Made by a program: the position numbers and the translations under genes. The notes under the pieces are model-generated. The model worked only from the letters and a program-made list of their open reading frames with translations, was not told the DNA's origin and did not search any database. A stretch of 64,000 nt of DNA, taken from contig CBDFLQ010000007.1 in assembly GCA_965249275.1 (NCBI GenBank), forward strand, positions 640,001 through 704,000, read 5' to 3'. This document shows positions 1 to 64,000 of this stretch, piece after piece (positions within the stretch are counted from its first letter, which is position 1; every line of letters begins with the position of its first letter). The stretch comes from Dehalococcoidia bacterium. GTDB lineage: Bacteria > Chloroflexota > Dehalococcoidia > Plut-88900.

Positions 1-121
1 TCTGAGTTGAGTCCACTGCGGCCATTCTTCCCATCATACCCCACCCCTCACCCCCTTTATCGACCAGTCGAGGCTTCTGTGATATCGTCCGAACACATCA
101 AGCTGCAACCAGGGAGAAGAA

Positions 122-1060
122 ATGAAGTACCGCATCTTGGGGAATACGGGAGTCAAAGTCTCCGTCATCGGCCTAGGGGCCAACAATTTCGGGGGCCGGA
201 ACGATGAGCCTAGCTCTTTCCGGGTCCTCGACCAGGCCCTAGACCTCGGCGTCAACTTCATCGACACCGCCGACTTCTACAACCTCGGCAAATCAGAGCA
301 GGTGATCGGGAAATGGCTCAAAAGTCATAGAGGCCATGTCGTCATTGCCACCAAGTTCGTTATGGCCATGGACGACTACCCCAACAGCAGAGGCGCCTCC
401 CGCTACCACATTTTCAATGCCGTGGAAGACAGCCTCCGACGCCTCAACACCGACCACATAGACCTCTACCAAGTCCACTGGCCCGACCCCGAAACTCCTA
501 TCGAGCAGACCCTCCGTGCCCTGGACGACCTCGTAAAGCAGGGCAAAATCCGCTATTTCGGCTCATCCAACTTCTCCGGACTCCAACTCTCGGAAGCACT
601 GTGGACCTCCCGGTACTTCAACCTGAACAGCCTGGTATCAGAGCAGTGCTACTACAACCTCCTGAAGAGAGGCGTAGAAAGAGAAGTCGTACCTTATGCC
701 GCCGACAACAACCTGAGCATCATCCCATTCTTTCCGTTGGAGTCGGGCCTACTGACGGGCAAGTACCGTCGCAATGAACCTATACCCGAAGGCACCCGCA
801 TGGCCTCCGGGGAGTTCTACCAACGCTCCCTGACCGACGAGAATTTTGAAAAGGTGGACAAGTTGTCCGCGTTCGCACAGGAGCGAGGTCACACAGTAGG
901 AGAGCTGGCACTCGCCTGGCTTTTGGCCAATCCGGCCGTTTGCAGCGTCATCGCCGGGGCCACGAGCCCCGAACAGGTAGTCCAAAACGTGGAGGCCGGC
1001 AATTGGGATCTCTCACCTGACGACCTGAAGGCAATAGACGAGATAGTGCCCCTGTCGTAG
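122..1060 (+). CDS. Aldo/keto reductase
   Basis: GLGANNFG, FIDTADFY, IATK, DLYQVHWPD and GKIRYFGSSN motifs; GGGAGA RBS upstream. Confidence 0.95.
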   Translation: MKYRILGNTGVKVSVIGLGANNFGGRNDEPSSFRVLDQALDLGVNFIDTADFYNLGKSEQVIGKWLKSHRGHVVIATKFVMAMDDYPNSRGASRYHIFNAVEDSLRRLNTDHIDLYQVHWPDPETPIEQTLRALDDLVKQGKIRYFGSSNFSGLQLSEALWTSRYFNLNSLVSEQCYYNLLKRGVEREVVPYAADNNLSIIPFFPLESGLLTGKYRRNEPIPEGTRMASGEFYQRSLTDENFEKVDKLSAFAQERGHTVGELALAWLLANPAVCSVIAGATSPEQVVQNVEAGNWDLSPDDLKAIDEIVPLS

Positions 1061-1071
1061 AACCCCAGGCC

Positions 1072-1212
1072 CTACGACCGCTGCTTGGGAAGCGCCTTCT
1101 CCTTGGCCTTCCGACCGATCTCTTGCAGCAGCGTTTTCAATCCCCGCCCCGACACGCGCATCTTCCGCCGGTTACGACGCTTTTCCTCTCGCCGCTCTTG
1201 CTTGGTGTCCAT
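1072..1212 (-). CDS. Small basic hypothetical protein (46 aa)
   Basis: Translated by hand: MDTKQERREEKRRNRRKMRVSGRGLKTLLQEIGRKAKEKALPKQRS*. ATG is 7 nt after the LLM stop and the ORF fills the gap; it is below the ORF-track size cutoff. Confidence 0.7.
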   Translation of the reverse strand: MDTKQERREEKRRNRRKMRVSGRGLKTLLQEIGRKAKEKALPKQRS

Positions 1213-1219
1213 ACCACGC

Positions 1220-2281
1220 TCACCCGGATGGACTCATAGCCTTTGCCCGTGGCGCATCCTGGAACTGCGGCATCACGTGCTTCGCAAACAGCTCCATCGA
1301 ACGCAGAACTTTGTCCTGGGACATATCCCCCAGCCAGAAGTCGCAATTTAGGTGGTCCAGTTTAAGCTGTTCCTGGAGCCTCGTCAGCTTTTCCGACACC
1401 GTATCCGGCGTCCCGAACAGGAAGTGCCGATCAACTAGCTCCTCAATAGAGGGCTCGTCCTCTATTGGCACGTCCGTCACCCGACCCCTCTCCACCTGCT
1501 CCCGGCCCAGCCGCAGGCTCAGCGAGACCCGCATGTTCCACAGGCCGTGCTCGGCCATCCTCACCGCCTCCTCTTCAGATTCCGTCACGTATATCTTCTG
1601 TTGAATCCCGAACTGCAGTTGACCTTCGCGGCCGTGCCGTTCCACCGCCTCATCGAATTGGTTCCTGCGCTCTTCGATTCTGCCAACCGGAAAAGCCGCT
1701 CCACCCGTGACCACGTTGAACCCCCGCCGCACCGCCCCATTTATCGACTCCAGGCTCTGGCCCACCACCCAAATCGGGGGGTGGGGCTTCTGGTAAGGCT
1801 TGGGCAGGACAGTCGTCTCGGGGAAGTTGAAGTATTCACCCTCAAAGCTGAATGACTCCTCAGTGAAAGCCCTCGTCAGTATCTCTATCGCCTCTTCCCA
1901 GCGGGCCCGGCTGTCTTTCAGGTCGAGACCCATGCGGCCAAACTCGTACTGCTGGTACCCGCGCCCGAGGCCCAGATCGAACCGGCCCTCGCTGAGCAGG
2001 TCTATCGTCGCAGCCTCCTCGGCCACAACCAGCGGGTGGTGCAGGGGAAGCACGACCACCGCCGTCCCGATGCGTATGCGCTTCGTATTAGCTGCCAGGT
2101 GCGTCGCCATGATCAGGGGCCGGGACAGGTAGCCATAGTTGGAGAAGTGGTGCTCCGCCAGCCAAACACCATCGAACCCCATCTCCTCTGCCGCCTGCGC
2201 TATCTCCACACCGCGGCCATATATCTCCGTGTGCGACCTCACAGACGGCGAAGGCATCAACAGAAACGCCCCGAAGTTCAA
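1220..2281 (-). CDS. LLM class flavin-dependent oxidoreductase
   Basis: WLAEHHF, RIRIGTAVVVLPLHHPL and PKPYQKPHPPIW motifs. Start placed at TTG 2281 just after the amidohydrolase stop (uncertain). Confidence 0.92.
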   Translation of the reverse strand: MNFGAFLLMPSPSVRSHTEIYGRGVEIAQAAEEMGFDGVWLAEHHFSNYGYLSRPLIMATHLAANTKRIRIGTAVVVLPLHHPLVVAEEAATIDLLSEGRFDLGLGRGYQQYEFGRMGLDLKDSRARWEEAIEILTRAFTEESFSFEGEYFNFPETTVLPKPYQKPHPPIWVVGQSLESINGAVRRGFNVVTGGAAFPVGRIEERRNQFDEAVERHGREGQLQFGIQQKIYVTESEEEAVRMAEHGLWNMRVSLSLRLGREQVERGRVTDVPIEDEPSIEELVDRHFLFGTPDTVSEKLTRLQEQLKLDHLNCDFWLGDMSQDKVLRSMELFAKHVMPQFQDAPRAKAMSPSG

Positions 2282-2285
2282 TCCA

Positions 2286-3395
2286 CTAACCCCCGTTACC
2301 CCCGAACCCATACAGCGACGCCGCATTCCCGTACACTATCTTCCACTTGTTCTCCTCCGACAGTTCGGCGAACGTCCTCTCGATCACCTCTTGGGAATGT
2401 GGGAACGTACCTTCGTCGTGGGGGTAGTCGCTCCCCCACATCAGCGCCTCCGGCCCGATGAAGTCCAGCATCCGCAGCGCGGCCAGGTCGTCGCTGAACG
2501 TCGTGTGGCCCTGCCGCTTGAAGTACTCGCTCGGCTTCATGTCCAGCTTGGGCTCGATCCACATGTGCTTGCGCTCGTACTGGTCGTCCATCGTGTACAG
2601 CACCCAGGGCAGCCAACCTGCGCCGCACTCCACAATCACCGTGTGCAGGCTCGGGTGACGCGCCAGCACACCTGAGCTTACGAACACCGTGGCCGGAACT
2701 ATCCCCTCGGCCATCGCAGTAACCATGTAGGTCAGGAAACCCCCTTCCTTCTCATCTCCGAGATCTTTCGGCGTATGGTCTTCGCTCCCGGTCACGAAGT
2801 GCAGGCTGATGGGCAGCCCGGTCTCCTCCAGCGCATTCCAGAGTGGTTCGTAGATGGGCAGACTGTACGGCTGGTATTTCAGGTGTATCGGCGCACTGAT
2901 CAGCTTGTAGCCCAACCCCGCCACCCGATGCACCTCTTCCACCGCCGTCTCCACGTCGATCACCGGTACTATCGCCGCCGGTGCAAACCTGTCCGAGTGT
3001 CCGCCAAACAGCTCGATTGCCCAGTCGTTGTATGCCCGTGCAACCCCTATTTGGTATGCGGGGTCCCGTGACCCGAAAAGCGTCAACAACGAGTTCGGAT
3101 ACAGGACCTCCGCCGCTACTCCGTCCCGGTCTTGGTCTTTCACCCTGTACGGGATGTCCGTCCCTCCCGAGGGGTCCTGCCTGAACTCCCGATTCAGATC
3201 GTCTTCGTCTATGTTGGCCTCCGCCAGGTCGAACCGCCTCTTGTTCCGACCCTCCGCCACAAAAAACTGTGCTCCGTCCTCCTCTTCAACAACTCGCGGC
3301 AGTCTCGCCCTGAATTCCTCCGGCACCCGTGTCTCGAACAGTTCCGGTGACTCCTGTACGTGAGAGTCCGCCGATATCGCCTTTAGTCCTGCCAT
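2286..3395 (-). CDS. Amidohydrolase_2 family protein (third gene of tandem triplet)
   Basis: ISADSHVQE and WGSDYPHDEG motifs; 1110 nt. Confidence 0.95.
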   Translation of the reverse strand: MAGLKAISADSHVQESPELFETRVPEEFRARLPRVVEEEDGAQFFVAEGRNKRRFDLAEANIDEDDLNREFRQDPSGGTDIPYRVKDQDRDGVAAEVLYPNSLLTLFGSRDPAYQIGVARAYNDWAIELFGGHSDRFAPAAIVPVIDVETAVEEVHRVAGLGYKLISAPIHLKYQPYSLPIYEPLWNALEETGLPISLHFVTGSEDHTPKDLGDEKEGGFLTYMVTAMAEGIVPATVFVSSGVLARHPSLHTVIVECGAGWLPWVLYTMDDQYERKHMWIEPKLDMKPSEYFKRQGHTTFSDDLAALRMLDFIGPEALMWGSDYPHDEGTFPHSQEVIERTFAELSEENKWKIVYGNAASLYGFGGNGG

Positions 3396-3485
3396 TCTCT
3401 TTCCCCCCAATCGATCCGTTCCTTTGTTACGGGAGCGGTCCTTCTACAATCGATATTACCAAATGAGACGCCTCCACTCCCCTGC

Positions 3486-4595
3486 CTACGCGCCATTCCC
3501 CCCGATCCCGTACAGCGACGCCGCGTTCCCGTACACAATCTTCCTCTTATCCTCCTCCGAGAGCCCTGCGAAGGTCCTCTCTATTACCTCCTGGGAGTGG
3601 GGGAACGTACCTTCGTCGTGGGGATAGTCGCTTCCCCACAGCAACGCCTCCGGCCCGATGAAGTCGATCATCCGCAATGCAGCCAGGTCGTCACTGAATG
3701 TCGCGTGACCCTGCCGCTTGAAGTACTCGCTCGGCTTCATGTCCAGCTTGGGCTCGATCCACATGTGCTTCCGCTCGTACTGGTCGTCCATCGTGTACAG
3801 CACCCAGGGCAGCCACCCCGCCCCGCACTCAACTATTACGGAGTGCAGGCTCGGGTGCCGGGCCAAAACTCCCGAGCTTACGAACACTGTGGCCGGAACT
3901 ATCCCCTCTGCCATCGCCGTGACCATGTAGGTGAGGAAGCCTCCATGCTGCTCCTCTCCGGCCCCCTCCGGTAGGTGGTCCTCACTGCCCGATATGAAGT
4001 GGAGACTTATCGGGAGACCCGTCTCCTCCAGCACGTTCCACAGCGGCTCGTATACCGGCAGGCTGTACGGTTGGTGCTTCAGGTGTATTGGGGCGCTTAT
4101 TAGCTTGTACCCCAGCCCCGCGACCCGCTTCACCTCTTCCACCGCGGTTGGAACGTCGATTACGGGCACCAGGCCTGCGGGCGCAAACCTGTCGGCATGC
4201 CCGCCGAAGAGCTCTATGGCCCAATCGTTATAGGCCCGGGCCACGGCTATCTGGTACTTCGGGTCCGGCGATGCGAACAGTGCGAGCAGCGAGTTCGGGT
4301 ATAGCACCTCCGCCGTCACCCCATCCCGGTCCTGGTCCTTCAATCTGTATGGGATGTCCGTCCCACCAGAGGGGTCCAGCCTGAACTCCCTTTCCATGTC
4401 GTCCTCGTTGATGTTCTCCGCGGCTATGTCGAAACGCCTCTTCTTCCTGCCCTCCACCACTCGATATTTCGCGCCATCCTCTCCTTCCTCCATGTGCGGA
4501 AGTCGGGGCCTGAACTCCTCCGGCACCCGGGTCTCGAACAGCTCCGGAGCCTCCTGCACATGAGAGTCCGCCGATATCGCCTTTAGTCCTGCCAT
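3486..4595 (-). CDS. Amidohydrolase_2 family protein (middle gene of triplet)
   Basis: Same motifs; ATG 4595 with AGGAGA RBS; 1110 nt. Confidence 0.95.
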   Translation of the reverse strand: MAGLKAISADSHVQEAPELFETRVPEEFRPRLPHMEEGEDGAKYRVVEGRKKRRFDIAAENINEDDMEREFRLDPSGGTDIPYRLKDQDRDGVTAEVLYPNSLLALFASPDPKYQIAVARAYNDWAIELFGGHADRFAPAGLVPVIDVPTAVEEVKRVAGLGYKLISAPIHLKHQPYSLPVYEPLWNVLEETGLPISLHFISGSEDHLPEGAGEEQHGGFLTYMVTAMAEGIVPATVFVSSGVLARHPSLHSVIVECGAGWLPWVLYTMDDQYERKHMWIEPKLDMKPSEYFKRQGHATFSDDLAALRMIDFIGPEALLWGSDYPHDEGTFPHSQEVIERTFAGLSEEDKRKIVYGNAASLYGIGGNGA

Positions 4596-4665
4596 GCTCT
4601 TTCTCCTTAAATCAGTCCACTTCCCGGCCAAAGGAGCGACCGTAACTAGCTTAAGCGCCGCTGAC

Positions 4666-5775
4666 CTATGATCCATTCCCCCCGATCCCGTACAGCGACG
4701 CCGAATTCTCGTACACTATCTTCCTCTTGTCCTCCTCCGACAACTCCACGAACGTCCTCTCGATTACTTCTTGGGAATGAGGGAAAGTGCCCTCGTCGTG
4801 GGGGTAGTCGCTGCCCCACAGCAGCGCCTCCGCCCCGATGAAGTCGATCATCCGCAATGCAGTCAGGTCGTCACTGAATGTCGCGTGACCCTGCCTCTTG
4901 AAGTATTCGCTCGGCTTCATGTCCAGCTTGGGTTCGATCCACATGTGCTTCCGCTCGTATTGGTCATCCATTGTGTACAGGACCCAGGGAAGCCAACCCG
5001 CGCCGCACTCCACTATTACGGTGTGCATGCTCGGGTGCCGGGCCAGCACCCCTGAGCTTATAAACACCGCCGCCGGCACTATACCCTCGGCCATCCCGGT
5101 GACCATGTAAGTCAGGAAGCCTCCATTCTGCTCTTCCCCTGCGTTTTCGGGCAGGTGGTCTTGGCTGCCCGTGTGGAAGTGGAGACTTATCGGGAGGCCC
5201 GTCTCCTCCAGCACGTCCCACAGCGGCTCGTATACCGGCAGGCTGTACGGCTGGTATTTCAGGTGAATCGGGGCGCTTATCAGCTTGTACCCCAGCCCCG
5301 CAACCCGCTTCACCTCTTCCACTGCCGTTGGAACGTCGATTACGGGCAGGATGGCCGCGGGTGCAAACCTGTCCGCGTGCCCCCCGAACAGCTCTATAGC
5401 CCAATCGTTATAGGCTCGGGCCACGCCTATCTGGAATTCCGGGTCAGGGGAGGCGAACAGATGAATAAGCGAGTTCGGGTAAATCACCTCCGCCAATACC
5501 CCGTCCCGGTCCTGGTCCCTCAGCCTGTACGGGATGTCCGTCCCGCCCGACGGGTCCTGTCTGAACTCCCGCTCCAGGTCCTCCTCGGTGACGTTCTCTT
5601 CCGCTTTGTCAAAACGCCTCTTACTCCTGCCCTCGATCACTCGATATTTCGCGCCGTCTTCCCCTTCCTCCATCCGTGGCAGTCTCGCCCTGTACTCCTC
5701 GGGGACCCGTTTCTCGAAAAGCTCAGCACCTTCCTGCACGTGAGAGTCCGCCGATATCGCCTTTAGTCCTGCCAC
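4666..5775 (-). CDS. Amidohydrolase_2 family protein (first gene of triplet)
   Basis: Same motifs; GTG 5775 with GAGGAG RBS; 1110 nt. Confidence 0.95.
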   Translation of the reverse strand: MAGLKAISADSHVQEGAELFEKRVPEEYRARLPRMEEGEDGAKYRVIEGRSKRRFDKAEENVTEEDLEREFRQDPSGGTDIPYRLRDQDRDGVLAEVIYPNSLIHLFASPDPEFQIGVARAYNDWAIELFGGHADRFAPAAILPVIDVPTAVEEVKRVAGLGYKLISAPIHLKYQPYSLPVYEPLWDVLEETGLPISLHFHTGSQDHLPENAGEEQNGGFLTYMVTGMAEGIVPAAVFISSGVLARHPSMHTVIVECGAGWLPWVLYTMDDQYERKHMWIEPKLDMKPSEYFKRQGHATFSDDLTALRMIDFIGAEALLWGSDYPHDEGTFPHSQEVIERTFVELSEEDKRKIVYENSASLYGIGGNGS

Positions 5776-5993
5776 GCTCTTTCTCCTCAATAGCTAAACG
5801 CCCTCTAGATGCAGAGGTCTCTTCAATTGTCTATGCCCTGATTATAGACTCAACCACACACTGCGAAACAACCCCGCCGGGACATCCGCCCATCGAAAGA
5901 TCGGGCAGGTGTCCGGGTTGGGCTCCCCGCTTCGTGTAAACTACTCCCCAAGTCCTCGATGGTCACGTAGTTTAAGAATGAGGAGATTGCGTC

Positions 5994-6743
5994 ATGGGTA
6001 GGCTGGAAGGAAAAGTGGCCATCATCACCGGCGCAGCCCATGGCATGGGGGCCGTCGACGCCGAGCTCTTCTCCCGTGAAGGCGCCCGAGTAGTCATCTG
6101 CGACATCCTCGACAAGGAGGGCGCCCAGGTCGAGGCCCGAATAAACGAATCCGGCGGCCAGGCACTCTTCGTCCACATGGACGTCACCCGTGACGACGAT
6201 TGGCAGAGGGCCGTCCAGGCCACCGTCGAACGCTTTGACCGCGTGGACATTCTCGTTAACAATGCCGGGATCTCCAGCACCCCTGCTAGCCACGAGGACA
6301 GCACCGAGGACTGGGACCGGCTCCTCGACATCAATGCCAAGGGAGTTTTCCTGGGCGCGAAGTGGACCGTTCCCGAGATGCGAAAGGCGGGAGGGGGCGC
6401 CATAGTGAACATTTCGTCCATCATGGGATTCGTCGGCCTCGGTGTCGGACACTCAGGTTATGTCGCCTCCAAGGGGGCAGTAAGGCTGCTCACCAAGGAC
6501 CTCGCCCTCAAGCACGGCCCCGACGGCATTCGTGCCAACTCCGTCCACCCGGGCTTCGCGCCGCCCATGATCGGCTCCAAGCGGGGCAAGGGCGAAGACG
6601 CCAGGCGCATCGCCGACACGCCATTGGGCCGCCTTACCGCATACGAAGACGTCGCCAACGCCGTCCTATTCCTGGCCTCCGACGACGCCTCTTTCATAAC
6701 CGGCGCAGAACTGGCCGTAGACGGCGGCTACACCGCCCGCTGA
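5994..6743 (+). CDS. SDR family oxidoreductase
   Basis: TGAAHGMG, NNAG, YVASK and ITGAELAVDGG motifs. Confidence 0.95.
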   Translation: MGRLEGKVAIITGAAHGMGAVDAELFSREGARVVICDILDKEGAQVEARINESGGQALFVHMDVTRDDDWQRAVQATVERFDRVDILVNNAGISSTPASHEDSTEDWDRLLDINAKGVFLGAKWTVPEMRKAGGGAIVNISSIMGFVGLGVGHSGYVASKGAVRLLTKDLALKHGPDGIRANSVHPGFAPPMIGSKRGKGEDARRIADTPLGRLTAYEDVANAVLFLASDDASFITGAELAVDGGYTAR

Positions 6744-6767
6744 TTTCGGCCCCGACCGCGCCGCGCC

Positions 6768-8066
6768 TTAGTGCCCATGCCCGTGTTCGTCAGCATGTTC
6801 ATCAGAATGCTCGTGCCCCGTCCTCACAAATGTCTCCCGCTTCCTCAACCTTACCGTCATCAACAGCGCTGCCGCGGCAATCAGTAGCGCGGCCGCATAG
6901 ACGAATACCCAGTCCATTCCCCAATGTTCATATATCAGCCCTGCAAATATCGGCGAGACCCCTCCCATAGCTATCCGCTCGAAGGAAAGGATCCCGAGGG
7001 CCGACCCCTGGCTCTCGGGGTCTACCATGTCCAATACCGCCGCCGTCAATATCGGCTGGTCGCTGTACAGGAAGAACCCCAGCATCGCGAGCAGCGCAGA
7101 GAAAAGTATCCCTTCTCCGTAGGGCGCCAGAAGGAACGTCAGAGCAGTCATCGCCAGCAATGACGGAATTATCACGATCTTCCGGCCTATGCGGTCCGAT
7201 ATGTAGCCCAGCGTGGGTGTCGCCACTATTCCTATGAAGACCAGCATCCCCATGTGGAACCCGACCCAGAACGTGTTGAATCCCAGTTCGTCTGTCATGT
7301 AGCTGGGCAGAAATGTTACCAGCGGCAGGTAGGCCATTCCCCTCAAACCCGCCACCAGCATCACGACCCACAGTGTGACGTTCTTCAGCAGCAGCCGGGT
7401 CATTTGCAGCTGCTCCCGCAAGCCTCTTTCCCGGTGCTTCTCCACCCCCCGAGACCCGATGTCCCTGAACGCCCAAAACACGATGAATGTGAGCAACAGA
7501 GGCACCACCGCATACACGCTTATGATCCCCCGCCAGCTCATGACCGTCAGGATTGCCCCTGTAGCCAATGGCCCGATAAAGTCGCCGAGGTTGCCGCCTA
7601 TACCGTGGAAGGACAGCGCTGTACCTTTCCGGTGTTGGAAGTGGTGTGATAACGCTCCCATAGCCGGCAGGTGCCATATCGAGCTGGCAACGGAGACGAT
7701 TACCATGCCAACCAGGATCACCGGGTAGATCGGCGACAGCCCAGTCAGTATCCACCCGAGCCCGAATACCAACATGCACAGGCTCAGCACGATGCCCCAA
7801 TAGGGGCGGAGAATGTCCAGGATCACCCCGCTGGGGAGCATCACCAGGCCCCCAGCTATCTCCCTCGTCGCCGTTATCGCCCCGACCTGAACCTTGTTAA
7901 GGCCAAATGTCGCTTCGATTTCCGGCAGCATTACCAGGAAGCTCTGGTTAAACCAGTGGAATATGCCGTGTCCCCCACTCAGGCCCGCCAGGATGAAGCT
8001 AGCCGTCTTTCTGACCGGCGTATCTTTCTCGGCATGGTCGAAGGGAGAACCGTGGTGGTGTGCCAT
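6768..8066 (-). CDS. MFS transporter with His-rich termini
   Basis: About 12 hydrophobic segments; GYISDRIGRK motif A; begins MAHHH and ends GHEHSDEHADEHGHGH. Confidence 0.9.
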   Translation of the reverse strand: MAHHHGSPFDHAEKDTPVRKTASFILAGLSGGHGIFHWFNQSFLVMLPEIEATFGLNKVQVGAITATREIAGGLVMLPSGVILDILRPYWGIVLSLCMLVFGLGWILTGLSPIYPVILVGMVIVSVASSIWHLPAMGALSHHFQHRKGTALSFHGIGGNLGDFIGPLATGAILTVMSWRGIISVYAVVPLLLTFIVFWAFRDIGSRGVEKHRERGLREQLQMTRLLLKNVTLWVVMLVAGLRGMAYLPLVTFLPSYMTDELGFNTFWVGFHMGMLVFIGIVATPTLGYISDRIGRKIVIIPSLLAMTALTFLLAPYGEGILFSALLAMLGFFLYSDQPILTAAVLDMVDPESQGSALGILSFERIAMGGVSPIFAGLIYEHWGMDWVFVYAAALLIAAAALLMTVRLRKRETFVRTGHEHSDEHADEHGHGH

Positions 8067-8374
8067 CCTTAACTCTCCATCAATACTCTAAACCCGTGCT
8101 GCTTGCCAACTTGCCTAGTCCGGCTATCCCGCATACCTTCGCAAATCTCTCGTATCGCCTGCCCACCGCCTTCCGTCCGACATGAGGTTCTACCTGTCAG
8201 TCGAGGCCATGGGTGGGATTATAGATGCAAACGCTTGCTGTTGTTAGTGTTCGCAATATCATCGAATAGGCCGTCGGTTTCGAGCCCCTTTCGCCACGAC
8301 ACCTTATCTTTCGGCGCGCTCAATGCTATTATTTGTGCCCGGACTACCGGTCCGAAGCCCGGAGCACGGGTCCC

Positions 8375-8466
8375 GGAGAGGTGCTGGAGTGGCCGAACAG
8401 GCGCGACTGGAAATCGCGTAGGGGGTGAAAGCTCTCTCGTGGGTTCGAATCCCATCCTCTCCGCCA
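8375..8466 (+). tRNA. tRNA-Ser(GGA)
   Basis: GGAGAGG/CCTCTCC acceptor stem, anticodon arm cgcga-CTGGAAA-tcgcg, long variable arm, GGTTCGAATCC T-arm, encoded CCA. Confidence 0.97.
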
Positions 8467-8520
8467 GTCCCCGTCCCGTTCATTTTGAAGCCAAATTTCC
8501 CTATGCTAGAATGGCCGCGC

Positions 8521-9633
8521 ATGAAAGACCTCAAGTATTGGGTTGCATTCAACAGAATACCCGGCATCGGCAGGGCCCGTTACGCTGCTCTGGAAGCCTA
8601 TTTCGGTTCCCTTGAAGTTGCTTGGACGGCAGGCCCCTCCGCCCTCCGGAAAGCGGGCCTAGACAGCCGGTCCATCACCTCAATCCAGTCCCGCCGCCCT
8701 GCCATCGACCCCGATACGGTCTTGTACGACCTCCTGGCTCGCAACATCGAGCCCCTGACCTGGCACGATCCCCGTTACCCTGACCGGCTCAACCAGATAT
8801 ACGACCGCCCTCCCGTAATCTACGTCCGCGGCGCAATCACCGAACAGGACGATTGGGGCATCGCAGTGGTCGGGTCTCGGCAGCCCACCGCCTACGGGAA
8901 GGAGATGGCCCTCACGTTGTCCACAGAGCTCGCCCGCAACGGAATTACCGTGGTCAGCGGCCTGGCCCGTGGCATAGACTCCGTAGCTCACCGTGCCGTC
9001 CTTGATGCCGGAGGCCGAACACTGGCTATCCAGGCCTGCGGCCTTGACACGGTCTACCCTCCCGAGCACCAGCGCCTCGCCGACGAAATCGCCGAGTCCG
9101 GCGCGGTCATCAGTGACTACCCCCTCGACACCCGGCCCCGCCCCGATTTCTTCCCCAGACGAAACCGAATCATGAGCGGCCTCACCCTCGGCACCCTAGT
9201 TGTAGAGGCAGATGAAAAGAGCGGCGCGCTCATAACCGCCGGCTACGCCCTGGAGCACAACCGGGAGGTCTTCGCCGTGCCCGGCAATGTCACTTCACCC
9301 AAGAGCCGGGGCGCCAACCGCCTGCTACAGGAAGGGGCCAAACTGGTCACGCGCATAGAGGATGTCCTCGAAGAGCTAAACCTCAAACTCGTGCCCGAGC
9401 AGCTAGTAATGCAAGAGTTGCTTGAAGTCTCCGCCCCGGAGGCCGACCTCATCAAGCTCTTGTCCCGGGAACCCATCCACATCGACGAAGTCACCCGCCA
9501 GTGTAACTTGCCCGTATCGACGGTGAGCAGCACTCTGGCTATGATGGAACTGAAAGGAATAGTCAAGCAGGTCGGCGCAATGAGCTATATTAAGATTCGC
9601 GAGGTCCGACCTGCCTATCCTGCCCAAGTGTAA
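8521..9633 (+). CDS. dprA: DNA-processing protein DprA
   Basis: AVVGSR, VSGLARGID, FPRRNRIMSGL, SGALITA motifs and C-terminal winged helix; start at MKDLKYW. Confidence 0.95.
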   Translation: MKDLKYWVAFNRIPGIGRARYAALEAYFGSLEVAWTAGPSALRKAGLDSRSITSIQSRRPAIDPDTVLYDLLARNIEPLTWHDPRYPDRLNQIYDRPPVIYVRGAITEQDDWGIAVVGSRQPTAYGKEMALTLSTELARNGITVVSGLARGIDSVAHRAVLDAGGRTLAIQACGLDTVYPPEHQRLADEIAESGAVISDYPLDTRPRPDFFPRRNRIMSGLTLGTLVVEADEKSGALITAGYALEHNREVFAVPGNVTSPKSRGANRLLQEGAKLVTRIEDVLEELNLKLVPEQLVMQELLEVSAPEADLIKLLSREPIHIDEVTRQCNLPVSTVSSTLAMMELKGIVKQVGAMSYIKIREVRPAYPAQV

Positions 9634-9638
9634 CCCTT

Positions 9639-12143
9639 ATGGCTAAAAAACTCGTAATTGTAGAATCTCCCGCCAAGGCCCGGACCATCGAAAAGATACT
9701 GGGCAAGGATTTTAACGTGATGGCCTCTCTGGGCCACGTCCGTGACCTCCCTCAATACCGGTTCGGCGTCAACGTTGCCGAAGACTTCGCACCTTTCTAC
9801 GAAGTCCCAAAGAACAAGAAGGACACCGTCCAGAAGCTCGCCAAGGCTGCCAAGGGCGCCGATGCCGTCTACCTGGCAACCGACCCCGACAGGGAAGGCG
9901 AAGCCATCTCCTGGCACCTCCTAGAGGCTTCCAACATCAAAGGCATGCCCGTTCAACGGGTCGTCTTCCACGAAATCACCAAGAATGCCATCACCGAAGC
10001 GTTCGACAATCCCCGTGAAATCGATATGGACCTCGTCGACGCTCAGCAGGCCCGCCGAGTCCTGGACCGCGTAGTCGGGTATCGGCTCAGCCCCCTGCTC
10101 TGGCGCAAGCTCGAAAAGGGCCTCTCGGCGGGTCGGGTCCAGTCCGCCGCCTTACGCATGGTCTCCGACCGGGAACAGGAGGTCACTGCCTTCGTCCCGA
10201 AGGAGTACTGGACAATCGAGGCCGACCTCAATAAGCAAAAGGCCGCCAAGAAGACCGCATTTCGAGCCTTGCTCCACAACCAGAAAGGCAAACGCGGTAA
10301 GATTTCCATAGACGACGAGGCCCAGAGTAAGGCCATAGCCACTGCCCTCGAAGGGGCCGCCTACACCGTTGCCAAGGTCGACAAAAAGCAGGCCAAGCGC
10401 AACCCTTCTCCGCCTTTCACCACCAGCACCCTGCAGCAGGAGGCCGGTCGAAAGCTACGGTTTACGGCGAAGAAGACCATGGCCGTCGCCCAGCAGCTCT
10501 ATGAAGGTCTTCCTGTCGGCAACGAGGGCCAGATCGGCCTCATTACCTACATGAGAACCGACTCCCCCTCCGTCTCCAACGAGGCCCGCAACGAGGCCCG
10601 CAGGTACATCTCCGAGAAATTCGGTGCCGCCTACGTGCCCTCCTCTCCCCGCGCATACAGGGCTCGCTCCAAGGGCGCGCAGGAAGCCCACGAGGCTATC
10701 CGACCCACCTCCTGCTATCGAGACCCGGCAGCTATGAAGTCCTATCTCAGCAACGACCAGTCGAAGCTCTACGAACTGATATGGAAGCGAATGGTCGCCA
10801 GTCAGATGAGCTCGGCCCTCATTGACCAGACGACTGCCCACATTGAAACTGCAAGCGGATGGAGGGAAGACGCGTCCCGCAGCGACGAGTTACATGCCAC
10901 GACTATGGGGTCACCTCCAAGTTACCTATTTCGAGCTACCGGTTCCGTCACTGCATTCCCCGGCTTCCTGACTCTCTATCACGAGGACGCCGACGACACA
11001 TCCGATAGCGAGAAGCAACCCCCCCTCCCAGAACTCTCCCCCGGAGAGTCCCTGGAATTCCTGGCCCTTCAACAGAAGCAGCATTTCACGCAGCCTCCCC
11101 CCCGCTACACCGAAGCCTCACTCATCAAGGCCCTGGAGGAGAACGGTATTGGTCGGCCCAGCACCTACGCCCCGACACTCTCAACCATCCAGGACCGTAA
11201 GTACATAAACAAGGAGAAGGGCCGGATACACCCAACGGAGTTGGGCCTCCGAGTCAACGCCCTCCTTAACGAGCACTTCCCCGATATCGTGAACCTTGGT
11301 TTTACGGCCGAGATGGAGCAGGAGTTTGATGAAATTTCCAGGGGCGAGCGTGAATGGGTCCCCGTAATCCGGGAATTCTATGACCCCTTCCAGGAGGCCT
11401 TGGACAAAGCATCCGAGGCAATCCCCGACGAAGCCTCCGGCCTAGTCTGCGAAAAATGCGGCGAGCCTATGACCGTCAAGGCGGGGCGAAACGGCCGTTT
11501 CCTCTCTTGCAGCGGTTACCCCAAGTGTAAAAACGCTAAGCCTCTCCCCGGCCAGGAACCCGAGGAAACCGACATCTTCTGCGAAAAATGCGAACGCCCC
11601 ATGCTCATAAAGGTGGGACGTTATGGCAAGTTCCTCTCCTGCAGCGGCTACCCCGACTGCAAGAACGCCAGGCCGCTCCCCGGCGACGAACGGGAACAAC
11701 CGGAAGAGACCGATGAGGTCTGTGAAAAATGTGAAAGCCCCATGGTCATTAGATCAGGCCGCAGGGGAAAGTTCCTCGCCTGCACTGCCTACCCCAAGTG
11801 CAAGAACACCCGACCCCTTCCGGGTGACGAACGAGAACAACCGGAAAAGACCGATGAGGCCTGCGAAAAATGTGAAAGCCCTATGGTCATTAGATCGGGC
11901 CGTAGGGGAAAATTCCTCGCCTGTACCGCCTATCCCAAGTGCAAGAACACCCGGCCTCTCCCGGGCGAACAGTCTCGCCAGGCGCCGGAAATAATCGATG
12001 AGTCCTGCGATAAGTGCGGCAAACCCATGGCCATAAAATCCGGCAGACGAGGCCGCTTCATAGCCTGCACCGGCTACCCGAAATGCAAGAACGCCAAACC
12101 CTATGCCGCCACTAAAGCCGCCGAGGAACCCGTACCCGCCTAG
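9639..12143 (+). CDS. topA: DNA topoisomerase I with five C-terminal zinc ribbons and a 20-aa insertion
   Basis: IVESPAKA, ATDPDREGEAI, SAGRVQS, ITYMRTD, GIGRPSTY motifs. Confidence 0.98.
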   Translation: MAKKLVIVESPAKARTIEKILGKDFNVMASLGHVRDLPQYRFGVNVAEDFAPFYEVPKNKKDTVQKLAKAAKGADAVYLATDPDREGEAISWHLLEASNIKGMPVQRVVFHEITKNAITEAFDNPREIDMDLVDAQQARRVLDRVVGYRLSPLLWRKLEKGLSAGRVQSAALRMVSDREQEVTAFVPKEYWTIEADLNKQKAAKKTAFRALLHNQKGKRGKISIDDEAQSKAIATALEGAAYTVAKVDKKQAKRNPSPPFTTSTLQQEAGRKLRFTAKKTMAVAQQLYEGLPVGNEGQIGLITYMRTDSPSVSNEARNEARRYISEKFGAAYVPSSPRAYRARSKGAQEAHEAIRPTSCYRDPAAMKSYLSNDQSKLYELIWKRMVASQMSSALIDQTTAHIETASGWREDASRSDELHATTMGSPPSYLFRATGSVTAFPGFLTLYHEDADDTSDSEKQPPLPELSPGESLEFLALQQKQHFTQPPPRYTEASLIKALEENGIGRPSTYAPTLSTIQDRKYINKEKGRIHPTELGLRVNALLNEHFPDIVNLGFTAEMEQEFDEISRGEREWVPVIREFYDPFQEALDKASEAIPDEASGLVCEKCGEPMTVKAGRNGRFLSCSGYPKCKNAKPLPGQEPEETDIFCEKCERPMLIKVGRYGKFLSCSGYPDCKNARPLPGDEREQPEETDEVCEKCESPMVIRSGRRGKFLACTAYPKCKNTRPLPGDEREQPEKTDEACEKCESPMVIRSGRRGKFLACTAYPKCKNTRPLPGEQSRQAPEIIDESCDKCGKPMAIKSGRRGRFIACTGYPKCKNAKPYAATKAAEEPVPA
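10860..10919. repeat. 60-bp palindromic insertion in frame within topA
   Basis: Bounded by TGGAGG...CCTCCA; encodes exactly WREDASRSDELHATTMGSPP; removal gives IETASGSYLFRATG. Confidence 0.65.
11685..11966 (+). repeat. Near-identical 141-bp tandem duplication (zinc ribbons 3 and 4 of TopA)
   Basis: DEREQPE.TDE.CEKCESPMVIRSGRRGKFLACTAYPKCKNTRPLPG occurs twice; units start at 11685 and 11826. Confidence 0.9.
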
Positions 12144-12158
12144 CCACGAGCCACAGCC

Positions 12159-13121
12159 TTGGAACACTACCAGTATCTCAACAAATTCATCCGGTACCTG
12201 GAAGGGGAGCGCAACCTCTCCTCCTACACCGTGCGCAACTACCGGACGGACCTCAATTCCTATTTCGACTTCTTGGAAGACAACGGCATATATGACCTGG
12301 CAGAAATAGGCGGCAAGGAGATCAAAAATCTCCTAAGGAAGTACGTCGCATGGCTCACCACCGAGCGCAGCATCCAAGTCGCCAACAACCAGGTTAAGCA
12401 CGGCCACGACATGCGGAGCGTGGCCCGCAAGATAAGCGTGCTGCGCACCTTCTACCGGTTCCTCGTCCGTGAGGGCTGGCTGGAAACCAATCCCGTGGCC
12501 CGGCTCCGCCTCCCCAAACTCGACAGGAAGTTTCCCAAGTTCCTGTCTCCTCAGGATGCTTCCGCCCTCGTAGAGGCCCCCCTAGACCCCACCCCCCTCG
12601 GACTTCGGGACCGCGCCCTTCTGGAGTTGATCTACGCCACCGGCCTCCGAGTCAGCGAGGTCGTCAGCCTGGACACCGATGATGTGGCCGATGGCAACCG
12701 CGAGCTCCGGGTCCTGGGCAAGGGTTCCAAGGAGCGGGACGTCGTGGTCGGGAAGCAGGCCATTGTTGCCATAGCCCGCTATCTCTCCCACGGCAGACCT
12801 CAACTTTTAACCAACGCCAAGAACCGAGCCTTCTTCCTCAACAACAGTGGCGGTCGGCTCTCAGTCCGAAGCGTCCAGACTCTTGTCCGCAAGTACTCTC
12901 TTGAAAGGGGTCTCCTCGAGCCCGCCCATCCCCACACTCTCCGCCACAGCTTCGCGACTCACCTGTTGGATGGCGGCGCCGACCTCCGTGTAGTGCAGGA
13001 GCTCCTTGGCCACGAGAGCCTCGGCACGACCCAGATCTACACCCACATGACCACCGCCGAGACACGCAAAACCTACGAAAAGGCCCATCCCAGGGCCCAA
13101 GCCCCCAAAGATTCCGAATGA
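12159..13121 (+). CDS. xerC: Tyrosine recombinase XerC
   Basis: YATGLRVSE, GKGSKER, HTLRHSFATH, LLGH and TTQIY motifs; dprA-topA-xerC gene order. Confidence 0.9.
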   Translation: MEHYQYLNKFIRYLEGERNLSSYTVRNYRTDLNSYFDFLEDNGIYDLAEIGGKEIKNLLRKYVAWLTTERSIQVANNQVKHGHDMRSVARKISVLRTFYRFLVREGWLETNPVARLRLPKLDRKFPKFLSPQDASALVEAPLDPTPLGLRDRALLELIYATGLRVSEVVSLDTDDVADGNRELRVLGKGSKERDVVVGKQAIVAIARYLSHGRPQLLTNAKNRAFFLNNSGGRLSVRSVQTLVRKYSLERGLLEPAHPHTLRHSFATHLLDGGADLRVVQELLGHESLGTTQIYTHMTTAETRKTYEKAHPRAQAPKDSE

Positions 13122-13558
13122 GAATACTGGTAGTAAACGGCCCCAACCTCAATCGTCTCGGCAAGCGGGACCCGGCCCAGTACGGGACTACTACTCTCGC
13201 CGACATCGAGACCGCCGTTTCCACACGCGCCTCCGAACTCGGTACAGACGTATCTTTCTTCCAGTCCAACCACGAGGGCGCAATTATCGACTTCCTCCAG
13301 GCCGAGTCCGAAATCGCCGACGGTATAATCATCAACCCTGGCGCCCTAACCCATTACGGCCTCTCCCTCCGCGACTCCCTAGCCGACACCGCCCTCCCAA
13401 TTATCGAAGTCCATCTATCCAACATCCACGCCCGTGAGCAGTTCCGCTCCGTATCCGTCATTGCTCCCATCGCCAAGGGTCAGATCGCCGGTCAGGGCTG
13501 GAGGGGATATCTCTCTGCCCTCGACCTGCTCGTCGACTCGCTCAAGAAAAGCGGTTAG
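13118..13558 (+). CDS. aroQ: Type II 3-dehydroquinate dehydratase
   Basis: NGPNLNRLGKR, QSNHEG, INPGALTH, EVHLSNIHARE motifs. Confidence 0.97.
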   Translation: MRILVVNGPNLNRLGKRDPAQYGTTTLADIETAVSTRASELGTDVSFFQSNHEGAIIDFLQAESEIADGIIINPGALTHYGLSLRDSLADTALPIIEVHLSNIHAREQFRSVSVIAPIAKGQIAGQGWRGYLSALDLLVDSLKKSG

Positions 13559-13570
13559 GATAGGCAAAAT

Positions 13571-14671
13571 ATGAGCGCATTGGAAAGAACGCAAAAGCTC
13601 AGAAGAAAGCTTGACGCTGAGGGTCTCGATGCCCTCCTAATATCGCAACCCGAGAACCGCTTCTACCTCTCCGGGTTTAGCGGCTCGGCTGGCTTTCTCA
13701 TCATCTCCCGGGACCACGCCTTTATCGCCACCGACTTCCGCTACTACGAGCAGTCCGCCCGCCAGTGCCCCGACTACACGCTGCTCAAGATGGCAGGGCC
13801 CAAACCCTTCGGTTGGTTCCACGAGGCCCTCGCCGAGATCAAACCCCGCCGCCTCGGCTTCGAAGCATCCGACATATCTTTCAGTTTCTACTCGGCCATA
13901 AAACGCTCCATCGCCGACCTTCCTTCCGAGGAGCGCCCCCGCCTCATGTCCACCCGCGGTTTGGTCGAGACCCTGCGGGAAGTAAAGGGACCCGACGAAA
14001 TCGCCGAGATCGGCAGGGCCGCATCCTTCGCCGACCAGGCCCTCGCCCAGATGGTCCCGGCCATCGAGCCCGGCATGACCGAGAAACAGGTCGCCTGGGA
14101 ACTCGAAAAAGCCATGCGCGACGCCGGTGCCGACTCCATCAGCTTCGATACCATCGTCGCTTCCGGACCAAACGGCGCCCTGCCCCACCACCGCCCCTCC
14201 GATAAAGCCATCCAGTCCGGCGAACCCGTGGTCATCGACATGGGCGCCAGGATCAACGGTTATTGCAGCGACATCACCCGCACCATAGTTGTAGGTGCCG
14301 CGGATGAACAGCTGGACAAGGTCTACAACACTGTGCTGGACGCCCAACTCAACGCCATCGACGCCGTGCGCTCCGGCATGACCGGCCACGAGGCCGACTC
14401 CCTGGCTCGCACCGTCATCGATGACGCCGGCTACGGCGAACGCTTCGGCCACTCCCTCGGCCACGGCATCGGCCTGGCCGTCCACGAAGTTCCTGTAGTC
14501 GGGCCGCGGGGCAGCAGCGTACTCCGGAAGGACATGGTATTCACCATAGAACCCGGCATATACATCCCCGGCTGGGGCGGCGTTAGAATCGAAGACATGG
14601 TAGTCTTGGAAAACGGCAAGGTGCGGGTCATTACCAAGACCCCCAAGGGAATCCGCTCCGCCAACAATTGA
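13571..14671 (+). CDS. Xaa-Pro aminopeptidase (M24)
   Basis: GYCSDITRT, HSLGHGIG, TIEPGIY, GVRIED motifs; aroQ-pepP-efp gene order. Confidence 0.95.
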   Translation: MSALERTQKLRRKLDAEGLDALLISQPENRFYLSGFSGSAGFLIISRDHAFIATDFRYYEQSARQCPDYTLLKMAGPKPFGWFHEALAEIKPRRLGFEASDISFSFYSAIKRSIADLPSEERPRLMSTRGLVETLREVKGPDEIAEIGRAASFADQALAQMVPAIEPGMTEKQVAWELEKAMRDAGADSISFDTIVASGPNGALPHHRPSDKAIQSGEPVVIDMGARINGYCSDITRTIVVGAADEQLDKVYNTVLDAQLNAIDAVRSGMTGHEADSLARTVIDDAGYGERFGHSLGHGIGLAVHEVPVVGPRGSSVLRKDMVFTIEPGIYIPGWGGVRIEDMVVLENGKVRVITKTPKGIRSANN

Positions 14672-14680
14672 GGTGCGCTT

Positions 14681-15238
14681 ATGATTGAGACCGGAGCTAT
14701 CAAGAAGGGAATGACCATAGAGCTGGATGGCAGCCTCTACAAGATTCTGATGCTCAAGCACATCAAGATCGCCCGAGGCTCGGCCCAGGTCAGGATGAAA
14801 ATACGCAACATCACTGAAGGCCACACCATCGAGCGCACCTTCCAGGCAGGCGAGCGCTTCGCCGTCGCCCGGCTCGAGCGGCAGGAGGCCCAGTTCCTAT
14901 ATCGTGACGGTGACCTCTTCTATTTTATGTACACCGACACCTTCGAACAGTCGCCCGTCTCCCATGAGCTCGTCGAGGATGTCGTAGGCTACCTCCTTGA
15001 AGGTATGACCCTCGATCTCATTCTCCACGGTGAAGTTCCCATAGGCGTCGAACTGCCCACGACCGTAGACCTCCGCGTCACCGAAACCGATCCCGGCTAC
15101 AAGGGTGACACCGCCCAGGGCGGCACCAAGCCCGCCACCTTGGAAACGGGCCTAACCGTCAATGTCCCGCTATTCGTCAACGAAGATGACACCGTTAAGG
15201 TAGACACCCGCACCGGCGAATATCAGGAGCGGGTCTAG
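14681..15238 (+). CDS. efp: Elongation factor P
   Basis: KIARGSA loop, PGYKGDTA, KPATLETG, VDTRTGEY. Confidence 0.97.
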   Translation: MIETGAIKKGMTIELDGSLYKILMLKHIKIARGSAQVRMKIRNITEGHTIERTFQAGERFAVARLERQEAQFLYRDGDLFYFMYTDTFEQSPVSHELVEDVVGYLLEGMTLDLILHGEVPIGVELPTTVDLRVTETDPGYKGDTAQGGTKPATLETGLTVNVPLFVNEDDTVKVDTRTGEYQERV

Positions 15239-15271
15239 GCCGGAAACAGAATCCGGCGGGGAGGAGCAGAC

Positions 15272-15910
15272 ATGGAAGGACGTAAGCTGGTCCAGGAGAT
15301 AATGATTCCGGCAGAGTACGGCGCCGCCTACTATGTGAAGAAGGGTCAAATCCAGCGGGTGATAATGATCGATGGCCCCCAGGTCGGCGATTGGACGGCC
15401 TTCAACGCCAACAATTTCAAGGAGCACTACGACTCGTCCCACACCTTCGTCATGAACAGCGCCAAGGGCACAGGTGGCATCAATGGCGTACGGGACTTCT
15501 ACTCCCGACCCCCTCACCTCAACGTTATGTTCACCACCGTCGAGGACACCGTCGGGTTACATTGGACCATGATTGGGGCCAAGTGCACTCCCCAAAGATA
15601 CGAGGTGTGGAACATAGAAGGCGGACATCGTAGCTGCTTCGGCAACCTTGTGGAGGCCCTCGAGCCCCACGGCATCACCCCCGAGGACGTCCCCGACGTC
15701 TTCAATATGTTCATGAACGTCACCTACGACCAAGAGGGCCGATACCACATCCACGCCCCAGCCGCGGGCAAGGGCGGCTACATCGACATGCGCGCCGAGA
15801 TGGACTGCTTGGTCGGCCTCTCCGCCTGCCCCGCCGGAGACGTGTCCTTCGTCAACGGCGATGGTGACGAACAGGGCAACAAGCGCCTCAAAGTCGAGAT
15901 TTGGGAGTAG
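15272..15910 (+). CDS. Urea carboxylase-associated family protein (DUF1989)
   Basis: GPQVGD, HRSCFGNL, PDVFNMFMNV, MRAEMDCLVGLSACP. Confidence 0.85.
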   Translation: MEGRKLVQEIMIPAEYGAAYYVKKGQIQRVIMIDGPQVGDWTAFNANNFKEHYDSSHTFVMNSAKGTGGINGVRDFYSRPPHLNVMFTTVEDTVGLHWTMIGAKCTPQRYEVWNIEGGHRSCFGNLVEALEPHGITPEDVPDVFNMFMNVTYDQEGRYHIHAPAAGKGGYIDMRAEMDCLVGLSACPAGDVSFVNGDGDEQGNKRLKVEIWE

Positions 15911-15947
15911 CTATCCCCAATCGGTCCCTACATGAAAGGCGGTTATC

Positions 15948-16256
15948 ATGATCCGCATGGCAATCATCTACAACAAGACTGAAGACAGCACTTTCGACCT
16001 CGATTACTACATCAAGTCCCACATGCCCATGGCCGCCGCCGAGTTCGGCGCATTCAAGTGGGACGTGGACAACGTTGTCAGCGGCGCCGACGGAAGCGAC
16101 TCCCCAATCCACTGCATCGGCTACCTCTACTTCGAAAGCGAGGAGAAACGCCTCGCTGGCATGAACGGCACCACCGTTCCCAAGGTCATTGGAGACGTCC
16201 CCAACTACTACTCGCCCGGCATGCCCGTCGCCATAGTCAGTGAAGTCCTAGGCTAG
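15948..16256 (+). CDS. EthD family protein
   Basis: FDLDYYIKSHMPM and GDVPNY motifs; 102 aa. Confidence 0.85.
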   Translation: MIRMAIIYNKTEDSTFDLDYYIKSHMPMAAAEFGAFKWDVDNVVSGADGSDSPIHCIGYLYFESEEKRLAGMNGTTVPKVIGDVPNYYSPGMPVAIVSEVLG

Positions 16257-16275
16257 CCCCGACCCCCTCGCCCAC

Positions 16276-17052
16276 ATGCTCAACCTCGGCTGGTTCTCCA
16301 CGGGCCGCGGCCCCGGCTCCCGCGCCCTCCTCTCCACCGTCAAGGAGGCCATAACCGACAAACGCGTCCAGGCCAGAATTAGCTTTGTATTCAGCAACCG
16401 GGCCCCGGGCGAGGCTGAAGGTAGCGACCAGTTCTTTGCCCTGGCCAAATCCCTCGGCCTCACCGTCGTACACCGGTCTTCCAGGGCATTTCGCCGCCAA
16501 TGGACCGGCGATCCCTCCCAATGGCGCACCGCCTACGACAAAGAAGTTGCTGAGCTAATCTCCCCCTTCTCACCCGACCTCTGCGTCCTCGCCGGCTACA
16601 TGCTCATCGTTAGCCCAGCCTTGTGCCGGGACTTCCGAATGATCAACCTACACCCCGCCGCCCCCGACGGCCCCGATGGCACCTGGCAAGATGTCATCTG
16701 GCAGCTAATCAAGCAGCGAGCAACTCATAGCGGCGTCAAAATCCACCTCGTCACCGAGGAGTTAGATCGCGGCCCGACCATCGCCTACTGCCGCTACCCC
16801 ATCCGCGGCCAAGCCCTTGATGACCTATGGAGAGAAGCAGACCAGACTTCCATCGACCACCTCCGTCAAAGTTACGGCGAAGAACTGCCTCTCTTCAAAG
16901 CAATACGCAGCGAAGGCGTGAAAAGAGAATTGCCCCTACTAGTCGAGACCCTAGCCACCCTCTCCCACAGCGAAGTCCAAATCACCCCACACAACCCCTC
17001 CCCACCCCAAGACCTCACCCCTCAAATCGAGTCTACAATCAAGCAAACCTAG
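16276..17052 (+). CDS. purN: Phosphoribosylglycinamide formyltransferase
   Basis: FSTGRG, VLAGYMLI, INLHPA, LDRGP motifs. Confidence 0.88.
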   Translation: MLNLGWFSTGRGPGSRALLSTVKEAITDKRVQARISFVFSNRAPGEAEGSDQFFALAKSLGLTVVHRSSRAFRRQWTGDPSQWRTAYDKEVAELISPFSPDLCVLAGYMLIVSPALCRDFRMINLHPAAPDGPDGTWQDVIWQLIKQRATHSGVKIHLVTEELDRGPTIAYCRYPIRGQALDDLWREADQTSIDHLRQSYGEELPLFKAIRSEGVKRELPLLVETLATLSHSEVQITPHNPSPPQDLTPQIESTIKQT

Positions 17053-17066
17053 CGCTTCAACTCCAC

Positions 17067-17329
17067 GTCATTCTCGGGCTTGACCCGAGAATCCATCCCG
17101 CTGCATAAGACCCTTGCATAACGCTGATGAAGGGGATTGGAGGGGAAGTGTCTCATCCCCTCTCCCTCGATGGGAGAGGGCTAGGGTGAGGGTGATTCCA
17201 TCGGGTGGGGCCGCTCGTGCTGAGGCCCTCGAAGTATGAGCGGGGGGGAGGGCCACTCGTGCTGCCGCAGATGGAACATCCGCCTATGGAGGATCCCGTT
17301 GAGGCGGAAGCCCGCCAAAGTACAAGCGG
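17067..17329 (+). repeat. Mosaic of palindromic repeats
   Basis: Family C GTCATTCTCGGG..CCCGAGAATCC (17067-17099), MITE-like end AGACCCTTGCATAA (17108), family D CCCTCTCCC..GGGAGAGGG..GGTGAGGG (about 17157-17195), family A (17211-17243), and a family A variant with a nested insert (17253-17329). Confidence 0.85.
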
Positions 17330-17342
17330 CGCGGCGCGTAGC

Positions 17343-18122
17343 CTACCGACCCTTGTAGTTCGGCTTCCTCTTCTCCACAAACGCCAGAGGCCCTTCCTTC
17401 GAGTCCTCGGTCTTGTGGATCCGCTGCGACACCAACTCCTCTAACCGGAGCCCCTGCTCCAAAGGCATGTCCATGCCCTGGTAGGCCAGTTGCTTTATCG
17501 CCCGCACCGCCAGTGGCCCGTTCGCGTTGATCTTGTTTGCAAGCTCCTCGGCGGTGGACATCACATCCTCGGGATTCACCACCCGGTTCACGAGACCCAA
17601 GTCGTAGGCCTGCTGAGCGTTGAGCCGATCGCCGGTCAACAGCACCTCCAGCGCCCTGCGGAAGGGTATCGCCCGAGGCAGCCTCTGCGTCCCCCCACCC
17701 CCGGGAATGATCGCTCTAAGAACTTCCGAAAGCCCAAAGTGCGACCTGTCCGAAGCGATAATGAAGTCACACGCCAAGGCCAGTTCCAGGCCCCCGGCAA
17801 GGCAGTAGCCGTCCACAGCTGCGATGACCGGTTTTGTCAGGTCGCTCGTTCGCCAGAACCCCATGGATCGAACCTCGGCCAGCAGTCCCTCGCCCTCTCC
17901 CCTCCTCCTGTCCGACATCTCCTTCAGGTCCGCGCCCGCCGAGAACGCCCTTCCCCCCGCCCCTGTCACGATAGTGCACCAGACATCCGTATCGTTCTCT
18001 ATGTCGTGCCAGGCTGAGTTCAGGCCGTTCACCACTTCAGCGTTCAGGGCATTCATCTTCTCGGGCCTGTTGATGGTAAGGTACGCTATCCGGTCCTTTT
18101 TTTCGAAAATTACCTGCGGCAT
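17343..18122 (-). CDS. Enoyl-CoA hydratase/isomerase family protein
   Basis: INRPEKMNAL, FSAGADLKE, GGLELALACD, FGLSE motifs. Confidence 0.95.
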   Translation of the reverse strand: MPQVIFEKKDRIAYLTINRPEKMNALNAEVVNGLNSAWHDIENDTDVWCTIVTGAGGRAFSAGADLKEMSDRRRGEGEGLLAEVRSMGFWRTSDLTKPVIAAVDGYCLAGGLELALACDFIIASDRSHFGLSEVLRAIIPGGGGTQRLPRAIPFRRALEVLLTGDRLNAQQAYDLGLVNRVVNPEDVMSTAEELANKINANGPLAVRAIKQLAYQGMDMPLEQGLRLEELVSQRIHKTEDSKEGPLAFVEKRKPNYKGR

Positions 18123-18176
18123 GGGTCCCTCCGGGACAACGTACTAATTCCTTGCGGGCATCCGGTGAGCCCCCGA

Positions 18177-18977
18177 CTACCTGCTCTTGAACTCCGGCTG
18201 CCGCTTTTCGGAAAAGGCCAGAGGCCCTTCTACCGCGTCTTCCGTGGTGCCCAGCAGAGTGCTGAACACCTTTTCGAATTGGAAGGCCTGCGGAAGCGTC
18301 AGGTTGTATCCTCGCTGGACGGATTCCTTGATGGCCCGCACGGCCAGAGGCCCGTTCCGGCATATCTTTTCCGCAATCTCCTCCGCCGTCGATATCACCT
18401 GGTCCGCCTCAACTACCCTGTTGATCAGACCCGTCCTGTGCGCCTCTTGCGCATCGATCCTCCCCCCCGTGAGCAGCATCTCCATGGCTATGCACATGGG
18501 CATCGCCCTCGGCAGCCTGTCGACGCCGCCGCCGCTGGGAATGATTCCCCACCGCACTTCCTGCAGGCCGAACTGCGCATGCTCTGCCGCCACCCTTATG
18601 TCACAGCTGAGTGCAATCTCCAACCCTCCCGCTATGCAGAAGCCGTTTATCGCAGCGATGGCGGGTGTTGCAGTGTACATCTCGTACATGTTCGGCATAC
18701 CTGGGGGATTCTCCACCGAGTAGGAACCTCTCCACGCTTCCGGCCCCTCCTTCGCCACGTCCTTGAGGTCCTGCCCCGTGCAGAATGCCCGCTCCCCTGA
18801 CCCCGTGATGATGATCACCCAAACGTCGGGATCGTCGTCCAGCGCTCTCCACGTATTGGCCAGCTGTTGCCAGTGCGCCTCAGTCAGTGCATTCAGGACC
18901 TCTGGCCGGTTCAGGGTTACATAGGCAATGCGGCCCTTCTTCTCAACCAACAAGTGGGACTTTATGTCTTCGCTCAT
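18177..18977 (-). CDS. Enoyl-CoA hydratase/isomerase family protein
   Basis: LNRPEVLNAL, FCTGQDLK, GGLEIALSCD, FGLQE motifs. Confidence 0.95.
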   Translation of the reverse strand: MSEDIKSHLLVEKKGRIAYVTLNRPEVLNALTEAHWQQLANTWRALDDDPDVWVIIITGSGERAFCTGQDLKDVAKEGPEAWRGSYSVENPPGMPNMYEMYTATPAIAAINGFCIAGGLEIALSCDIRVAAEHAQFGLQEVRWGIIPSGGGVDRLPRAMPMCIAMEMLLTGGRIDAQEAHRTGLINRVVEADQVISTAEEIAEKICRNGPLAVRAIKESVQRGYNLTLPQAFQFEKVFSTLLGTTEDAVEGPLAFSEKRQPEFKSR

Positions 18978-18996
18978 GTTCCGTCCCCCGGGTGTC

Positions 18997-20328
18997 TTAA
19001 GCGGTCTTCTCTATTTCCGGCGGCGCATCCAAGCGCAGGTTGGTCGGGGCCTCGTCCAAGTCCGGCATCACTTCCACGGTCTTGCCGTCGGAGGTCAGTA
19101 GCAAGGGCGATCGTTCCCCGGCTATCGCCTTCTCATCAACGTAGCATTTTTCGACATTATCAATCGAGGGCGCCTGGTACATGGCCTCCATCAAGGCCTC
19201 TTCCAGTATCGACCGTAATCCCCGAGCCCCGGTTTTCAGTTTGACCGCCATGTCCGCCGCCCGTTCCAGGGCCGCATCGGTGAATTCCAGATCCACCCCG
19301 TCCAGTTCGAAAATACGATGGTACTGCTTCACCAGTGCGTTCTTCGGCTGGGTCAGCACCGTAATTAAAGACTCCCGGTCCAGGGCCCCGACCGCCGCCA
19401 TCACTGGCAGTCTTCCTATAAGCTCAGGTATCAGCCCAAATTTCAGCAGGTCCTCGGATTCCACGAGGTTCAGTATCTCCTCCGAGCCCTTCAGCCCGCG
19501 GCCCGTAACTGAGTTGAACCCGATGCTCACTACATCTTTGTTGACCCGCTGCTCAATCAACTCTTCCAGCCCGTCGAAAGCGCCGCCACAGACAAACAGA
19601 ATGTTCGATGTGTCCAGCTGAATGTATTCCTGGTGTGGGTGCTTGCGGCCGCCTTGCGGCGGAACATTAGCCACGCACCCTTCAATGACCTTCAGCAGTG
19701 CCTGCTGAACGCCCTCCCCCGACACGTCTCTTGTTATCGAGGGATTGGCGCTCTTGCGCGAAATCTTGTCTATCTCATCGATATATATGATGCCTCGCTG
19801 CGCCCGATTCACGTCATACTCCGCGGCCTGGATGATGCGTAGAAGAATATTCTCCACGTCCTCCCCGACGTAACCGGCCTCCGTCAGCGTCGTTGCATCC
19901 GCAATGGCGAAGGGGACCTTCAGGATCTTGGCGAGGGTCTGGGCCAGAAGGGTCTTGCCGCATCCCGTGGGGCCGACCAGCAGGATGTTGGTCTTCTCCA
20001 GCTCCACGTCCCCATCCGGACCCCTGCTGTTGTTGATGCGCTTGTAGTGGTTGTATACGGCTACGCTAAGGACTTTCTTAGCCCGCGACTGCCCAACTAC
20101 ATACTCGCTGAGCTTATCGTAGAGCTCTCTTGGAGTCGGAAGCTGATCGAGACCCAGGCCATCGTCCGCCGAGACCCGGTCCTCGTCTATCAGCTGCTGG
20201 CAAAGCGCGACACAGTTGTCGCAGATGTAGGTCTGCTCCTGCCCACCTATCAGTTTCTTGACGTCCGGCGGGCTCTTGGAGCAGAAGGAGCAGGCGTATC
20301 TAGTTCTTGCGTCTCTGTCGTCGGGCAT
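18997..20328 (-). CDS. clpX: Clp protease ATP-binding subunit ClpX
   Basis: CSFC..CDNC zinc domain, [26 protein letters not shown] loop. Confidence 0.98.
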
Positions 20329-20357
20329 GTGGCCTCAGTCCGGGCCCGTGGCCCCGC

Positions 20358-20975
20358 TTACTCGGACTTCTTGTCCTTACTCTCCTCTACCGCTCCCACA
20401 ACCTTGTCCACCAACCCGTAATCCCTCGCCTCTTCCGCACTCAGGTAAATGTCCCGGTCGGTGTCCCTGGCAATCTTCTCGATGTCCTGACCCGTGTTCT
20501 CGGACAGAATGCGCCTCAGCTTGTCCTGCAGTCGCAGTATCTCCCTGGCAGCGATCTCAATGTCCGAGGCTTGTCCCTGCGCTCCACCCATCGGCTGGTG
20601 CATGTGTACCGTGGCATTGGGCAGTGCAAACCGCTTGCCCGCTTTTCCTCCGCTCAGCAGTACCGTGCCCATGCTGGCCGTCATGCCGACGCAGATCGTC
20701 GATACGTCACACTGAACAAGCCGCATCGTGTCGTAGATCGCCAGGCCGGCGCTTATCACGCCGCCGGGTGAGTTGATATACAGGTTGATGTCTTTGTCCG
20801 GGTCCTCACGTTCGAGGTACAAGAGCTGCGCCACGATCAGGTTTGCCACGTGATCTGTGATGGGTGTCCCCAGGAATACAATCCGCTCCTTCAGCAGAAG
20901 TGAATATATGTCGAACGCCCTGTCACCTCGGGCGCCGCTCTCGATTATCATCGGTATCACGTTATCCGGTCGCAT
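20358..20975 (-). CDS. clpP: Clp protease proteolytic subunit
   Basis: [29 protein letters not shown] motifs. Confidence 0.98.
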
Positions 20976-22317
20976 CTTTCTCCTCGTTTTCGTTAGCGTT
21001 CTCGATAGAAGACTCCGACCCCGCTACCACGAGCGCCGGGCCCTGCTGAGCGATTTCTTTCATCCGGTCCAGGGCTTTTCTCAGCCTGATCCGATTCCCG
21101 ATGTTTGAGCGAACTTCGTCGCTGCGCAGGCGTTGTATGGCCTCCGGGTCAGTTGCGTCGGCCTGCTCTTCCGCTTGTTTGATCTCCTCGCCTATCTCTT
21201 CGTCGCTTGATTCTACTTCCTCCACCTCTGCCAGCCTGTTCAGAATTAGCGACGTCGTAACCCGGTTCTCCGCCGACTCCCTCCGGTCCTCTCTCAGCTC
21301 CTCCGGAGTCTTACCGATGGCTTTCAGATAGCTTTCGAACTGCAGGCCGCTTTGCGCCAGCGCTCGGGCCTCGTCCATTATTATGTGGTCTATTTCTCTT
21401 TCCGTGAGAATCGGAGGAGCCTCGATTGTGGCATTGCCTTTCAGTGCCTCCATGAGGTCTTCCTCGAACTTGCGGTCCGACAAAGCCTGCGCGTGTTCCT
21501 CCATCGCCTCCGTCATCTTCGCCCTGAAGTCCTCCAGGGTCTCGTACTCCTCATCCAGGCTCTTCACGAAATCGTCGTCAAGTGGAGCTGGCAGTTTGGC
21601 CTTCACTTCTTGCACCGTAACGGCGAAACTGCATTCCTTACCCGCTATTTCAGCCTCCCTGAAGCTGTCCGGCAACGTCAGGTTAAACTCCTTCGATTCA
21701 CCTTTGACCATACCCTCCAGCATCGGGGAGAAACCCGGCACCGGAAAGGCTATTTCTGGGCCAGGGCTATAAGAAGCGCCTGTTTCGCTTATGACGGATT
21801 TGCCATCGACTTTTCCGTCCACGTCGATAGTCAAAAGGTCTCCGTATTCCACCGGCCTGTCCACCTGCTCCCAGGGCGCATTCCTCGTCCTCACCGACTC
21901 CATGGCCTCTTCCACCTGTTCCGGCTTCACCTCCACGGGGTCCTGACTGACCCTGATCGACTTGTAGTCGCCCAATTCCACCGTGGGGGGCAGGGGGACC
22001 GTGGCCTTGATGACCATCGTGTCCCCGGTGTCCACATCCACCTCAGGGGTGTCGATTGCATCCAGCCCCTCGTCTTCAATGGCCTTCTGCACAAGCTCTG
22101 GGGCCAGGTCGTGCATCGCCTCGTGAACTACGGCGTCCTTACCGACAAAGCTCTGCAGGACTGCCCGAGGCGCTTTGCCCGGCCTGAACCCCGGCACCCG
22201 AACGCGCTGAGCCAGGTTCTTGTATGTCTTCTTTAGCGAGTTTTCGAGCTCCTCACCTTCGACTTCAATGGTGAGGAGCATGCGGCTTTTGGGTAGTTTT
22301 TCAGTGGTGACTTTCAA
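20962..22317 (-). CDS. tig: Trigger factor
   Basis: [10 protein letters not shown] signature; tig-clpP-clpX gene order. Confidence 0.96.
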
Positions 22318-22403
22318 GGGAGGAGAACTCTCTTAGCGATGAGGAAAATTGGATTCGACTTCGTGAAAAGTATAGCACACCACGCCCTTACACTAGCGCT
22401 TAT

Positions 22404-24197
22404 TCAATCTTCGGTCACGCGCAGATGCAGGTCCTTGAGTTGCTGTAGGCTCACGGGGGCCGGCGCGGCCGTCATCACGTCTATCGCGCTCTGGTTTTTC
22501 GGGAAGGCTATGACTTCGCGGATACTCTCTTCTCCAGCGAGTATAGCCACCAGCCGGTCGATCCCCGGGGCTATGCCTCCGTGGGGCGGGGCCCCGTACT
22601 CAAACGCTTCCAAAAGGTGCCCGAACCGAGCCTGGGCCTCGTCTCCGTTATAGTTCAGCAGTTTGAATACCTTCTGCTGGAGCCCTCGATCATGGATCCT
22701 GATACTGCCGCTGGCCACCTCTTGTCCGTTGCAGACCATGTCGTAGCACCGGGCCCGCACCGACCCCGGGTCGGTGTCCATCAACCCCAAGTCTTCCTCC
22801 CTCGGTGAAGTGAACGGGTGGTGTGTAGCGTCCCACCTGGCCTGGTCGTCGTTCCATTCAACCAGTGGAAAGTCCACCACGAACATGAAGGCCAACTCCT
22901 CCGGGTCCGCTAGTCCCAGCCTCTGACCCATCTCATTCCTGAGCGCCGACAGGGCCGCATTCGTCGACTTCTCGTCCCCCGCAATGATCATTACAAGATC
23001 ACCCATCTCTGCCTTGAGACCGTGAATTATCCCGTTGAGTTCTTCGTCAGAAAGATGTCGGGTGACTCCCGACTTCACGCTCCCCGCCTCCCACCTCCCC
23101 TCCGAATCCGGCGCCCCTTCCAGTGCAATGGTCACCAGCCCCTTGGCCCCCCGCTCCTTCGCGAACTCTATAAGCGCATCAAGCTGTCTGCGGCTGTAAC
23201 CCGAGCAGCCAGGGGCCCGGAACCCCTTTATAGTGCCCCCACTCGCAACCACTGACTGAAAAACCTTGAACCCCGAGTCCTTCACCACGCCCGTCAGCAC
23301 TTCGAGCTCCAGCCCGAAGCGCAGGTCAGGCTTGTCCGTCCCGTATCGCCTCATCGACTCGGCATGGGTCAGACGTGGGAAAGGTTTCGTAAGACCCTTT
23401 TCCGGCGTTACCGTCTCCGCAAGCCCCGTAAACAGGGCCTCGGTGAGGCCCAGCACGTCGTCCTCATCCACAAAGCTCATCTCCAGGTCAAGTTGAGTGA
23501 ACTCCGGCTGTCGGTCGGCCCTCAGGTCTTCGTCTCGGAAGCACCTGGCAATCTGAAAATACTTCTCGAACCCCGAGACCATAAGCAGCTGCTTCAACTG
23601 CTGGGGAGACTGGGGCAGAGCGTAGAAAGTGCCAGGGTGTACCCGGCTGGGCACCAGGTAGTCCCGTGCCCCTTCCGGCGTGCTCTTTATCAACACCGGC
23701 GTCTCGATTTCGAGGAAACCCTCTTCATCCAGGTAGTCCCGAATGTACTTGACGACTCGGTGCCTCAGCGCGATGTTGCGCTGGAGTCTCTGTCTCCTCA
23801 AGTCCAGATATCGATGCTTGAGCCTGAGGTTTTCTTCTACTTCCGTGTCCTCATTGACGTAGAAGGGAGGCGTCAGAGACGAGTTGAGCACTTGCACCAC
23901 CCGAGCATTCACCTCTATCTCCCCCGTCGGAAGGTCCGGGTTCTCAGTGCCGACGGGCCGGGTCCCGACCTGTCCCTTCACCTGTACCACCCACTCATTG
24001 CGAAACTGTGTCCCAGTCTCGTGTGCCTCGGGAGACTCCCTGGGATTGAGCACCACTTGCACGATTCCCGACCTGTCTCTCAGGTCGATGAATATAAGCC
24101 CCCCGTGGTCTCGCCGTCGATGCACCCACCCCGCCAGCGTTACGCCCTTACCTGTGTCTGCAGCCCTGAGCTCTCCACAACCGACACTCTTTAACAA
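22404..24197 (-). CDS. aspS: Aspartate--tRNA ligase
   Basis: RRDHGGLIFIDLRD, STPEGARDY, FRDEDLRADRQPEF, PHGGIAPG. His in RRDH suggests the non-discriminating type. Confidence 0.98.
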   Translation of the reverse strand: MLKSVGCGELRAADTGKGVTLAGWVHRRRDHGGLIFIDLRDRSGIVQVVLNPRESPEAHETGTQFRNEWVVQVKGQVGTRPVGTENPDLPTGEIEVNARVVQVLNSSLTPPFYVNEDTEVEENLRLKHRYLDLRRQRLQRNIALRHRVVKYIRDYLDEEGFLEIETPVLIKSTPEGARDYLVPSRVHPGTFYALPQSPQQLKQLLMVSGFEKYFQIARCFRDEDLRADRQPEFTQLDLEMSFVDEDDVLGLTEALFTGLAETVTPEKGLTKPFPRLTHAESMRRYGTDKPDLRFGLELEVLTGVVKDSGFKVFQSVVASGGTIKGFRAPGCSGYSRRQLDALIEFAKERGAKGLVTIALEGAPDSEGRWEAGSVKSGVTRHLSDEELNGIIHGLKAEMGDLVMIIAGDEKSTNAALSALRNEMGQRLGLADPEELAFMFVVDFPLVEWNDDQARWDATHHPFTSPREEDLGLMDTDPGSVRARCYDMVCNGQEVASGSIRIHDRGLQQKVFKLLNYNGDEAQARFGHLLEAFEYGAPPHGGIAPGIDRLVAILAGEESIREVIAFPKNQSAIDVMTAAPAPVSLQQLKDLHLRVTED

Positions 24198-24323
24198 AGT
24201 CTTTCACCTACCTTGAACATTAGCTGGAGGATTATAGGTTAACCCCCAAAGTGATATCAAACGGCCACTTTCTCCAGGAAACAAACGGGTCGCACTATCA
24301 TCTGCACACACCCTATTTGCAGT

Positions 24324-24351
24324 GTCATCCCGAGGCTCCGCGAGGGATCTA
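24324..24351 (+). repeat. Palindromic repeat family B
   Basis: GTCATCCCGAGGCTCCGCGAGGGATCTA; matches copies at 33879, 36273 and 42153, with a compensatory T-A to C-G stem change. Confidence 0.85.
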
Positions 24352-24481
24352 AAGCGCTTATGTTCCCATCACGCCAAAGTAGCCTTGACACATTCCATCC
24401 TGTCATTACCGTGTAGCACATAGGAATCCACATGTACGAGGGCGTGTCCCCACCCCACGCTCCCCAATTACACACAAAACA

Positions 24482-24512
24482 GGGGTGAAAGCACCCGAGG
24501 CGCTTTCACCCC
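24482..24512 (-). terminator. Intrinsic terminator after the sigma factor gene
   Basis: GGGGTGAAAGC...GCTTTCACCCC stem followed by TGTTTT on the minus strand. Confidence 0.75.
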
Positions 24513-24547
24513 CAACCAAGTCAGGAGCGCTACAGCTGACTAACCCT

Positions 24548-25585
24548 CTACAGGTAACCCTCCAGAAGCTCCCTCGACGATTTCTTGTTCAGCTTGGCTA
24601 CTGCGCCGCTTTGGATCTGCCGCACCCGCTCTCGGGTAACGCCTAACACCTCCCCGATGTCCTTCAGGGTGTGCTCTCTTCCGTCCTTCAATCCGAACCT
24701 CATCTCCAGCACTTCACGCTCCCGAGGGTTGAGCTCGTCTAGCATCAAGTCCAGGTGTCCTCTGAGCAGTGACAGGGAAAGGGTTTCATCGGGCGAGGGA
24801 GCGTCATGGTCTGTCAACGTGCTGCCCAGAAGCAGCCCCGCGCTCCCCTGAGGCTGGTCCAGCGACGCCGGCTGCTGCCACGCCCTCATGATTCGCTTGA
24901 TCTTGTTGGGGTCTATCCCCGTTGCCTCGGCTACCTCTTCTCCCTGGGGCCGTCTGCCCAACTCCTGGGTTAGGGCTTGAGTAGCCTTCTCCACCTTTGA
25001 TGCAGTCTCGCTCAAGTGCACCGGCAGCCGGATCGTGTGGCCCTTGTCCGTCAGGGCTCTCATAACACCTTGCCGGATCCACCAGGTCGCATAGGTGCTG
25101 AACCGGAACCCTCGCCGGTAGTCGTATTTGTCGACGGCCCTGATCAGTCCCAGGTTTCCTTCCTGAATCAGGTCCAGTAGAGGCAAACCTTTGCCCTGGT
25201 ACTTCTTGGCGATGCTAACAACCAGTCTGAGGTTCGACTCGGTCATCCGACGCCGCGACGACGCCCCAACCTGTACCGCCTGCTCCAAAGACAGGCGACC
25301 GTCCACGTCTGAGCCTCCACCCTCCAGTTTCGCCTTAGCTTCCGCTCCGAATTCGATAGCCCTTGCCAGCGATTTCTCCTCCTCGAAGGTCAACAAGGCC
25401 GAGGCGCCTATCTCTCTCAGATAAGCTTTCAGCGGTTCGTCTACCAGTTCCTGCTGGACATACCTGTCGTCCTCCTCCTCGACAACCGCTGACTTTATGG
25501 CAACGACTGTTTCTTCCTCTTCGTCCAGGCTTTCCAATACCGAATCTATGTTGTATGTTTGAGTCTCCATCTCCTGCCCCACCAA
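24548..25585 (-). CDS. RpoD-like sigma-70 factor lacking region 1.1
   Basis: YLREIG, NLRLVVSIAKKY, DLIQEGNLGL, FSTYATWWIRQ, TRERVRQI. Confidence 0.93.
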   Translation of the reverse strand: MVGQEMETQTYNIDSVLESLDEEEETVVAIKSAVVEEEDDRYVQQELVDEPLKAYLREIGASALLTFEEEKSLARAIEFGAEAKAKLEGGGSDVDGRLSLEQAVQVGASSRRRMTESNLRLVVSIAKKYQGKGLPLLDLIQEGNLGLIRAVDKYDYRRGFRFSTYATWWIRQGVMRALTDKGHTIRLPVHLSETASKVEKATQALTQELGRRPQGEEVAEATGIDPNKIKRIMRAWQQPASLDQPQGSAGLLLGSTLTDHDAPSPDETLSLSLLRGHLDLMLDELNPREREVLEMRFGLKDGREHTLKDIGEVLGVTRERVRQIQSGAVAKLNKKSSRELLEGYL

Positions 25586-25774
25586 TCTTCTTTCCTTTTC
25601 CTTTCTATAACTGTCTAATATCTATAACGATTTAACGTGTCTTTCGTTGCTTAGAATACGAGAATCAAGGCTATTTGTCAATTAAATCATATAAAAATAG
25701 TAAAATCTAATGTTGCTGTTCCCGCGTAGGCCCGCAAACTTGATGCATTAGAATTCGGCCCCGTCTCCCTTACG

Positions 25775-26713
25775 CTACGCTCCGGTCGGCACCTTGCTAA
25801 AGGTGGACATTTGACGGACCTGCCTACGCTCTCTCGCCGCTACGGTTGCGGCTTTCAATGTGTTGACCAGGAGCATTGCCACAGTCATGGGTCCCACTCC
25901 ACCGGGGGCCGGGCTGATGACGCTGGCAAGATCCCTTACTCCTTCGAAGTCGACGTCCCCCACCAGGCGGTAACCCTTCTCACTCAAAGGGTCCTCCATG
26001 CGGTGGATACCGACGTCTATGACCACTGCTCCCGGCTTCACCATGTCGGCCCTGATTCCCTTGGGCTTGTCTATGGCGGCCACAAGGATATCGGCCTGCC
26101 TCGTAAGTTCGGACAGGTGTCTCGTCCCCGTGTGGGCCACGGTGACCGTCGCATTGGCTCCCGAGTGCTTCTGCATCAGTAGAGCCGCCAACGGTCTCCC
26201 GACTATCATGCTCCTCCCGCAGATCACTACGTGCTTCCCATCAGTTGTTATCCCCGACTCCAGCAACATACGTTGTATACCGGCCGGGGTGCACGGCACG
26301 AAACGAGGCGCACCTATTAGCAGAAGTCCCACGTTGCCAGGGTGAAGACCGTCCACGTCTTTTGTAGGAGCAACGGCACTTGCCACAATCAAAGAGTCGA
26401 CGTGGTCCGGCAGCGGCAGCTGCACCAGGATACCGTGCACCGAGTCGTCTTCGTTCAGCCCTTTTACCAAATCTATAACATCATCCTGCGTGGCATCCGC
26501 CCCGAGACGCAGGGTCTGAGTGTCGATACCCACGGCCCGGGCCGCACGCTCTTTTGTCCTTACGTATACGTCCGAGGCCGGATCGTTCCCGACCATAACC
26601 ACTGCCAGGTTGGGGACTATACCCGTCTCCTGTCGCAGATGCCCGACTTCCAGCCAGACCTCATCCCTGACAATTGCAGCAATCCTTCTTCCGTCTATAA
26701 TCTCAACAGTCAT
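25775..26713 (-). CDS. folD: Methylene-THF dehydrogenase/cyclohydrolase
   Basis: GILVQLPLP, KDVDGLHP, PCTPAG, PGGVGPMT; start at MTVEIIDG. Confidence 0.97.
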   Translation of the reverse strand: MTVEIIDGRRIAAIVRDEVWLEVGHLRQETGIVPNLAVVMVGNDPASDVYVRTKERAARAVGIDTQTLRLGADATQDDVIDLVKGLNEDDSVHGILVQLPLPDHVDSLIVASAVAPTKDVDGLHPGNVGLLLIGAPRFVPCTPAGIQRMLLESGITTDGKHVVICGRSMIVGRPLAALLMQKHSGANATVTVAHTGTRHLSELTRQADILVAAIDKPKGIRADMVKPGAVVIDVGIHRMEDPLSEKGYRLVGDVDFEGVRDLASVISPAPGGVGPMTVAMLLVNTLKAATVAARERRQVRQMSTFSKVPTGA

Positions 26714-26726
26714 CTCGGCAGCGCCT

Positions 26727-26768
26727 TTGTGAAATGTGGAACATAATGCAATGTACCAAATTTCACAA
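26727..26768. promoter_or_regulatory. Inverted pair of 18-bp operator-like sites between divergent folD and metF
   Basis: TTGTGAAATGTGGAACAT-N6-ATGTACCAAATTTCACAA (16/18 inverted match); outer halves equal the Rex half-site TTGTGAA. Confidence 0.6.
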
Positions 26769-26867
26769 TGCATATCAACTACCCTGCATGACGAATTTCC
26801 CCAAGGGGTTTACTATATGCGCCACGGGAGCCGGTGCAGGCCCTGAATAATCATCGAGGACAGGCAA

Positions 26868-27773
26868 TTGACTAGTTTCCGGGATAAGCTCAATTCGAAA
26901 TCCTTTCTGGTCACCGCCGAGATGACGCCCCCCAAAGGCGTCAACATAGAGCAAAACCTGTCTCTTCTGGAATCCCTGGCGCCCGTAGACGCGGTCAACG
27001 TCACTGACCAAAACGCCTCCGTAATGAGGCTCGGCCCCTTGCCCCTCGGCAAGGTCATCCTCGACCGGGGAATCGAGCCCATCTGCCAATTCACATGCCG
27101 GGACCGCAACAGGATCGCACTCCAGTCCGACCTCCTCGGCGCTCACGTCCTCGGCATACACAACATCCTGTGCCTGACCGGCGACCCCACAGGCACCGGT
27201 GATCACCCCGATGCCAAGCCCGTCTTCGACCTCTCAGTCATCGATCTCCTCCGTGCAGCAACCCAAATGGAGTCGGGTGTCGACATGGCAGGTAACGCGC
27301 TTAACGGCGCTCCCACCTTCTGCCTCGGCGCGGCCGCCAACCCCGGCGCACCGGACGTAGACGTAGAGGTTGGCCGCATGGAACAAAAAGTCCAGGCCGG
27401 TGTCCGATTCTTTCAGACCCAGGCCGTCTACGACCCCGAGCAGTTTGCCCGCTTCATGGACAAGGCCCGCTATCTCAATGTGCCTATCCTTGCCGGAATC
27501 CTCGTCCTGCACTCGGGCCGAGCAGCCCGTTACCTCAACGCCAACGTCCCTGGAATCGAAGTGCCCCAGACTCTGATAGACGAAATGGACACCGCCGAGA
27601 ACAAGCGTGAGAAAGGAATCGAAATCGCCGCCCGGACTATTTCCGAAGTCTCCTCCCTTACCCGTGGCGTTCACCTGATGCCCATGGGTTGGGAGCGAGA
27701 TATCCCCCGTCTCATGCAACTCTCCGGCCTCACCCCACCCGAAGCCGCTCCCGGTGACGCAGGCCCCTCATAG
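26868..27773 (+). CDS. metF: Methylenetetrahydrofolate reductase
   Basis: EMTPPKG, TCRDRNRIALQSDLLGA, LTGD, FFQTQAVYD, GVHLM. Confidence 0.93.
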   Translation: MTSFRDKLNSKSFLVTAEMTPPKGVNIEQNLSLLESLAPVDAVNVTDQNASVMRLGPLPLGKVILDRGIEPICQFTCRDRNRIALQSDLLGAHVLGIHNILCLTGDPTGTGDHPDAKPVFDLSVIDLLRAATQMESGVDMAGNALNGAPTFCLGAAANPGAPDVDVEVGRMEQKVQAGVRFFQTQAVYDPEQFARFMDKARYLNVPILAGILVLHSGRAARYLNANVPGIEVPQTLIDEMDTAENKREKGIEIAARTISEVSSLTRGVHLMPMGWERDIPRLMQLSGLTPPEAAPGDAGPS

Positions 27774-29059
27774 TGCCACCTCTCTCCCGAGTCCCCATAG
27801 CTCCCTTCCTAATGCTCCGCAACATGGAGGGCTGGAAACGACAGGTGGCCCTGGTCTGTTTAGCCCAGGGTGTCGCCTCCATAGGCTGGTCCTTCATGCA
27901 GCCCTTCTATCCCCTCTTCATCGAGCAGGAGCTTGGCGTCGAGTCCGGGGCAGACGCAGCTTTCTGGGCAGGCGCCTCTTCCGGCGTTTTCGCTCTTTTC
28001 ATGGGCATCGCCGGTCCCTTCTGGGGCCACTTGGCCGACACCTACGGCCGAAAGCCCATGCTGGTGCGCGCCTACACTGCCGGTACCCTTGTACTCATGT
28101 TCTCCGGCCTCATCACCAACATCCCCCAGCTCATCGGTGTGCGAATCTTGCACGGAGGCGTCTCCGGCAGCGTTGGTGCGGCAATGGCCCTGGCCGGCTC
28201 CTACGTCCCCAGCAACCGCCTTCCCCTGGTAGTTGGCCTTCTCCAGTTCACCAGCTACTTCTCGATCACAATTTCACCGTTTATCGGCAGCCAGCTGGTT
28301 GATGCCTTCGGATTTAGGACCACCTACTTCATATCCTCCGGGTTCACCGCCGCCGCCGGTCTCATGATTCTGTTCTTCATCAAGGAGTCCTTCCAGAGGT
28401 CCCCCGACAAAAAAGGGTCCCCCCTCGCCATTTTCTCCGAGACCCGTCAGGTCCTCGCCACAAAAGGCCTGCTTCCCGCTCTCCTTTTCGTCCCCATCAT
28501 CCAGGGCGCCCCGACCGTCCTTCAACCAGTGGCCCCGGGCTTCATCCAGTCGATCACAGACGCCAACCGGGCCATCCTGGACACGGGTCTTGCATTCGGC
28601 GTTCTCGGGTTCGCCTCTGGAGTCAGTGCCATATTCGTTGGAAGGATGGCCGGCAAGTTAAACCTCCGCACTGTTCTAATCATCTCCTGCCTCGGCGCTT
28701 CCCTTGCCCTCCTGCCCCAGTTCTTCAACCACCGGTTTGATGTCTTCGTTCTGCTCTTCGCGCTGTCCGGCCTGTTCAATGGCGCTATGATGACTTCACT
28801 CAGTTCAATCGTCGGTTTGATGCTCCCGAGAAAACACCTTGGCGCGGCCTTTGGCATCCTGAACTCCGCATCCGCAATGGCCTGGGGCCTGGGCCCCTTG
28901 ACCGGAGGCGCGCTCGCCTGGAGCATTGGCCATCGGCGCGTCTTTCTCGTTGAGTCAGTAGTTCTGGCCGTGGCAGCCACGTCCCTGGCCGGTATCTTCA
29001 AGGGAATCCGAGCCCCCGCCCCCAACCCACTGCCAACCACAGAGCCCGCCGAGGCCTGA
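27773..29059 (+). CDS. MFS transporter (DHA1/MdtG-like)
   Basis: WGHLADTYGRKPML motif; about 12 hydrophobic segments. Confidence 0.9.
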   Translation: MPPLSRVPIAPFLMLRNMEGWKRQVALVCLAQGVASIGWSFMQPFYPLFIEQELGVESGADAAFWAGASSGVFALFMGIAGPFWGHLADTYGRKPMLVRAYTAGTLVLMFSGLITNIPQLIGVRILHGGVSGSVGAAMALAGSYVPSNRLPLVVGLLQFTSYFSITISPFIGSQLVDAFGFRTTYFISSGFTAAAGLMILFFIKESFQRSPDKKGSPLAIFSETRQVLATKGLLPALLFVPIIQGAPTVLQPVAPGFIQSITDANRAILDTGLAFGVLGFASGVSAIFVGRMAGKLNLRTVLIISCLGASLALLPQFFNHRFDVFVLLFALSGLFNGAMMTSLSSIVGLMLPRKHLGAAFGILNSASAMAWGLGPLTGGALAWSIGHRRVFLVESVVLAVAATSLAGIFKGIRAPAPNPLPTTEPAEA

Positions 29060-29063
29060 CGCG

Positions 29064-30284
29064 TTAGCTCTTCTCTATCCCCGCTGCCCGGTCCAGCAGT
29101 ATGTGGGCCACTTCGGCCTTCGGCAGCAGTGGCAGCTCATCCAACACGCCGTCACTGCCAATTATCACCACCCGGTTCGTGTCCGACCCAAACCCACTTC
29201 CCTCGTCAGTGATGTTGTTGGCAACCATCAGGTCGACGCCCTTTCTGTGCATCTTTTTTCGGGCGTTGGTCACTAGGTCCTGACTCTCCGCCGCAAACCC
29301 CACCTTCACCAGCCTCTGCCCGGAGGCCTCAGCCAGTATGTCCGCCGTCTCCCGCAGCTCCAGCGTCATCCCCCCACCCGACTTCTTTATCTTGTGTTCC
29401 GCCTCCGTTGCTGGCCGGAAGTCGGCTACCGCCGCCGCCATTACCAGGATGTCGGCCCCCGGGGCCCGGCCTACCACTTCCTTACGCATCTCCTCCGCCG
29501 TGTCCGCTCGAACGAACTCGACGCCGTAGGGCGCCCTCAGAGATGTCTGCGTCGAGACCAATGTCACGTTCGCTCCCCGGTCCCGCGCCGCCTCAGCTAT
29601 CGCGTACCCCATCTTCCCCGATGACCGGTTCCCGATATGACGCACCGGGTCAATCGGTTCCTGGGTCCCTCCCGCCGTCACCACCACCAACTTGCCCGCC
29701 AAGTCTCCCTCTCTGCCCAAAACCTGTTTCAGGCCACCGATGATGTCCTCCACAACGGCCAACCGCCCCCGACCCACCAGCCCCGATGCCAATCTCCCCT
29801 CCCCCGGCCCAATCACCATCCACCCTCGCCCAACCAACTTTGAAACGTTCTCCTGCGTGGCCGGATTTTCGAACATGTACCCGTCCATCGCCGGGGCCAG
29901 AACCACAGGCCTCCGGGTTGCGAGAAGCATACAGGTAAGCAGGTCGTCGGCCAGCCCGTTCGCTGCCTTGGCCATGACGTTAGCCGTAGCCGGCGCTACC
30001 ACTATAGCGTCGCAGTTTTCCGCCAATGCTACGTGCTCTATCCCCGCGTCCGAGGCCGGGTCAAAAAGTTGGTGCAGCACGGGCCTGTGCGTCAGGCTCC
30101 GAAACGTGAGCGGCGTAACGAAGTTCATCGCCCCCTCGCTCATCACCACGTCCACCAATGCGCCCTGCTGGACCAGTTTGCTGGTCAGGTCCGCCGCCTT
30201 GTAAGCCGCGATGCTTCCCGTAACCCCCAGAACTATCCGCTTCCCCTTCAGCCCCCTGCCCCCGACTTTGCTCTCTTCGCTCAT
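29064..30284 (-). CDS. coaBC: Phosphopantothenoylcysteine decarboxylase/ligase
   Basis: GVTGSIAAYK, APATAN, TQEPIDPVRHIGNRSSGKMG, VGFAAES. Confidence 0.97.
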   Translation of the reverse strand: MSEESKVGGRGLKGKRIVLGVTGSIAAYKAADLTSKLVQQGALVDVVMSEGAMNFVTPLTFRSLTHRPVLHQLFDPASDAGIEHVALAENCDAIVVAPATANVMAKAANGLADDLLTCMLLATRRPVVLAPAMDGYMFENPATQENVSKLVGRGWMVIGPGEGRLASGLVGRGRLAVVEDIIGGLKQVLGREGDLAGKLVVVTAGGTQEPIDPVRHIGNRSSGKMGYAIAEAARDRGANVTLVSTQTSLRAPYGVEFVRADTAEEMRKEVVGRAPGADILVMAAAVADFRPATEAEHKIKKSGGGMTLELRETADILAEASGQRLVKVGFAAESQDLVTNARKKMHRKGVDLMVANNITDEGSGFGSDTNRVVIIGSDGVLDELPLLPKAEVAHILLDRAAGIEKS

Positions 30285-31048
30285 CGTGGGTTCATCTCGT
30301 GGATCAGTTTTAGCCCTTCCATGGTCAAGTCCGGGTCCACCGCATCCAGAACGTCAGTCTCACTGGCAATCGTCCCTGCCAGCCCTCCCGTCGCCACCAC
30401 TTTCACACCCGGCCCCATTTCCTTCTTGAATCGTGCAACAAGCCCCTCTATAAGACCCACATACCCAAATATCAATCCCGACTGCATGCTCGCCGCCGGA
30501 GTGCGTCCTATCGCCTCCTGAGGCGCTGTAAGCTCCACCCTGGTAAGCTTCGATGCCCTCGCCACGAGGGCATCCGCCGCAACCCCCACTCCCGGAGCTA
30601 TCGCCCCACCTAAGTACTCACCATCCTTGGATACCGCGTCGAACACCGTCGCCGTGCCAAGGTCCACCACTATCACCGGCCCCCCATATTTTTGATAGGC
30701 CGCTACGGCATCGGCCACCCGGTCCGCGCCCACATCCCTCGGGTTTTCGTACAGTATCCTCATCCCCGTTTTCACCCCCGTCCCAACAACCAACGGCTTC
30801 AACCCGAAGTGGCTCTGGCAAAACTCCTCAAACACGCCGGTCAGCGGAGGCACTACGCTGCAGACAACTATCTCCGTGATCGTCGACTCCCGCATTCCAC
30901 GATTCTGCAACAACCCGTTGAACAGCACCGCATACTCATCGGCCTGCTTGTTCACGTCCGTCGAGATCCGCCACGTCGCGACCAACAACTCCCCGTCGTA
31001 CACACCGAGCGTTATGTTCGTGTTCCCGATGTCGATAGCTAGAAGCAT
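30281..31048 (-). CDS. coaX: Type III pantothenate kinase
   Basis: AIDIGNTN, VGADR, VDLGTAT, GGAIAPG. Confidence 0.96.
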   Translation of the reverse strand: MLLAIDIGNTNITLGVYDGELLVATWRISTDVNKQADEYAVLFNGLLQNRGMRESTITEIVVCSVVPPLTGVFEEFCQSHFGLKPLVVGTGVKTGMRILYENPRDVGADRVADAVAAYQKYGGPVIVVDLGTATVFDAVSKDGEYLGGAIAPGVGVAADALVARASKLTRVELTAPQEAIGRTPAASMQSGLIFGYVGLIEGLVARFKKEMGPGVKVVATGGLAGTIASETDVLDAVDPDLTMEGLKLIHEMNPR

Positions 31049-31059
31049 ATAGACCCAGC

Positions 31060-31464
31060 TTAGTTCGGCTTTACTGGCACGAGTGCAATCCCGTCCACGT
31101 ATTCAAAATGTCTGTCGGCAGAAACCAGGTCAGCCCCCGTTTCCAAGGAGTGAGCAGCTATCCACATGTCGTTCGTCGGAATCGGCCTACCCTTCGCCCT
31201 TTGAGATGCAGCTATTCTGGAATATCTGTCCGCCGTCGTCATGCTTATGCTCAGTAATGTGACGTTCGGCGATTTAAGAAACGAGCGCAGAGTGTCCAAA
31301 TTACGCTCGAAGTGTCGCCCAAGCCGATAACCAAACAATAGCTCTCCCGCTACAATGGGGGAGAATAGAACTTTTTCAGCCTCGCGTGCTAGGTCCGCCA
31401 CTTGCTGATGTCCGCGTACGAGCTTCGAATAGGCATTCGTATCCAGCAAGATTTTCATCGCCAC
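31060..31464 (-). CDS. vapC: VapC family PIN-domain toxin
   Basis: LLDTNA, IPTNDMWIAA, SADRHF. Confidence 0.92.
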   Translation of the reverse strand: MAMKILLDTNAYSKLVRGHQQVADLAREAEKVLFSPIVAGELLFGYRLGRHFERNLDTLRSFLKSPNVTLLSISMTTADRYSRIAASQRAKGRPIPTNDMWIAAHSLETGADLVSADRHFEYVDGIALVPVKPN

Positions 31465-31721
31465 ATCGACTCATCGATTTTCTCGAATTCCTCTTCTATC
31501 ACAGTCTCCAGTTCATCCGCCTCTTCCCGGCTCATTGAACCAATGAACCAATCCAGAGAAGACCCCACCTTACTCCCCCCTTCTTTTCCATCCATCATCC
31601 CCGCCCCCTTCTTAAGAAGCTTCACCGCCGCCCGATTCAGGGAAATGCCTTCTCGCTCCGCTAGTTGGCGAATGGTCTCATTAAGCTCATCATCGAATCC
31701 CCTAATCGTCAATTGGTTCAT
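31455..31721 (-). CDS. Ribbon-helix-helix antitoxin (VapB-like)
   Basis: QLTIRGFD..SLN N-terminus, acidic C-terminus, overlaps vapC. Confidence 0.85.
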   Translation of the reverse strand: MNQLTIRGFDDELNETIRQLAEREGISLNRAAVKLLKKGAGMMDGKEGGSKVGSSLDWFIGSMSREEADELETVIEEEFEKIDESMWR

Positions 31722-31737
31722 ACTTCACCACCCTGCC

Positions 31738-31783
31738 GAGTCAATGTATGAGTCATTATGACCCAACCAATGCCTCATATCAA
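31738..31783 (-). promoter_or_regulatory. vapBC promoter with candidate operator
   Basis: TTGATA-N17-CATAAT on the minus strand; repeated GAGTCA and a GTCATTATGAC palindrome over the -10. Confidence 0.55.
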
Positions 31784-31810
31784 CTCTGCAATGCCGGGCA
31801 CCCCTCACCC

Positions 31811-33352
31811 TCACCCCACCCCTCGTATCGCCCTCGGCAACAGAGGCAACAGGTCGCTCGCCAACAACCCCGCCTCCCCGACCTCCTCCCGACCCATCTC
31901 TCCCGCCAACCCGTGCAGATATACACCCGCCATTGCCGCCTCCCATGCCCCGAGCCCTTGCGCCAGGAGTCCCGCAATAGTCCCCGCCAGCACGTCGCCC
32001 GTGCCCGCCGACGCCAGCCCCGGATTCGCAAACGGGCTCACCACGGCATGGCCATCGGCTCGGGCAACCACCGTGTGCGCCCCCTTCAAGACCACCGTCT
32101 TACCCCACTTCCGTGCCGCCTCCCGAGCAGTCCCAATGCGGTCCCGCTGCACTTCCCCCGTCGAAGCGTGCATCAATCGCGACATCTCGCCAGGATGAGG
32201 CGTCAATACCGCCTCCCGACCCAGCTTCTCCCACCACCCGTCCTCCGAAGCCAACGCATTCAGCCCGTCCGCATCAACTACGGCGGGTGGGGCAGTCAAA
32301 TGTGAATCCAGAAGCAGCCCCTTCGCCAGTTCCCAGGCGCTTTCTGCTCTCCCTAGCCCACACCCGACCAGCAGCGCATCCGCCTCCTTCACTCCCTCTT
32401 CAATAGCCGTCCTCCACTCTTGCACACCTGCGTTTTCCTCGAGGGGGATATACGTCACCTCTGCCGCCCGGGAAGCGACTATCGACCGCACTACCGGAGA
32501 GCATGCCAAAGTCACCAGCCCAGCCCCGACCCTCGTCGCCGCCGCACATGCCAGATATGCCGCCCCCACGTACTGCCCCGACCCCGCAAGCGCCACTACC
32601 CGACCAAAGGTGCCCTTGTGTGCATCCGCCGGCCTCCGAGGCAGCAACTCCTTCACCCTTTCGCCCGTCAGCATCTCCAGCGAGATTTGTCGCGACAGCT
32701 CCACCGGTATCCCAATATCCGCAACGGCCAACCGTCCCGTCATCGAGGCGCCCGGGAACGCAAACATCCCGATCTTCGGGTAACCTAAGGCGACGGTGAA
32801 ATCTGCCGGTAGCCCTGCTTCGTCCCCCTGCCCCGAGTCTGCATCCACCCCTGACGGCAGGTCCATCGCCGCCACCCTTAAGTTCGGGTTGGACTCCTTC
32901 GCATTCCGCACTTCGGAGATTATTGCTTCGATATTCCCCGAAATCGGCCTCGACCTTCCCGTTCCCAGCACCGCGTCCACTACCACCTCCGCCGACCTGA
33001 GCCCCTCCCGCAACGCCGACAGCCCTTCCTCTTCATACGCGGCTATCGGGTCCAATCCCCTGTCAATGACCAGCTTTAAGTTCGGGTCCGACTCGGAGCG
33101 CGGGGAACATAGGAAGGCGTAGACATTCGCAATCCAATCATGGAGATACCGTGCTGCCACCAGCCCGTCTCCCCCGTTATTACCAGGCCCGACAAGCACC
33201 AGCACGTTCTTCCCCGTGACTCCGTCCATCCATTCCCTCACCTCCTCCGCAAACGCCCGACCCGCGTTCTCCATCAATTGCGACGTCGGAATCCCCTCCA
33301 ACTCGCACTGACCCTCGATCTCCCGCATCTCGGCGCTGTTCACTATCTTCAT
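31811..33352 (-). CDS. nnr: Bifunctional NAD(P)H-hydrate epimerase/dehydratase
   Basis: LMENAG, GNNGGDG, HKGTFG, TPHPGE, AGTGDVLAG. Confidence 0.95.
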   Translation of the reverse strand: MKIVNSAEMREIEGQCELEGIPTSQLMENAGRAFAEEVREWMDGVTGKNVLVLVGPGNNGGDGLVAARYLHDWIANVYAFLCSPRSESDPNLKLVIDRGLDPIAAYEEEGLSALREGLRSAEVVVDAVLGTGRSRPISGNIEAIISEVRNAKESNPNLRVAAMDLPSGVDADSGQGDEAGLPADFTVALGYPKIGMFAFPGASMTGRLAVADIGIPVELSRQISLEMLTGERVKELLPRRPADAHKGTFGRVVALAGSGQYVGAAYLACAAATRVGAGLVTLACSPVVRSIVASRAAEVTYIPLEENAGVQEWRTAIEEGVKEADALLVGCGLGRAESAWELAKGLLLDSHLTAPPAVVDADGLNALASEDGWWEKLGREAVLTPHPGEMSRLMHASTGEVQRDRIGTAREAARKWGKTVVLKGAHTVVARADGHAVVSPFANPGLASAGTGDVLAGTIAGLLAQGLGAWEAAMAGVYLHGLAGEMGREEVGEAGLLASDLLPLLPRAIRGVG

Positions 33353-33374
33353 CGACGTTCGACCTTGCTCACAC

Positions 33375-33770
33375 CTATCCCTCTACCATCGCAACTGCCG
33401 ACGCCACCGCGAACTCATCGGAATGCGACAGGCTTATCGCCACCTCCCCCAACCCCAGCTTACGAGCCCGAGCCTCGGCCCTGCGATACAGCTTCACCGT
33501 CGGCTTTCCGCTCGGCAGAGGCAGAATCTCGATCTCCCGCCACGCCACCCCCCTGTTCCCCGTCCCAAGCACCTTCATCACCGCCTCCTTGCCCGCAAAC
33601 CGTGCAGCGAGCTCCGGCACCCGGTTCCGATAGCGTTCTATCTCCTTGGGCGTGTACACACGAGCCAGGAATTTTTCGCCCCACCTCTCCAAAGCCGCCC
33701 TGATCCTGGGTATCTCTGTTATGTCTACTCCTACACTGGGATATGCACTGCCTGACAAGGCTTCTCTCAC
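33375..33770 (-). CDS. acpS: Holo-ACP synthase
   Basis: GVDITE, AARFAGKEA, ISLSH. Confidence 0.95.
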   Translation of the reverse strand: MREALSGSAYPSVGVDITEIPRIRAALERWGEKFLARVYTPKEIERYRNRVPELAARFAGKEAVMKVLGTGNRGVAWREIEILPLPSGKPTVKLYRRAEARARKLGLGEVAISLSHSDEFAVASAVAMVEG

Positions 33771-33878
33771 GGGTTAAGGGTAGCCGCGAGTATATCACCC
33801 CTTTTCCCGCCGTCGTTCCTTTCTGTCGCGTTCCTCATATCCTCCTCACTACCTGGACCCGGAGGCTCCATTTGCAGG

Positions 33879-33916
33879 GTCATTCCGAGGCTCCGCGAGG
33901 AATCTAGGACTTGCCC
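33879..33916 (+). repeat. Palindromic repeat family B (intact copy)
   Basis: GTCATTCCGAGGCTCCGCGAGGAATCTAGGACTTGCCC. Confidence 0.9.
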
Positions 33917-34257
33917 CATCACGCGCCTTACGCTACGCCCTCACTTACTTCCCCTTGTGTCACCAGCCCCCTTGCCCCTCACCACCCATCACCCATATCC
34001 TGTCCACGTGAAATCCGCATCGGCCCAACGCAATGCGTTCCACCCAAGCTGGCCGGGCCTCGGTCGAGCAATACGTCCATTCTCAGGAAAATACAGATGT
34101 ATGATTGATACGGTAATGCGGGATTTCCACAAACTATCAAATTTCGTGCCTGCTCCCCGAAGACAATCAAACGCAAAGCCGATTTACCTTGACTATCCGT
34201 CGCCATTTTGATTGTAAACTGTCAACTGCCGCCCATCGACTGAACAAGTGCCACAAA

Positions 34258-34287
34258 TTGACTCCCCAATTCTCGCAACGTTAGAAT
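34258..34287 (+). promoter_or_regulatory. Sigma-70 promoter candidate for valS
   Basis: TTGACT-N18-TAGAAT. Confidence 0.55.
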
Positions 34288-34362
34288 CGACCAACTTCTC
34301 TAGCGAAAGTTCCGAATACGTTATCCCCTCTCTCACCGACAACCTCACTACCGTAACTAACC

Positions 34363-37185
34363 ATGATTACCCGCACTGAAAACCTCGCCCGCATCCCAAA
34401 GGTCTACGACCCCACCGAGATCGAAGGCCGAATCTACAAGTTTTGGCTCGATAACGGCTACTTCACCCCAACCATAGAAGAGGGCAAGCAGCCCTTTGTC
34501 ATCATCATGCCGCCGCCCAACGTCACCGGCGAGCTTCACCTCGGCCACGCTCTGACTGCCGCCGCCGAGGACGCTCTCATCCGCTGGCATCGCATGATGG
34601 GCGACCCTACCCTCTGGCTCCCGGGCAGCGACCACGCCGGAATCGCAACTCAGGTCGTAGTCGAAAGACAGCTAGTCAAAGAGGGAAAGGCCCGGCAGGA
34701 AATAGGTCGCGAAGCTTTCGTTGCGAGGGTATGGGAATGGGTACGCCAATACGGTCGCACCATCGCAGAGCAGCACAAGAGACTCGGCGCTTCCTGCGAC
34801 TGGACCCGAGAGCGCTTCACCCTCGACGAAGGCCCCAGCCGCGCCGTACGCACCACTTTCGTCAACCTCTACCGCAAGGGCCTTATATACCGCGGCGAGC
34901 GCATCATCAACTGGTGCCCCCGATGCACGACCGCCCTCTCCGACCTCGAGGTCATCCACCAGGAAGTCGATAGCAATCTCTACTACATCCGCTATCCCCA
35001 CGCCCAGGACCCGACCCGCTACCTCACCGTCGCCACCACCCGTCCCGAGACCCTTCTCGGCGACACCGCTGTCGCCGTCAACCCCGACGACGAACGTTTC
35101 GCCGATTTCGTCGGCCAGAATGTGATCCTCCCCCGTCTAAACCGCCCCATCCCCGTCGTCGCCGACACCGCAGTCGACACAGAGTTCGGCACCGGCGCCG
35201 TCAAAGTAACCCCAGCCCATGATCCCAACGACTTCGATATCGCCCAGCGCCACAACCTTCCCCTAATCACTGTAATCGGGCCCCGGTCTTCAATGACCGA
35301 GGCCGCTGGGCCCCAATACACCGGCTTGACCGTCGCAGAGTGCCGAGCCCGCATCCTCCAGGACCTCGAATCCGATGGTCTGCTCGCAAAGGCCGAACCC
35401 CTCACCCACTCCGTTGGGCACTGCCAGCGCTGCAACACAGTCGTCGAACCTATGGCCGGTAAGCAGTGGTTCGTCAAGGTCGGCCCCATGGCTGAGGCCG
35501 CCGCCGCCGCCGTCACCGAGGGCCGTATCCGCATAGTCCCAGACCGCTTCACCAAGGTCTATTTGAACTGGATGGACAACATCCGAGACTGGTGCATCAG
35601 CCGCCAGCTCTGGTGGGGCCATCGTATCCCCGTCTGGTATTGTGATCGGTGCGAACACCTCACCGTCGCTCTGGATGACCCAACAGCCTGCGAGGGTTGT
35701 GGCTCGACCGATATTCGCCAGGACCCCGACGTCCTGGACACATGGTTCAGCTCCGGCCTCTGGCCCCATTCCACCCTCGGCTGGCCCGACAACACCGACG
35801 ACCTCCGCTATTTCTACCCCGGCGCAGTCCTCGAAACAGGCTACGATATCCTCTTCTTCTGGGTCGCCCGCATGATCATGCTCGGCATCCAGAACATGGG
35901 CGACATACCCTTCCACACTGTATATCTCCACGGCCTCATCCAGGACGAACACGGCGAGAAGATGAGTAAGGTGAAGGGCAACGTACTCAATCCCCTCGAA
36001 ATCATCGACGAGCACGGCGCCGACGCCCTCCGCTTTGCCCTCACCGTCGGCACCGCCCCCGGCAACGACAGCCGGCTCAGCGAGGCCAAGATTCGGTCCA
36101 GCCGCAACTTCACCAACAAGCTCTGGAACGCCTCCCGCTACGTCATCTCCATCCTCGACCAAGCCCCATCATCCCCCCCCGTCATTCCTGCGGAGGCAGG
36201 CCGAAGGTCCGCCGAGGAGGAAATCCATCCCCCCCAACCCTCTACTTTATCATCCCAAGACCAGGCAAATATGTCATTCCGACGCTCCGCGAGGAATCTA
36301 GGACTTGCCCACTCAACTTCCTCATCGCAATCCCCTCCCTCCGATTCCCTCCCCATCGAAGACCGCTGGATCCTGAGCCGCTTCCAACGCACCGTCGAGG
36401 ACGTCACCCGCGCCCTCAACGGCTTCCGTCTCGGCGACGCCCAGGAGTACGTCCACGACTTCATCTGGAACGAGTTCTGCGACTGGTATATCGAAATAGC
36501 CAAGATTCGCCTCCGGGACCTTTCCGACTCCCCCTCCCCCGCCCCCGTCCTGGCTCAGGTCCTCGACGGCGCTCTTCGCCTACTCCACCCCTTCATGCCC
36601 TTCATAACCGAGGAAATCTGGCAAACCCTCGTCCAACGAATGCCCGCATCCGGTGATCAGACCGGCTCCATAATGGTCGCCCCATACCCCACCCCCGACC
36701 CCGCCGCCATCGACTCGGAAGCCGAGGAGTGGGCCGGCCTTCTAATGGCCCTCGTCCGCGGTGTACGCAACGTCCGCGCAGAGCGCAAAGTCGAGGCAAG
36801 TAAGAAAATCCTGGCCGTCCTGTTGGATGGCGAGACCCTTGGACCCGGAGGCCAATCTTTCTTAGAAACCCTCGCCCAATGCTCCGTCGAGGCACACGCC
36901 GGCAACACCTCTCAACCAGAGAACTCCATCATGGTCGTCGAAAAGGCCACCCGAGTCTTCCTCCCCCTCGCCGGCCTCTTCGACTTCGCCGTTGAACGAA
37001 ATCGCCTTGAATCAGCCCTTGGGGAATTGGGCAAGAGGATCGCCCAGATCGAGTCCCGCCTTGAGAACAAGCAATTCCTCTCCAAAGCTCCCCCCGACGT
37101 TGTCGAAAAGGAACGCACCCGCCTCTCCGGCTGGCGAGAAGAGGAAGCCAACTTCCTCCACCGCCTCGGTGAACTGGGTCAATAG
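34363..37185 (+). CDS. valS: Valine--tRNA ligase with a repeat-derived in-frame insertion
   Basis: PPPNVTGELHLGH, WCISRQLWWGH, KMSK, C-terminal coiled coil. Confidence 0.98.
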   Translation: MITRTENLARIPKVYDPTEIEGRIYKFWLDNGYFTPTIEEGKQPFVIIMPPPNVTGELHLGHALTAAAEDALIRWHRMMGDPTLWLPGSDHAGIATQVVVERQLVKEGKARQEIGREAFVARVWEWVRQYGRTIAEQHKRLGASCDWTRERFTLDEGPSRAVRTTFVNLYRKGLIYRGERIINWCPRCTTALSDLEVIHQEVDSNLYYIRYPHAQDPTRYLTVATTRPETLLGDTAVAVNPDDERFADFVGQNVILPRLNRPIPVVADTAVDTEFGTGAVKVTPAHDPNDFDIAQRHNLPLITVIGPRSSMTEAAGPQYTGLTVAECRARILQDLESDGLLAKAEPLTHSVGHCQRCNTVVEPMAGKQWFVKVGPMAEAAAAAVTEGRIRIVPDRFTKVYLNWMDNIRDWCISRQLWWGHRIPVWYCDRCEHLTVALDDPTACEGCGSTDIRQDPDVLDTWFSSGLWPHSTLGWPDNTDDLRYFYPGAVLETGYDILFFWVARMIMLGIQNMGDIPFHTVYLHGLIQDEHGEKMSKVKGNVLNPLEIIDEHGADALRFALTVGTAPGNDSRLSEAKIRSSRNFTNKLWNASRYVISILDQAPSSPPVIPAEAGRRSAEEEIHPPQPSTLSSQDQANMSFRRSARNLGLAHSTSSSQSPPSDSLPIEDRWILSRFQRTVEDVTRALNGFRLGDAQEYVHDFIWNEFCDWYIEIAKIRLRDLSDSPSPAPVLAQVLDGALRLLHPFMPFITEEIWQTLVQRMPASGDQTGSIMVAPYPTPDPAAIDSEAEEWAGLLMALVRGVRNVRAERKVEASKKILAVLLDGETLGPGGQSFLETLAQCSVEAHAGNTSQPENSIMVVEKATRVFLPLAGLFDFAVERNRLESALGELGKRIAQIESRLENKQFLSKAPPDVVEKERTRLSGWREEEANFLHRLGELGQ
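36181..36315 (+). repeat. Family C repeat (with 21-nt insert) and family B repeat inside valS
   Basis: GTCATTCCTGCGGAGGCAGG[36201-36221]AATCCATCCC and GTCATTCCGACGCTCCGCGAGGAATCTAGGACTTGCCCACTCA (36273-36315). Confidence 0.9.
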
Positions 37186-37202
37186 CAGTCCACCAAGAGA
37201 CC

Positions 37203-37299
37203 GTTATTCCTGCGGAGGCAGGAATCCAGGGGAAGTGTGGGGTTGGGTCCGATCCTCGGGGCGGGGCCGCTCGTGCTGAGGCTCTCGAAGTATGAGCGG
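37203..37299 (+). repeat. Family C (37203-37228) and family A (37267-37299) repeats
   Basis: GTTATTCCTGCGGAGGCAGGAATCCA; CCGCTCGTGCTGAGGCTCTCGAAGTATGAGCGG. Confidence 0.9.
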
Positions 37300-37405
37300 G
37301 GGGCGGAGGAAGGATTAGACAAGCGGCCACTTTGCATAGTATGTCTACTCATCGCAATATGCTTCCACATCAAGACTTGTCCAATGCCCCCATAGGGCAT
37401 AGACC

Positions 37406-38410
37406 ATGAAGTTCGCCGTCAGCGTCTTCGGCAACCAGCCCATGCCCCGGATCGTCCAACGCGTGCAAATGATCGAGGCCCTCGGCTTCGACGCCGTCTG
37501 GTTCGGAGACCTCCAACGCATATGCCGCGAGGTGTACGTGGAGATGACGGCCTGTGCCCTGAACACGTCCAGGATCACTCTCGGTATAGGCGTCACTATG
37601 CCCACCACCCGACACGCCAGCGTCACGGCCAGCGCCTTCGCCTCCCTTCACGATCTGGCCCCCGGCCGCATTCGTGCAGGCATCAGCACAGGAGACAGCG
37701 GCGTCCGCTCAATAGGCCGCCGCCCCGAGCCCATTGCCAGTCTCGAGTCCTACATTCGCCAGGTTAAGGGCCTGCTCCAAAATGAGGTCGTGGAGTTCGA
37801 CGAAGGCGGCAAAGCCAAACTCGCCTGGCTGCAATCCCCGACTGACATACCCATTTACGTCGCCGCCACCGGCCCCCGGCTCACCCGAGCCGCAGGCCGC
37901 ATGGCCGACGGCGCTATCCTCCTCAGAGAACGAGGCCCTGCCCAAATGTCGGCAGGCGTCGAGATGTTCAAGGAATCCGCAAGGGCTGCAGGCAAAACAC
38001 CCGCCGACACCAAGTTGTCCTGCTGGCTTCAGACCTGCCTCGGCCCCGACCGCACCCTCGCCCGACGCAAGCTCAACGGCCCCGTCGGCGTCATCATCAA
38101 CATGTCCAACCCCGCACTTTTCGACGAAGAAGATCTGCCCTTGATTGCCAAGCTTAAGGCTAACTACAACCCGTCAAAGCACTCCCGCTCCTACATTTCC
38201 GACGAGTTCCGCATCCCGGACAAGTACATCGACCGCTTCGCCTTGGGCGGCGACCGAGAAGATGCAATCTCCTGCATAAAGCAGCTATCCACGGTCGAGG
38301 GCCTGGACGAGATTATCCTCGCCCCTCAGCACATCCCCGAAGTCCCCGGCCCCACAGTCGACGAGACCATCCGCTACTTCGCCGAAGAAGTCCTCCCTCA
38401 CGTAGCCTGA
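37406..38410 (+). CDS. LLM class oxidoreductase (Mer/F420-like subgroup)
   Basis: GFDAVWFGD, RITLGIGVT, GISTGDS, IPIYVAATGPR, ADG. Confidence 0.88.
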   Translation: MKFAVSVFGNQPMPRIVQRVQMIEALGFDAVWFGDLQRICREVYVEMTACALNTSRITLGIGVTMPTTRHASVTASAFASLHDLAPGRIRAGISTGDSGVRSIGRRPEPIASLESYIRQVKGLLQNEVVEFDEGGKAKLAWLQSPTDIPIYVAATGPRLTRAAGRMADGAILLRERGPAQMSAGVEMFKESARAAGKTPADTKLSCWLQTCLGPDRTLARRKLNGPVGVIINMSNPALFDEEDLPLIAKLKANYNPSKHSRSYISDEFRIPDKYIDRFALGGDREDAISCIKQLSTVEGLDEIILAPQHIPEVPGPTVDETIRYFAEEVLPHVA

Positions 38411-38594
38411 CCCCCCCGTCCCCCTACACTCCGTCTACCCCATAGGCCAATTGCATCGCAACTAGGCATTTGAGAGTTATTTGTGCGTAAGCAGGTGATT
38501 CGGAAGGTAGAAGAGCCAAGCGCTCTTCTACGGACGCAAGGTAGTGCCCCTCACTGCCTTGCCGAGCTAAGTTAAGTTGAAAGCGTGTAAGTGG

Positions 38595-39221
38595 TCAGGC
38601 AATCGCACGCTTGGACAAGTCCAGTAGAGTCGCATCTCTTCCCGGGGCAAACGCAGATCCTGGTCTTGAAGGCTCCAAATAGGTGACGGCGTCATAAAAG
38701 TCGTCTAGCGCAACAAATATGCCGTTCTCCTCGGCCCAACGTCGCATTCGCTGGTTACAGGAGTGCGCCCAAGACAGTATTTCAACTTTCCAACCTCGCT
38801 TGTGCATACGTTCCAAGGTGCTGTGAAAGCCTGCCCCTTCGGAGTAACCAGCGCCGTCTCCAGTTAGCAATACTACAATCCCCGGATTTCCATTGTTGTC
38901 CAGAGCATCCTCCAGCATTCGCAATTGCAACACCCTATCGGGTATATCCTGCTCTCCCCGCTCGGGGTCGCCACGGTCGAACAGTTTCACCTCCACCCCC
39001 ATATTCTCCAGTCTGTTCCATAAGTGACGCATCTCCGGTGGCACTGACCCGGCAGCCACTGCATGCATCAACGGTCTCTCGGCTTGGGCAAGTTGAAGTA
39101 GCGCATCGAAGTTAATTCGCACTCTGTATCGAGCATCGGGTCCTTCGTTACGCTCCCCCGCCAACCGCTGCGCCTCATGGAAGATGTTCGAATTGTCCCA
39201 ATAAATGAATACTCCAACCAT
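38595..39221 (-). CDS. NYN-domain (PIN-like) protein
   Basis: YWDNSN, LLTGDG and GWKVEILSW motifs; visibly more AT-rich than its neighbours. Confidence 0.85.
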   Translation of the reverse strand: MVGVFIYWDNSNIFHEAQRLAGERNEGPDARYRVRINFDALLQLAQAERPLMHAVAAGSVPPEMRHLWNRLENMGVEVKLFDRGDPERGEQDIPDRVLQLRMLEDALDNNGNPGIVVLLTGDGAGYSEGAGFHSTLERMHKRGWKVEILSWAHSCNQRMRRWAEENGIFVALDDFYDAVTYLEPSRPGSAFAPGRDATLLDLSKRAIA

Positions 39222-39406
39222 AGTGTTTCTCTATCTAATTTGCACCTTTGTTATGTCGCGTGTCCGCTCACATGACCGTATTTTGGGGCACCTGCCCATT
39301 GCTACCTAAGTTTAACACTACTTCACAGATGCATTGTTCCTCCCCCCGTGTTGTATACTCTCCCCGACAACACAACCCCCCAACCCACGACCTAAGGAGA
39401 CCGCCA

Positions 39407-40855
39407 ATGCCATCTACCATCAAGGAACAGCTCTGGTACGGCGACCACTGGATGGACGTCGACCTCCCGGAACGCACCAGGGTCCTCCAGGCTAATGGCC
39501 ACTCCTCCGCCAAGCCTGTCGCCAACTTGGAAGCCTCTATCAGAGAGGCCATCGCCAACCCCATCGCCCATGACCCCATCCACAAGTTGGTCGGCAAGGG
39601 CGCCAAAGTCACTATTGCCTTCGACGACCCAGGCGGCGTCCAGACCAAGGGCGTCGACTTCCGGCAAGTAGCCATCAGCGTCCTGCTCGAAGAGCTCCAG
39701 AAGGCAGGCGTCGAACTCTCCGACATCCTCCTACTCTGCGCCAACGCCCTCCACCGCAAGTGGACCCGTTCTGAGCTCGCGCCCATTGTCGGCGAGCGCA
39801 TCAGCGTCCTCTGGCCCGCCCAACGCCTCCGCTGCCACGATGCAGAGAACCCTGACGAACTGATATTCCTCGGCGAAACCCACCGCGGCTTCGAGGTAGA
39901 GGTCAACCGAGCCGTCACCGATTCTGACCTCCTCATCTATCTCAACATCACCCATATCCCCTTCGGCGGCGGCTGGAAATCCGTCGCCGTCGGCCTCGGC
40001 ACCTTCCGCAGCATCAGGCACCACCACCGGCCCTTCCCCTTCGCCTCCGGCAAGTCCGTAATGGACCCCAAGATTTCCTCCTTCCACAAGCTCGTTTGGG
40101 AGCAGGGCAAGGTTATTGAAGATCACCTGGCAAAAAAGGGGCGACGCATCTTCAGTATCGAGTCCGTGGTTACAGCAACCGACCCCCCCGAGGTCACCGC
40201 CGTTTTCGCAGGTCACACCCCGGATGTCCACAACCACACTCTTGACGCCCTCAGCTCCCTCCAGGTTTTGGATGTCGACGGGCAGAGCGATATTGGCCTC
40301 TACGGCGTCACCAGCAAGACCGGTTACGCTCACAACTCCTTCATCAACCCGCTCCTGGTCACCGACCAGGGATTTGAATACACCTACAGCATGTTTCAGA
40401 ACCAGCCCCTGATCCGACCGGGCGGCATCATCATCCTCGCCCACCCTTGCAAGAACCAGTTCGACGACATCCACCACCCCTCTTACCGGGAGTTCTACGA
40501 GCGGCTCCTTCCCATGACCCTGGATCCCTACGAGCTTTGGAACCTCTTCTCAGACGACTTCGCCCATCGCCCAGAGTTCATCCACAAGTACCGTTATGGC
40601 TACGGCTACCACGGTTCTCACCCCTTCTTCATGTGGAACACCCGAGGCGCCCCCTCCCGACACCTCTCCGGCATGTTCCTCGCCGGCGCCACCGATTTCG
40701 AGGTCGCGCGCCACATGGGCTTCGAGCCTTTCCACACAGTAGAGGACGCCATCGCTGAGGCGGAAACCCGTCTTGGGAAGGACGCTTCAATCTCCTTCCA
40801 CAAGTCGCCCCCCACCTCCATAGCACGGGTCAACGGAACAAACGGCGCCCACTAG
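39407..40855 (+). CDS. Lactate racemase (LarA/DUF2088) domain protein
   Basis: VTIAFDD, ANALHRK, CHDAE, GGGWKS; AAGGAGA RBS before ATG 39407. Confidence 0.8.
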   Translation: MPSTIKEQLWYGDHWMDVDLPERTRVLQANGHSSAKPVANLEASIREAIANPIAHDPIHKLVGKGAKVTIAFDDPGGVQTKGVDFRQVAISVLLEELQKAGVELSDILLLCANALHRKWTRSELAPIVGERISVLWPAQRLRCHDAENPDELIFLGETHRGFEVEVNRAVTDSDLLIYLNITHIPFGGGWKSVAVGLGTFRSIRHHHRPFPFASGKSVMDPKISSFHKLVWEQGKVIEDHLAKKGRRIFSIESVVTATDPPEVTAVFAGHTPDVHNHTLDALSSLQVLDVDGQSDIGLYGVTSKTGYAHNSFINPLLVTDQGFEYTYSMFQNQPLIRPGGIIILAHPCKNQFDDIHHPSYREFYERLLPMTLDPYELWNLFSDDFAHRPEFIHKYRYGYGYHGSHPFFMWNTRGAPSRHLSGMFLAGATDFEVARHMGFEPFHTVEDAIAEAETRLGKDASISFHKSPPTSIARVNGTNGAH

Positions 40856-40927
40856 CTCCTTAATTCGGGTCCACAGCAACCATTAGTCCGGACAGGCCTT
40901 AGGTTACTTAACTGGAGGAGGTTGAAT

Positions 40928-41995
40928 ATGGAACTGCCGTTTAAGGTGATGGATGCTGATGGCCATATAGCTGAGGACGTCTCCCGGATTAAGGAGTATC
41001 TGGAGCCGCCCTACAACGACAACCTTTGGGTAGGCGTACCCGATAGTCAGGGTCGCGTCGGCCACGCCACCAGCCTGGCCGACACCTCGTTCGTAGACAC
41101 CACTATGGGCGGAAGCATGGGGAGCGTCGGGCCTCCAGGCTATCCATTCCCGAAGGACTGGCTTGAGGCCCTCGAATGGGGAGGGATGGACACCACCTTC
41201 CTGTTCCCGACCAACCTGCTCGGATACGGCAACATCTTCGACCCCGACTACATGCTCGCCCTCACCCGCGCCTACAACAACTACGTCTCCGACGAATGGT
41301 TGAAGACGAGCCCCCGTCTGAGAGCCGTATCCCTCGTGCCACTGCTCGATGTCGGCGAAGGCGTCAAGGAAATGCGGCGCACCATAACTGAGTTGGGTTT
41401 TTCAGGAGTGACAGTCCCCGCACACGGGTTCGGGGGGCTGGGAGACAGGAGGTACGATCCTTTCTATGAAGAGGCCCAGAGCTTGGGGTGCCTGGTTGCC
41501 GTGCATGGAAACACCCCGGAGTACATGCGCTTCAACAAGTTCATCCAGAAGCACACCGCCTCTTTCCCCATGTCTAACATGCTTCAGCTTGTGCATATGA
41601 CCTACGAAGGCATCTTCGAAAGGTTCCCGAATCTCCGGGTGGGATACCTGGAAGGGGGTTGCACTTGGGTCCCATTCTTCATGAATCGGATGGACGAGGA
41701 ATGGGAGAAGCGGGGCCATCTTGAAGCCAAGAGTTGCAAGAAAGAGCCCAGCGAATACATCAAGTCCGACATGGTCTTCTTCCATGCCGAACCCTCCGAG
41801 GATCTCATACCCCAGGTCGTCGAGCTGCTCGGCGAAAACTCCCTCTTCTACGCCTCCGACTGGCCTCATTGGGACAACGAATACCCCGACAATGTCGCCC
41901 AGTTCTGGAATCGCGACGACCTGAGCTACAGCGCCAAGAAAGCCATACTTTCGGACAACACCCGCCGGATGTACGGCATGGGCCCGGACGACTAA
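40928..41995 (+). CDS. Amidohydrolase_2 family protein
   Basis: DADGHIAE, FERFPNLRVGYLEGG, YASDWPHWD; GGAGGAGG RBS. Confidence 0.93.
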   Translation: MELPFKVMDADGHIAEDVSRIKEYLEPPYNDNLWVGVPDSQGRVGHATSLADTSFVDTTMGGSMGSVGPPGYPFPKDWLEALEWGGMDTTFLFPTNLLGYGNIFDPDYMLALTRAYNNYVSDEWLKTSPRLRAVSLVPLLDVGEGVKEMRRTITELGFSGVTVPAHGFGGLGDRRYDPFYEEAQSLGCLVAVHGNTPEYMRFNKFIQKHTASFPMSNMLQLVHMTYEGIFERFPNLRVGYLEGGCTWVPFFMNRMDEEWEKRGHLEAKSCKKEPSEYIKSDMVFFHAEPSEDLIPQVVELLGENSLFYASDWPHWDNEYPDNVAQFWNRDDLSYSAKKAILSDNTRRMYGMGPDD

Positions 41996-42019
41996 AGCCC
42001 CCCCATCCCCAGGGTGGGG

Positions 42020-42095
42020 CCGCTCACCATGTCGTAGATCCGCCGAGGCGGGAGCTTGCTGCAAGTCCGCTGAGGCGGATCGAAGGGTCGAGCGG
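42020..42095 (+). repeat. Family A-like repeat carrying two 21-nt inserts
   Basis: CCGCTCACCATG[42032-42052]AGCTTG[42059-42079]TCGAAGGGTCGAGCGG. Confidence 0.8.
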
Positions 42096-42181
42096 GGGCA
42101 CGCACTGCCAATCCGTCACGTACACACAACCCCACCCAACTCTTTGCACATTGTCATTCCGAGGCTCCGCGAGGAATCTAG

Positions 42182-43377
42182 GAAACCTCTGAACAAGTCT
42201 AAGTGCATAGGTAATAGGTAAGATAAGGAGAGTAAGGCCAAAGCTGAGGTGAGATTTGATGGAGCAGCCGACATTTGCAGACTTGGAATACGAGGGCAAG
42301 AAGCGAAAGACCCGCCGGGAGATATTTCTGGAGCGGATGGAGGACCTGGTTCCATGGGGAAAGTTAGAGGAGCGAATCCGGCCCTACTATTCCAGGGCGG
42401 GCCGTGGACGGAGGCCCTACGAGTTGTCGGTGATGCTGCGGATACACTGCGTGCAGCTGTTCTACAACCTGAGCGATCCGGGCATGGAGGACATGCTCTA
42501 CGAGGTGGAGTCGGTGAGGCGGTTCGCAGGTCTGAGGCTGTCCGGCCCCTTGCCTGACGAGACTACGATACTGAACTTCCGCCATCTGCTGGAAGAGCAG
42601 GAGTTGGGTCGGGGGCTGTTCGAGGAGATCAACCGTCATCTGGAGTCTCGGGGACTGAGGCTCAGGGAGGGTACGATTGTGGATGCGAGCATCATCGAGG
42701 CGCCGGCGTCTACGAAGAACCGTGCTGGAGAGCGAGACCCCGATATGCACCAGGTGAAGAAGGGGAAGGAGTGGCACTTCGGTATGAAAGTGCACATTGG
42801 TGCAGACGCTGACACGGGGGTGGTGCACAGTATGAGTACGACAGCTGCGAACGTGCATGACATGACGGAGGCGCACCGGCTGCTGCATGGAGGGGAGAGG
42901 CGAGTGTGGGGAGATGCGGAATATCAGGGAGTGGAGAAGCGGGCGGAGAATCGGGATATGGATGTGGAGTGGCGGGTGGCGATGAGACCTGGACGGCGTC
43001 GGAAACTGAGGGCGGGGAGCTGCGAGGCCTTGGCGGAGAAGAGCAAATCATCCATCAGGGCTAAGGTGGAGCATCCGTTCCTGTACGTGAAACGGCACTT
43101 CGGCTACGCCAAGGTCCGCTACAGGGGCTTGTACAAGAACACGCAACGGGTGGCGATGCTGCTGGGGCTGGCCAACTTGGTAAGGGCCGAGCGCCACTTA
43201 GCGGTGTGACGGAGGAGCAGTGTGGTCAAATCCGGGTCGATGGTGACTGGATGCCCTGACAGGCCAGAACATAGGATGCAAATAAGCCACCGAGACGCAA
43301 CATTACGACCCAACCTCTCCCCAAAACTCCATGCAAGACAACCTAAGCTGGTTTACAGTGAGTTGTTCAGAGCTTCC
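42182..43377 (+). mobile_element. IS5 family insertion sequence (1196 bp) inserted in a family B repeat
   Basis: Terminal inverted repeats GAAACCTCTGAACAA / TTGTTCAGAGCTTCC (13/15); CTAG target duplication at 42178-42181 and 43378-43381; the joined flanks rebuild repeat B. Confidence 0.95.
42259..43209 (+). CDS. IS5 family DDE transposase
   Basis: LSDPGMED, PDETTILNFRH, VDASII, WHFGMKVH, WGD, RAKVEHPF. Confidence 0.97.
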   Translation: MEQPTFADLEYEGKKRKTRREIFLERMEDLVPWGKLEERIRPYYSRAGRGRRPYELSVMLRIHCVQLFYNLSDPGMEDMLYEVESVRRFAGLRLSGPLPDETTILNFRHLLEEQELGRGLFEEINRHLESRGLRLREGTIVDASIIEAPASTKNRAGERDPDMHQVKKGKEWHFGMKVHIGADADTGVVHSMSTTAANVHDMTEAHRLLHGGERRVWGDAEYQGVEKRAENRDMDVEWRVAMRPGRRRKLRAGSCEALAEKSKSSIRAKVEHPFLYVKRHFGYAKVRYRGLYKNTQRVAMLLGLANLVRAERHLAV

Positions 43378-43384
43378 CTAGGAC

Positions 43385-44113
43385 TTGCCCACTCACCTAC
43401 CGCATTCCCAATCCTCCCCTCTTAACACTCTCCTCCGCCAGGCTCTCGCCGAGCACGCAGACCCCGCGAAGGCCGAGGGCATGAAACGCTACATGAAGTC
43501 GGAGATGCCCTACCGCGGCGTCCAGACGCCCCTGTTGCGCCGACTCTGCAAAGATGTATTTCGCCGCTACCCCATCCCGGACAAGGAAGATTGGCAAGCC
43601 GCGGTGCTGGACTTGTGGAGAAACGCCTCCTATCGCGAGGAACGCTACGCGGCTATAGATCTCGCCGGGGCTAAACGCTACGAACCTTTCCGCACCCTCG
43701 ACACCCAAACCCTTTGCGAGGAGATGATAGTAACAGGCGCCTGGTGGGACTACGTTGACTCCATAGCCTCCCACCGCCTACGAGAGCTACTTGAGAAGTA
43801 CCCCGCCGAGATGTCTCAGGAAATGAGAGCATGGAGCCGTGACCGCGATATGTGGAAGCGCCGCTCTTCAATAATCTGCCAACTCAACCGCAAGTCCCAC
43901 ACCGACCTCGCCCTCCTCTTCGACTGCATCGACCCCAACCTCTCCGACCCCGACTTCTTCATCCGCAAGGGCATCGGCTGGGCCCTTCGCTCTTTGGCCT
44001 GGACGAACCTGGATACGATCGAAGATTACATAGCCCGCAACCGAGACCGTATAAGCCCCCTAAGCCGCCGCGAGGCTTTAAAGAACGCCCAGAAGATTAG
44101 ACATGCCTCTTAA
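43385..44113 (+). CDS. DNA alkylation repair protein (AlkD-like)
   Basis: YMKS, WWDYVD, FFIRKGIGWALR, LSRREALK; the TTG start lies in a repeat remnant. Confidence 0.88.
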   Translation: MPTHLPHSQSSPLNTLLRQALAEHADPAKAEGMKRYMKSEMPYRGVQTPLLRRLCKDVFRRYPIPDKEDWQAAVLDLWRNASYREERYAAIDLAGAKRYEPFRTLDTQTLCEEMIVTGAWWDYVDSIASHRLRELLEKYPAEMSQEMRAWSRDRDMWKRRSSIICQLNRKSHTDLALLFDCIDPNLSDPDFFIRKGIGWALRSLAWTNLDTIEDYIARNRDRISPLSRREALKNAQKIRHAS

Positions 44114-44128
44114 CTCGTCTCCATAGAT

Positions 44129-44273
44129 GAGACCTTTTACAACGTGCAATGAAGGGGCCGGGGCCGCTCGTGCTGTCGTAGATCCGCCGAGGCTGGAGGC
44201 TCTCGAAGTATGAGCGGGGAGGAGGTCATCTGGGTGACACAACAGGTGCGATTTGTAGCTATGCAAGGGTCGC
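44129..44273 (+). mobile_element. Degenerate MITE-like element with a family A core and a 21-nt insert
   Basis: Ends GAGACCTTTTACAA / CTATGCAAGGGTCGC; aligns along its length with 58591-58718. Confidence 0.6.
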
Positions 44274-44337
44274 TAAAGGGGAGAGGATGAGGTTGGCTAT
44301 GGCATCAACACCGGCTTGACCCCAAAGCCCCCGACCC

Positions 44338-45105
44338 CTAACGACCGTTGATCGGAGGCATCCGCACCGGCGGTTTCTTCTGCGAAAGCCGTTTGAGGTA
44401 CTGGAGACCACGCTTCGTATCGCTCGCCACCCTTGCCTTGTCGTGGTTCTCCAACCGGTACTTGAAGAGCCAGTAGGTGAACTCTTTAGCCTCTGTCTCC
44501 GAAAGCACCTTCCCCACAGCCTGCCCCCGACCCTTAACGAAATCCTCCAGCAATACGGCCCGTGTGCCGCCGTAGGCCCTCTGAAAAGCCATATCCGACA
44601 CGTCCCTCTTCGAAGCCAGGCCCGCCGCCATTCGCTCCTTGCTTATCGACTCCACCAAGGCCTTCACCAGAGCCTCCTCTACGTCCACCCCATACCAATA
44701 GTTCAAAAGCGCCCGGTATTTGGACCCGCCGACCATATTCTTAAAGTCGTCGTTGCTCACCTCTATCGGCGGATGTGTCCGCTCCAACAGCTGGGCCAGC
44801 TCCTCCTTGGGTATCAACCCGTCTACGCTGTCACACAAACGGCGGGCCAAGACCATCCAGTCGAAGGCCTCCCCGGCTATCAGGTAGCACAACGGTTGAC
44901 CCTGGTACAACTCATCCGGCGCGGCCCATAACCCTATGGCTTCCAGGAGAGCCGGGTACCAGTGCTTCCCTTCATCTATCGATTCTCGAAGGTGCGCTAT
45001 CGCCGCCTCCGCCGCTTGCGTCCCTTCCTCCGACATCCCCGACTCCCAGGACACCTCCTCATGCAGCTCTTCGGTTACCACGTCTCCACTCTCCTTCGAA
45101 GTCAT
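44338..45105 (-). CDS. Hypothetical helical protein translationally coupled to polX
   Basis: ATGA overlap with the polX stop; 255 aa with native codon bias; no motif I recognise. Confidence 0.8.
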   Translation of the reverse strand: MTSKESGDVVTEELHEEVSWESGMSEEGTQAAEAAIAHLRESIDEGKHWYPALLEAIGLWAAPDELYQGQPLCYLIAGEAFDWMVLARRLCDSVDGLIPKEELAQLLERTHPPIEVSNDDFKNMVGGSKYRALLNYWYGVDVEEALVKALVESISKERMAAGLASKRDVSDMAFQRAYGGTRAVLLEDFVKGRGQAVGKVLSETEAKEFTYWLFKYRLENHDKARVASDTKRGLQYLKRLSQKKPPVRMPPINGR

Positions 45106-46850
45106 CCACCCCTCGCAATCACCGCTCCGCCTTTCAGCGCGGCCCTGAATTCTCTCATTGGCATGGTGTTCAATATGTCTTTCGACTCGCACCAGCCTCT
45201 CTTCGCCATCGACACACCCAACCCCAGGTTTCCGAACTGTTCGGTGGCGTGAGAGTCCGAGTCTATAACTAACTTAACCCCCAACTCCCTGGCCCGATGA
45301 ATATGCTTGTCCTTCAGGTCTAACCTCCCCGGCTGTGCGTCTATTTCCATTGCGGTCCCCGTCTCCCGTGCCGCCTGTAATATAGCCTCTACGTCCATCT
45401 GCACCGGTTCCCGCTCCCCAATTAGCCGGCAGGTCGGGTGCCCGAGGATGTGAACGTTCGGGTTGTGCATCGCCTTGATTATACGGTCCGTCATCACTTC
45501 TTCCGGCTGTCCCATCGCCGAGTGTACCGACGCCACCACCACGTCCAGCTGCTCCAGCAGCTCATCAGGGTAGTCGAGGCTCCCGTCCGACCTGATGTCC
45601 ACCTCCGAGCCTGTCAGCAGTTCAATGCCGTCCAGGCTCTCGTTCAACGCCCTGATGTTGGCAATGTGGTCCCGTAGCCGCTCATTGCTCAGCCCGTTGG
45701 CAATCCCCCGCCCCGAGGAGTGATCGGTAATCGCCAAATACTCCAGACCCGCCGCCCTTGCCGCCAATGCCATCTCCATCAGTGTGTCTCGACCGTCGCT
45801 TTCGTTGGTATGCGCGTGCAGGTCTCCCCGAATGTCATTCCTATCGACCAGAACAGGTATGTCTCCCGCCGCCGCCCGTTCTATCTCGTGCTGCCCTTCT
45901 CTTAGCTCCGGGGGGATGAACTGCAATCCAAGCCGCTCATACAGAGACTCCTCATCAGCGAATATCTCCACCTCCCCAGTATCGAGATTCGTGATCCCGT
46001 ACTCGTTGATGCTCAACCCCGCCCGCCGCGCCCTCTCCCTCAGCAGAACGTTGTGCTGCTGGCTGCCCGTGAAATACTGGATCAACGATCCGTAGACTCG
46101 CTCCTCGACTATCCGTAGGTCGACTTGTATCCCTCGCTGAAGCAGAACGCTCACCTTCTTCGGCCCGTGAACCAAGACTTCAGCGACTTGAGGAAGCTCG
46201 GTAAGGGCCCTGAGCACGGGCTCCGGGTCGTCCGCTGTCCCCATCAGGTCTATGTCCCCGATGGTCTCACGTCGCCTACGCAGGCTGCCCGCCGCCTCCA
46301 ACCGATGCAGCCCCGGTACTCCCCTTAACGCCGATGCCACATCCGCGAACATCGACAGCGCCCGTCCCAGCGATATCCTCCTGTCCTTGGTTCGCAGGGT
46401 CTGCAGATGCCGCAGGATGTTGGCCGCCGCCTTCTCCCCCAGTCCCGGCAATGCGGCCACCGCTCCCTCTTTCAGCGCCGCCTCCAGCCCCTCCAGATTC
46501 GTCACCCCCAGGTCCCGGCTGATCTTAAGTGCGGTTTTCGGCCCGACACCCGGCACGTCCTTCAACTCCACAACACCTTCCGGGAACTCCCCCTTGAGCT
46601 TTTCGTAATATTCCAGTTGCCCTGTCGAAAGCAGCTCCTGCACCTTTTTGTTAATCGCCTGCCCGACACTCGGCACCTTGCCCAGCCCCTCATCACCCTC
46701 CTCCCGGAAAATCTGCGACAGTTCCGTCGGGTGATGCTCGATCGCCCTCGCCGCTTTCTTGTAAGCGCGGGTCTTGAAGACCACCTCGCCCTTCAATTCC
46801 AGCAGGTCGCCGATATTGTTGAATACCGATGCTATTTGAGCGTTGTCCAT
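45102..46850 (-). CDS. polX: DNA polymerase X / PHP 3'-5' exonuclease
   Basis: GSLRRRRETIGDID, VDLR, YFTGS, GDLHAHT, AITDHS, DSDSH. Confidence 0.96.
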   Translation of the reverse strand: MDNAQIASVFNNIGDLLELKGEVVFKTRAYKKAARAIEHHPTELSQIFREEGDEGLGKVPSVGQAINKKVQELLSTGQLEYYEKLKGEFPEGVVELKDVPGVGPKTALKISRDLGVTNLEGLEAALKEGAVAALPGLGEKAAANILRHLQTLRTKDRRISLGRALSMFADVASALRGVPGLHRLEAAGSLRRRRETIGDIDLMGTADDPEPVLRALTELPQVAEVLVHGPKKVSVLLQRGIQVDLRIVEERVYGSLIQYFTGSQQHNVLLRERARRAGLSINEYGITNLDTGEVEIFADEESLYERLGLQFIPPELREGQHEIERAAAGDIPVLVDRNDIRGDLHAHTNESDGRDTLMEMALAARAAGLEYLAITDHSSGRGIANGLSNERLRDHIANIRALNESLDGIELLTGSEVDIRSDGSLDYPDELLEQLDVVVASVHSAMGQPEEVMTDRIIKAMHNPNVHILGHPTCRLIGEREPVQMDVEAILQAARETGTAMEIDAQPGRLDLKDKHIHRARELGVKLVIDSDSHATEQFGNLGLGVSMAKRGWCESKDILNTMPMREFRAALKGGAVIARGG

Positions 46851-46856
46851 ATCGAA

Positions 46857-49511
46857 TTAGCTGCCGTGGCAGCGCTTGTACTTTCTCCCACTGCCACACG
46901 GGCACGGATTGTTCCGCCCGACCTTCCCCACCGCCGCCCTTGCCTTGTCCCGGGACCGTACCGGGGCCCGGCCTCCCTGCGTCGGTTGACGCGCTGTAGC
47001 TCCGTTCGGCTGTGCACGGCCGTTGCCGTTCGCCGCACTCGGCGCCGCGGTAGCTGCCCGCAATGCGTCCCGATGCTTTATATCGAGATGGAACAGTGTC
47101 CGCACTATTCCGCTGCGAATCCTGGTAGTCAGGTCTTCGAACATCTCGTGGCTCCGGCGTTTGTAGGCCACCAGCGGGTCCCTCTGCCCAAACGCCTCCA
47201 GCCCGCTGCTCTGCCTCGAGTTCTCCATCGCCGTCAAGTGGTCCATCCAGTGCGTGTCGATTGTCCTCAGCATCACGTGCCGTTCCACCGCCCGGGCCCC
47301 TTGCTCACCCAACTTATCCGCTATGTTCTGGTACCGCTTGTCCAAATGCTCCATAAAGAAGACCGTGACCTCGTCCCGGTGCAACTGGCCAAGGTGTTCG
47401 GCATCAGCCTCCGCGGGAAGGGGGAACAGTCTCTCCATTGCGGTCAGCAGCCCTTCCAGGTCCCACGCGTCTCCGTGCTCGTCTCGTAAGTAGCGGTGTA
47501 CCGTTTCGGTGATCTCCGCCTCAACCAGGCTATGTATGCTGGCATCCACATCCGTACCTTCCAGCACCTTCCGCCTCTGCCCGTAGATCATGTCTCTGTG
47601 GTTATTCGCCACGTCGTCGTAGTCCACCAGCCGTTTACGTATGTCGAAGTTGATTCCCTCCACCTTCTTCTGGGCATTCTCCACCGACTTCGATATCCAC
47701 GAATGCTCCATCGGAGTCGACTCATCCATCCGCGCCCATTCCATCACCGTCTTTATCTTGTCCCCGCCGAACCGGCGCATCAGATCATCTTCCACCGAGA
47801 TATAGAACCGGCTGCTCCCCGGGTCTCCCTGCCTCCCCGCCCGGCCCCTCAGCTGATTGTCTATCCTGCGCGACTCATGCCTGTCCGTCCCTATGATGTG
47901 CAGGCCTCCCATCTCCACCACTTTCCGATGCTCGTCCTCCCACTCTTTCTCGTCCCGTCCCTCGGGATTCCCTCCGAGGATGATGTCGGTGCCCCGCCCC
48001 GCCATGTTTGTCGCCACCGTCACCGCCCCAATCCGGCCCGCCTGCGATATTATCCCCGCTTCCCTCTCGTGGTGCTTGGCATTCAGGACCTCATGACGTA
48101 CCCCTGTCCTCATTAGCTTTTCGCTAAGCCTCTCCGATTTCTCCACTGACGTAGTACCTACCAGCACTGGCCTACCCGACTCGCTAAGTTCTTTCAGGTC
48201 CCCTACCAGCGCGTCGAACTTCCCCTTCTCCGACCTGAATATCAGGTCGGGCCTGTCCTCTCGGACCATCTCCTGATGGGTGGGGATCATCACCACGTCC
48301 AGCTTGTATATCTTGTCAAACTCCTCCGCTTCGGTGACCGCCGTGCCCGTCATGCCGGATAGCTTTTCGTACAGACGGAAGTAGTTCTGAAGGGTGATAG
48401 TCGCCAGCGTCACACTCTCACGCCTGATCTCCAGCTTCTCCTTCGCCTCAATGGCTTGGTGCAGCCCGTCCGAGTACCGCCTCCCCGGCATCAGCCTTCC
48501 CGTGAACTCATCGACTATCGTCGCCTCCCCGTCCTTCACAACGTAGTCCTTGTCCCTTTCGAAGAAAACGCGCGCTTTCAGAGCATTGTCCATGTAGTGT
48601 GTCAGGGCGTAGTGCTCCGGAGCGAACAGGTTGTCGATGTTCAGGCTCTTCTCCACCTTTGCATACCCTACGGCGTTAAGAGCCACCGACTTGTGCTGCT
48701 CGTCAATCGTGTAGTCGGTGTCCCGAGTCAGCCTCGCCGCCAGCTGCGCGAAGGTCGAGTACAGCTTCGTCGACTCTTCCGCTTGTCCGCTTATGATCAG
48801 GGGTGTCCGAGCCTCGTCTACCAAGATGTTGTCTACTTCGTCGACTATCGCGTAGTTCAGATCTCCCTGCACCGTACGTGACAGGTCACCGGCCATGTTG
48901 TCCCGAAGGTAGTCGAACCCGAACTCGTTGTTGGTGCCGTAAGTGATGTCGGTGGCGTAGGCGTCCCTGCGGGTCAGGGGTATCAGGTCCTCGAAAGGCC
49001 CGTCCTTGGCCCCTGGTGCGAACTGGAAGGATGCTTCATGTTGAAGGCAGGATACCGTCAGTCCGAGAAAGTGAAATATAGGCCCCATCCACTGGCAGTC
49101 TCGACGCGCCAGGTAGTCGTTAACCGTAATTAGGTGTACACCCTCCCCCGTCAGCCCGTTGAGATACGCAGCGAGCGTAGAGACTAGCGTCTTCCCTTCG
49201 CCCGTCTTCATCTCGGCAATCTTTCCGGCGTGCAGCGTCATGCCGCCCATAAGCTGTACGTCGAAATGGCGCTGGCCCAGCGTCCTCTTGGCCGCCTCCC
49301 TCACCAGCGCGAAGGCCTCGGGAAGCAAAAAGTCCAGGGATTCCCCCTCTCCGAGGCGGGCCCTGAACTCATCGGTCTTGGCCTTCAGTTGGTGGTCCTG
49401 CAGACGCTCGAAATCGGCCTCAAGCCCGTTTATGGCATCAACTACCGGCTGGAATCTCTGGAGTTCCGCCTCGTTGCTGTTCCCTGCTAGTTTTGACAGC
49501 CAATTAAGCAT
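46857..49511 (-). CDS. secA: Preprotein translocase SecA
   Basis: MKTGEGKT, DEVD, ATNMAGRGTDI, QLRGRAGRQGDPG, C-terminal SEC-C motif. Confidence 0.99.
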   Translation of the reverse strand: MLNWLSKLAGNSNEAELQRFQPVVDAINGLEADFERLQDHQLKAKTDEFRARLGEGESLDFLLPEAFALVREAAKRTLGQRHFDVQLMGGMTLHAGKIAEMKTGEGKTLVSTLAAYLNGLTGEGVHLITVNDYLARRDCQWMGPIFHFLGLTVSCLQHEASFQFAPGAKDGPFEDLIPLTRRDAYATDITYGTNNEFGFDYLRDNMAGDLSRTVQGDLNYAIVDEVDNILVDEARTPLIISGQAEESTKLYSTFAQLAARLTRDTDYTIDEQHKSVALNAVGYAKVEKSLNIDNLFAPEHYALTHYMDNALKARVFFERDKDYVVKDGEATIVDEFTGRLMPGRRYSDGLHQAIEAKEKLEIRRESVTLATITLQNYFRLYEKLSGMTGTAVTEAEEFDKIYKLDVVMIPTHQEMVREDRPDLIFRSEKGKFDALVGDLKELSESGRPVLVGTTSVEKSERLSEKLMRTGVRHEVLNAKHHEREAGIISQAGRIGAVTVATNMAGRGTDIILGGNPEGRDEKEWEDEHRKVVEMGGLHIIGTDRHESRRIDNQLRGRAGRQGDPGSSRFYISVEDDLMRRFGGDKIKTVMEWARMDESTPMEHSWISKSVENAQKKVEGINFDIRKRLVDYDDVANNHRDMIYGQRRKVLEGTDVDASIHSLVEAEITETVHRYLRDEHGDAWDLEGLLTAMERLFPLPAEADAEHLGQLHRDEVTVFFMEHLDKRYQNIADKLGEQGARAVERHVMLRTIDTHWMDHLTAMENSRQSSGLEAFGQRDPLVAYKRRSHEMFEDLTTRIRSGIVRTLFHLDIKHRDALRAATAAPSAANGNGRAQPNGATARQPTQGGRAPVRSRDKARAAVGKVGRNNPCPCGSGRKYKRCHGS

Positions 49512-49521
49512 CGGGCGCCCT

Positions 49522-50463
49522 TCATCCGAACAACGCCCCTACCGACTCCCCGCCGTGGATCCTTCGTATCGCTTCCCCCAACAGCGGCGCCATCGACAGG
49601 CTCGTTACCTTGCTGTTCCTCTTCATATCTGGCAGCGGCACCGTGTCCGTCACTACCACTTCCTGTACTATCGTATCCGACAGCACGTTCGTGGCGTTGC
49701 CAGAAAAGATCGGGTGCGTGCAGCTCGAATATATGTTCTCAGCCCCTCTCTCCCTGAGTGCCTCTATTGCCGCCACCAGCGAGCCCCCGGTATCTATTTC
49801 GTCGTCGAATGTTATTGCCGTCTTACCCCTCACGTCCCCAATGACGTTCAGGCTCTGTGCAGAGTCTCCGTTGCCGACCCTCCGCTTCTCGATGATTGCC
49901 AGGGGCGCATTCAGCCGTTCCGCCATGTCTCGCGCTTTCTTCGCTATCCCCACGTCCGTCGCCACAACCACCAGGTCGTCCAGCGCCTTCTCTTCGAAAT
50001 AGCCGGTAATTATCGGCAGGGCGGTGAGCTCGTCTACCGGGATGTTGAAGAAGCCTTGGATCTGTCCGGCGTGGAGGTCTACCGTAAGGACACGGTCGGC
50101 GCCTGCCACCGTTATCAGGTCAGCCACCAGTCGCGCCGTTATTGGCACCCGAGGCTGGTCTTTCTTGTCCGTACGCCCGTACCCGTAATAGGGCACCACT
50201 GCCGTAATTCGTCCCGCCGATGCCCGCTTCGCCGCATCTATCATGATCAGCAATTCCATAAGGTTGTTGTTGACCGGCGATACTACGGGTTGCACCAGAA
50301 AGACATCCCTTTCTCGGATGTTCTCCTGGATACGGACGAAGATATTCTCGTTCTTAAACTCGAATACTTCTATCTGCCCGAGTCCCAAGCCAAGATAGCT
50401 GCAGATATCCTCGGCTAGTTTCGGGTGAGCATTGCCGGTGAAGATTTTGAGTTCATCTCTCAC
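49522..50463 (-). CDS. prs: Ribose-phosphate pyrophosphokinase
   Basis: PYYGYGRTDKK, DLHAGQIQGFF, DDEIDTGGS. Confidence 0.97.
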   Translation of the reverse strand: MRDELKIFTGNAHPKLAEDICSYLGLGLGQIEVFEFKNENIFVRIQENIRERDVFLVQPVVSPVNNNLMELLIMIDAAKRASAGRITAVVPYYGYGRTDKKDQPRVPITARLVADLITVAGADRVLTVDLHAGQIQGFFNIPVDELTALPIITGYFEEKALDDLVVVATDVGIAKKARDMAERLNAPLAIIEKRRVGNGDSAQSLNVIGDVRGKTAITFDDEIDTGGSLVAAIEALRERGAENIYSSCTHPIFSGNATNVLSDTIVQEVVVTDTVPLPDMKRNSKVTSLSMAPLLGEAIRRIHGGESVGALFG

Positions 50464-50572
50464 CCCGGCACTCCCTCGGAACGGATTACATGACTGGTTA
50501 TAAAGCAGGGAAAAAGCATCGCGCCTGTAGAGACTGGTCTCCGCCTACCCCCGATTATAGCATAGCCCCCGC

Positions 50573-51715
50573 TCATCCCCGCCCCTCGAGAAGCACTTCC
50601 CTCAGCCGTGCTATCACCTTCTCCACGTCTTCGTCTTCCAGGTTGGTGGGGATAACCGTCAGGTCGTCGGGGTTGCCCAGGTCGCTCAGGTATATCGGCT
50701 CCTCACCCGACGCCATTTCCGCAAAGACTTCGCTGGGAGTCGGCCCCATCCAGTCTCTGGTGAAGTTTATCCGCGCCGATGGAACAGTGTAGTCGTAGCC
50801 ATCGTGCTCCAGTTGCAACTTCAGCCCCGGGACCTCGATCAACGCGTCGACCACCTGCTGCATCATGGCCGTGTACCGGGCGTTTTCCTCTTCTTCGTCT
50901 TCTTCCACGAATATTTGCAGCGCTGTCAGCAACCCGATAACTTCCTCCTTCGCCACCTTCATCGACCTGCCGATAAACTGGTGGGGACTCGCATTCGCAA
51001 ACGCCGCCTCGATGAGATCGGCCCGACCACACAATATCCCCGACCCCTGCGGCCCCTTCACCCCCTTGCCTCCACTGAAGATCACCATGTCTGCGCCTTC
51101 CGAGATGAACTTCCTCAGATTCTCCCGCGGCGGCAGCATCGACGCCCCGTCCACAATCACCGGCACTCCCCTGGCGTGGGCTATCTCGCACACTTGCTCC
51201 AACGGAATCGCCCGCCGAGACACGAAGTTGGCGTGCAGGTAGGACACCGCTGCCGTCTTTTCCGTAAACGCCGCCTCCAGCTGCCACGGTGCACACCGAC
51301 GCCCGTCCCCTATCTCTACCATCTTCGCTCCCGCCGCCCTGTACGCCTGGTCGTAGGGAAACCGGTGACACCGCTGGATAATGAATTCGTTCTTCATTCC
51401 TTCGGTATCCGGCAGACGTGCCATCTTCTTCATGTCCGACCCTGCGATGCACGCAGCCGCCTGAAGCACGAGCCCCGCTGCGGCGCCGTTGGTTACCAGT
51501 CCCGACTCCGCCCCTGTGAGCTCCGCTATTACCTTCCCAGCCTGCATGTTCAGCTCATCTACGTTCACCAGGACCCGTGCTGCCTGGGCCATTATCTGCA
51601 GGGCCTCAGGCCTTGTCTTGGTCCCCCCAAACAGGGTCGTCGTACCGGCGGCGTTGATGATCGGCTTAACCCCGAGTGAACGGTACACCTGGGACGGATC
51701 GTGGCTGGAAGTCAT
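50573..51715 (-). CDS. SelA-like PLP-dependent enzyme (DgaE-related)
   Basis: IINAAGTTT, VTNGAAAG, IVDGAS, FSGGKGVKGPQ, GRSMKV. Confidence 0.85.
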   Translation of the reverse strand: MTSSHDPSQVYRSLGVKPIINAAGTTTLFGGTKTRPEALQIMAQAARVLVNVDELNMQAGKVIAELTGAESGLVTNGAAAGLVLQAAACIAGSDMKKMARLPDTEGMKNEFIIQRCHRFPYDQAYRAAGAKMVEIGDGRRCAPWQLEAAFTEKTAAVSYLHANFVSRRAIPLEQVCEIAHARGVPVIVDGASMLPPRENLRKFISEGADMVIFSGGKGVKGPQGSGILCGRADLIEAAFANASPHQFIGRSMKVAKEEVIGLLTALQIFVEEDEEEENARYTAMMQQVVDALIEVPGLKLQLEHDGYDYTVPSARINFTRDWMGPTPSEVFAEMASGEEPIYLSDLGNPDDLTVIPTNLEDEDVEKVIARLREVLLEGRG

Positions 51716-51797
51716 ATCTTTAAGCTCTCCTATACCTGTGGCCGGGATACCATGGAAAATGCGTAACCCGTCGATGATATCACAGACAAATAAAGAG

Positions 51798-51824
51798 CCC
51801 GGCGGTTAAATTGCCCGCCGGGCC
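51798..51824 (-). terminator. Intrinsic terminator after the Clp ATPase gene
   Basis: GCCCGGCGG...CCGCCGGGC stem followed by TCTTTATTT on the minus strand. Confidence 0.75.
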
Positions 51825-51850
51825 CATTCTCTCTTCCTGGAACTGTGGTC

Positions 51851-54298
51851 TTAGACCGGCATCGCCGCCTGGACGGAGGCAATGTCAAACACGATCTCGC
51901 CTTCGACTGCATCGACGGTGAGTCGTCCTCCATCTCCGATCTCGCCTGCCAGCACCTTGCGGGCCAGGGGAGTCTCCACGTAGCGCTGAACGGTTCTGCG
52001 CAGCGGCCGCGCCCCAAATGCCGGGTCGAACCCCTTCTCAGCAATCCACTCCTTGGCCCTCTCAGTCAGCTCTATGCTGATCCCTCGGTCCGACAACCGT
52101 TCCTGGACTTCCTCCACCAGCAGGTCAACTATCTGCACTATCTCTTCCCGACCCAGCGATTTGAAGATCACGATCTCGTCGATCCGGTTAAGGAACTCCG
52201 GTCTGAAATCCTGTCGCAAGGCCCGTTCTACGTTCCGTTTGATCTCCTGGTTGTCCATCCCGTTCGTGTTGGTCTTCAGGAACCCTACCGGGTCCTCCTG
52301 CACTTGGGACGTCCCCAGATTACTCGTCATTATTACCACCGTGTTGGCAAAATTCACCGTGCGGCCCTGTCCGTCGGTCAGACGACCGTCCTCAAGCAGT
52401 TGCAGAAGCACGTTGAACACGTCCGGGTGGGCCTTCTCGATCTCGTCGAATAGCAGCACTCGGTAGGGCCGTCTCCGCACGGCCTCCGTCAGCTGTCCTC
52501 CCTCATCGAAGCCAATGTAGCCAGGAGGCGCTCCGACCATCCGAGACGCCGTGTGCTTGTCCATGTACTCCGACATGTCGATCCGCACCATCGCATCTTC
52601 ATCGTCGAACAGGTACTCCGTCAGAGCACGGGCCAGTTCCGTTTTACCCACCCCCGTAGGCCCGAGGAATATGAAGCTCCCTATGGGCCGTTTCGGGTCC
52701 TTAAGCCCTGCTCTCGCCCTGCGTATCGCCTCCGAGATAGCGGTTATCGCCTCCTTCTGTCCTATCACTCTTTCCCCGAGGCTCTTCTCCAGGTTGAGCA
52801 GCCGCTCGGACTCGCCTTCCAACATGCGGGTCACAGGTATTCCTGTCATCAACGCCACGGTTTCCGCAATGTCCTCCTCATCCACGGTCCCGTCCAACTT
52901 TTCGCGCTGAAGCCATGCATCTCTCGCCTCCTCATTCTTCTCCTGCAGGGCTAGACGTTCTGCCCTCAACTCCGCAGCCCTTTGGAAGTCGTCTCTCTGG
53001 GAGGCGCTGTCTTCCTGGTCGGCCAAGTATTGCACTTCCTTCTCCATCTCCTTCAGTTCGGGCGGCGCGCCTTCCAGTTCTATCCTAAGTTTGCTCGACG
53101 CTTCGTCGATCAGGTCGATGGCCTTGTCCGGCAGGAAACGGTCGGAAACGTACCTTTGGCTCAATTTCGCCGCAGCGGAAAGGGCCGAATCCGCAATGGT
53201 GATTTTGTGATGCGCCTCGTACCTCGGCCTCAGTCCCCGAAGGATCTCTATCGCGTCCTCCACCGAAGGTTCTTCCACATAGACTGGCTGGAACCGACGC
53301 TCCAGGGCGGCGTTCTTCTCTATGTACTTCCTGTACTCATCCAGGGTCGTAGCCCCGACACACTGCAATTCACCCCTTGCCAGCGCCGGCTTGAGCATCG
53401 TGCTCGCGTCTATCGCCCCCTCCGCCGCCCCCGCCCCGACAACCTGGTGTATCTCGTCTATGAACAGGATGATCTCTCCCCCTGCCCTACGGATTTCGTC
53501 CATTACCGCCTTCAGCCGCTCTTCGAATTCGCCCCTGAACTTGCTCCCCGCCACCATCGACCCCATGTCCAGGGATATCACCTTCCGTCCCTTCATCGAG
53601 TCCGGCACGTCGCCCGCGATAATTCTCTGGGCCAGTCCCTCGGCTATGGCCGTCTTCCCAACACCCGCCTCACCTATAATCACCGGGTTGTTCTTGGTCC
53701 TACGGGTCAGGATCTGAATAACCCGCCTTATCTCCATGTCCCGCCCGATCACCGGGTCCAGTTTCCCCCGTTCCGCCTGTTCCGTCAGGTCGGTGCTGTA
53801 TTTCTGCAGAGATTGGTACCTACTTTCCGCCCTGGGATCGGTCACCCTGTGTGTGCCCCTGATCTCCTGCAGCGCCTGGTACACCTTCTCCTTTTCTATT
53901 CCGAACTCCTTGAAGATTACCGGTGAGTCTCCGTCCCTTTCCTCGACGGCCGCTACCAGCAAGTGGTCTACTCCAACAAGCTCGTCCCTTAATCGCTTCA
54001 TCTCTGACACCGCCCTATCCCGCAGCATCGATATTCTCGGCGTTATATAGATGGTCTGACTCGGGTAGACTACCGTTGGTGTCTTCGTCAGAGCCTGTCG
54101 GAATTTGCTGATCAGTTCAGTTGTGTCGGTGCCCAGATTCTCCATTATTTTGGGAACTAACCCGTCGTGCTGGTCCAGCATCGCCAGAACCAGGTGTTCG
54201 ACATCCAACTGGTTGTGCTGCATATCGCGTACAAGCGCCTCGGAAGCCCTCAAGACCTCTTGGGCCTGTTCTGTGCATTGGTCTGGTCTCATTACCAT
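51851..54298 (-). CDS. clpC: Class I Clp AAA+ ATPase (ClpC-like)
   Basis: Two Walker A motifs ([16 protein letters not shown]), short UVR-like middle domain, VGF loop. Confidence 0.85.
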
Positions 54299-54669
54299 TC
54301 TTCACCCCCTGAATCCCGACCGTCTGTTTTTCTTGCCGAGCGGTCGCCCAGGCCCCGAGACCCGGTCATCAGCCGATTCAGTTCCTCTTTTACCGCATTC
54401 AGCTCGTTCTGCATGTCCAGCATTCGCCTGGACATCCTCATAATCACGTCAACTCCCGCCAGGTTCACCCCCAGGTCTTCGATCAATGACCGTATTCTCT
54501 GAAGGTGTGCCACGTCCTTAGCCGAGTAAAACCGCATGTTCCCCCCCGACCTGGACGGCTTGATAAGTCCGGCTCTTTCGTAGTAGCGCAACGTCTGCAC
54601 GTGTACGCCCACCATCCGCGCCGCTATGCTTATCACGTAGCGCGGCTCCGATTCGTCATGGAGGTTCAC
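54292..54669 (-). CDS. hspR: MerR-family heat-shock repressor HspR
   Basis: [29 protein letters not shown]; follows the J-domain gene. Confidence 0.9.
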
Positions 54670-55589
54670 GCTGCCCCCTTCCCGCCTGCTAGTTCTTTCA
54701 ATTGCTCTACTAGTTTCGACTCTGCCTCCGACAACTCCGTCGGCAACGTTACCTTCACTGTCGCGTACGCATCCCCATCTCCCGACTGCCCATAAATGGG
54801 CATTCCCCTGCCTTTCAACCGGAAACTCTGTCCGTTCTGTGTCCCTTTGGGAAGTTTCAGAGCAACCGAGCCTTTTAAGGTCTGTACAGGAATCTCCCCG
54901 CCCAGCATCGCGTCGTATAGAGAGACCGGAGTCTCGACGTGAACATCGTTCCCGACTCTATTGAACCGGTCGTGCGGTAATACGTTGATCGAAAAAATAA
55001 TCTCTCCACCCCCCACCCCGGGACGCCCCTTGTCCGGGTCCACCGACATCTGAAAACCGGTCCACACCCCCGGCGGCACCTTTACCTCCAGCCTACGTTT
55101 CCTGCCATCGGCCCCCGACATCTCAACAAGCCTGGTAGTTCCCCGATAAGCCTCTTCCAGGGTCACATCCAACTTGTGTTCTCTGGGAGCAGCGTGTACC
55201 CGAGTGAAAGGAGCCCCTCCGGCAGGTCCTCTGCCTCTGCGTCCCATGAAACTCTGGAGTATCTCGTCCAGCGGCTCCCCCCCGAACCCGAAAGCCGATG
55301 GCCCGCCGTCGCCTTTAGAGAAAGACCACGTCCGGGTTACCCCATCGCCGTTGCCCCAGCCCCCACCTTTGAACCTCCGTCCTCCTTCATCATAGTCTCG
55401 GCGCCCCTCCGGGTCGGAAAGCGTCTGGTACGCCTCGTTCACTTCCTTGAACTTCTCCGCCGCATCCGCCATACCAGGGTTCACGTCCGGGTGGTACTTC
55501 CGAGCCAGCTTCCTGAAAGCGCGCCGAAGCTCCTCTTGCGAGGCATCCTTCTTGATGCCTAGGACATCGTAATAGCTCCGTTTCGCCAT
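54666..55589 (-). CDS. J-domain protein without zinc finger (CbpA-like)
   Basis: YYDVLG, HPD, G/F-rich region, DnaJ C-terminal domain. Confidence 0.93.
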
Positions 55590-55623
55590 CTGGTGTGTTC
55601 CTTGCCTTTTCCAGTGCAGCTAT

Positions 55624-55738
55624 ATGTTAAGTCCTGTCACTTTCTCTGTCAACGTCTTTATCAACTACTTAGTAAGCACCCTTGACAATGCCTTAGTTAA
55701 TTTCTATGATATCACCATAGTTGATAACGTCATTGTAG
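55624..55738. promoter_or_regulatory. Divergent sigma-70 promoters with an inverted operator pair
   Basis: Plus strand TTGACA(55682)-N17-TATGAT; minus strand TTGACA(55652)-N17-TAACAT; TTATCAACTA / TAGTTGATAA inverted repeat. Confidence 0.75.
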
Positions 55739-55752
55739 GAAGGAGGTTTCAA

Positions 55753-55884
55753 ATGGCCGTCAAGAGAGCCGGACGCAATCAGGTCACAGCGCAGTCCCCC
55801 GGGACCCGAGGGCCTCTCACCACACTCCTCGGCATTCTGGGAGCCGTTGCTCAGACCACCGGGATCGGGATCAGATTCTTTTAG
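55753..55884 (+). CDS. Putative 43-aa small protein upstream of hsp20
   Basis: AAGGAGGT RBS; MAVKRAGRNQVTAQSPGTRGPLTTLLGILGAVAQTTGIGIRFF*; first ORF after a near-consensus promoter. Confidence 0.6.
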   Translation: MAVKRAGRNQVTAQSPGTRGPLTTLLGILGAVAQTTGIGIRFF

Positions 55885-55957
55885 GAAATGCGGTGGGGGG
55901 CCCGTGGCCCCCCATCAGCCAGGAAAAGCTAAGTAGCACTCAAAAGGAGGAACAAGC

Positions 55958-56413
55958 ATGAACGCTATAGTACGACGGGACCCGCTTGCAGGAATGAACG
56001 GCATGAAGAGGTTTATGGATCGATTCTTCGATGACCGATTCTTCGGAATCCACAGGTACTCCGCCCCGACTCATCAGGCCAACCTCATGCCCATCGACGT
56101 TACCACCGATGACAAGCAGGTTGTCATCCAGGCCTCCCTCCCCGGCCTCAAACCCGAGGATGTCAACGTCTCGGTAGAAGACAACCGCCTCACCATTGAA
56201 GGTGAGACCCATTCCACCGAGGAGAACGAGAACGAAAGGTACGTCATCCGGGAGCGGCGCTCCGGGGCATTCCATAGGAGCCTGACCCTGCCCCAGGGGC
56301 TCGAAGAGGACAATATCGAGGCCCGCTTCGAAAACGGCGTCCTCACCCTCACCGTCCCCCGTACCGTCGAGGTCAAGCCCAAGGCCAAGACCATCGAGAT
56401 CAAGACCGGCTAG
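55958..56413 (+). CDS. Hsp20/alpha-crystallin small heat-shock protein
   Basis: LPGLKPEDV, ERRSGAFHRSLTLP, ARFENGVLTL. Confidence 0.96.
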   Translation: MNAIVRRDPLAGMNGMKRFMDRFFDDRFFGIHRYSAPTHQANLMPIDVTTDDKQVVIQASLPGLKPEDVNVSVEDNRLTIEGETHSTEENENERYVIRERRSGAFHRSLTLPQGLEEDNIEARFENGVLTLTVPRTVEVKPKAKTIEIKTG

Positions 56414-56439
56414 CCCCCGGACCAATCTCGCCCCCATGC

Positions 56440-56475
56440 TCACGGGCAGGTTCTAAGCCTGCCCGTGACTCTTTT
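56440..56475 (+). terminator. Intrinsic terminator after hsp20
   Basis: TCACGGGCAGG-loop-CCTGCCCGTGA followed by CTCTTTT. Confidence 0.85.
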
Positions 56476-56477
56476 CC

Positions 56478-56506
56478 TTGACATACCCCCTACCCCTTGC
56501 TAGCAT
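56478..56506 (+). promoter_or_regulatory. Sigma-70 promoter for thrC-NIL-moaD
   Basis: TTGACA-N17-TAGCAT with extended -10 TG. Confidence 0.7.
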
Positions 56507-56610
56507 CTAGCACGGATTTCACCTATAAATCAGAGACCGCTTGGAAAGCGTCCGCTCCTACGCCCATCAGCCACTGACTCGCCCACCGGCCCGTAAAACG
56601 GTAATCCAAC

Positions 56611-57861
56611 ATGTCTAACGCCATCGCGCTAAGATGCAAAGAGTGCGGCAAGGAATACCCCCTTGACCCCATGAACGTATGCGAGTGGTGCTTCGGCCCC
56701 GTCGAAGTCGTATACGACTATGCAGCCGTCGCTCGAACTTTCAATAGAGAGAGCGTGGAGGCCGGGCCACTCTCCATGTGGCGCTACAAGGACCTCCTGC
56801 CCGTCAACGGCAACATCGTAGATTTGGGCACCGGCTATACACCCCTCCTGAAAGCCGACAACCTGGGTAGGGAGCTGGGCCTCGACAACCTCTACATCAA
56901 GAACGACTGCGGGAACCCTACCCACTCCTTCAAGGACAGGGTCGTCGGCGTCGCCTCCACCAAGGCTCGGGAGTTCGGCTTCGACACCATTGCCTGCGCC
57001 TCTACCGGCAACCTCGCCGGCAGTGTCGCCGCCCACGCCGCCCGAGCCGGCCTGAAAGCCTACGTCTTCATCCCCGCCGACCTCGAAGTAGGCAAGGTAG
57101 TGTCCGCTGCCATTTATGGCCCCACCCTAGTCGCCGTCAAGGGCAACTATGATGAGGTCAACAGGCTCTGCAGTGAGCTCGCCGACAAATACCAATGGGC
57201 CTTCGCCAATATAAATATGCGCCCCTACTACTCCGAGGGCTCCAAGACCCTCGGATTCGAAGTAGTAGAGCAGCTCGGCTGGCGCTGCCCCGACTGGGCC
57301 GTGGTACCCGCCGCTTCCGGCTCTCTCTATACCAAGATCTGGAAGGGCATGAACGAGCTCGCCGAGGTCGGCCTCACCGACGTACCCCACACCAAGATGG
57401 CCGTCGCCCAGGCTCGAGGCTGCTCTCCCATCATCACCGCCTACGAAGAAAACCGCATGGACATCAAGCCCGTGCGGCCCAATACCCTTGCCAAATCCCT
57501 CGCAATCGGCAATCCCGCCGACGGCTACTATGCCCTCAAGACCATCAAGGAGACCGGCGGTGCGGGCGTCGCTTCCACCGACCCAGAAGTCGTCGAAGGC
57601 ATGTCCCTCCTTGGCCGCACCGAGGGCATCTTCACCGAGACTGCCGGCGGCGTCACCATCGCCGGCCTAAAGAAGCTTGCCGCCTCCGGCACAATCAAAC
57701 GCGGAGATCTAACCGTAGCCTATATTACCGGCTCGGGCCTCAAGACCCAGGAGCCCGTACAATCCCTCATCGACCCCGTTACCATAGATCCAACTATCAT
57801 CTCTTTCGAGGACGCCCTGGAGGCCCGTGGGAACGGCATCCGCGCTACTGCTAACGCCTAG
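56611..57861 (+). CDS. thrC: Threonine synthase-like PLP enzyme with N-terminal zinc ribbon
   Basis: CKEC..CEWC, NPTHSFKDR, CASTGNLA, EGSKT, ITGSGLK. Confidence 0.88.
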   Translation: MSNAIALRCKECGKEYPLDPMNVCEWCFGPVEVVYDYAAVARTFNRESVEAGPLSMWRYKDLLPVNGNIVDLGTGYTPLLKADNLGRELGLDNLYIKNDCGNPTHSFKDRVVGVASTKAREFGFDTIACASTGNLAGSVAAHAARAGLKAYVFIPADLEVGKVVSAAIYGPTLVAVKGNYDEVNRLCSELADKYQWAFANINMRPYYSEGSKTLGFEVVEQLGWRCPDWAVVPAASGSLYTKIWKGMNELAEVGLTDVPHTKMAVAQARGCSPIITAYEENRMDIKPVRPNTLAKSLAIGNPADGYYALKTIKETGGAGVASTDPEVVEGMSLLGRTEGIFTETAGGVTIAGLKKLAASGTIKRGDLTVAYITGSGLKTQEPVQSLIDPVTIDPTIISFEDALEARGNGIRATANA

Positions 57862-57882
57862 CCGACCCCAAGAGGACTCGAC

Positions 57883-58125
57883 ATGGTAAAGATGAAAGCC
57901 AGGTTCACCTTCCCCACGGACCTCGTCACCGAGCCCGTTATATACGGCCTTGGCAAGAATTTCGACGTCATTACCAACATCCGCCGCGCTGACGTCACCG
58001 AGACCCAAGGCTGGGTCATCCTCGAACTTGAGGGCGAAGAAGAGCAGATTAATCGCGGCCTCGCCTGGGTCTCCGAGACCGGCGTCCGAGTCGACCCCAT
58101 AGTCGGCGATATTGTAGAAGGTTAA
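57883..58125 (+). CDS. Stand-alone NIL domain protein
   Basis: FTFP..EPVIY..TNIRRADV..GWVILELEG. Confidence 0.88.
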   Translation: MVKMKARFTFPTDLVTEPVIYGLGKNFDVITNIRRADVTETQGWVILELEGEEEQINRGLAWVSETGVRVDPIVGDIVEG

Positions 58126-58183
58126 TTTAGCCCCTATCCTGACGACATTAGATTCGCGGAATAGTACTTAGGAGGTCCCTTAA

Positions 58184-58459
58184 ATGAGCGTCAGCCTTAA
58201 GATCCCTACGCCCCTTCGCCGTATGACCAACGGAGAGAGCAGTGCCACCGTTGAAGGGACGAACATCATGGAGTGTATAGACTCGCTCGACGCACTTCAC
58301 CCGGGGATCAAGGCCCGACTCGTCGCCGACAGCGGGGAACTCCACCGATTCGTCAACGTCTACGTCAACGGCGAGGACATTCGCTTCAAGGACGGCATCA
58401 CCACCGCCGTCAACAGCGGCGACGAGGTCAGCATCGTCCCTGCCGTCGCAGGCGGCTAG
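58184..58459 (+). CDS. MoaD/ThiS family sulfur carrier protein
   Basis: IPTPLR, FVNVYVNGEDIR, C-terminal PAVAGG. Confidence 0.93.
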   Translation: MSVSLKIPTPLRRMTNGESSATVEGTNIMECIDSLDALHPGIKARLVADSGELHRFVNVYVNGEDIRFKDGITTAVNSGDEVSIVPAVAGG

Positions 58460-58483
58460 ACCCCCGGCCTCCGACCCCATTCC

Positions 58484-58718
58484 GTCATTCCTGCCCCCGC
58501 AGGAATCCATCCCTCTCAGTTCTTCTTGGGTGACGCCTTTGCCTAACCCTATCGGAGAGCTTGGCGGGCGTCCTACATCCCCTACTGGTCGAGACATTTG
58601 CGTAACCAGTGTTGGAGGGGCGGGGGCCGCTCGTGCTGAGGCTCTCGAAGTATGAGCGGGGGGGGTTAGGTGATCTGGATAGCACTAAAGATGCAATCTG
58701 AAGTCACAAAAAGGTGCC
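58484..58718 (+). repeat. Repeat mosaic: family C (58484-58513), degenerate hairpin (58532-58576), MITE-like element (58591-58718) with family A core (58627-58659)
   Basis: GTCATTCCTGCCCCCGCAGGAATCCATCCC; GACGCC..GGCGTCCTAC; GAGACATTTGCGTAA..; CCGCTCGTGCTGAGGCTCTCGAAGTATGAGCGG. Confidence 0.8.
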
Positions 58719-58823
58719 TTGATGGTGGAGGGCTAGGGGCTAAGACTCGCCGAGGCTAGCGAGGGTGATCCGAGGGTGAGCAATCGGCAAAGCTCACAGT
58801 CTCGCAATGGTCCGTTCATATTA

Positions 58824-58870
58824 GAAATGCAAAGGCCGGATGCTCGATGAGCATCCGGCCTTTGCATTTC
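58824..58870 (-). terminator. Perfect 22-bp stem hairpin, probable terminator for the LLM gene
   Basis: GAAATGCAAAGGCCGGATGCTC-GAT-GAGCATCCGGCCTTTGCATTTC. Confidence 0.75.
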
Positions 58871-58902
58871 ACCTGGTCGGTTCGGAGTCCGAGATTTGGG
58901 TT

Positions 58903-60096
58903 CTAGGAAGCCGCTATCGGCGCCCTCGCCGACTCCCGCTGGAACCGAGGTATGACCCTTTCATTGAACAGTTCCAGGCTGTGGTACACCGTCTCGAACG
59001 GCACGAAACCCGGGTTAGGCCACAGCGTAACGTGCTGGCAGTCTAACTCCTCCTGCAGCTTCGCAATCTTCTCCGCTACATAGTCCGGAGACCCGATCCA
59101 CGTTATTTCCTTCTCCTGCGCGAAGTCGAACCAGTCCATGTTCAACTCGTCGTTGGTTAGCTCTTCATCCACCGCCGCTGAGCCTGTTCGCCCCCATCTG
59201 TCGTTTATCCCCACGGCAGCCCTGAAGAACGCATTCACCCCCGGTCTTGCCTCTTTCTCTGCCTGCTCCTGAGTCTCGGCTACGTGGGTTAGCCTCATGA
59301 CATTCAGGCTCTTTCCGTCCGGGGTTCTCGCAAAAGGTATGTTCCCTCCGAATGCCTTGGACGCCGCCACCTGATACGCGTTCCACGCCTCCCTGACTCC
59401 GTCGAAGGTCCGGCCCACCGTCGTCGTGCATATCCCCCGAGTCCCGGCAAACGTGTACGAGCTTGTGCTGTCTGCAGCCTGGTATATCGGCGGGCGAGGC
59501 TTCTGGTACGGCTTCGGCATCACGTGCAGACCTATCAGCTCACCGTCCGGGCCAAAGTGACTCGAGTCCCCGGCGTATATGGTCGGGTCTTTCTCCTTCC
59601 ACCCTGGGACCGGGTACGTGTAAAAACGGCCCTCGTGGCTGAAGGCTCCATCTCCCCAAGCCTTTAGGAGAATGTCCAGCGTCTCGCTGAACAGCGCGTA
59701 GTTCGTCTCCCTGTCCCGCCTGTTGGCATTCACGTTGAACTGGATGCTAGCGGTGCTGTCCGTCCCCCGAGCTATACCCACGTCCAGCCGACCCTTCGTC
59801 ATGTTGTCCAGCATCGCCAGCTCTTCCGCCAGCCTGATCGGGTTCCAGTCGGGCAGAATGCAAGCTGTCTGCCCGACCCGAATCCTCTCCGTCAGCCCAG
59901 CGAAGAAGGTGCAAACTTGCACTGGATTCGGCGCCGCCACCGGCCACCCGCTGTACCAGAAGTGGTGCTCACCCACCCAGACCCCCGTGAAGTCGGTCTG
60001 GTCGTACAGAAGGGCGGTCTCCTTCCACTCTTCCATCAGTTTGTCGGCCGGGTATTGCTCTACTTCGTGATAGTAGATGTTGCTGTCGAAGCGCAT
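58903..60096 (-). CDS. LLM class flavin-dependent oxidoreductase
   Basis: WVGEHHF, RIRVGQ, GRLDVGIARG, PKPYQKPRPPI. Confidence 0.92.
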   Translation of the reverse strand: MRFDSNIYYHEVEQYPADKLMEEWKETALLYDQTDFTGVWVGEHHFWYSGWPVAAPNPVQVCTFFAGLTERIRVGQTACILPDWNPIRLAEELAMLDNMTKGRLDVGIARGTDSTASIQFNVNANRRDRETNYALFSETLDILLKAWGDGAFSHEGRFYTYPVPGWKEKDPTIYAGDSSHFGPDGELIGLHVMPKPYQKPRPPIYQAADSTSSYTFAGTRGICTTTVGRTFDGVREAWNAYQVAASKAFGGNIPFARTPDGKSLNVMRLTHVAETQEQAEKEARPGVNAFFRAAVGINDRWGRTGSAAVDEELTNDELNMDWFDFAQEKEITWIGSPDYVAEKIAKLQEELDCQHVTLWPNPGFVPFETVYHSLELFNERVIPRFQRESARAPIAAS

Positions 60097-60185
60097 ATCT
60101 CCTCCAGGTGTGCCGGACTACTTTACCGAGAGCCGCGCACCGCCGACACCGTAGTCGTGATTATAACCCAACCCCGGCCCCCGGC

Positions 60186-61919
60186 TCAGTACCCCCGTGC
60201 CTCCGCCCGACGCAATACGTCCGCCCCTCCCCGCAGCCTCCCCGACTCCTCGTCAATCAGCACGCCCACAGGCCGGGCAAAGCTGTGATTGGCATAATCT
60301 TCCGGCCCAACCACCATCCGGTGACCTCGAGCCTTTAACCCCTCCACAACATCCGGGGCAATGGCCTCACCGTACAGCGTGTCCAACCCACTGGCATCCA
60401 CCCTAGGCGCCGCTATCGCATCCTGCATCCCCATCCCGAAGTCCACTACGTTCATCACCACCTGCGTCACCGCGTTGATGATCTTCCTGCCGCCCGGGGC
60501 CCCGACTGTCATAAAGGGGCGCCCGTCCTTCAGCACCAGCACCGGCGACATGTTTACCAGAGGCCTCTTCCACCCTGATATCGAGTTCGCCCGGCCGGGG
60601 CTCGGGTTGAACCACAACATCCCGTCCGCCAGTATCACCCCCGTGCCTCGACACGCGATCATCGACCCGAAAGAGTTCACAACAGTGTGCGTACACGACA
60701 CTATGTTCCGGTCCTTGTCGATTACGCTCAAGTGCGTCGTGCTTGACTTGGGCGAAGGCCCCGACATCTCGTTCTTCTCCCCTTCCTCTCCCGGGTCGAA
60801 GGCCCACGGGTCGTGGATCGCCGTATCAGCATAGGCCAGCCACGGCGGGGTATTTCCATCGGGTTCCAGCCTTGCATTCACCCTGTCCATCTCGGCTGCC
60901 AGCGCCGCCCCGTATCCCGCAGACAGCAGGCCCCTGAGTGGAACGGACACGAACTCGGGATCTCCAAGGAACCGGTACCTGTCTGCAAATGCATGCCGAG
61001 TCGCCTCTATGAACAGGTGCAGCGCCTCCGCGCTATTGTGCCCTCGTGCCCCGAGGTCTAGGTTGTTCAGCACCGATAAAGTCTCCAGTGCCGTCGTCCC
61101 ACCGTTCACTGCCCTCGCCGCGAGCACCGTGTGCCCCCGATAAGTGATCGATACCGGCTCGACTTCCTCCGCCCGGTAGTTCTCCAGGTCCTCTCTGGAC
61201 AGGATACCCCCGCTCGATTGCACATCGCTGGCGATGGCGTCCGCAATGTCGCCGAGATAGAAAGCCTTGGCCCCCGACTTCGCCACCGCCCGAAGCGTCT
61301 GCCCCAGGTCCTTCTGCACCAGCCTCGACCCCACGGTAGGAGGAAATCCTCCATTCAAGAGAAGCCCCGATATCCCCGGATATCTGACTAGCCGCTCCAT
61401 CTCATCGGCTATCGACATCGCCGTGTACCAGTCCACCTCGAATCCCTGCTCCGCGTGGTGGATGGCCGGCTCCATCACCTGCTCCAGCGGCAGCGACCCA
61501 TACTTGCTGTGGGCCATGCAAAAGCCCGCTACGGTACCCGGTACGCTGGCCGACTTCGGACCGATTATGTTCTCCGAGTTGGCAACACTCTGCAGTCCTA
61601 TGTCCAGGATCGCCGAGTCCTCCACCGTGTACATCTCCGGCCCCGCCGCCCCCGGCGCCCGAGGACTGAATTCTATGACCACCGACTTCCCCTCTTGGGC
61701 CAGGTGCACCAGCATGAACCCGCACCCCCCGATGGTAGTCATCATCGGCTCCACCACGCACGCAGTGAAACCCGTCGCCACCGCCGCATCCACCGCGTTG
61801 CCGCCCTTCTTCAACATCTCCAGCCCCGCCTCCGACGATAGGGGATGGTTCGCAGTAACCACACCGTTCTCGGCGACAACTTCGTCCTTGCTGACTCTAA
61901 GCCTGCTGCTCAATGACAT
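60186..61919 (-). CDS. ggt: Gamma-glutamyltransferase family Ntn hydrolase
   Basis: GGNAVDAAVA, VPGTVAG, TTHLSV nucleophile, GAPGG. Confidence 0.93.
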   Translation of the reverse strand: MSLSSRLRVSKDEVVAENGVVTANHPLSSEAGLEMLKKGGNAVDAAVATGFTACVVEPMMTTIGGCGFMLVHLAQEGKSVVIEFSPRAPGAAGPEMYTVEDSAILDIGLQSVANSENIIGPKSASVPGTVAGFCMAHSKYGSLPLEQVMEPAIHHAEQGFEVDWYTAMSIADEMERLVRYPGISGLLLNGGFPPTVGSRLVQKDLGQTLRAVAKSGAKAFYLGDIADAIASDVQSSGGILSREDLENYRAEEVEPVSITYRGHTVLAARAVNGGTTALETLSVLNNLDLGARGHNSAEALHLFIEATRHAFADRYRFLGDPEFVSVPLRGLLSAGYGAALAAEMDRVNARLEPDGNTPPWLAYADTAIHDPWAFDPGEEGEKNEMSGPSPKSSTTHLSVIDKDRNIVSCTHTVVNSFGSMIACRGTGVILADGMLWFNPSPGRANSISGWKRPLVNMSPVLVLKDGRPFMTVGAPGGRKIINAVTQVVMNVVDFGMGMQDAIAAPRVDASGLDTLYGEAIAPDVVEGLKARGHRMVVGPEDYANHSFARPVGVLIDEESGRLRGGADVLRRAEARGY

Positions 61920-61932
61920 CCGGTCTGGCCTC

Positions 61933-63681
61933 CTATGTTTTCTCCCCTTCCGCCAGCCCTGCCAACACTTCCCTCACCGACTCCATCGGAATGTCGTCTC
62001 TGATCACCGGCTTCCCGATATCCTCCAGCAGAACCCAGCGGATCGCCTTACCCCGCACCTTCTTGTCCAGGAACATCGCTTCTATCAACCTGTCTGCATC
62101 AAGGTCGGGCATCGACGTTGGCAGCCCGAACTTCTTCAGCAAACCCGAGAGCCGATCCACCACCTCATCCCCCAACTCCGCATGCTTCCTGCTTAACCTC
62201 GCCGCCCCCACTGCCCCGATGGACACCGCCTCTCCGTGCAGCAAAGTACCGTATTCTGTCGCTGCTTCCAGGGCGTGCCCTATGGTATGCCCGAAGTTGA
62301 GTATCATCCTCCACCCGGCTTCCTTCTCATCGCCGCTCACCACCTTGCCCTTCAGCCCCGAGCTCCGCTTCACTATCTCCGTCGTAATCTCAGGGTCCAG
62401 GGCCAATACCTTCTCCAAGTCCCCCTCCAGCATGTCCAGCATCTCCGGGTCCATGATCATCCCGTGCTTTATCGTCTCCGCCCACCCCGACGCCAACTCC
62501 CGAGCCGGCAGCGTCGCCAAAGTCTCCACGTCCGATAACACCATTCGAGGCTGGTAGAACGCTCCGATCAGGTTCTTGGCTCGCGGGTGGTTTATTGCAA
62601 CCTTCCCACCTATCGCCGAGTCCGTCATAGCCAAAAGGCTCGTCGGAGCGTGTACTAGAGGCACGCCTCGCAGGAACGTCGCTGCAGCGTATCCGGCCAG
62701 GTCACCCGCTACCCCACCCCCCAGCGCCACCACCGTGCTGCCCCGCTCCAACCTCTGCTCCACCATCCAGTCGTATACTCTGGAGAGCGCATCCTCAGAC
62801 TTGCTCCGTTCCCCGGCAGGCACGGCATAGCTTGCCGCCTCAAACCCCGCCAACCTCAGAGACTCCAGTGCTTTCACCCCGTGAATCTCATAAACTGCGG
62901 CGTCGGATATCAAAGCCGCCTTCCCTGAAAGCCCCAGGTTCCTCATCCGCTGGCCCAGATCAGAAAGAGTTCCCCACCCGACGAACACCGGGTATCTTCC
63001 CCCAGGCGTCTCTACAACGAAGGAAGCTCCCATGTCCCGGCAGTACGGTGCCTCCGACTCCCGTCCAAGCGATCCCAATGGAGGAAACACCGAGCCTGCT
63101 TCTTTCCGCCGCCCGAACCTGCGCTGCGCGTATCGGACTCCCCTGATTACTTCCCTCACCACTTCTTCAGTCGTCAGGTCGTCAGTGTGTACGGTCCAGT
63201 CGGCAGTTGCGTAAAAGCGCTGCCGGTACTCCTTCAGCGCCTCGATCCTCTTCTTCGGATCGTCTCCCTCCAGCAGCGGGCGCACCTGCCCTTTCGATTC
63301 GTCCCCCAGGTGCCTTTTCAATCTACCGTAGAGGAAGTCCGGCTTTGCTTCCAGGCACACGATCACGCCACTCTTTGCCATCGCCGCTCGGTTGCCCGGG
63401 GCCAGGGGCACCCCACCCCCCGTCGACACGATCAGCCTCTTCTGGCCGCTGATCTCCTCCAGCAGCTCCTTCTCCCTCGACCTGAATCCCGGCTCACCCT
63501 CTCGACGAAATATCTCCGGTATCGGCGACCCCGTCCTTGCGACTATCTCGTCGTCCATGTCTACATGCTTCCGACGCATCCGCCTCGCCAACCGATGTCC
63601 GATGGCCGACTTACCGCTCCCCGAAAACCCGATCAGGTATACGTTCCAGTCCCCGATCTTAATTTGACCTCGATTATTCAT
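61933..63681 (-). CDS. aroB: Shikimate kinase / 3-dehydroquinate synthase fusion (AroK-AroB)
   Basis: GFSGSGKS and STGGG kinase motifs; GGGVAGDLAG, DSAIGGK, LNFGHTIGHA, HGEAV synthase motifs; start uncertain. Confidence 0.94.
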   Translation of the reverse strand: MNNRGQIKIGDWNVYLIGFSGSGKSAIGHRLARRMRRKHVDMDDEIVARTGSPIPEIFRREGEPGFRSREKELLEEISGQKRLIVSTGGGVPLAPGNRAAMAKSGVIVCLEAKPDFLYGRLKRHLGDESKGQVRPLLEGDDPKKRIEALKEYRQRFYATADWTVHTDDLTTEEVVREVIRGVRYAQRRFGRRKEAGSVFPPLGSLGRESEAPYCRDMGASFVVETPGGRYPVFVGWGTLSDLGQRMRNLGLSGKAALISDAAVYEIHGVKALESLRLAGFEAASYAVPAGERSKSEDALSRVYDWMVEQRLERGSTVVALGGGVAGDLAGYAAATFLRGVPLVHAPTSLLAMTDSAIGGKVAINHPRAKNLIGAFYQPRMVLSDVETLATLPARELASGWAETIKHGMIMDPEMLDMLEGDLEKVLALDPEITTEIVKRSSGLKGKVVSGDEKEAGWRMILNFGHTIGHALEAATEYGTLLHGEAVSIGAVGAARLSRKHAELGDEVVDRLSGLLKKFGLPTSMPDLDADRLIEAMFLDKKVRGKAIRWVLLEDIGKPVIRDDIPMESVREVLAGLAEGEKT

Positions 63682-63747
63682 GCGCGTCCGCAATCAAGAG
63701 ATTCAATGAAAATACTCGCGCTTGCCGGGTCTTGCTTTGATTCGACG

Positions 63748-64000
63748 CTAGGACTCCGCGGTCGCCCCCGACCCGACCGGCGCTTCCACAGTCTGCAAAT
63801 AAGCCCTGCAGTTCCGCACCGTCTCCTCGACATGATCGCCACCGAATTTCTCCATTACCGCGTCCGCCAGCACTATGGCCATCATCGCCTCGCCGACTAT
63901 ACCCCCTGGCGGAGCCTGACAAACGTCGCTCCGCTCATAGTGGGCCTGAATCTTCTCACCCGTTGCCAGGTCTACCGAGGGAAGCGGTTTTGCCAGTGTC
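63748..64000 (-). CDS. aroC: Chorismate synthase, C-terminal part (truncated by window edge)
   Basis: Translated by hand: TLAKPLPSVDL..HYERSDVC..GEAMMAIVLADAVMEKFGGD. Confidence 0.93.
   Translation of the reverse strand, partial: TLAKPLPSVDLATGEKIQAHYERSDVCQAPPGGIVGEAMMAIVLADAVMEKFGGDHVEETVRNCRAYLQTVEAPVGSGATAES

Follow-up and report, generated by a model that had tools for sequence, protein, structure and literature searches.

The window analysed here is a stretch of 64,000 nucleotides from the genome of a Dehalococcoidia bacterium. Short repeats occupy its intergenic spacers and also one surface loop in ValRS. They are hairpin repeats of REP-like type from a Dehalococcoidia genus and fall into at least five families, termed A, A2, B, C and D. 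The 14 copies of families A, B and C listed in a preliminary description are all present, each on the + strand, and all further units given below lie on this strand as well. The same description took the repeats for solo units; inverted doublets are indeed absent, but most units of the window sit in co-oriented mosaics. The mosaic C-D-A-A' (17066-17329) opens with a CGTC-type unit, a family C variant (17066..17099) with the head CGTC, a 9-bp stem ATTCTCGGG/CCCGAGAAT, the loop CTTGA and the tail CCATCC. It continues with a family D unit (17155..17195), composed of a hairpin CCCCTCTCCC-loop-GGGAGAGGG and the G-rich tail CTAGGGTGAGGGTGA, a family A unit (17203..17249; GGGGCCGCTC ... TCGAAGTATGAGCGGGG), and a degenerate A-frame (17252..17329; CCACTCGTGCTG ... 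AAGTACAAGCGG), whose loop holds about 50 nt of nested sequence. The family B unit at 24323..24352 has the stem variant ATCCC/GGGAT, a compensatory change versus ATTCC/GGAAT. A degenerate CGTC-type unit (CTGTCATTACC...GGAATCCA) is located at 24400..24430, and another B unit (33878..33912) ends in the long tail CTAGGACTT. The mosaic C-A at 37201-37303 includes a family C unit (37201..37229) with a CCGTT head, an 8-bp stem ATTCCTGC/GCAGGAAT, the loop GGAG and the tail CCA, and a family A unit (37258..37303). In the mosaic A2-B (42016-42182), the A2 unit (42016..42100; CCGCTC ... TCGAAGGGTCGAGCGG) encloses two small hairpins, of which the first has a GTAG head. The tail of the accompanying B unit (42152..42182) is split at CTAG by an IS5-like insertion sequence (DDE_Tnp_1; 42178..43381, + strand), present in 11 genome copies, and the remainder of the tail is found at 43378-43396. 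The family A unit at 44160..44221 holds in its loop a nested GTAG-headed hairpin of about 23 nt. A second C-A mosaic (58482-58663) is formed by a family C unit (58482..58511) with the stem ATTCCTGC/GCAGGAAT, the loop CCCC and the tail CCATCC, and a family A unit (58618..58663). Family D (17155-17195) and the nested small hairpins (42034, 44178 and 36200) were absent from the preliminary list.

The valS ORF (34363..37185, + strand, 940 aa) contains in frame the mosaic C-B (36179-36306). Both of its units are translated within ValRS: the family C unit (36179..36232), whose 3' stem is interrupted by about 21 nt of nested sequence, and the family B unit (36272..36306). They correspond to about aa 606-650, between the catalytic domain, which ends at aa 572, and the anticodon-binding domain, which starts at aa 667. 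The protein reaches 940 aa in this genome versus about 880-893 aa in homologues, and the frame is open in 8/8 genomes compared. The site is a hot spot, since the repeat combinations differ in all eight genus genomes (this one and seven relatives) while the orientation is constant. Such an in-frame, translated hairpin insertion in a conserved protein gene, here between domains, resembles the Rickettsia palindromic elements (RPE), from which the present repeats differ by phylum, by the free-living-type genome and by the intergenic location of most copies. Relative to RPE, the polarity and the repeated re-use of one valS site in eight species are described only for the present repeats.

Families B and C have head and tail in common and, judging from their sequence, fit the CGTC-tagged REP superfamily. 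According to Di Nocera et al. 2013, this superfamily includes Neisseria dRS3 and Rickettsia RPE-4 and RPE-6 (PMC3733652). Its unpaired 5' head (CGTC, TGTC or CCTC) is found in family C (CCGTCATTCC) and in the B consensus (CTGTCATTCC). The 8-9-bp stem starting A-T, T-A is present in family C (ATTCCTGC/GCAGGAAT, ATTCCGGC/GCCGGAAT, ATTCCCGA/TCGGGAAT) and partly in family B, which has the AT start and five perfect pairs (ATTCC/GGAAT or ATCCC/GGGAT). The loop of 4-5 nt and the CCA tail are seen in the C units with GGAG or CCCC loops, other C variants having loops of 6 nt. In family B the interior measures 12 nt, and the tail CTAGG/CTGGGG starts with CTA/CTG instead of CCA. Further common traits are the compensatory changes among numerous stem and loop variants, the intragenic in-frame copies, and the lack of a dedicated transposase discussed below. 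The published families are described as predominantly head-to-head dimers (PMC3733652), whereas B/C pairs less than 150 bp apart in the present genome comprise 10 same-orientation pairs and 0 opposed ones. The host phylum, Chloroflexota (Dehalococcoidia), lies outside the five phyla listed for CGTC repeats in that survey, which is silent on replication-strand polarity, with 0 occurrences each of 'leading strand' and 'lagging' (PMC3733652).

In the window, which has a GC skew of -0.173, strict patterns recovered 11 copies, 11 on the + strand and 0 on the - strand, in line with the preliminary description, where no reverse-complement copy had been found. On the - strand, the only matches come from palindromic cores that are matched a second time at the same loci. 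The common orientation among unrelated families is an arbitrary label, and what is meaningful is the internal co-orientation within each family. Four regex-defined families (A, A2, B+C and D) were counted genome-wide in this bacterium (G000; 2.9 Mb, 7 contigs, 87% complete, patchy skew), setting aside the copies at |skew| < 0.03 (4, 4, 11 and 3, respectively). The C-rich strand carries 281/300 copies: 61/64 in A, 53/55 in A2, 133/145 in B+C and 34/36 in D, with Fisher p values per family from 2e-8 to 9e-26. An independent blastn mapping and a de novo 12-mer survey gave the same picture. The 1204-bp IS5-like element served as a control: its 11 copies, at least 99.5% identical, show no preference with respect to skew (6 vs 5), and the 12-mers derived from IS in the de novo survey are likewise unbiased. 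Neighbouring repeat pairs of all families are co-oriented in 63 cases vs 2 opposed, and genome-wide there is no opposed same-family pair less than 150 bp apart. Each family is polarised by replication strand. With replication direction inferred from the skew and the position of dnaA, it is the C-rich strand that bears the CGTC/TGTC head on the 5' side of the hairpin; this strand serves as the leading-strand template and is itself the nascent lagging strand.

The preliminary description predicted that orientation should flip at the origin and terminus. This is seen in a same-genus relative assembled as one contig (G001; 3.26 Mb), whose skew changes from - to + within 10 kb of dnaA (3,183,760) and from + to - at ~1.44-1.52 Mb, roughly half a chromosome from dnaA. 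At each of these switches families A, A2, B, C and D change orientation as well, with counts per replichore of 38-/6+ vs 11-/45+ for B and 16-/2+ vs 6-/29+ for A. Neighbouring A and B units of this genome agree in orientation in 45/48 cases, and its copies identical to the query are concordant with the replichore in 19/19. The dominant B subfamily differs among species. The one dominant in G008 occurs on the C-rich strand in 21/22 copies from 20 sampled regions, and is a recent species-specific burst in which polarity was kept. In another Dehalococcoidia family (G059), the C-rich strand carries 78/79 copies at |skew| >= 0.05 and 85/101 at >= 0.02, and 17 strand runs were observed vs 49.4 expected (z = -6.6). 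Subfamily dominance is species-specific and spacers turn over at 92-98% identity, which indicates activity after the species split. Orthologous spacers freely exchange one repeat family for another and differ by whole mosaics; no clean filled-versus-empty site or target duplication was recovered from them.

The preliminary description attributed the spread of the repeats to a replication-strand-specific, probably ssDNA-based mechanism, with HUH transposition as the model. The replication-strand part is borne out by the polarity and its flips, but the HUH part finds no support in gene content. A six-frame search for Y1_Tnp matched in 0/9 genus genomes, of which six are assembled as single contigs, and above the cut-off in 0/5 further CGTC-rich Dehalococcoidia genomes, while the same search matched in 6/14 control genomes. 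RAYT is absent from all 14 genomes searched (9 of the genus and 5 CGTC-rich), and TnpB, IS110 and the reverse transcriptase RVT_1 were not found in the genome of this bacterium. A Y2 search, run with no positive control, found no catalyst. Whatever catalyses the spread of the repeats is not recognisable as a Y1 HUH transposase.

Like REP/BIME/REPIN elements, the repeats are short hairpins of intergenic DNA whose foot bears a conserved tetranucleotide; also shared are the clustered subfamily mosaics, the use as IS insertion targets, and the proposal of a single-strand mechanism at the fork. They differ in having no RAYT gene and no inverted doublets, in their CGTC head, GTAG being limited to small nested hairpins, and in their strict replication polarity, of which no report for REPs was found in a literature search. 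A genome-wide orientation bias flipping between replichores and a hairpin-based recognition are features shared with the IS200/IS605 family. To our knowledge, this family and its transposase-less derivatives are the only described mobile DNA with a polarity explained by fork-exposed single strands. Unlike them, the present repeats have no TnpA/TnpB and are single 25-90-nt hairpins without distinct left and right ends. Moreover, their tagged strand is on the leading-strand template, whereas IS200/IS605 elements 'peel and paste' on the lagging-strand template. For IS608, the paradigm is an active strand on the lagging-strand template (PMC3333891, PMC6006769). If CGTC were a 5' guide, by analogy with GTAG in REPs, the tagged strand would lie on the leading-strand template, opposite to IS608.

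In the view towards which we lean, a copy acquires its orientation as it inserts, in a single-strand step coupled to the fork and with a catalyst other than a recognisable Y1 HUH transposase. An existing unit would give rise to a single-stranded copy with the polarity of one replication strand, and this copy would insert into DNA that is single-stranded at a fork, every daughter copy thereby inheriting the polarity. An unrecognised nuclease or recombinase might act as the catalyst. Alternatively, host replication and repair could do so, e.g., if nascent lagging-strand pieces switched template, guided by microhomology, between the C-rich/G-rich flanks common to the modules. A bolder and rather speculative proposal is that the CGTC-type and companion hairpins multiply without a dedicated transposase, by replication-driven copy-and-paste of nascent lagging-strand pieces. 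A piece comprising a hairpin unit and its C-rich flanks would mis-anneal to G-rich microhomology on another exposed lagging-strand template and then be sealed in, a route that would preserve strand polarity automatically. If true, this would explain why no enzyme has ever been connected with the CGTC repeats of many phyla. CGTC-tagged REPs, including Neisseria dRS3 and the Rickettsia RPEs, are widespread, and we know of no mobilising enzyme or accepted mechanism of spread for them. The replication polarity of ~94%, seen in lineages that lack any Y1 transposase, offers a concrete clue to the mechanism. Its conservation in two Dehalococcoidia families and its presence in a recent burst suggest that the copying step sees the replication fork.

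Orientation might also be a matter of survival. Copies would then arise both ways. Those placing the more harmful or more deletion-prone hairpin on the lagging-strand template would disappear, whether through purifying selection or through slipped-strand deletion between short direct repeats at their flanks, until one orientation remains. We hold this to be less probable than a fork-coupled insertion, yet a serious alternative. Repeats become sparser as |skew| drops (21.2 to 4.2 per 100 kb, rho 0.46), which fits copy loss in segments that switched replication strand, and a D unit flanked in four relatives by two 11-nt direct repeats ATCCCNTCCCC is missing in the present genome exactly between them. 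The family A hairpin is more stable by 2.4-2.75 kcal/mol on the as-read strand, which places the stabler form on the leading-strand template, and the A2 and B hairpins lean in the same way by 0.2-1.0 kcal/mol. Trinh and Sinden reportedly found in 1991 that asymmetric palindromes on the lagging-strand template were deleted in an orientation-dependent manner in E. coli plasmids. However, C and D have an opposite, small asymmetry (0.2-0.75 kcal/mol) and yet are equally polarised. In patches of G001 (~2.94-3.02 Mb) where the skew contradicts the replichore, near-consensus copies still follow the old skew, so wrong-way copies persist. The recent G008 burst is already polarised, and a polarity of 92-96% in intergenic hairpins of 25-45 nt would demand very strong selection. 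In classical REP biology, a RAYT/IS200-type Y1 transposase would have copied the repeats on the lagging-strand template, leaving polarised fossils, and would since have been lost, lie in unassembled DNA or be too divergent for the Pfam model. The hairpin with a tetranucleotide head is the anatomy of REPs, the nested small hairpins carry GTAG heads, and a Y1-like fragment at a contig end of G019 scored 21.4 bits against the cut-off of 23. Y1 elements are also the one class with documented replication polarity (PMC3971601, PMC6006769). Against this unlikely origin stand the Y1 searches, the activity after the species split, and the CGTC survey, which reports no associated transposase in any phylum (PMC3733652).

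A host use of the hairpins as polar signals, kept in working orientation for direction-dependent replication or segregation, e.g., as single-strand priming or restart sites or as KOPS/Chi-like guides, appears more doubtful still. The polarity is as strong as that of known architecture-imparting motifs, its sign is conserved across two Dehalococcoidia families, and copies are enriched at the strongest skew. Nevertheless, such signals would require recognition of five unrelated sequences, and they agree poorly with the free swapping of families in orthologous spacers, with a 3-fold range of copy number within the genus and with the lack of a generic CGTC match in 53/81 genomes of the class. In other Dehalococcoidia genera (G019, G018 and G086), inverted CGTC doublets ~14 nt apart occur, in which polarity is void. 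Among octamers outside the repeats, no strongly polarised one matches them; the largest |z| is 7.3, with ratios up to ~5.5-fold, and these biases are consistent with codon-level effects. Least credible of all are transcription-linked elements, such as terminators, mRNA-stabilising hairpins or small RNAs, following genes that are co-oriented in the window by chance. Many units follow directly after a stop codon, and an action on mRNA is described for REPs elsewhere (PMC3733652). Yet the repeats of the window keep one orientation beside + and - genes, and they match no Rfam family. Genome-wide, the sense-tandem context is about as common as the antisense-tandem one, and divergent promoter regions are occupied too: B+C units are found in 46 sense-tandem, 38 antisense-tandem, 34 convergent and 30 divergent contexts, and sense vs antisense tandem counts are 24 vs 13 for A, 17 vs 16 for A2 and 10 vs 10 for D. 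Only ~52% of the genes are co-oriented with skew. Orientation thus tracks GC skew and not transcription, as the preliminary description had supposed. The GC skew at third codon positions shifts alike for genes of both strands, a pattern that replication-linked mutation bias would produce.

The repeats can also serve as a strand compass, marking inversions and replichore boundaries in draft genomes. Families C and A often co-occur, and the sequence between them varies.

The repeats of the window are short hairpins of several families, described here in the orientation in which they read on the + strand of the window (the as-read strand). Family A has the frame GGGGCCGCTC ... GAGCGGGG and encloses a 21-nt loop, and A2 is a longer variant of A with the 3' end TCGAAGGGTCGAGCGG. 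Families B and C have in common the head (C/T)GTC, a stem starting with ATTCC or ATCCC, and the tail ATC(C/T)A. Family D, missing from the preliminary description, is found at 17155-17195 as CCCCTCTCCC-loop-GGGAGAGGG followed by a tail rich in G. The 14 copies listed in that description were all recovered in place on the + strand, and strict patterns, in agreement with its failure to see reverse-complement copies by eye, detected 11 copies on the + strand and none on the − strand. Hairpin pairing has been maintained, since the stem variants are compensatory (ATTCC/GGAAT versus ATCCC/GGGAT, plus many inner stems). An Rfam search of the window gave no match overlapping the repeats, its sole match being a tRNA.

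Small hairpins headed by GTAG sit within A, A2, and C units of the window. These nested hairpins of about 22 nt (window positions 42034, 44178, and 36200) are hosted by the A loop, the A2 interior, or the 3' stem of C or B, and one occupies an identical position within family B in two species of the genus (G007 and G004, loci L089 and L088). Either the host hairpin is a target of the GTAG-headed one, or the two spread together as a composite. In a − strand B copy of contig C5 (offset 54348), head and tail read one way and the inner 12 nt are reverse-complemented. Flipped loops (CTTGAC versus GTCAAG) are frequent in another genome, G011, and together these flipped segments suggest hairpin-mediated loop inversion.

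The source genome assembly comprises 2.90 Mb in 7 contigs, with 59% G+C and 87% completeness, and the window corresponds to C7:640001-704000. Its GC skew is very strong yet patchy, reaching 0.2 in 20-kb bins and with |skew| below 0.06 in roughly a quarter of them; AT skew is absent. At third codon positions, the GC skew shifts in the same direction for genes of both strands, and it therefore belongs to the chromosome strand and not to transcription. Some orthologous core regions have a strong skew in one species and are flat in another. The common orientation noticed in the window (14 of 14 copies on the + strand) holds throughout the genome, where regular expressions placed 281 of 300 copies on the C-rich strand: 61/64 for family A, 53/55 for A2, 133/145 for B and C together, and 34/36 for D. 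Another 22 copies, at |skew| < 0.03, were left out of these counts. The counts concur with blastn mapping and with repeated 12-mers surveyed de novo. Flanking-gene arrangements around the repeats are balanced, as anticipated in the preliminary description, which had predicted that orientation tracks skew and not transcription; genes are co-oriented with the skew in only about 52% of cases, according to crude gene calls. Adjacent units less than 150 bp apart form 63 co-oriented and 2 opposed pairs, with no inverted same-family pair among them. As a control, an IS5-like element of 1204 bp with 11 near-identical copies is distributed 6 versus 5 relative to the skew, and 12-mers derived from IS in the de novo survey likewise have no strand bias.

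All eight other genomes of the genus carry family B, with 35-100 copies in each, and outside the genus it was detected in 1 of 22 genera, by one match with 3 mismatches. Among these relatives, G001 is a single contig of 3,260,108 bases, whose origin was set by dnaA (3,183,760) and by the skew switch at 3.17-3.19 Mb, where values rise from about −0.12 to +0.12. No DnaA-box clusters were found in the source genome with a simple consensus. To the left of dnaA in G001, the A, A2, C, and D units lie on the + strand, and to the right the A, B, C, and D units lie on the − strand. The orientation reverses once more at the second skew switch (+ to −, at about 1.44-1.52 Mb), so that the flip foreseen at origin and terminus was seen at both places. 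The two replichores carry 38 −/6 + versus 11 −/45 + copies of family B and 16 −/2 + versus 6 −/29 + of family A. Neighboring A and B units within 20 kb are concordant in 45 of 48 cases, which indicates that the strand exceptions are grouped in patches; these patches carry inverted skew, e.g., +0.12 at 2.96 Mb. The G-rich strand is usually the leading strand, a rule that the position of dnaA supports here. Under this rule, the as-read strand is the nascent lagging strand and therefore the leading-strand template.

A generic CGTC pattern matched 28 of 81 Dehalococcoidia genomes, in 24 of 68 genera, and the reversed control gave 0 matches. G059, which belongs to another family of the class and consists of one contig of 2.45 Mb, has 46 −/11 + copies below 1.2 Mb and 5 −/35 + above; they form 17 strand runs, against an expectation of 49.4 (z = −6.6). 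Its copies lie on the C-rich strand in 78 of 79 cases at |skew| >= 0.05 and in 85 of 101 at |skew| >= 0.02, the misses falling in two regions with a skew of about −0.03. A block structure was also found in G011 (21 strand runs versus 40.8 expected). On contig C1 of G059, co-oriented CGTC units also follow one another in tandem, 4-7 to an array, at 105273-105501, 613347-613638, and 2012280-2012538; the repeat periods are 34 bp, about 89 bp, and 78 bp. In three other genera of the class (G019, G018, and G086), the CGTC-type superfamily forms inverted heterodimers spaced by about 14 nt. These are classical REP doublets, in contrast to this genus and G059, whose units are solo and polarised, and the solo, polarised state is thus lineage-specific.

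The valS gene (34363-37185), whose closest relatives are Dehalococcoidia bacterium sequences with 53-55% identity, contains in-frame C and B units at about 36166-36360, between the catalytic and anticodon-binding domains. This site is occupied by B alone in G001 and G008, by B with extra upstream sequence in G005, by C and B in the source genome, G003, and G007, by two C units in G004, and by D replacing B in G002. Both the open frame and the orientation are kept in 8 of 8 genomes compared. Filled and empty sites were compared between the window and up to seven relatives at eight loci, and between G008 and its relatives G006, G004, and G007 at four; one of these comparisons was unalignable. 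No clean junction or target duplication was found among them, and the spacers compared vary by entire mosaics. At 42178-43381, a copy of the 1204-bp IS5-like element (DDE_Tnp_1; 11 copies, >= 99.5% identity) interrupts a family B tail within its CTAG; the corresponding site lacks the element in G002, G003, and G005. The same CTAG insertion is observed at no fewer than three other B copies, in both orientations, and further copies of the element lie on C5, C6, and C7.

The orientation of the repeats is, in our judgment, somewhat better explained than not by a fork-coupled single-strand step at insertion. Setting of the orientation at insertion is favored because recent copies are already polarised. 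The dominant B subfamily varies between species, and of the copies of the one that burst in G008, 21 of 22 are on the C-rich strand (30 of 32 for all B-type copies; 20 sampled 20-kb regions). It is also favored because the G001 copies identical to the query are concordant with the replichore in 19 of 19 cases, and because the single valS site has been reoccupied the same way in eight species. Orientation-dependent loss of copies appears unlikely by comparison. Such loss would agree with a repeat density that increases with |skew|, being 4.2 per 100 kb at the low end and 21.2 at the high end (rho 0.46), with the absence of one D unit between 11-nt direct repeats, and with family A being 2.4-2.75 kcal/mol stabler on the as-read strand; however, the stability of C and D leans opposite to A, and wrong-way copies are still present in the inverted-skew patches of G001. 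As a universal cause, asymmetry of hairpin stability was rejected, since DNA folding of both strands was mixed, with A, A2, and B of one sign and C and D of the other. A KOPS- or Chi-like motif within the repeats was also discarded, as no octamer outside them was both strongly polarised and similar to the repeats.

The preliminary description had attributed the spread of the repeats to a replication-strand-specific, probably single-stranded DNA mechanism and had cited HUH transposition as a precedent. Its replication-strand part agrees with the skew-linked orientation, but an HUH mechanism is not supported by the gene content. A Y1 HUH transposase was found in none of the nine genomes of the genus and had no match above cut-off in five further CGTC-rich genomes, with one sub-threshold fragment in G019, in a search that was positive in 6 of 14 control genomes. 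TnpB, IS110, and RVT_1 were not found in the source genome, and Y2_Tnp gave no match there in a search without a positive control. Some modules were seen to have C-rich and G-rich flanks in common and ends that overlap, as for the C tail ATCCATCCCC and the D flank ATCCCATCCCC, and a 6-nt TCCATC repeat lies at one module junction; these features are compatible with microhomology-guided joining.

Family C fits the definition of CGTC-tagged REPs, with a CGTC/TGTC head, an AT-starting stem of 8-9 bp, a loop that is short but reaches 6 nt in some C variants, and the tail CCA, and family B fits it in part. The available text of the survey of CGTC repeats describes mostly head-to-head dimers, unlike the solo, polarised units found here; it associates no transposase with them, names five phyla without Chloroflexi, and does not discuss replication (PMC3733652). 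IS200/IS605, like other IS families, has been described as polarised by replication (PMC3971601, PMC6006769), a model involving the replication fork has been put forward for REPs (PMC3333891), and another report states explicitly that one Bordetella repeat is not co-oriented (PMC3110155). No report of replication-polarised REP-like repeats was found in the limited full-text collection searched. The repeats are CGTC-type REPs in a solo, polarised, and apparently enzyme-less form.

Other features of the window include three tandem Amidohydro_2 paralogues at 2286-5790, with a period of about 1.2 kb and 87-90% identity over 300-nt stretches, which adjoin luciferase-like monooxygenase genes. At 58824-58870, where a ThiS-like gene region adjoins a luciferase-like gene, lies an inverted repeat between the two whose 22-bp arms match perfectly across a 3-nt spacer. 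It is kept in G002, G003, and G005 and probably serves as a bidirectional terminator. The tRNA gene (8375-8463; Rfam, 52.7 bits) overlaps the 5' end of the crude dprA ORF call (8425-9633), and the real dprA start is therefore probably located downstream of 8425.

Follow-up and report, generated by a model that had tools for sequence, protein, structure and literature searches.

A REP-like miniature hairpin repeat that appears to come and go as a whole module in a genus of Dehalococcoidia

The best explanation for the observations presented here, to which we assign a probability of about 0.68, is that a hairpin unit of 21 or 22 nt in a Dehalococcoidia bacterium is a REP-like miniature repeat that is gained and lost as a whole module. 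The unit has a modular anatomy and a strand-specific hairpin, and it is present or absent with base precision at paralogous as well as orthologous sites; it forms species sub-variants, its orientation is coupled to GC skew, and a Y1/RAYT gene is missing from its genus. The window that we analysed is a stretch of 64,000 nt of assembly GCA_965249275.1 (contig CBDFLQ010000007.1, positions 640,001 to 704,000), and its source genome, G000, belongs to a set of nine genomes of the genus, one per species, that were compared (G000 to G008; six single-contig, with G005 closed). The relevant features of the window are these:

17206..17245, + strand: empty copy of repeat family A, beside the nested pair
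17265..17308, + strand: nested pair of 22-mers
34363..37185, + strand: intact valS open reading frame, 940 aa
36181..36230, + strand: host palindrome of family C (GTCATTCCTGCGGAGGCAGG^AATCCATCC) within valS
36201..36221, + strand: unit of 21 nt, tag CCGAAGG plus hairpin TCCGCC-GA-GGAGGA, in family C and in frame in valS
37203..37232, + strand: empty copy of family C
37263..37303, + strand: empty copy of family A
42020..42095, + strand: family-A-like host palindrome, CCGCTCACCATG...TCGAAGGGTCGAGCGG, with two units inside
42032..42052, + strand: first unit of this host, 21 nt, TCGTAGA plus TCCGCC-GA-GGCGGG
42059..42079, + strand: unit at the second site of this host, 21 nt, CTGCAAG plus TCCGCT-GA-GGCGGA
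44160..44219, + strand: filled host palindrome of family A, with an 11-bp stem including two G.T pairs
44176..44196, + strand: unit of 21 nt in the loop of this palindrome, TCGTAGA plus TCCGCC-GA-GGCTGG, its stem decayed
58623..58665, + strand: empty copy of family A

All six units that a previous sequence-only reading had located in the window are present where it placed them, and deleting 21 nt at 44176 or 36201 does give back the empty form found at 37263-37303, 58623-58665 and 37203-37232. TG or GG precedes every outer unit, in keeping with the claim that outer insertions follow a G, and the five units that a PWM detects in the window all lie on the + strand (5/5), as expected from the statement that the copies face one way. 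The insertion point of the unit at 42059..42079 lies directly before TCGAAGG. In the nested pair an inner 22-mer (17272-17293; TGGAACA plus TCCGCC-TAT-GGAGGA) separates the tag of the outer 22-mer (CCGCAGA plus TCCCGT-TGA-GGCGGA) from its hairpin, a nesting that is also present in G003.

Throughout G000 the PWM finds about 290 units at 15 bits or more, in which the proposed layout of a leader followed by a hairpin recurs as a 7-nt tag plus a 6-bp GC stem, with a loop of 2 nt in 159 units and 3 nt in 131 (n = 290). At 16 bits there are 268 units in G000 and 11 in the reversed genome, a control that yields 11-25 matches at 16-14 bits, while the exact unit pattern read backwards has 0 matches. 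A scan of the whole genome that used no motif, collecting length differences of 8-80 nt between repeat copies, returned 236 collapsed events, of which 38 measured 21 nt and 35 measured 22 nt, the next commonest length being 72 nt (n = 18); a PWM-defined unit is overlapped by 54 of these 73 events of 21/22 nt. The tag is unpaired, its third base being G and its fifth A, and its classes in G000 are TCGNAGA, CTGMAAG (about 46 of the 290 units) and TGGAACA (about 36); single tags are led by TCGAAGA (70), CCGTAGG (27), TCGCAGA (22) and TCGTAGA (20). Since the commonest form is TCGNAGA, the tag mostly contains GNAG. The hairpin is real and strand-specific: the proportion of paired stem cells is 88.2%, a value that reaches no more than 82.4% over 500 shuffles, stem pair 2 covaries (C-G 98, G.T 59, T-A 24), the top strand has 194 occurrences of G.T against 29 of A.C, and it folds better than the bottom strand by about 3 kcal/mol. 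The filled host at 44160..44219, folded as DNA, gives -13.9 kcal/mol for the top strand and -10.6 for the bottom. Rfam recognized only tRNA in the window and had no match at 14 unit loci from several phyla; likenesses of the tag to hammerhead and CRISPR-repeat sequences were dropped by eye, the core letters being different and Rfam silent.

The hosts of the unit are at least five other repeat families, in which it occupies loops or 3' arms; it also lies at the tag/hairpin junction of other units, in frame in valS and, in one case from the syntenic comparison of G005 with G000, at a non-palindromic site. The suggestion that hairpin DNA is targeted is too narrow, the 3' arms, the junctions and this last site not being hairpin loops. 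Among 48 clean events there are 26 distinct 8+8-nt contexts, which fits the notion of a discrete module entering unrelated families precisely and in one orientation; the preceding base is G in 42 of these events and the following base A in 29. No multi-base target duplication is seen, as had been stated, but at most sites the boundary is ambiguous by 0-1 nt (a G), so that a duplication of 1 nt is possible. In family A the loop lengths are quantised, with 108 copies at 6-7 nt, 28 at 27-29 and 2 at 49-50 among 158 matches. Many copies may have arisen by amplification of composites of host plus unit, in which case the independent insertions may number tens rather than hundreds; moreover, copies within one genome and its sister species are not independent, and counts such as those above overstate the support.

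Orthologous sites extend this picture. Within valS, repeats are stacked in frame at about 36170-36330; the lengths of this site are equal modulo 3 across all nine species, and one and the same ValRS loop holds different repeat stacks in them. At this site the unit is present in G000 only, with G003 and G007 having an empty family C. Given that 21 nt amount to seven codons, copies in tolerant protein loops such as this one can persist, and the in-frame unit in valS agrees with the earlier idea that the unit survives in coding sequence. The family A ortholog of the 44176 site contains a TCGTAGA unit in both G000 and G002, with stem pairs lost in both, while the host in G003 is occupied at its other loop site, by a CTGAAAG unit instead. 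G005 and G000 can be compared at 13 syntenic sites, of which 6 match, 5 show a difference of exactly one unit and 2 a difference of another sort, so that the comparison of filled and empty sites in relatives gives the single-unit differences expected of a module. One orthologous family A locus is filled in G005 and G002 and empty in G000; the filled form looks ancestral there and the empty one derived, which implies that precise loss, or recurrent insertion, also occurs. To judge from such alignments, the exact 21/22-nt differences between sister species probably include both gain and loss. The sequence-only reading had regarded ancestral filled forms as contrary to insertion; they are indicated at this one site, while the valS site speaks otherwise. 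Loops are of the GA type in G000, G002, G003 and G005 and of the TG, TA or TC type in G001, G004 and G007, and units are absent from two of the nine species (G006 and G008). The contigs of four public runs end at repeats over 33000-42140 and contain no 21-nt variant, which counts neither for nor against mobility. Beyond the genus, five genomes from other phyla each contain the 20-nt core of the unit 16-40 times (0-1 in controls), again inside host hairpins; the hosts vary between phyla and the unit remains the same.

In its behaviour the unit recalls the SDRs of cyanobacteria. These repeats of 21-27 nt, which Elhai reportedly described in 2008 from Nostoc and its relatives, are said to nest in other repeats and in themselves, to share a hairpin backed by compensatory changes and to be limited to a coherent group of species; they were reportedly proposed as the smallest mobile elements, with an RNA intermediate said to be favoured by the authors. 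No enzyme is known for SDRs, and skew polarity is not known to have been reported for them. The unit is alike in being a hairpin of such length, with compensatory changes and a range limited to a coherent group of species, nested in other repeats and in itself and lacking a known enzyme, and it differs in phylum and sequence; with regard to an RNA intermediate, G000 has no reverse transcriptase.

In its structure the unit is not new in kind, contrary to the earlier impression of an unnamed element, because GTAG-type REPs are defined by just this combination, a tag next to a short GC hairpin that has a 2-3-nt loop and G.T pairs. The sections of PMC3733652 that deal with these repeats describe an unpaired tetranucleotide tag, a GC-rich stem of 5-13 bp, a loop of 2-3 nt, frequent G.T pairs, sub-families with complementary stem changes and intragenic copies. 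The unit shares the tag and stem-loop, the G.T pairs, the covarying sub-families and the intragenic copies, as well as family sizes and a patchy distribution. The same sections report the GTAG-23 REPs of Thermomicrobium roseum (Chloroflexi) within small palindromes of which empty copies abound (PMC3733652), and insertion within small palindromes is again shared, in a comparison made by description only. Differences are equally clear: only tags of the TCGNAGA/CCGNAGG class contain GNAG (GTAG, GAAG, GCAG), those of the CTGMAAG or TGGAACA type do not match the GTAG REP tag, and GTAG REPs are mostly inverted dimers (HH/TT, BIME/REPIN) and rarely head to tail, whereas the units run head to tail, tie their orientation to GC skew and nest in one another. 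According to PMC6006769 and PMC3116915, IS200/IS605 derivatives and the REPIN-RAYT system require a Y1 HUH enzyme, together with a hairpin at either end or a REP doublet in inverted arrangement. With these the unit has in common a guide-like tetranucleotide 5' of the hairpin, the lack of target duplication, seamless presence or absence and a strand-polar distribution, but it has a single hairpin and comes with neither doublets nor a Y1 gene; IS200/IS605 inserts 3' of a fixed tetra- or pentanucleotide, whereas the unit shares only the G before and mostly an A after, and the REP-flanked RAYT gene of REPIN systems (REPtron) contrasts with a lineage without RAYT in nine genomes. Rickettsia palindromic elements and other intragenic REPs lie in frame in conserved protein genes (sections of PMC3733652), and are alike as small palindromic repeats tolerated in frame; the Rickettsia elements are longer, and one loop with different stacks in nine species sets the ValRS case apart. 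All in all, the unit is a REP-like (GTAG-tagged) mini-hairpin behaving like cyanobacterial SDRs, and what is new in it is the lack of RAYT, the head-to-tail arrangement and the strand polarity. Such units explain how a loop of an essential enzyme, ValRS, turned into a repeat dump, and they carry a warning for annotation, as an insert of seven codons in a Dehalococcoidia protein may turn out to be a repeat unit.

Strand polarity is pronounced. In G000 the top strand of 222 of 260 units (85%) lies on the locally C-rich strand, as it does for 29 of 32 units in the closed genome G005, and neighbours less than 300 nt apart have the same orientation in 75 cases against 7. All host families are polarised with GC skew like the unit, which may have inherited its polarity from them. 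Elements of the IS200/IS605 type, such as IS608, have their active strand on the lagging-strand template; for the unit, dnaA, 16S, the L2 gene and 44 tRNA genes do not agree on which strand leads. The |skew| of the Acidobacteriota genome is below 0.05, too low to be set against orientation. That six repeat families are almost wholly polarised with GC skew points to a process or filter linked to replication, which to our knowledge has not been described for REPs.

On the mechanistic side, the search brought no catalyst to light. The only enzyme proposed for REP-like repeats, RAYT, is missing from this lineage, for Pfam Y1_Tnp is found in none of the nine genus genomes, six of them single-contig, while a positive control detected it in 6 genomes out of 14, E. 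coli among them. RAYT/IS200 was rejected as driver on this ground, and the HUH connection of the sequence-only reading is left with the resemblance alone. The accompanying gene that it had proposed to look for did not emerge either: RVT_1 is present in three of the nine genomes and absent from G000, IS110 is present in four and absent from G000, G001 and G007, and TnpB is present in one or two; reverse transcriptase, IS110 and TnpB were all rejected because their presence mismatches the distribution of the unit across the genus. Inverted pairs of units resembling a REPtron amount in G000 to only 10 pairs 300-4000 nt apart, none telling. The nameable multi-copy genes of G000 are all DDE insertion sequences (IS5-like, IS481/rve-like and a 1,056-bp rve-like one); Pfam is silent on its remaining multi-copy 'ORFs' (L043-L046, L048), and the two of them that were inspected, L044 and L045, look non-coding. 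In unit-bearing genomes outside the genus Y1 is present in 6 of 6, with 0 units within 1.5 kb of the 10 Y1 loci examined (8 of them in unit-bearing genomes). We see some chance, well short of even, that an HUH-type enzyme lies off the chromosome or is too divergent for Pfam; the remaining probability goes to an unknown enzyme or to transposase-free copying between repeats.

With a REP-like module as the preferred reading, the unit would enter DNA directly 3' of a G (mostly G^A), in a single orientation and without multi-base duplication, preferably at sites that can be single-stranded and folded (loops or 3' arms within other palindromic repeats, the tag/hairpin junction of other units, and positions head to tail beside them), and could be lost again to the base. 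We infer that a cut-and-rejoin enzyme acting in trans may carry out the reaction, working on a single strand of DNA either at the replication fork or behind it. A bolder version is rather doubtful: that in several phyla the units serve by themselves as substrates for insertion and excision tied to the fork and specific to one strand, a reaction which does without RAYT, uses an undescribed enzyme or the replication and repair proteins of the host, and polarises the small repeats of the genome. How REP-like repeats multiply is a long-standing question, and base-exact gain and loss between sister species with closed genomes offers a clean system in which to find the catalyst or to show that none is needed.

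Could the unit have no dedicated mobility? A few old insertions would then suffice, with host copies exchanging filled and empty states by gene conversion or template switching and composites amplifying whole. Host repeats are numerous in G000 (47 empty copies of family A, 93 of A2, 62 of B and 61 of D), family A is embedded in a longer conserved context, one locus lacks the unit in G000 and has it in G005 and G002, 21 of 21 Acidobacteriota units looked at share one host context, and no transposase tracks the unit. We nevertheless consider it improbable, for identity next to a unit within its host extends over no more than about 16-23 nt, 26 contexts (valS, other units and the non-palindromic site among them) share the same types of unit, the ortholog hosts of 44176 carry different unit classes at different sites, and the same unit is found across phyla in different hosts. 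Still less credit is due to the converse idea, that filled forms are ancestral and that replication slippage promoted by the hairpin deletes the unit to leave empty forms. Hairpins are known hot spots of deletion (PMC3733652), and one orthologous site fits loss in G000; yet the direct repeat flanking the unit is only 1 nt, the valS unit occurs in one of nine species, two outgroups having family C without it, empty copies of family A outnumber filled ones by 108 to 30, and units in unrelated families need at least one insertion per context in any case. Least probable of all is a function in cis that selection preserves, for instance as a DNA hairpin bound by protein or as a terminator or stabiliser of RNA, with spread as a by-product, since its favourable points, namely the 20-nt core conserved across phyla, G.T pairs on one strand and spacers with units that are convergent in 41 cases against 24 divergent (genome background 463 against 462), are outweighed by an orientation predicted far better by GC skew (85%) than by the direction of the upstream gene (120 of 203, 59%) and mixed inside ORFs (39 same, 48 opposite), by the decay of copies such as 44176 in G000 and G002, by the two species without units and by the lack of an Rfam family.

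Two minor observations may be added. Crude ORFs of at least 300 aa contain 19 of 159 21-mers and 13 of 131 22-mers, similar rates from ORF calls too rough to use, and the reading frame was dropped as a filter on the two lengths. The copy of host family D at 17158-17196, one of the 61 in G000, fits the intrastrand triplex motif TMECO/BoxC, CCCTCNCCC-N3-6-GGGNGAGGG-N3-GGGNGAGGG (PMC4666352), a likeness that belongs to this host family and not to the unit.

The unit, a 7-nt tag followed by a hairpin with a 6-bp stem and a loop of 2-3 nt, emerges from its source genome (G000; 2.9 Mb in 7 contigs, 59% G+C, the window being C7:640001-704000) even when its motif is ignored. A motif-blind scan, in which positions flanked by repeated 12-mers were retained if a deletion of 8-80 nt yielded a 24-mer present elsewhere, gave 236 collapsed events over the whole genome; lengths of 21 nt (38) and 22 nt (35) led, followed by 72 nt (18), 24 nt (14), and 18 nt (11). 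Units defined by a position weight matrix overlap 54 of the 73 events of 21 or 22 nt, several of the remaining 19 being weaker variants of the unit and a few unrelated duplications. At 16 bits the matrix finds 268 units versus 11 in the reversed genome, and at 14 bits 322 versus 25; the working set comprises 290 units at a cut-off of at least 15 bits. The distance between the arms of the family A group (158 matches) is quantized: 6-7 nt (n=108), 27-29 nt (n=28), and 49-50 nt (n=2).

Every site cited by the sequence-only reading is present as described. The matrix recovers exactly the five unit positions listed below, all on the + strand. The sole Rfam match in the window is a tRNA gene at 8375-8463.

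Units in the window and their host repeats
17265-17308, + strand: nested pair, one 22-mer split between tag and hairpin by another 22-mer
36201-36221, + strand: unit interrupting a family C palindrome inside valS
42032-42052 and 42059-42079, + strand: two units in one palindrome related to family A
44176-44196, + strand: 21-nt unit interrupting a family A palindrome
34363..37185: valS ORF, intact, containing family C with its unit
37203-37232: empty family C copy
17206-17245, 37263-37303, and 58623-58665: empty family A copies, palindrome uninterrupted

The loop has 2 nt in 159 units (GA in 104) and 3 nt in 131 (TCT, TTT, TCA). Tags vary (TCGAAGA 70, TGGAACA 29, CTGAAAG 29, CCGTAGG 27, TCGCAGA 22, TCGTAGA 20), but all have G as third and A as fifth base. 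Among the main stems, TGCGCC/GGCGTG (50 units) contains two G.T pairs, TCCGCC/GGAGGA (35) one G.A mismatch, and TCCGCC/GGCGGG accounts for 25. Across the 216 distinct sequences the paired share of stem cells is 88.2%, whereas 500 shuffles average 80.6% and never exceed 82.4%; stem pair 2 covaries (C-G 98, G.T 59, T-A 24). Because the tag strand carries 194 G.T versus 29 A.C oppositions, it is the folding strand. Folded as DNA, it is more stable than its complement by roughly 3 kcal/mol at three of the four loci compared.

Clean insertion events (48) fall in 26 distinct 8+8-nt contexts. Of the 48 events, 42 have G directly before the unit, and the base after it is A (29), T (14), or C (5); TG^AG (17), GG^AG (7), and GG^TG (6) are the commonest junctions, and the boundary is typically ambiguous by a single G. 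Entry points depend on the host: in the family A loop, TCGNAGA units lie on the 5' side after CTG and CTGMAAG units on the 3' side directly before TCGAAG; in families B, C, and E entry is at the start of the 3' arm, in family D within it, and in other units at the junction of tag and hairpin. Tandem head-to-tail arrays also occur. Family D matches the TMECO/BoxC intrastrand-triplex pattern, published for Proteobacteria (PMC4666352). Here it occurs in Chloroflexota (one copy at 17158-17196 of the window), and a D-like host holds a unit in an Acidobacteriota genome (G034, loci L155-L174); unit-filled copies would evade a triplex finder restricted to loops of 1-6 nt. Three multi-copy stretches of G000, 0.8-1.2 kb long (L043, L044, L045; 4 copies each), give no Pfam match and probably do not code for protein. 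Two of them, L044 and L045, have only Pro/Arg-rich reading frames, and each holds a unit in a conserved hairpin context, which in L044 shows filled and empty variants.

At one orthologous site, a loop of ValRS (window 36170-36330; L011-L019), the nine species of the genus, G000 to G008, carry differing in-frame repeat stacks of families B, C, D-like, and E-like with partial duplications, their lengths equal modulo 3 in all nine.

Repeat stacks in the ValRS loop
G000: family C, unit, and family B
G003, G007: family C, unit absent
G001, G005, G008: no family C
G002, G006: family-D-like repeat
G004: other repeats

The family A copy at 44176 holds the same unit, decayed in both cases, in G000 and in G002; its ortholog in G003 is without that unit and has one with the tag CTGAAAG at the second site of the loop. 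G003 also possesses the nested pair of 17265-17308. From the closed genome G005, 33 units were taken out of twenty 20-kb samples, 13 with syntenic flanks in G000 and 20 with no syntenic pair; six of the 13 sites are equal, five differ by exactly one unit, and two by larger events. The five one-unit differences are all filled in G005 and empty in G000. One of these is filled also in G002, although derived substitutions around it are common to G000 and G002; either G000 lost the unit to the exact base, or the site received insertions more than once. The filled form thus looks ancestral at that site, which in part goes against the sequence-only reading, and both gain and loss of units look precise.

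Unit orientation follows GC skew. This skew is very strong but uneven along G000, with values of up to +-0.18 in 50-kb stretches; in G000 and the G005 samples (L020-L039) it reaches about +-0.2 per 20-50 kb and changes sign within contigs, with no matching gene-strand bias seen. The tag strand is the C-rich strand for 222 of 260 units in G000 regions with |skew| of at least 0.03 and for 29 of 32 in G005, counts that are non-independent since copies and genomes are related. Adjacent units run head to tail. To genes, orientation is only loosely tied: inside ORFs, 39 units share the gene's direction and 48 oppose it, and 120 of 203 intergenic units are co-oriented with the upstream gene. All six host families (A, A2, B, C, D, E; 10-93 copies each) are 89-100% in one orientation to local skew, G-rich family D lying on the C-rich strand; polarity thus belongs to the whole small-repeat repertoire, and units may have inherited theirs from their hosts. 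No skew switch coincides with dnaA in G000, G005, or G002, and neither dnaA, the single 16S gene, nor the 44 tRNA genes reveal the leading strand.

How, then, do units move? Most likely, a single-stranded hairpin module is inserted and excised base-exactly, in one orientation, by a putative enzyme acting in trans; the target would be the place next to a G where DNA is folded and for a time single-stranded. The main rival assumes a few tens of primary insertions, followed by conversion or template switching that swapped filled and empty states among the scattered host repeats. For enzymatic insertion and excision, an HUH step is suggested by analogy: the proposed likeness to HUH substrates stands for the seamless sites, the guide-like tag 5' of the hairpin, and the strand polarity, but the defining enzyme was sought and not found. 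Pfam Y1_Tnp, which covers IS200/IS605 TnpA and RAYT, matched none of the nine genus genomes (control: 6 of 14 reference genomes), G000 being 87% complete and plasmids lying outside the records. As drivers, RVT_1 (3/9), IS110 (4/9), and TnpB (1-2/9) are rejected, all three being absent from G000 and not matching the unit's distribution. Y1 genes were present in 6/6 tested unit-bearing genomes outside the genus. The surroundings of 10 Y1 loci, 8 of which belong to these genomes, held no unit within 1.5 kb; one Phycisphaerae contig has units 2-3 kb from two Y1 genes.

The nameable multi-copy genes of G000 are DDE insertion sequences. An IS5-like element at 42150-43390 of the window interrupts a family B repeat at its CTAG, and valS has an uninterrupted copy of that repeat (about 36275-36320); the ORF of the element (42256..43209, 317 aa) equals in length an 11-copy DDE_Tnp_1/DUF772 family of the genome, to which it may belong. 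A 1,056-bp insertion sequence (C6:56205-57260, L040, and 11 more; 12 copies, 90-99% identity) has its actual gene, by eye a 320-aa rve-like integrase, on the strand opposite the longest ORF.

The unit is not new in kind. In behavior it matches the cyanobacterial small dispersed repeats of Elhai 2008, reportedly 21-27 nt long and nested. In anatomy it matches the GTAG-tagged REPs of Di Nocera et al. (2013, PMC3733652), who also report that a Chloroflexi family is inserted in small palindromes, that copies occur inside genes, and that another superfamily has no transposase dedicated to it. It differs from REPs in lacking inverted pairing, its neighbors running head to tail, in the RAYT gene not found by the Y1_Tnp search of the nine genus genomes, and in two of three tag classes that are not GTAG-like; it is therefore a variant within the known REP-like kind.

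The wider scan proposed from the window returned many copies, in the genus and beyond. At up to 1 mismatch, the pattern TCGNAGATSCGCCNNGGCGK occurs 12-101 times per genome in seven of the nine species of the genus and is absent from the other two, G006 and G008; among 392 other genomes of the class, G338 has 19 and the rest at most 6 each (reversed-pattern controls 0-2). Unit variants are species-specific. An exact scan of one genome per prokaryotic species gave at least 76 loci; the matches listed include same-genus MAGs titled 'Dehalococcoidia bacterium', several copies each within host hairpins of Planctomycetota, Acidobacteriota, and unclassified MAGs, and one-off, perhaps chance, matches in cultured GC-rich bacteria. 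When up to 2 mismatches are allowed, five of the genomes from other phyla contain 16-40 copies each (controls 0-1). In the Phycisphaerae genome G035, three TCGAAGA-tagged hairpins with differing stems lie head to tail (L148, 7700-7770), extending the tandem habit to another phylum.
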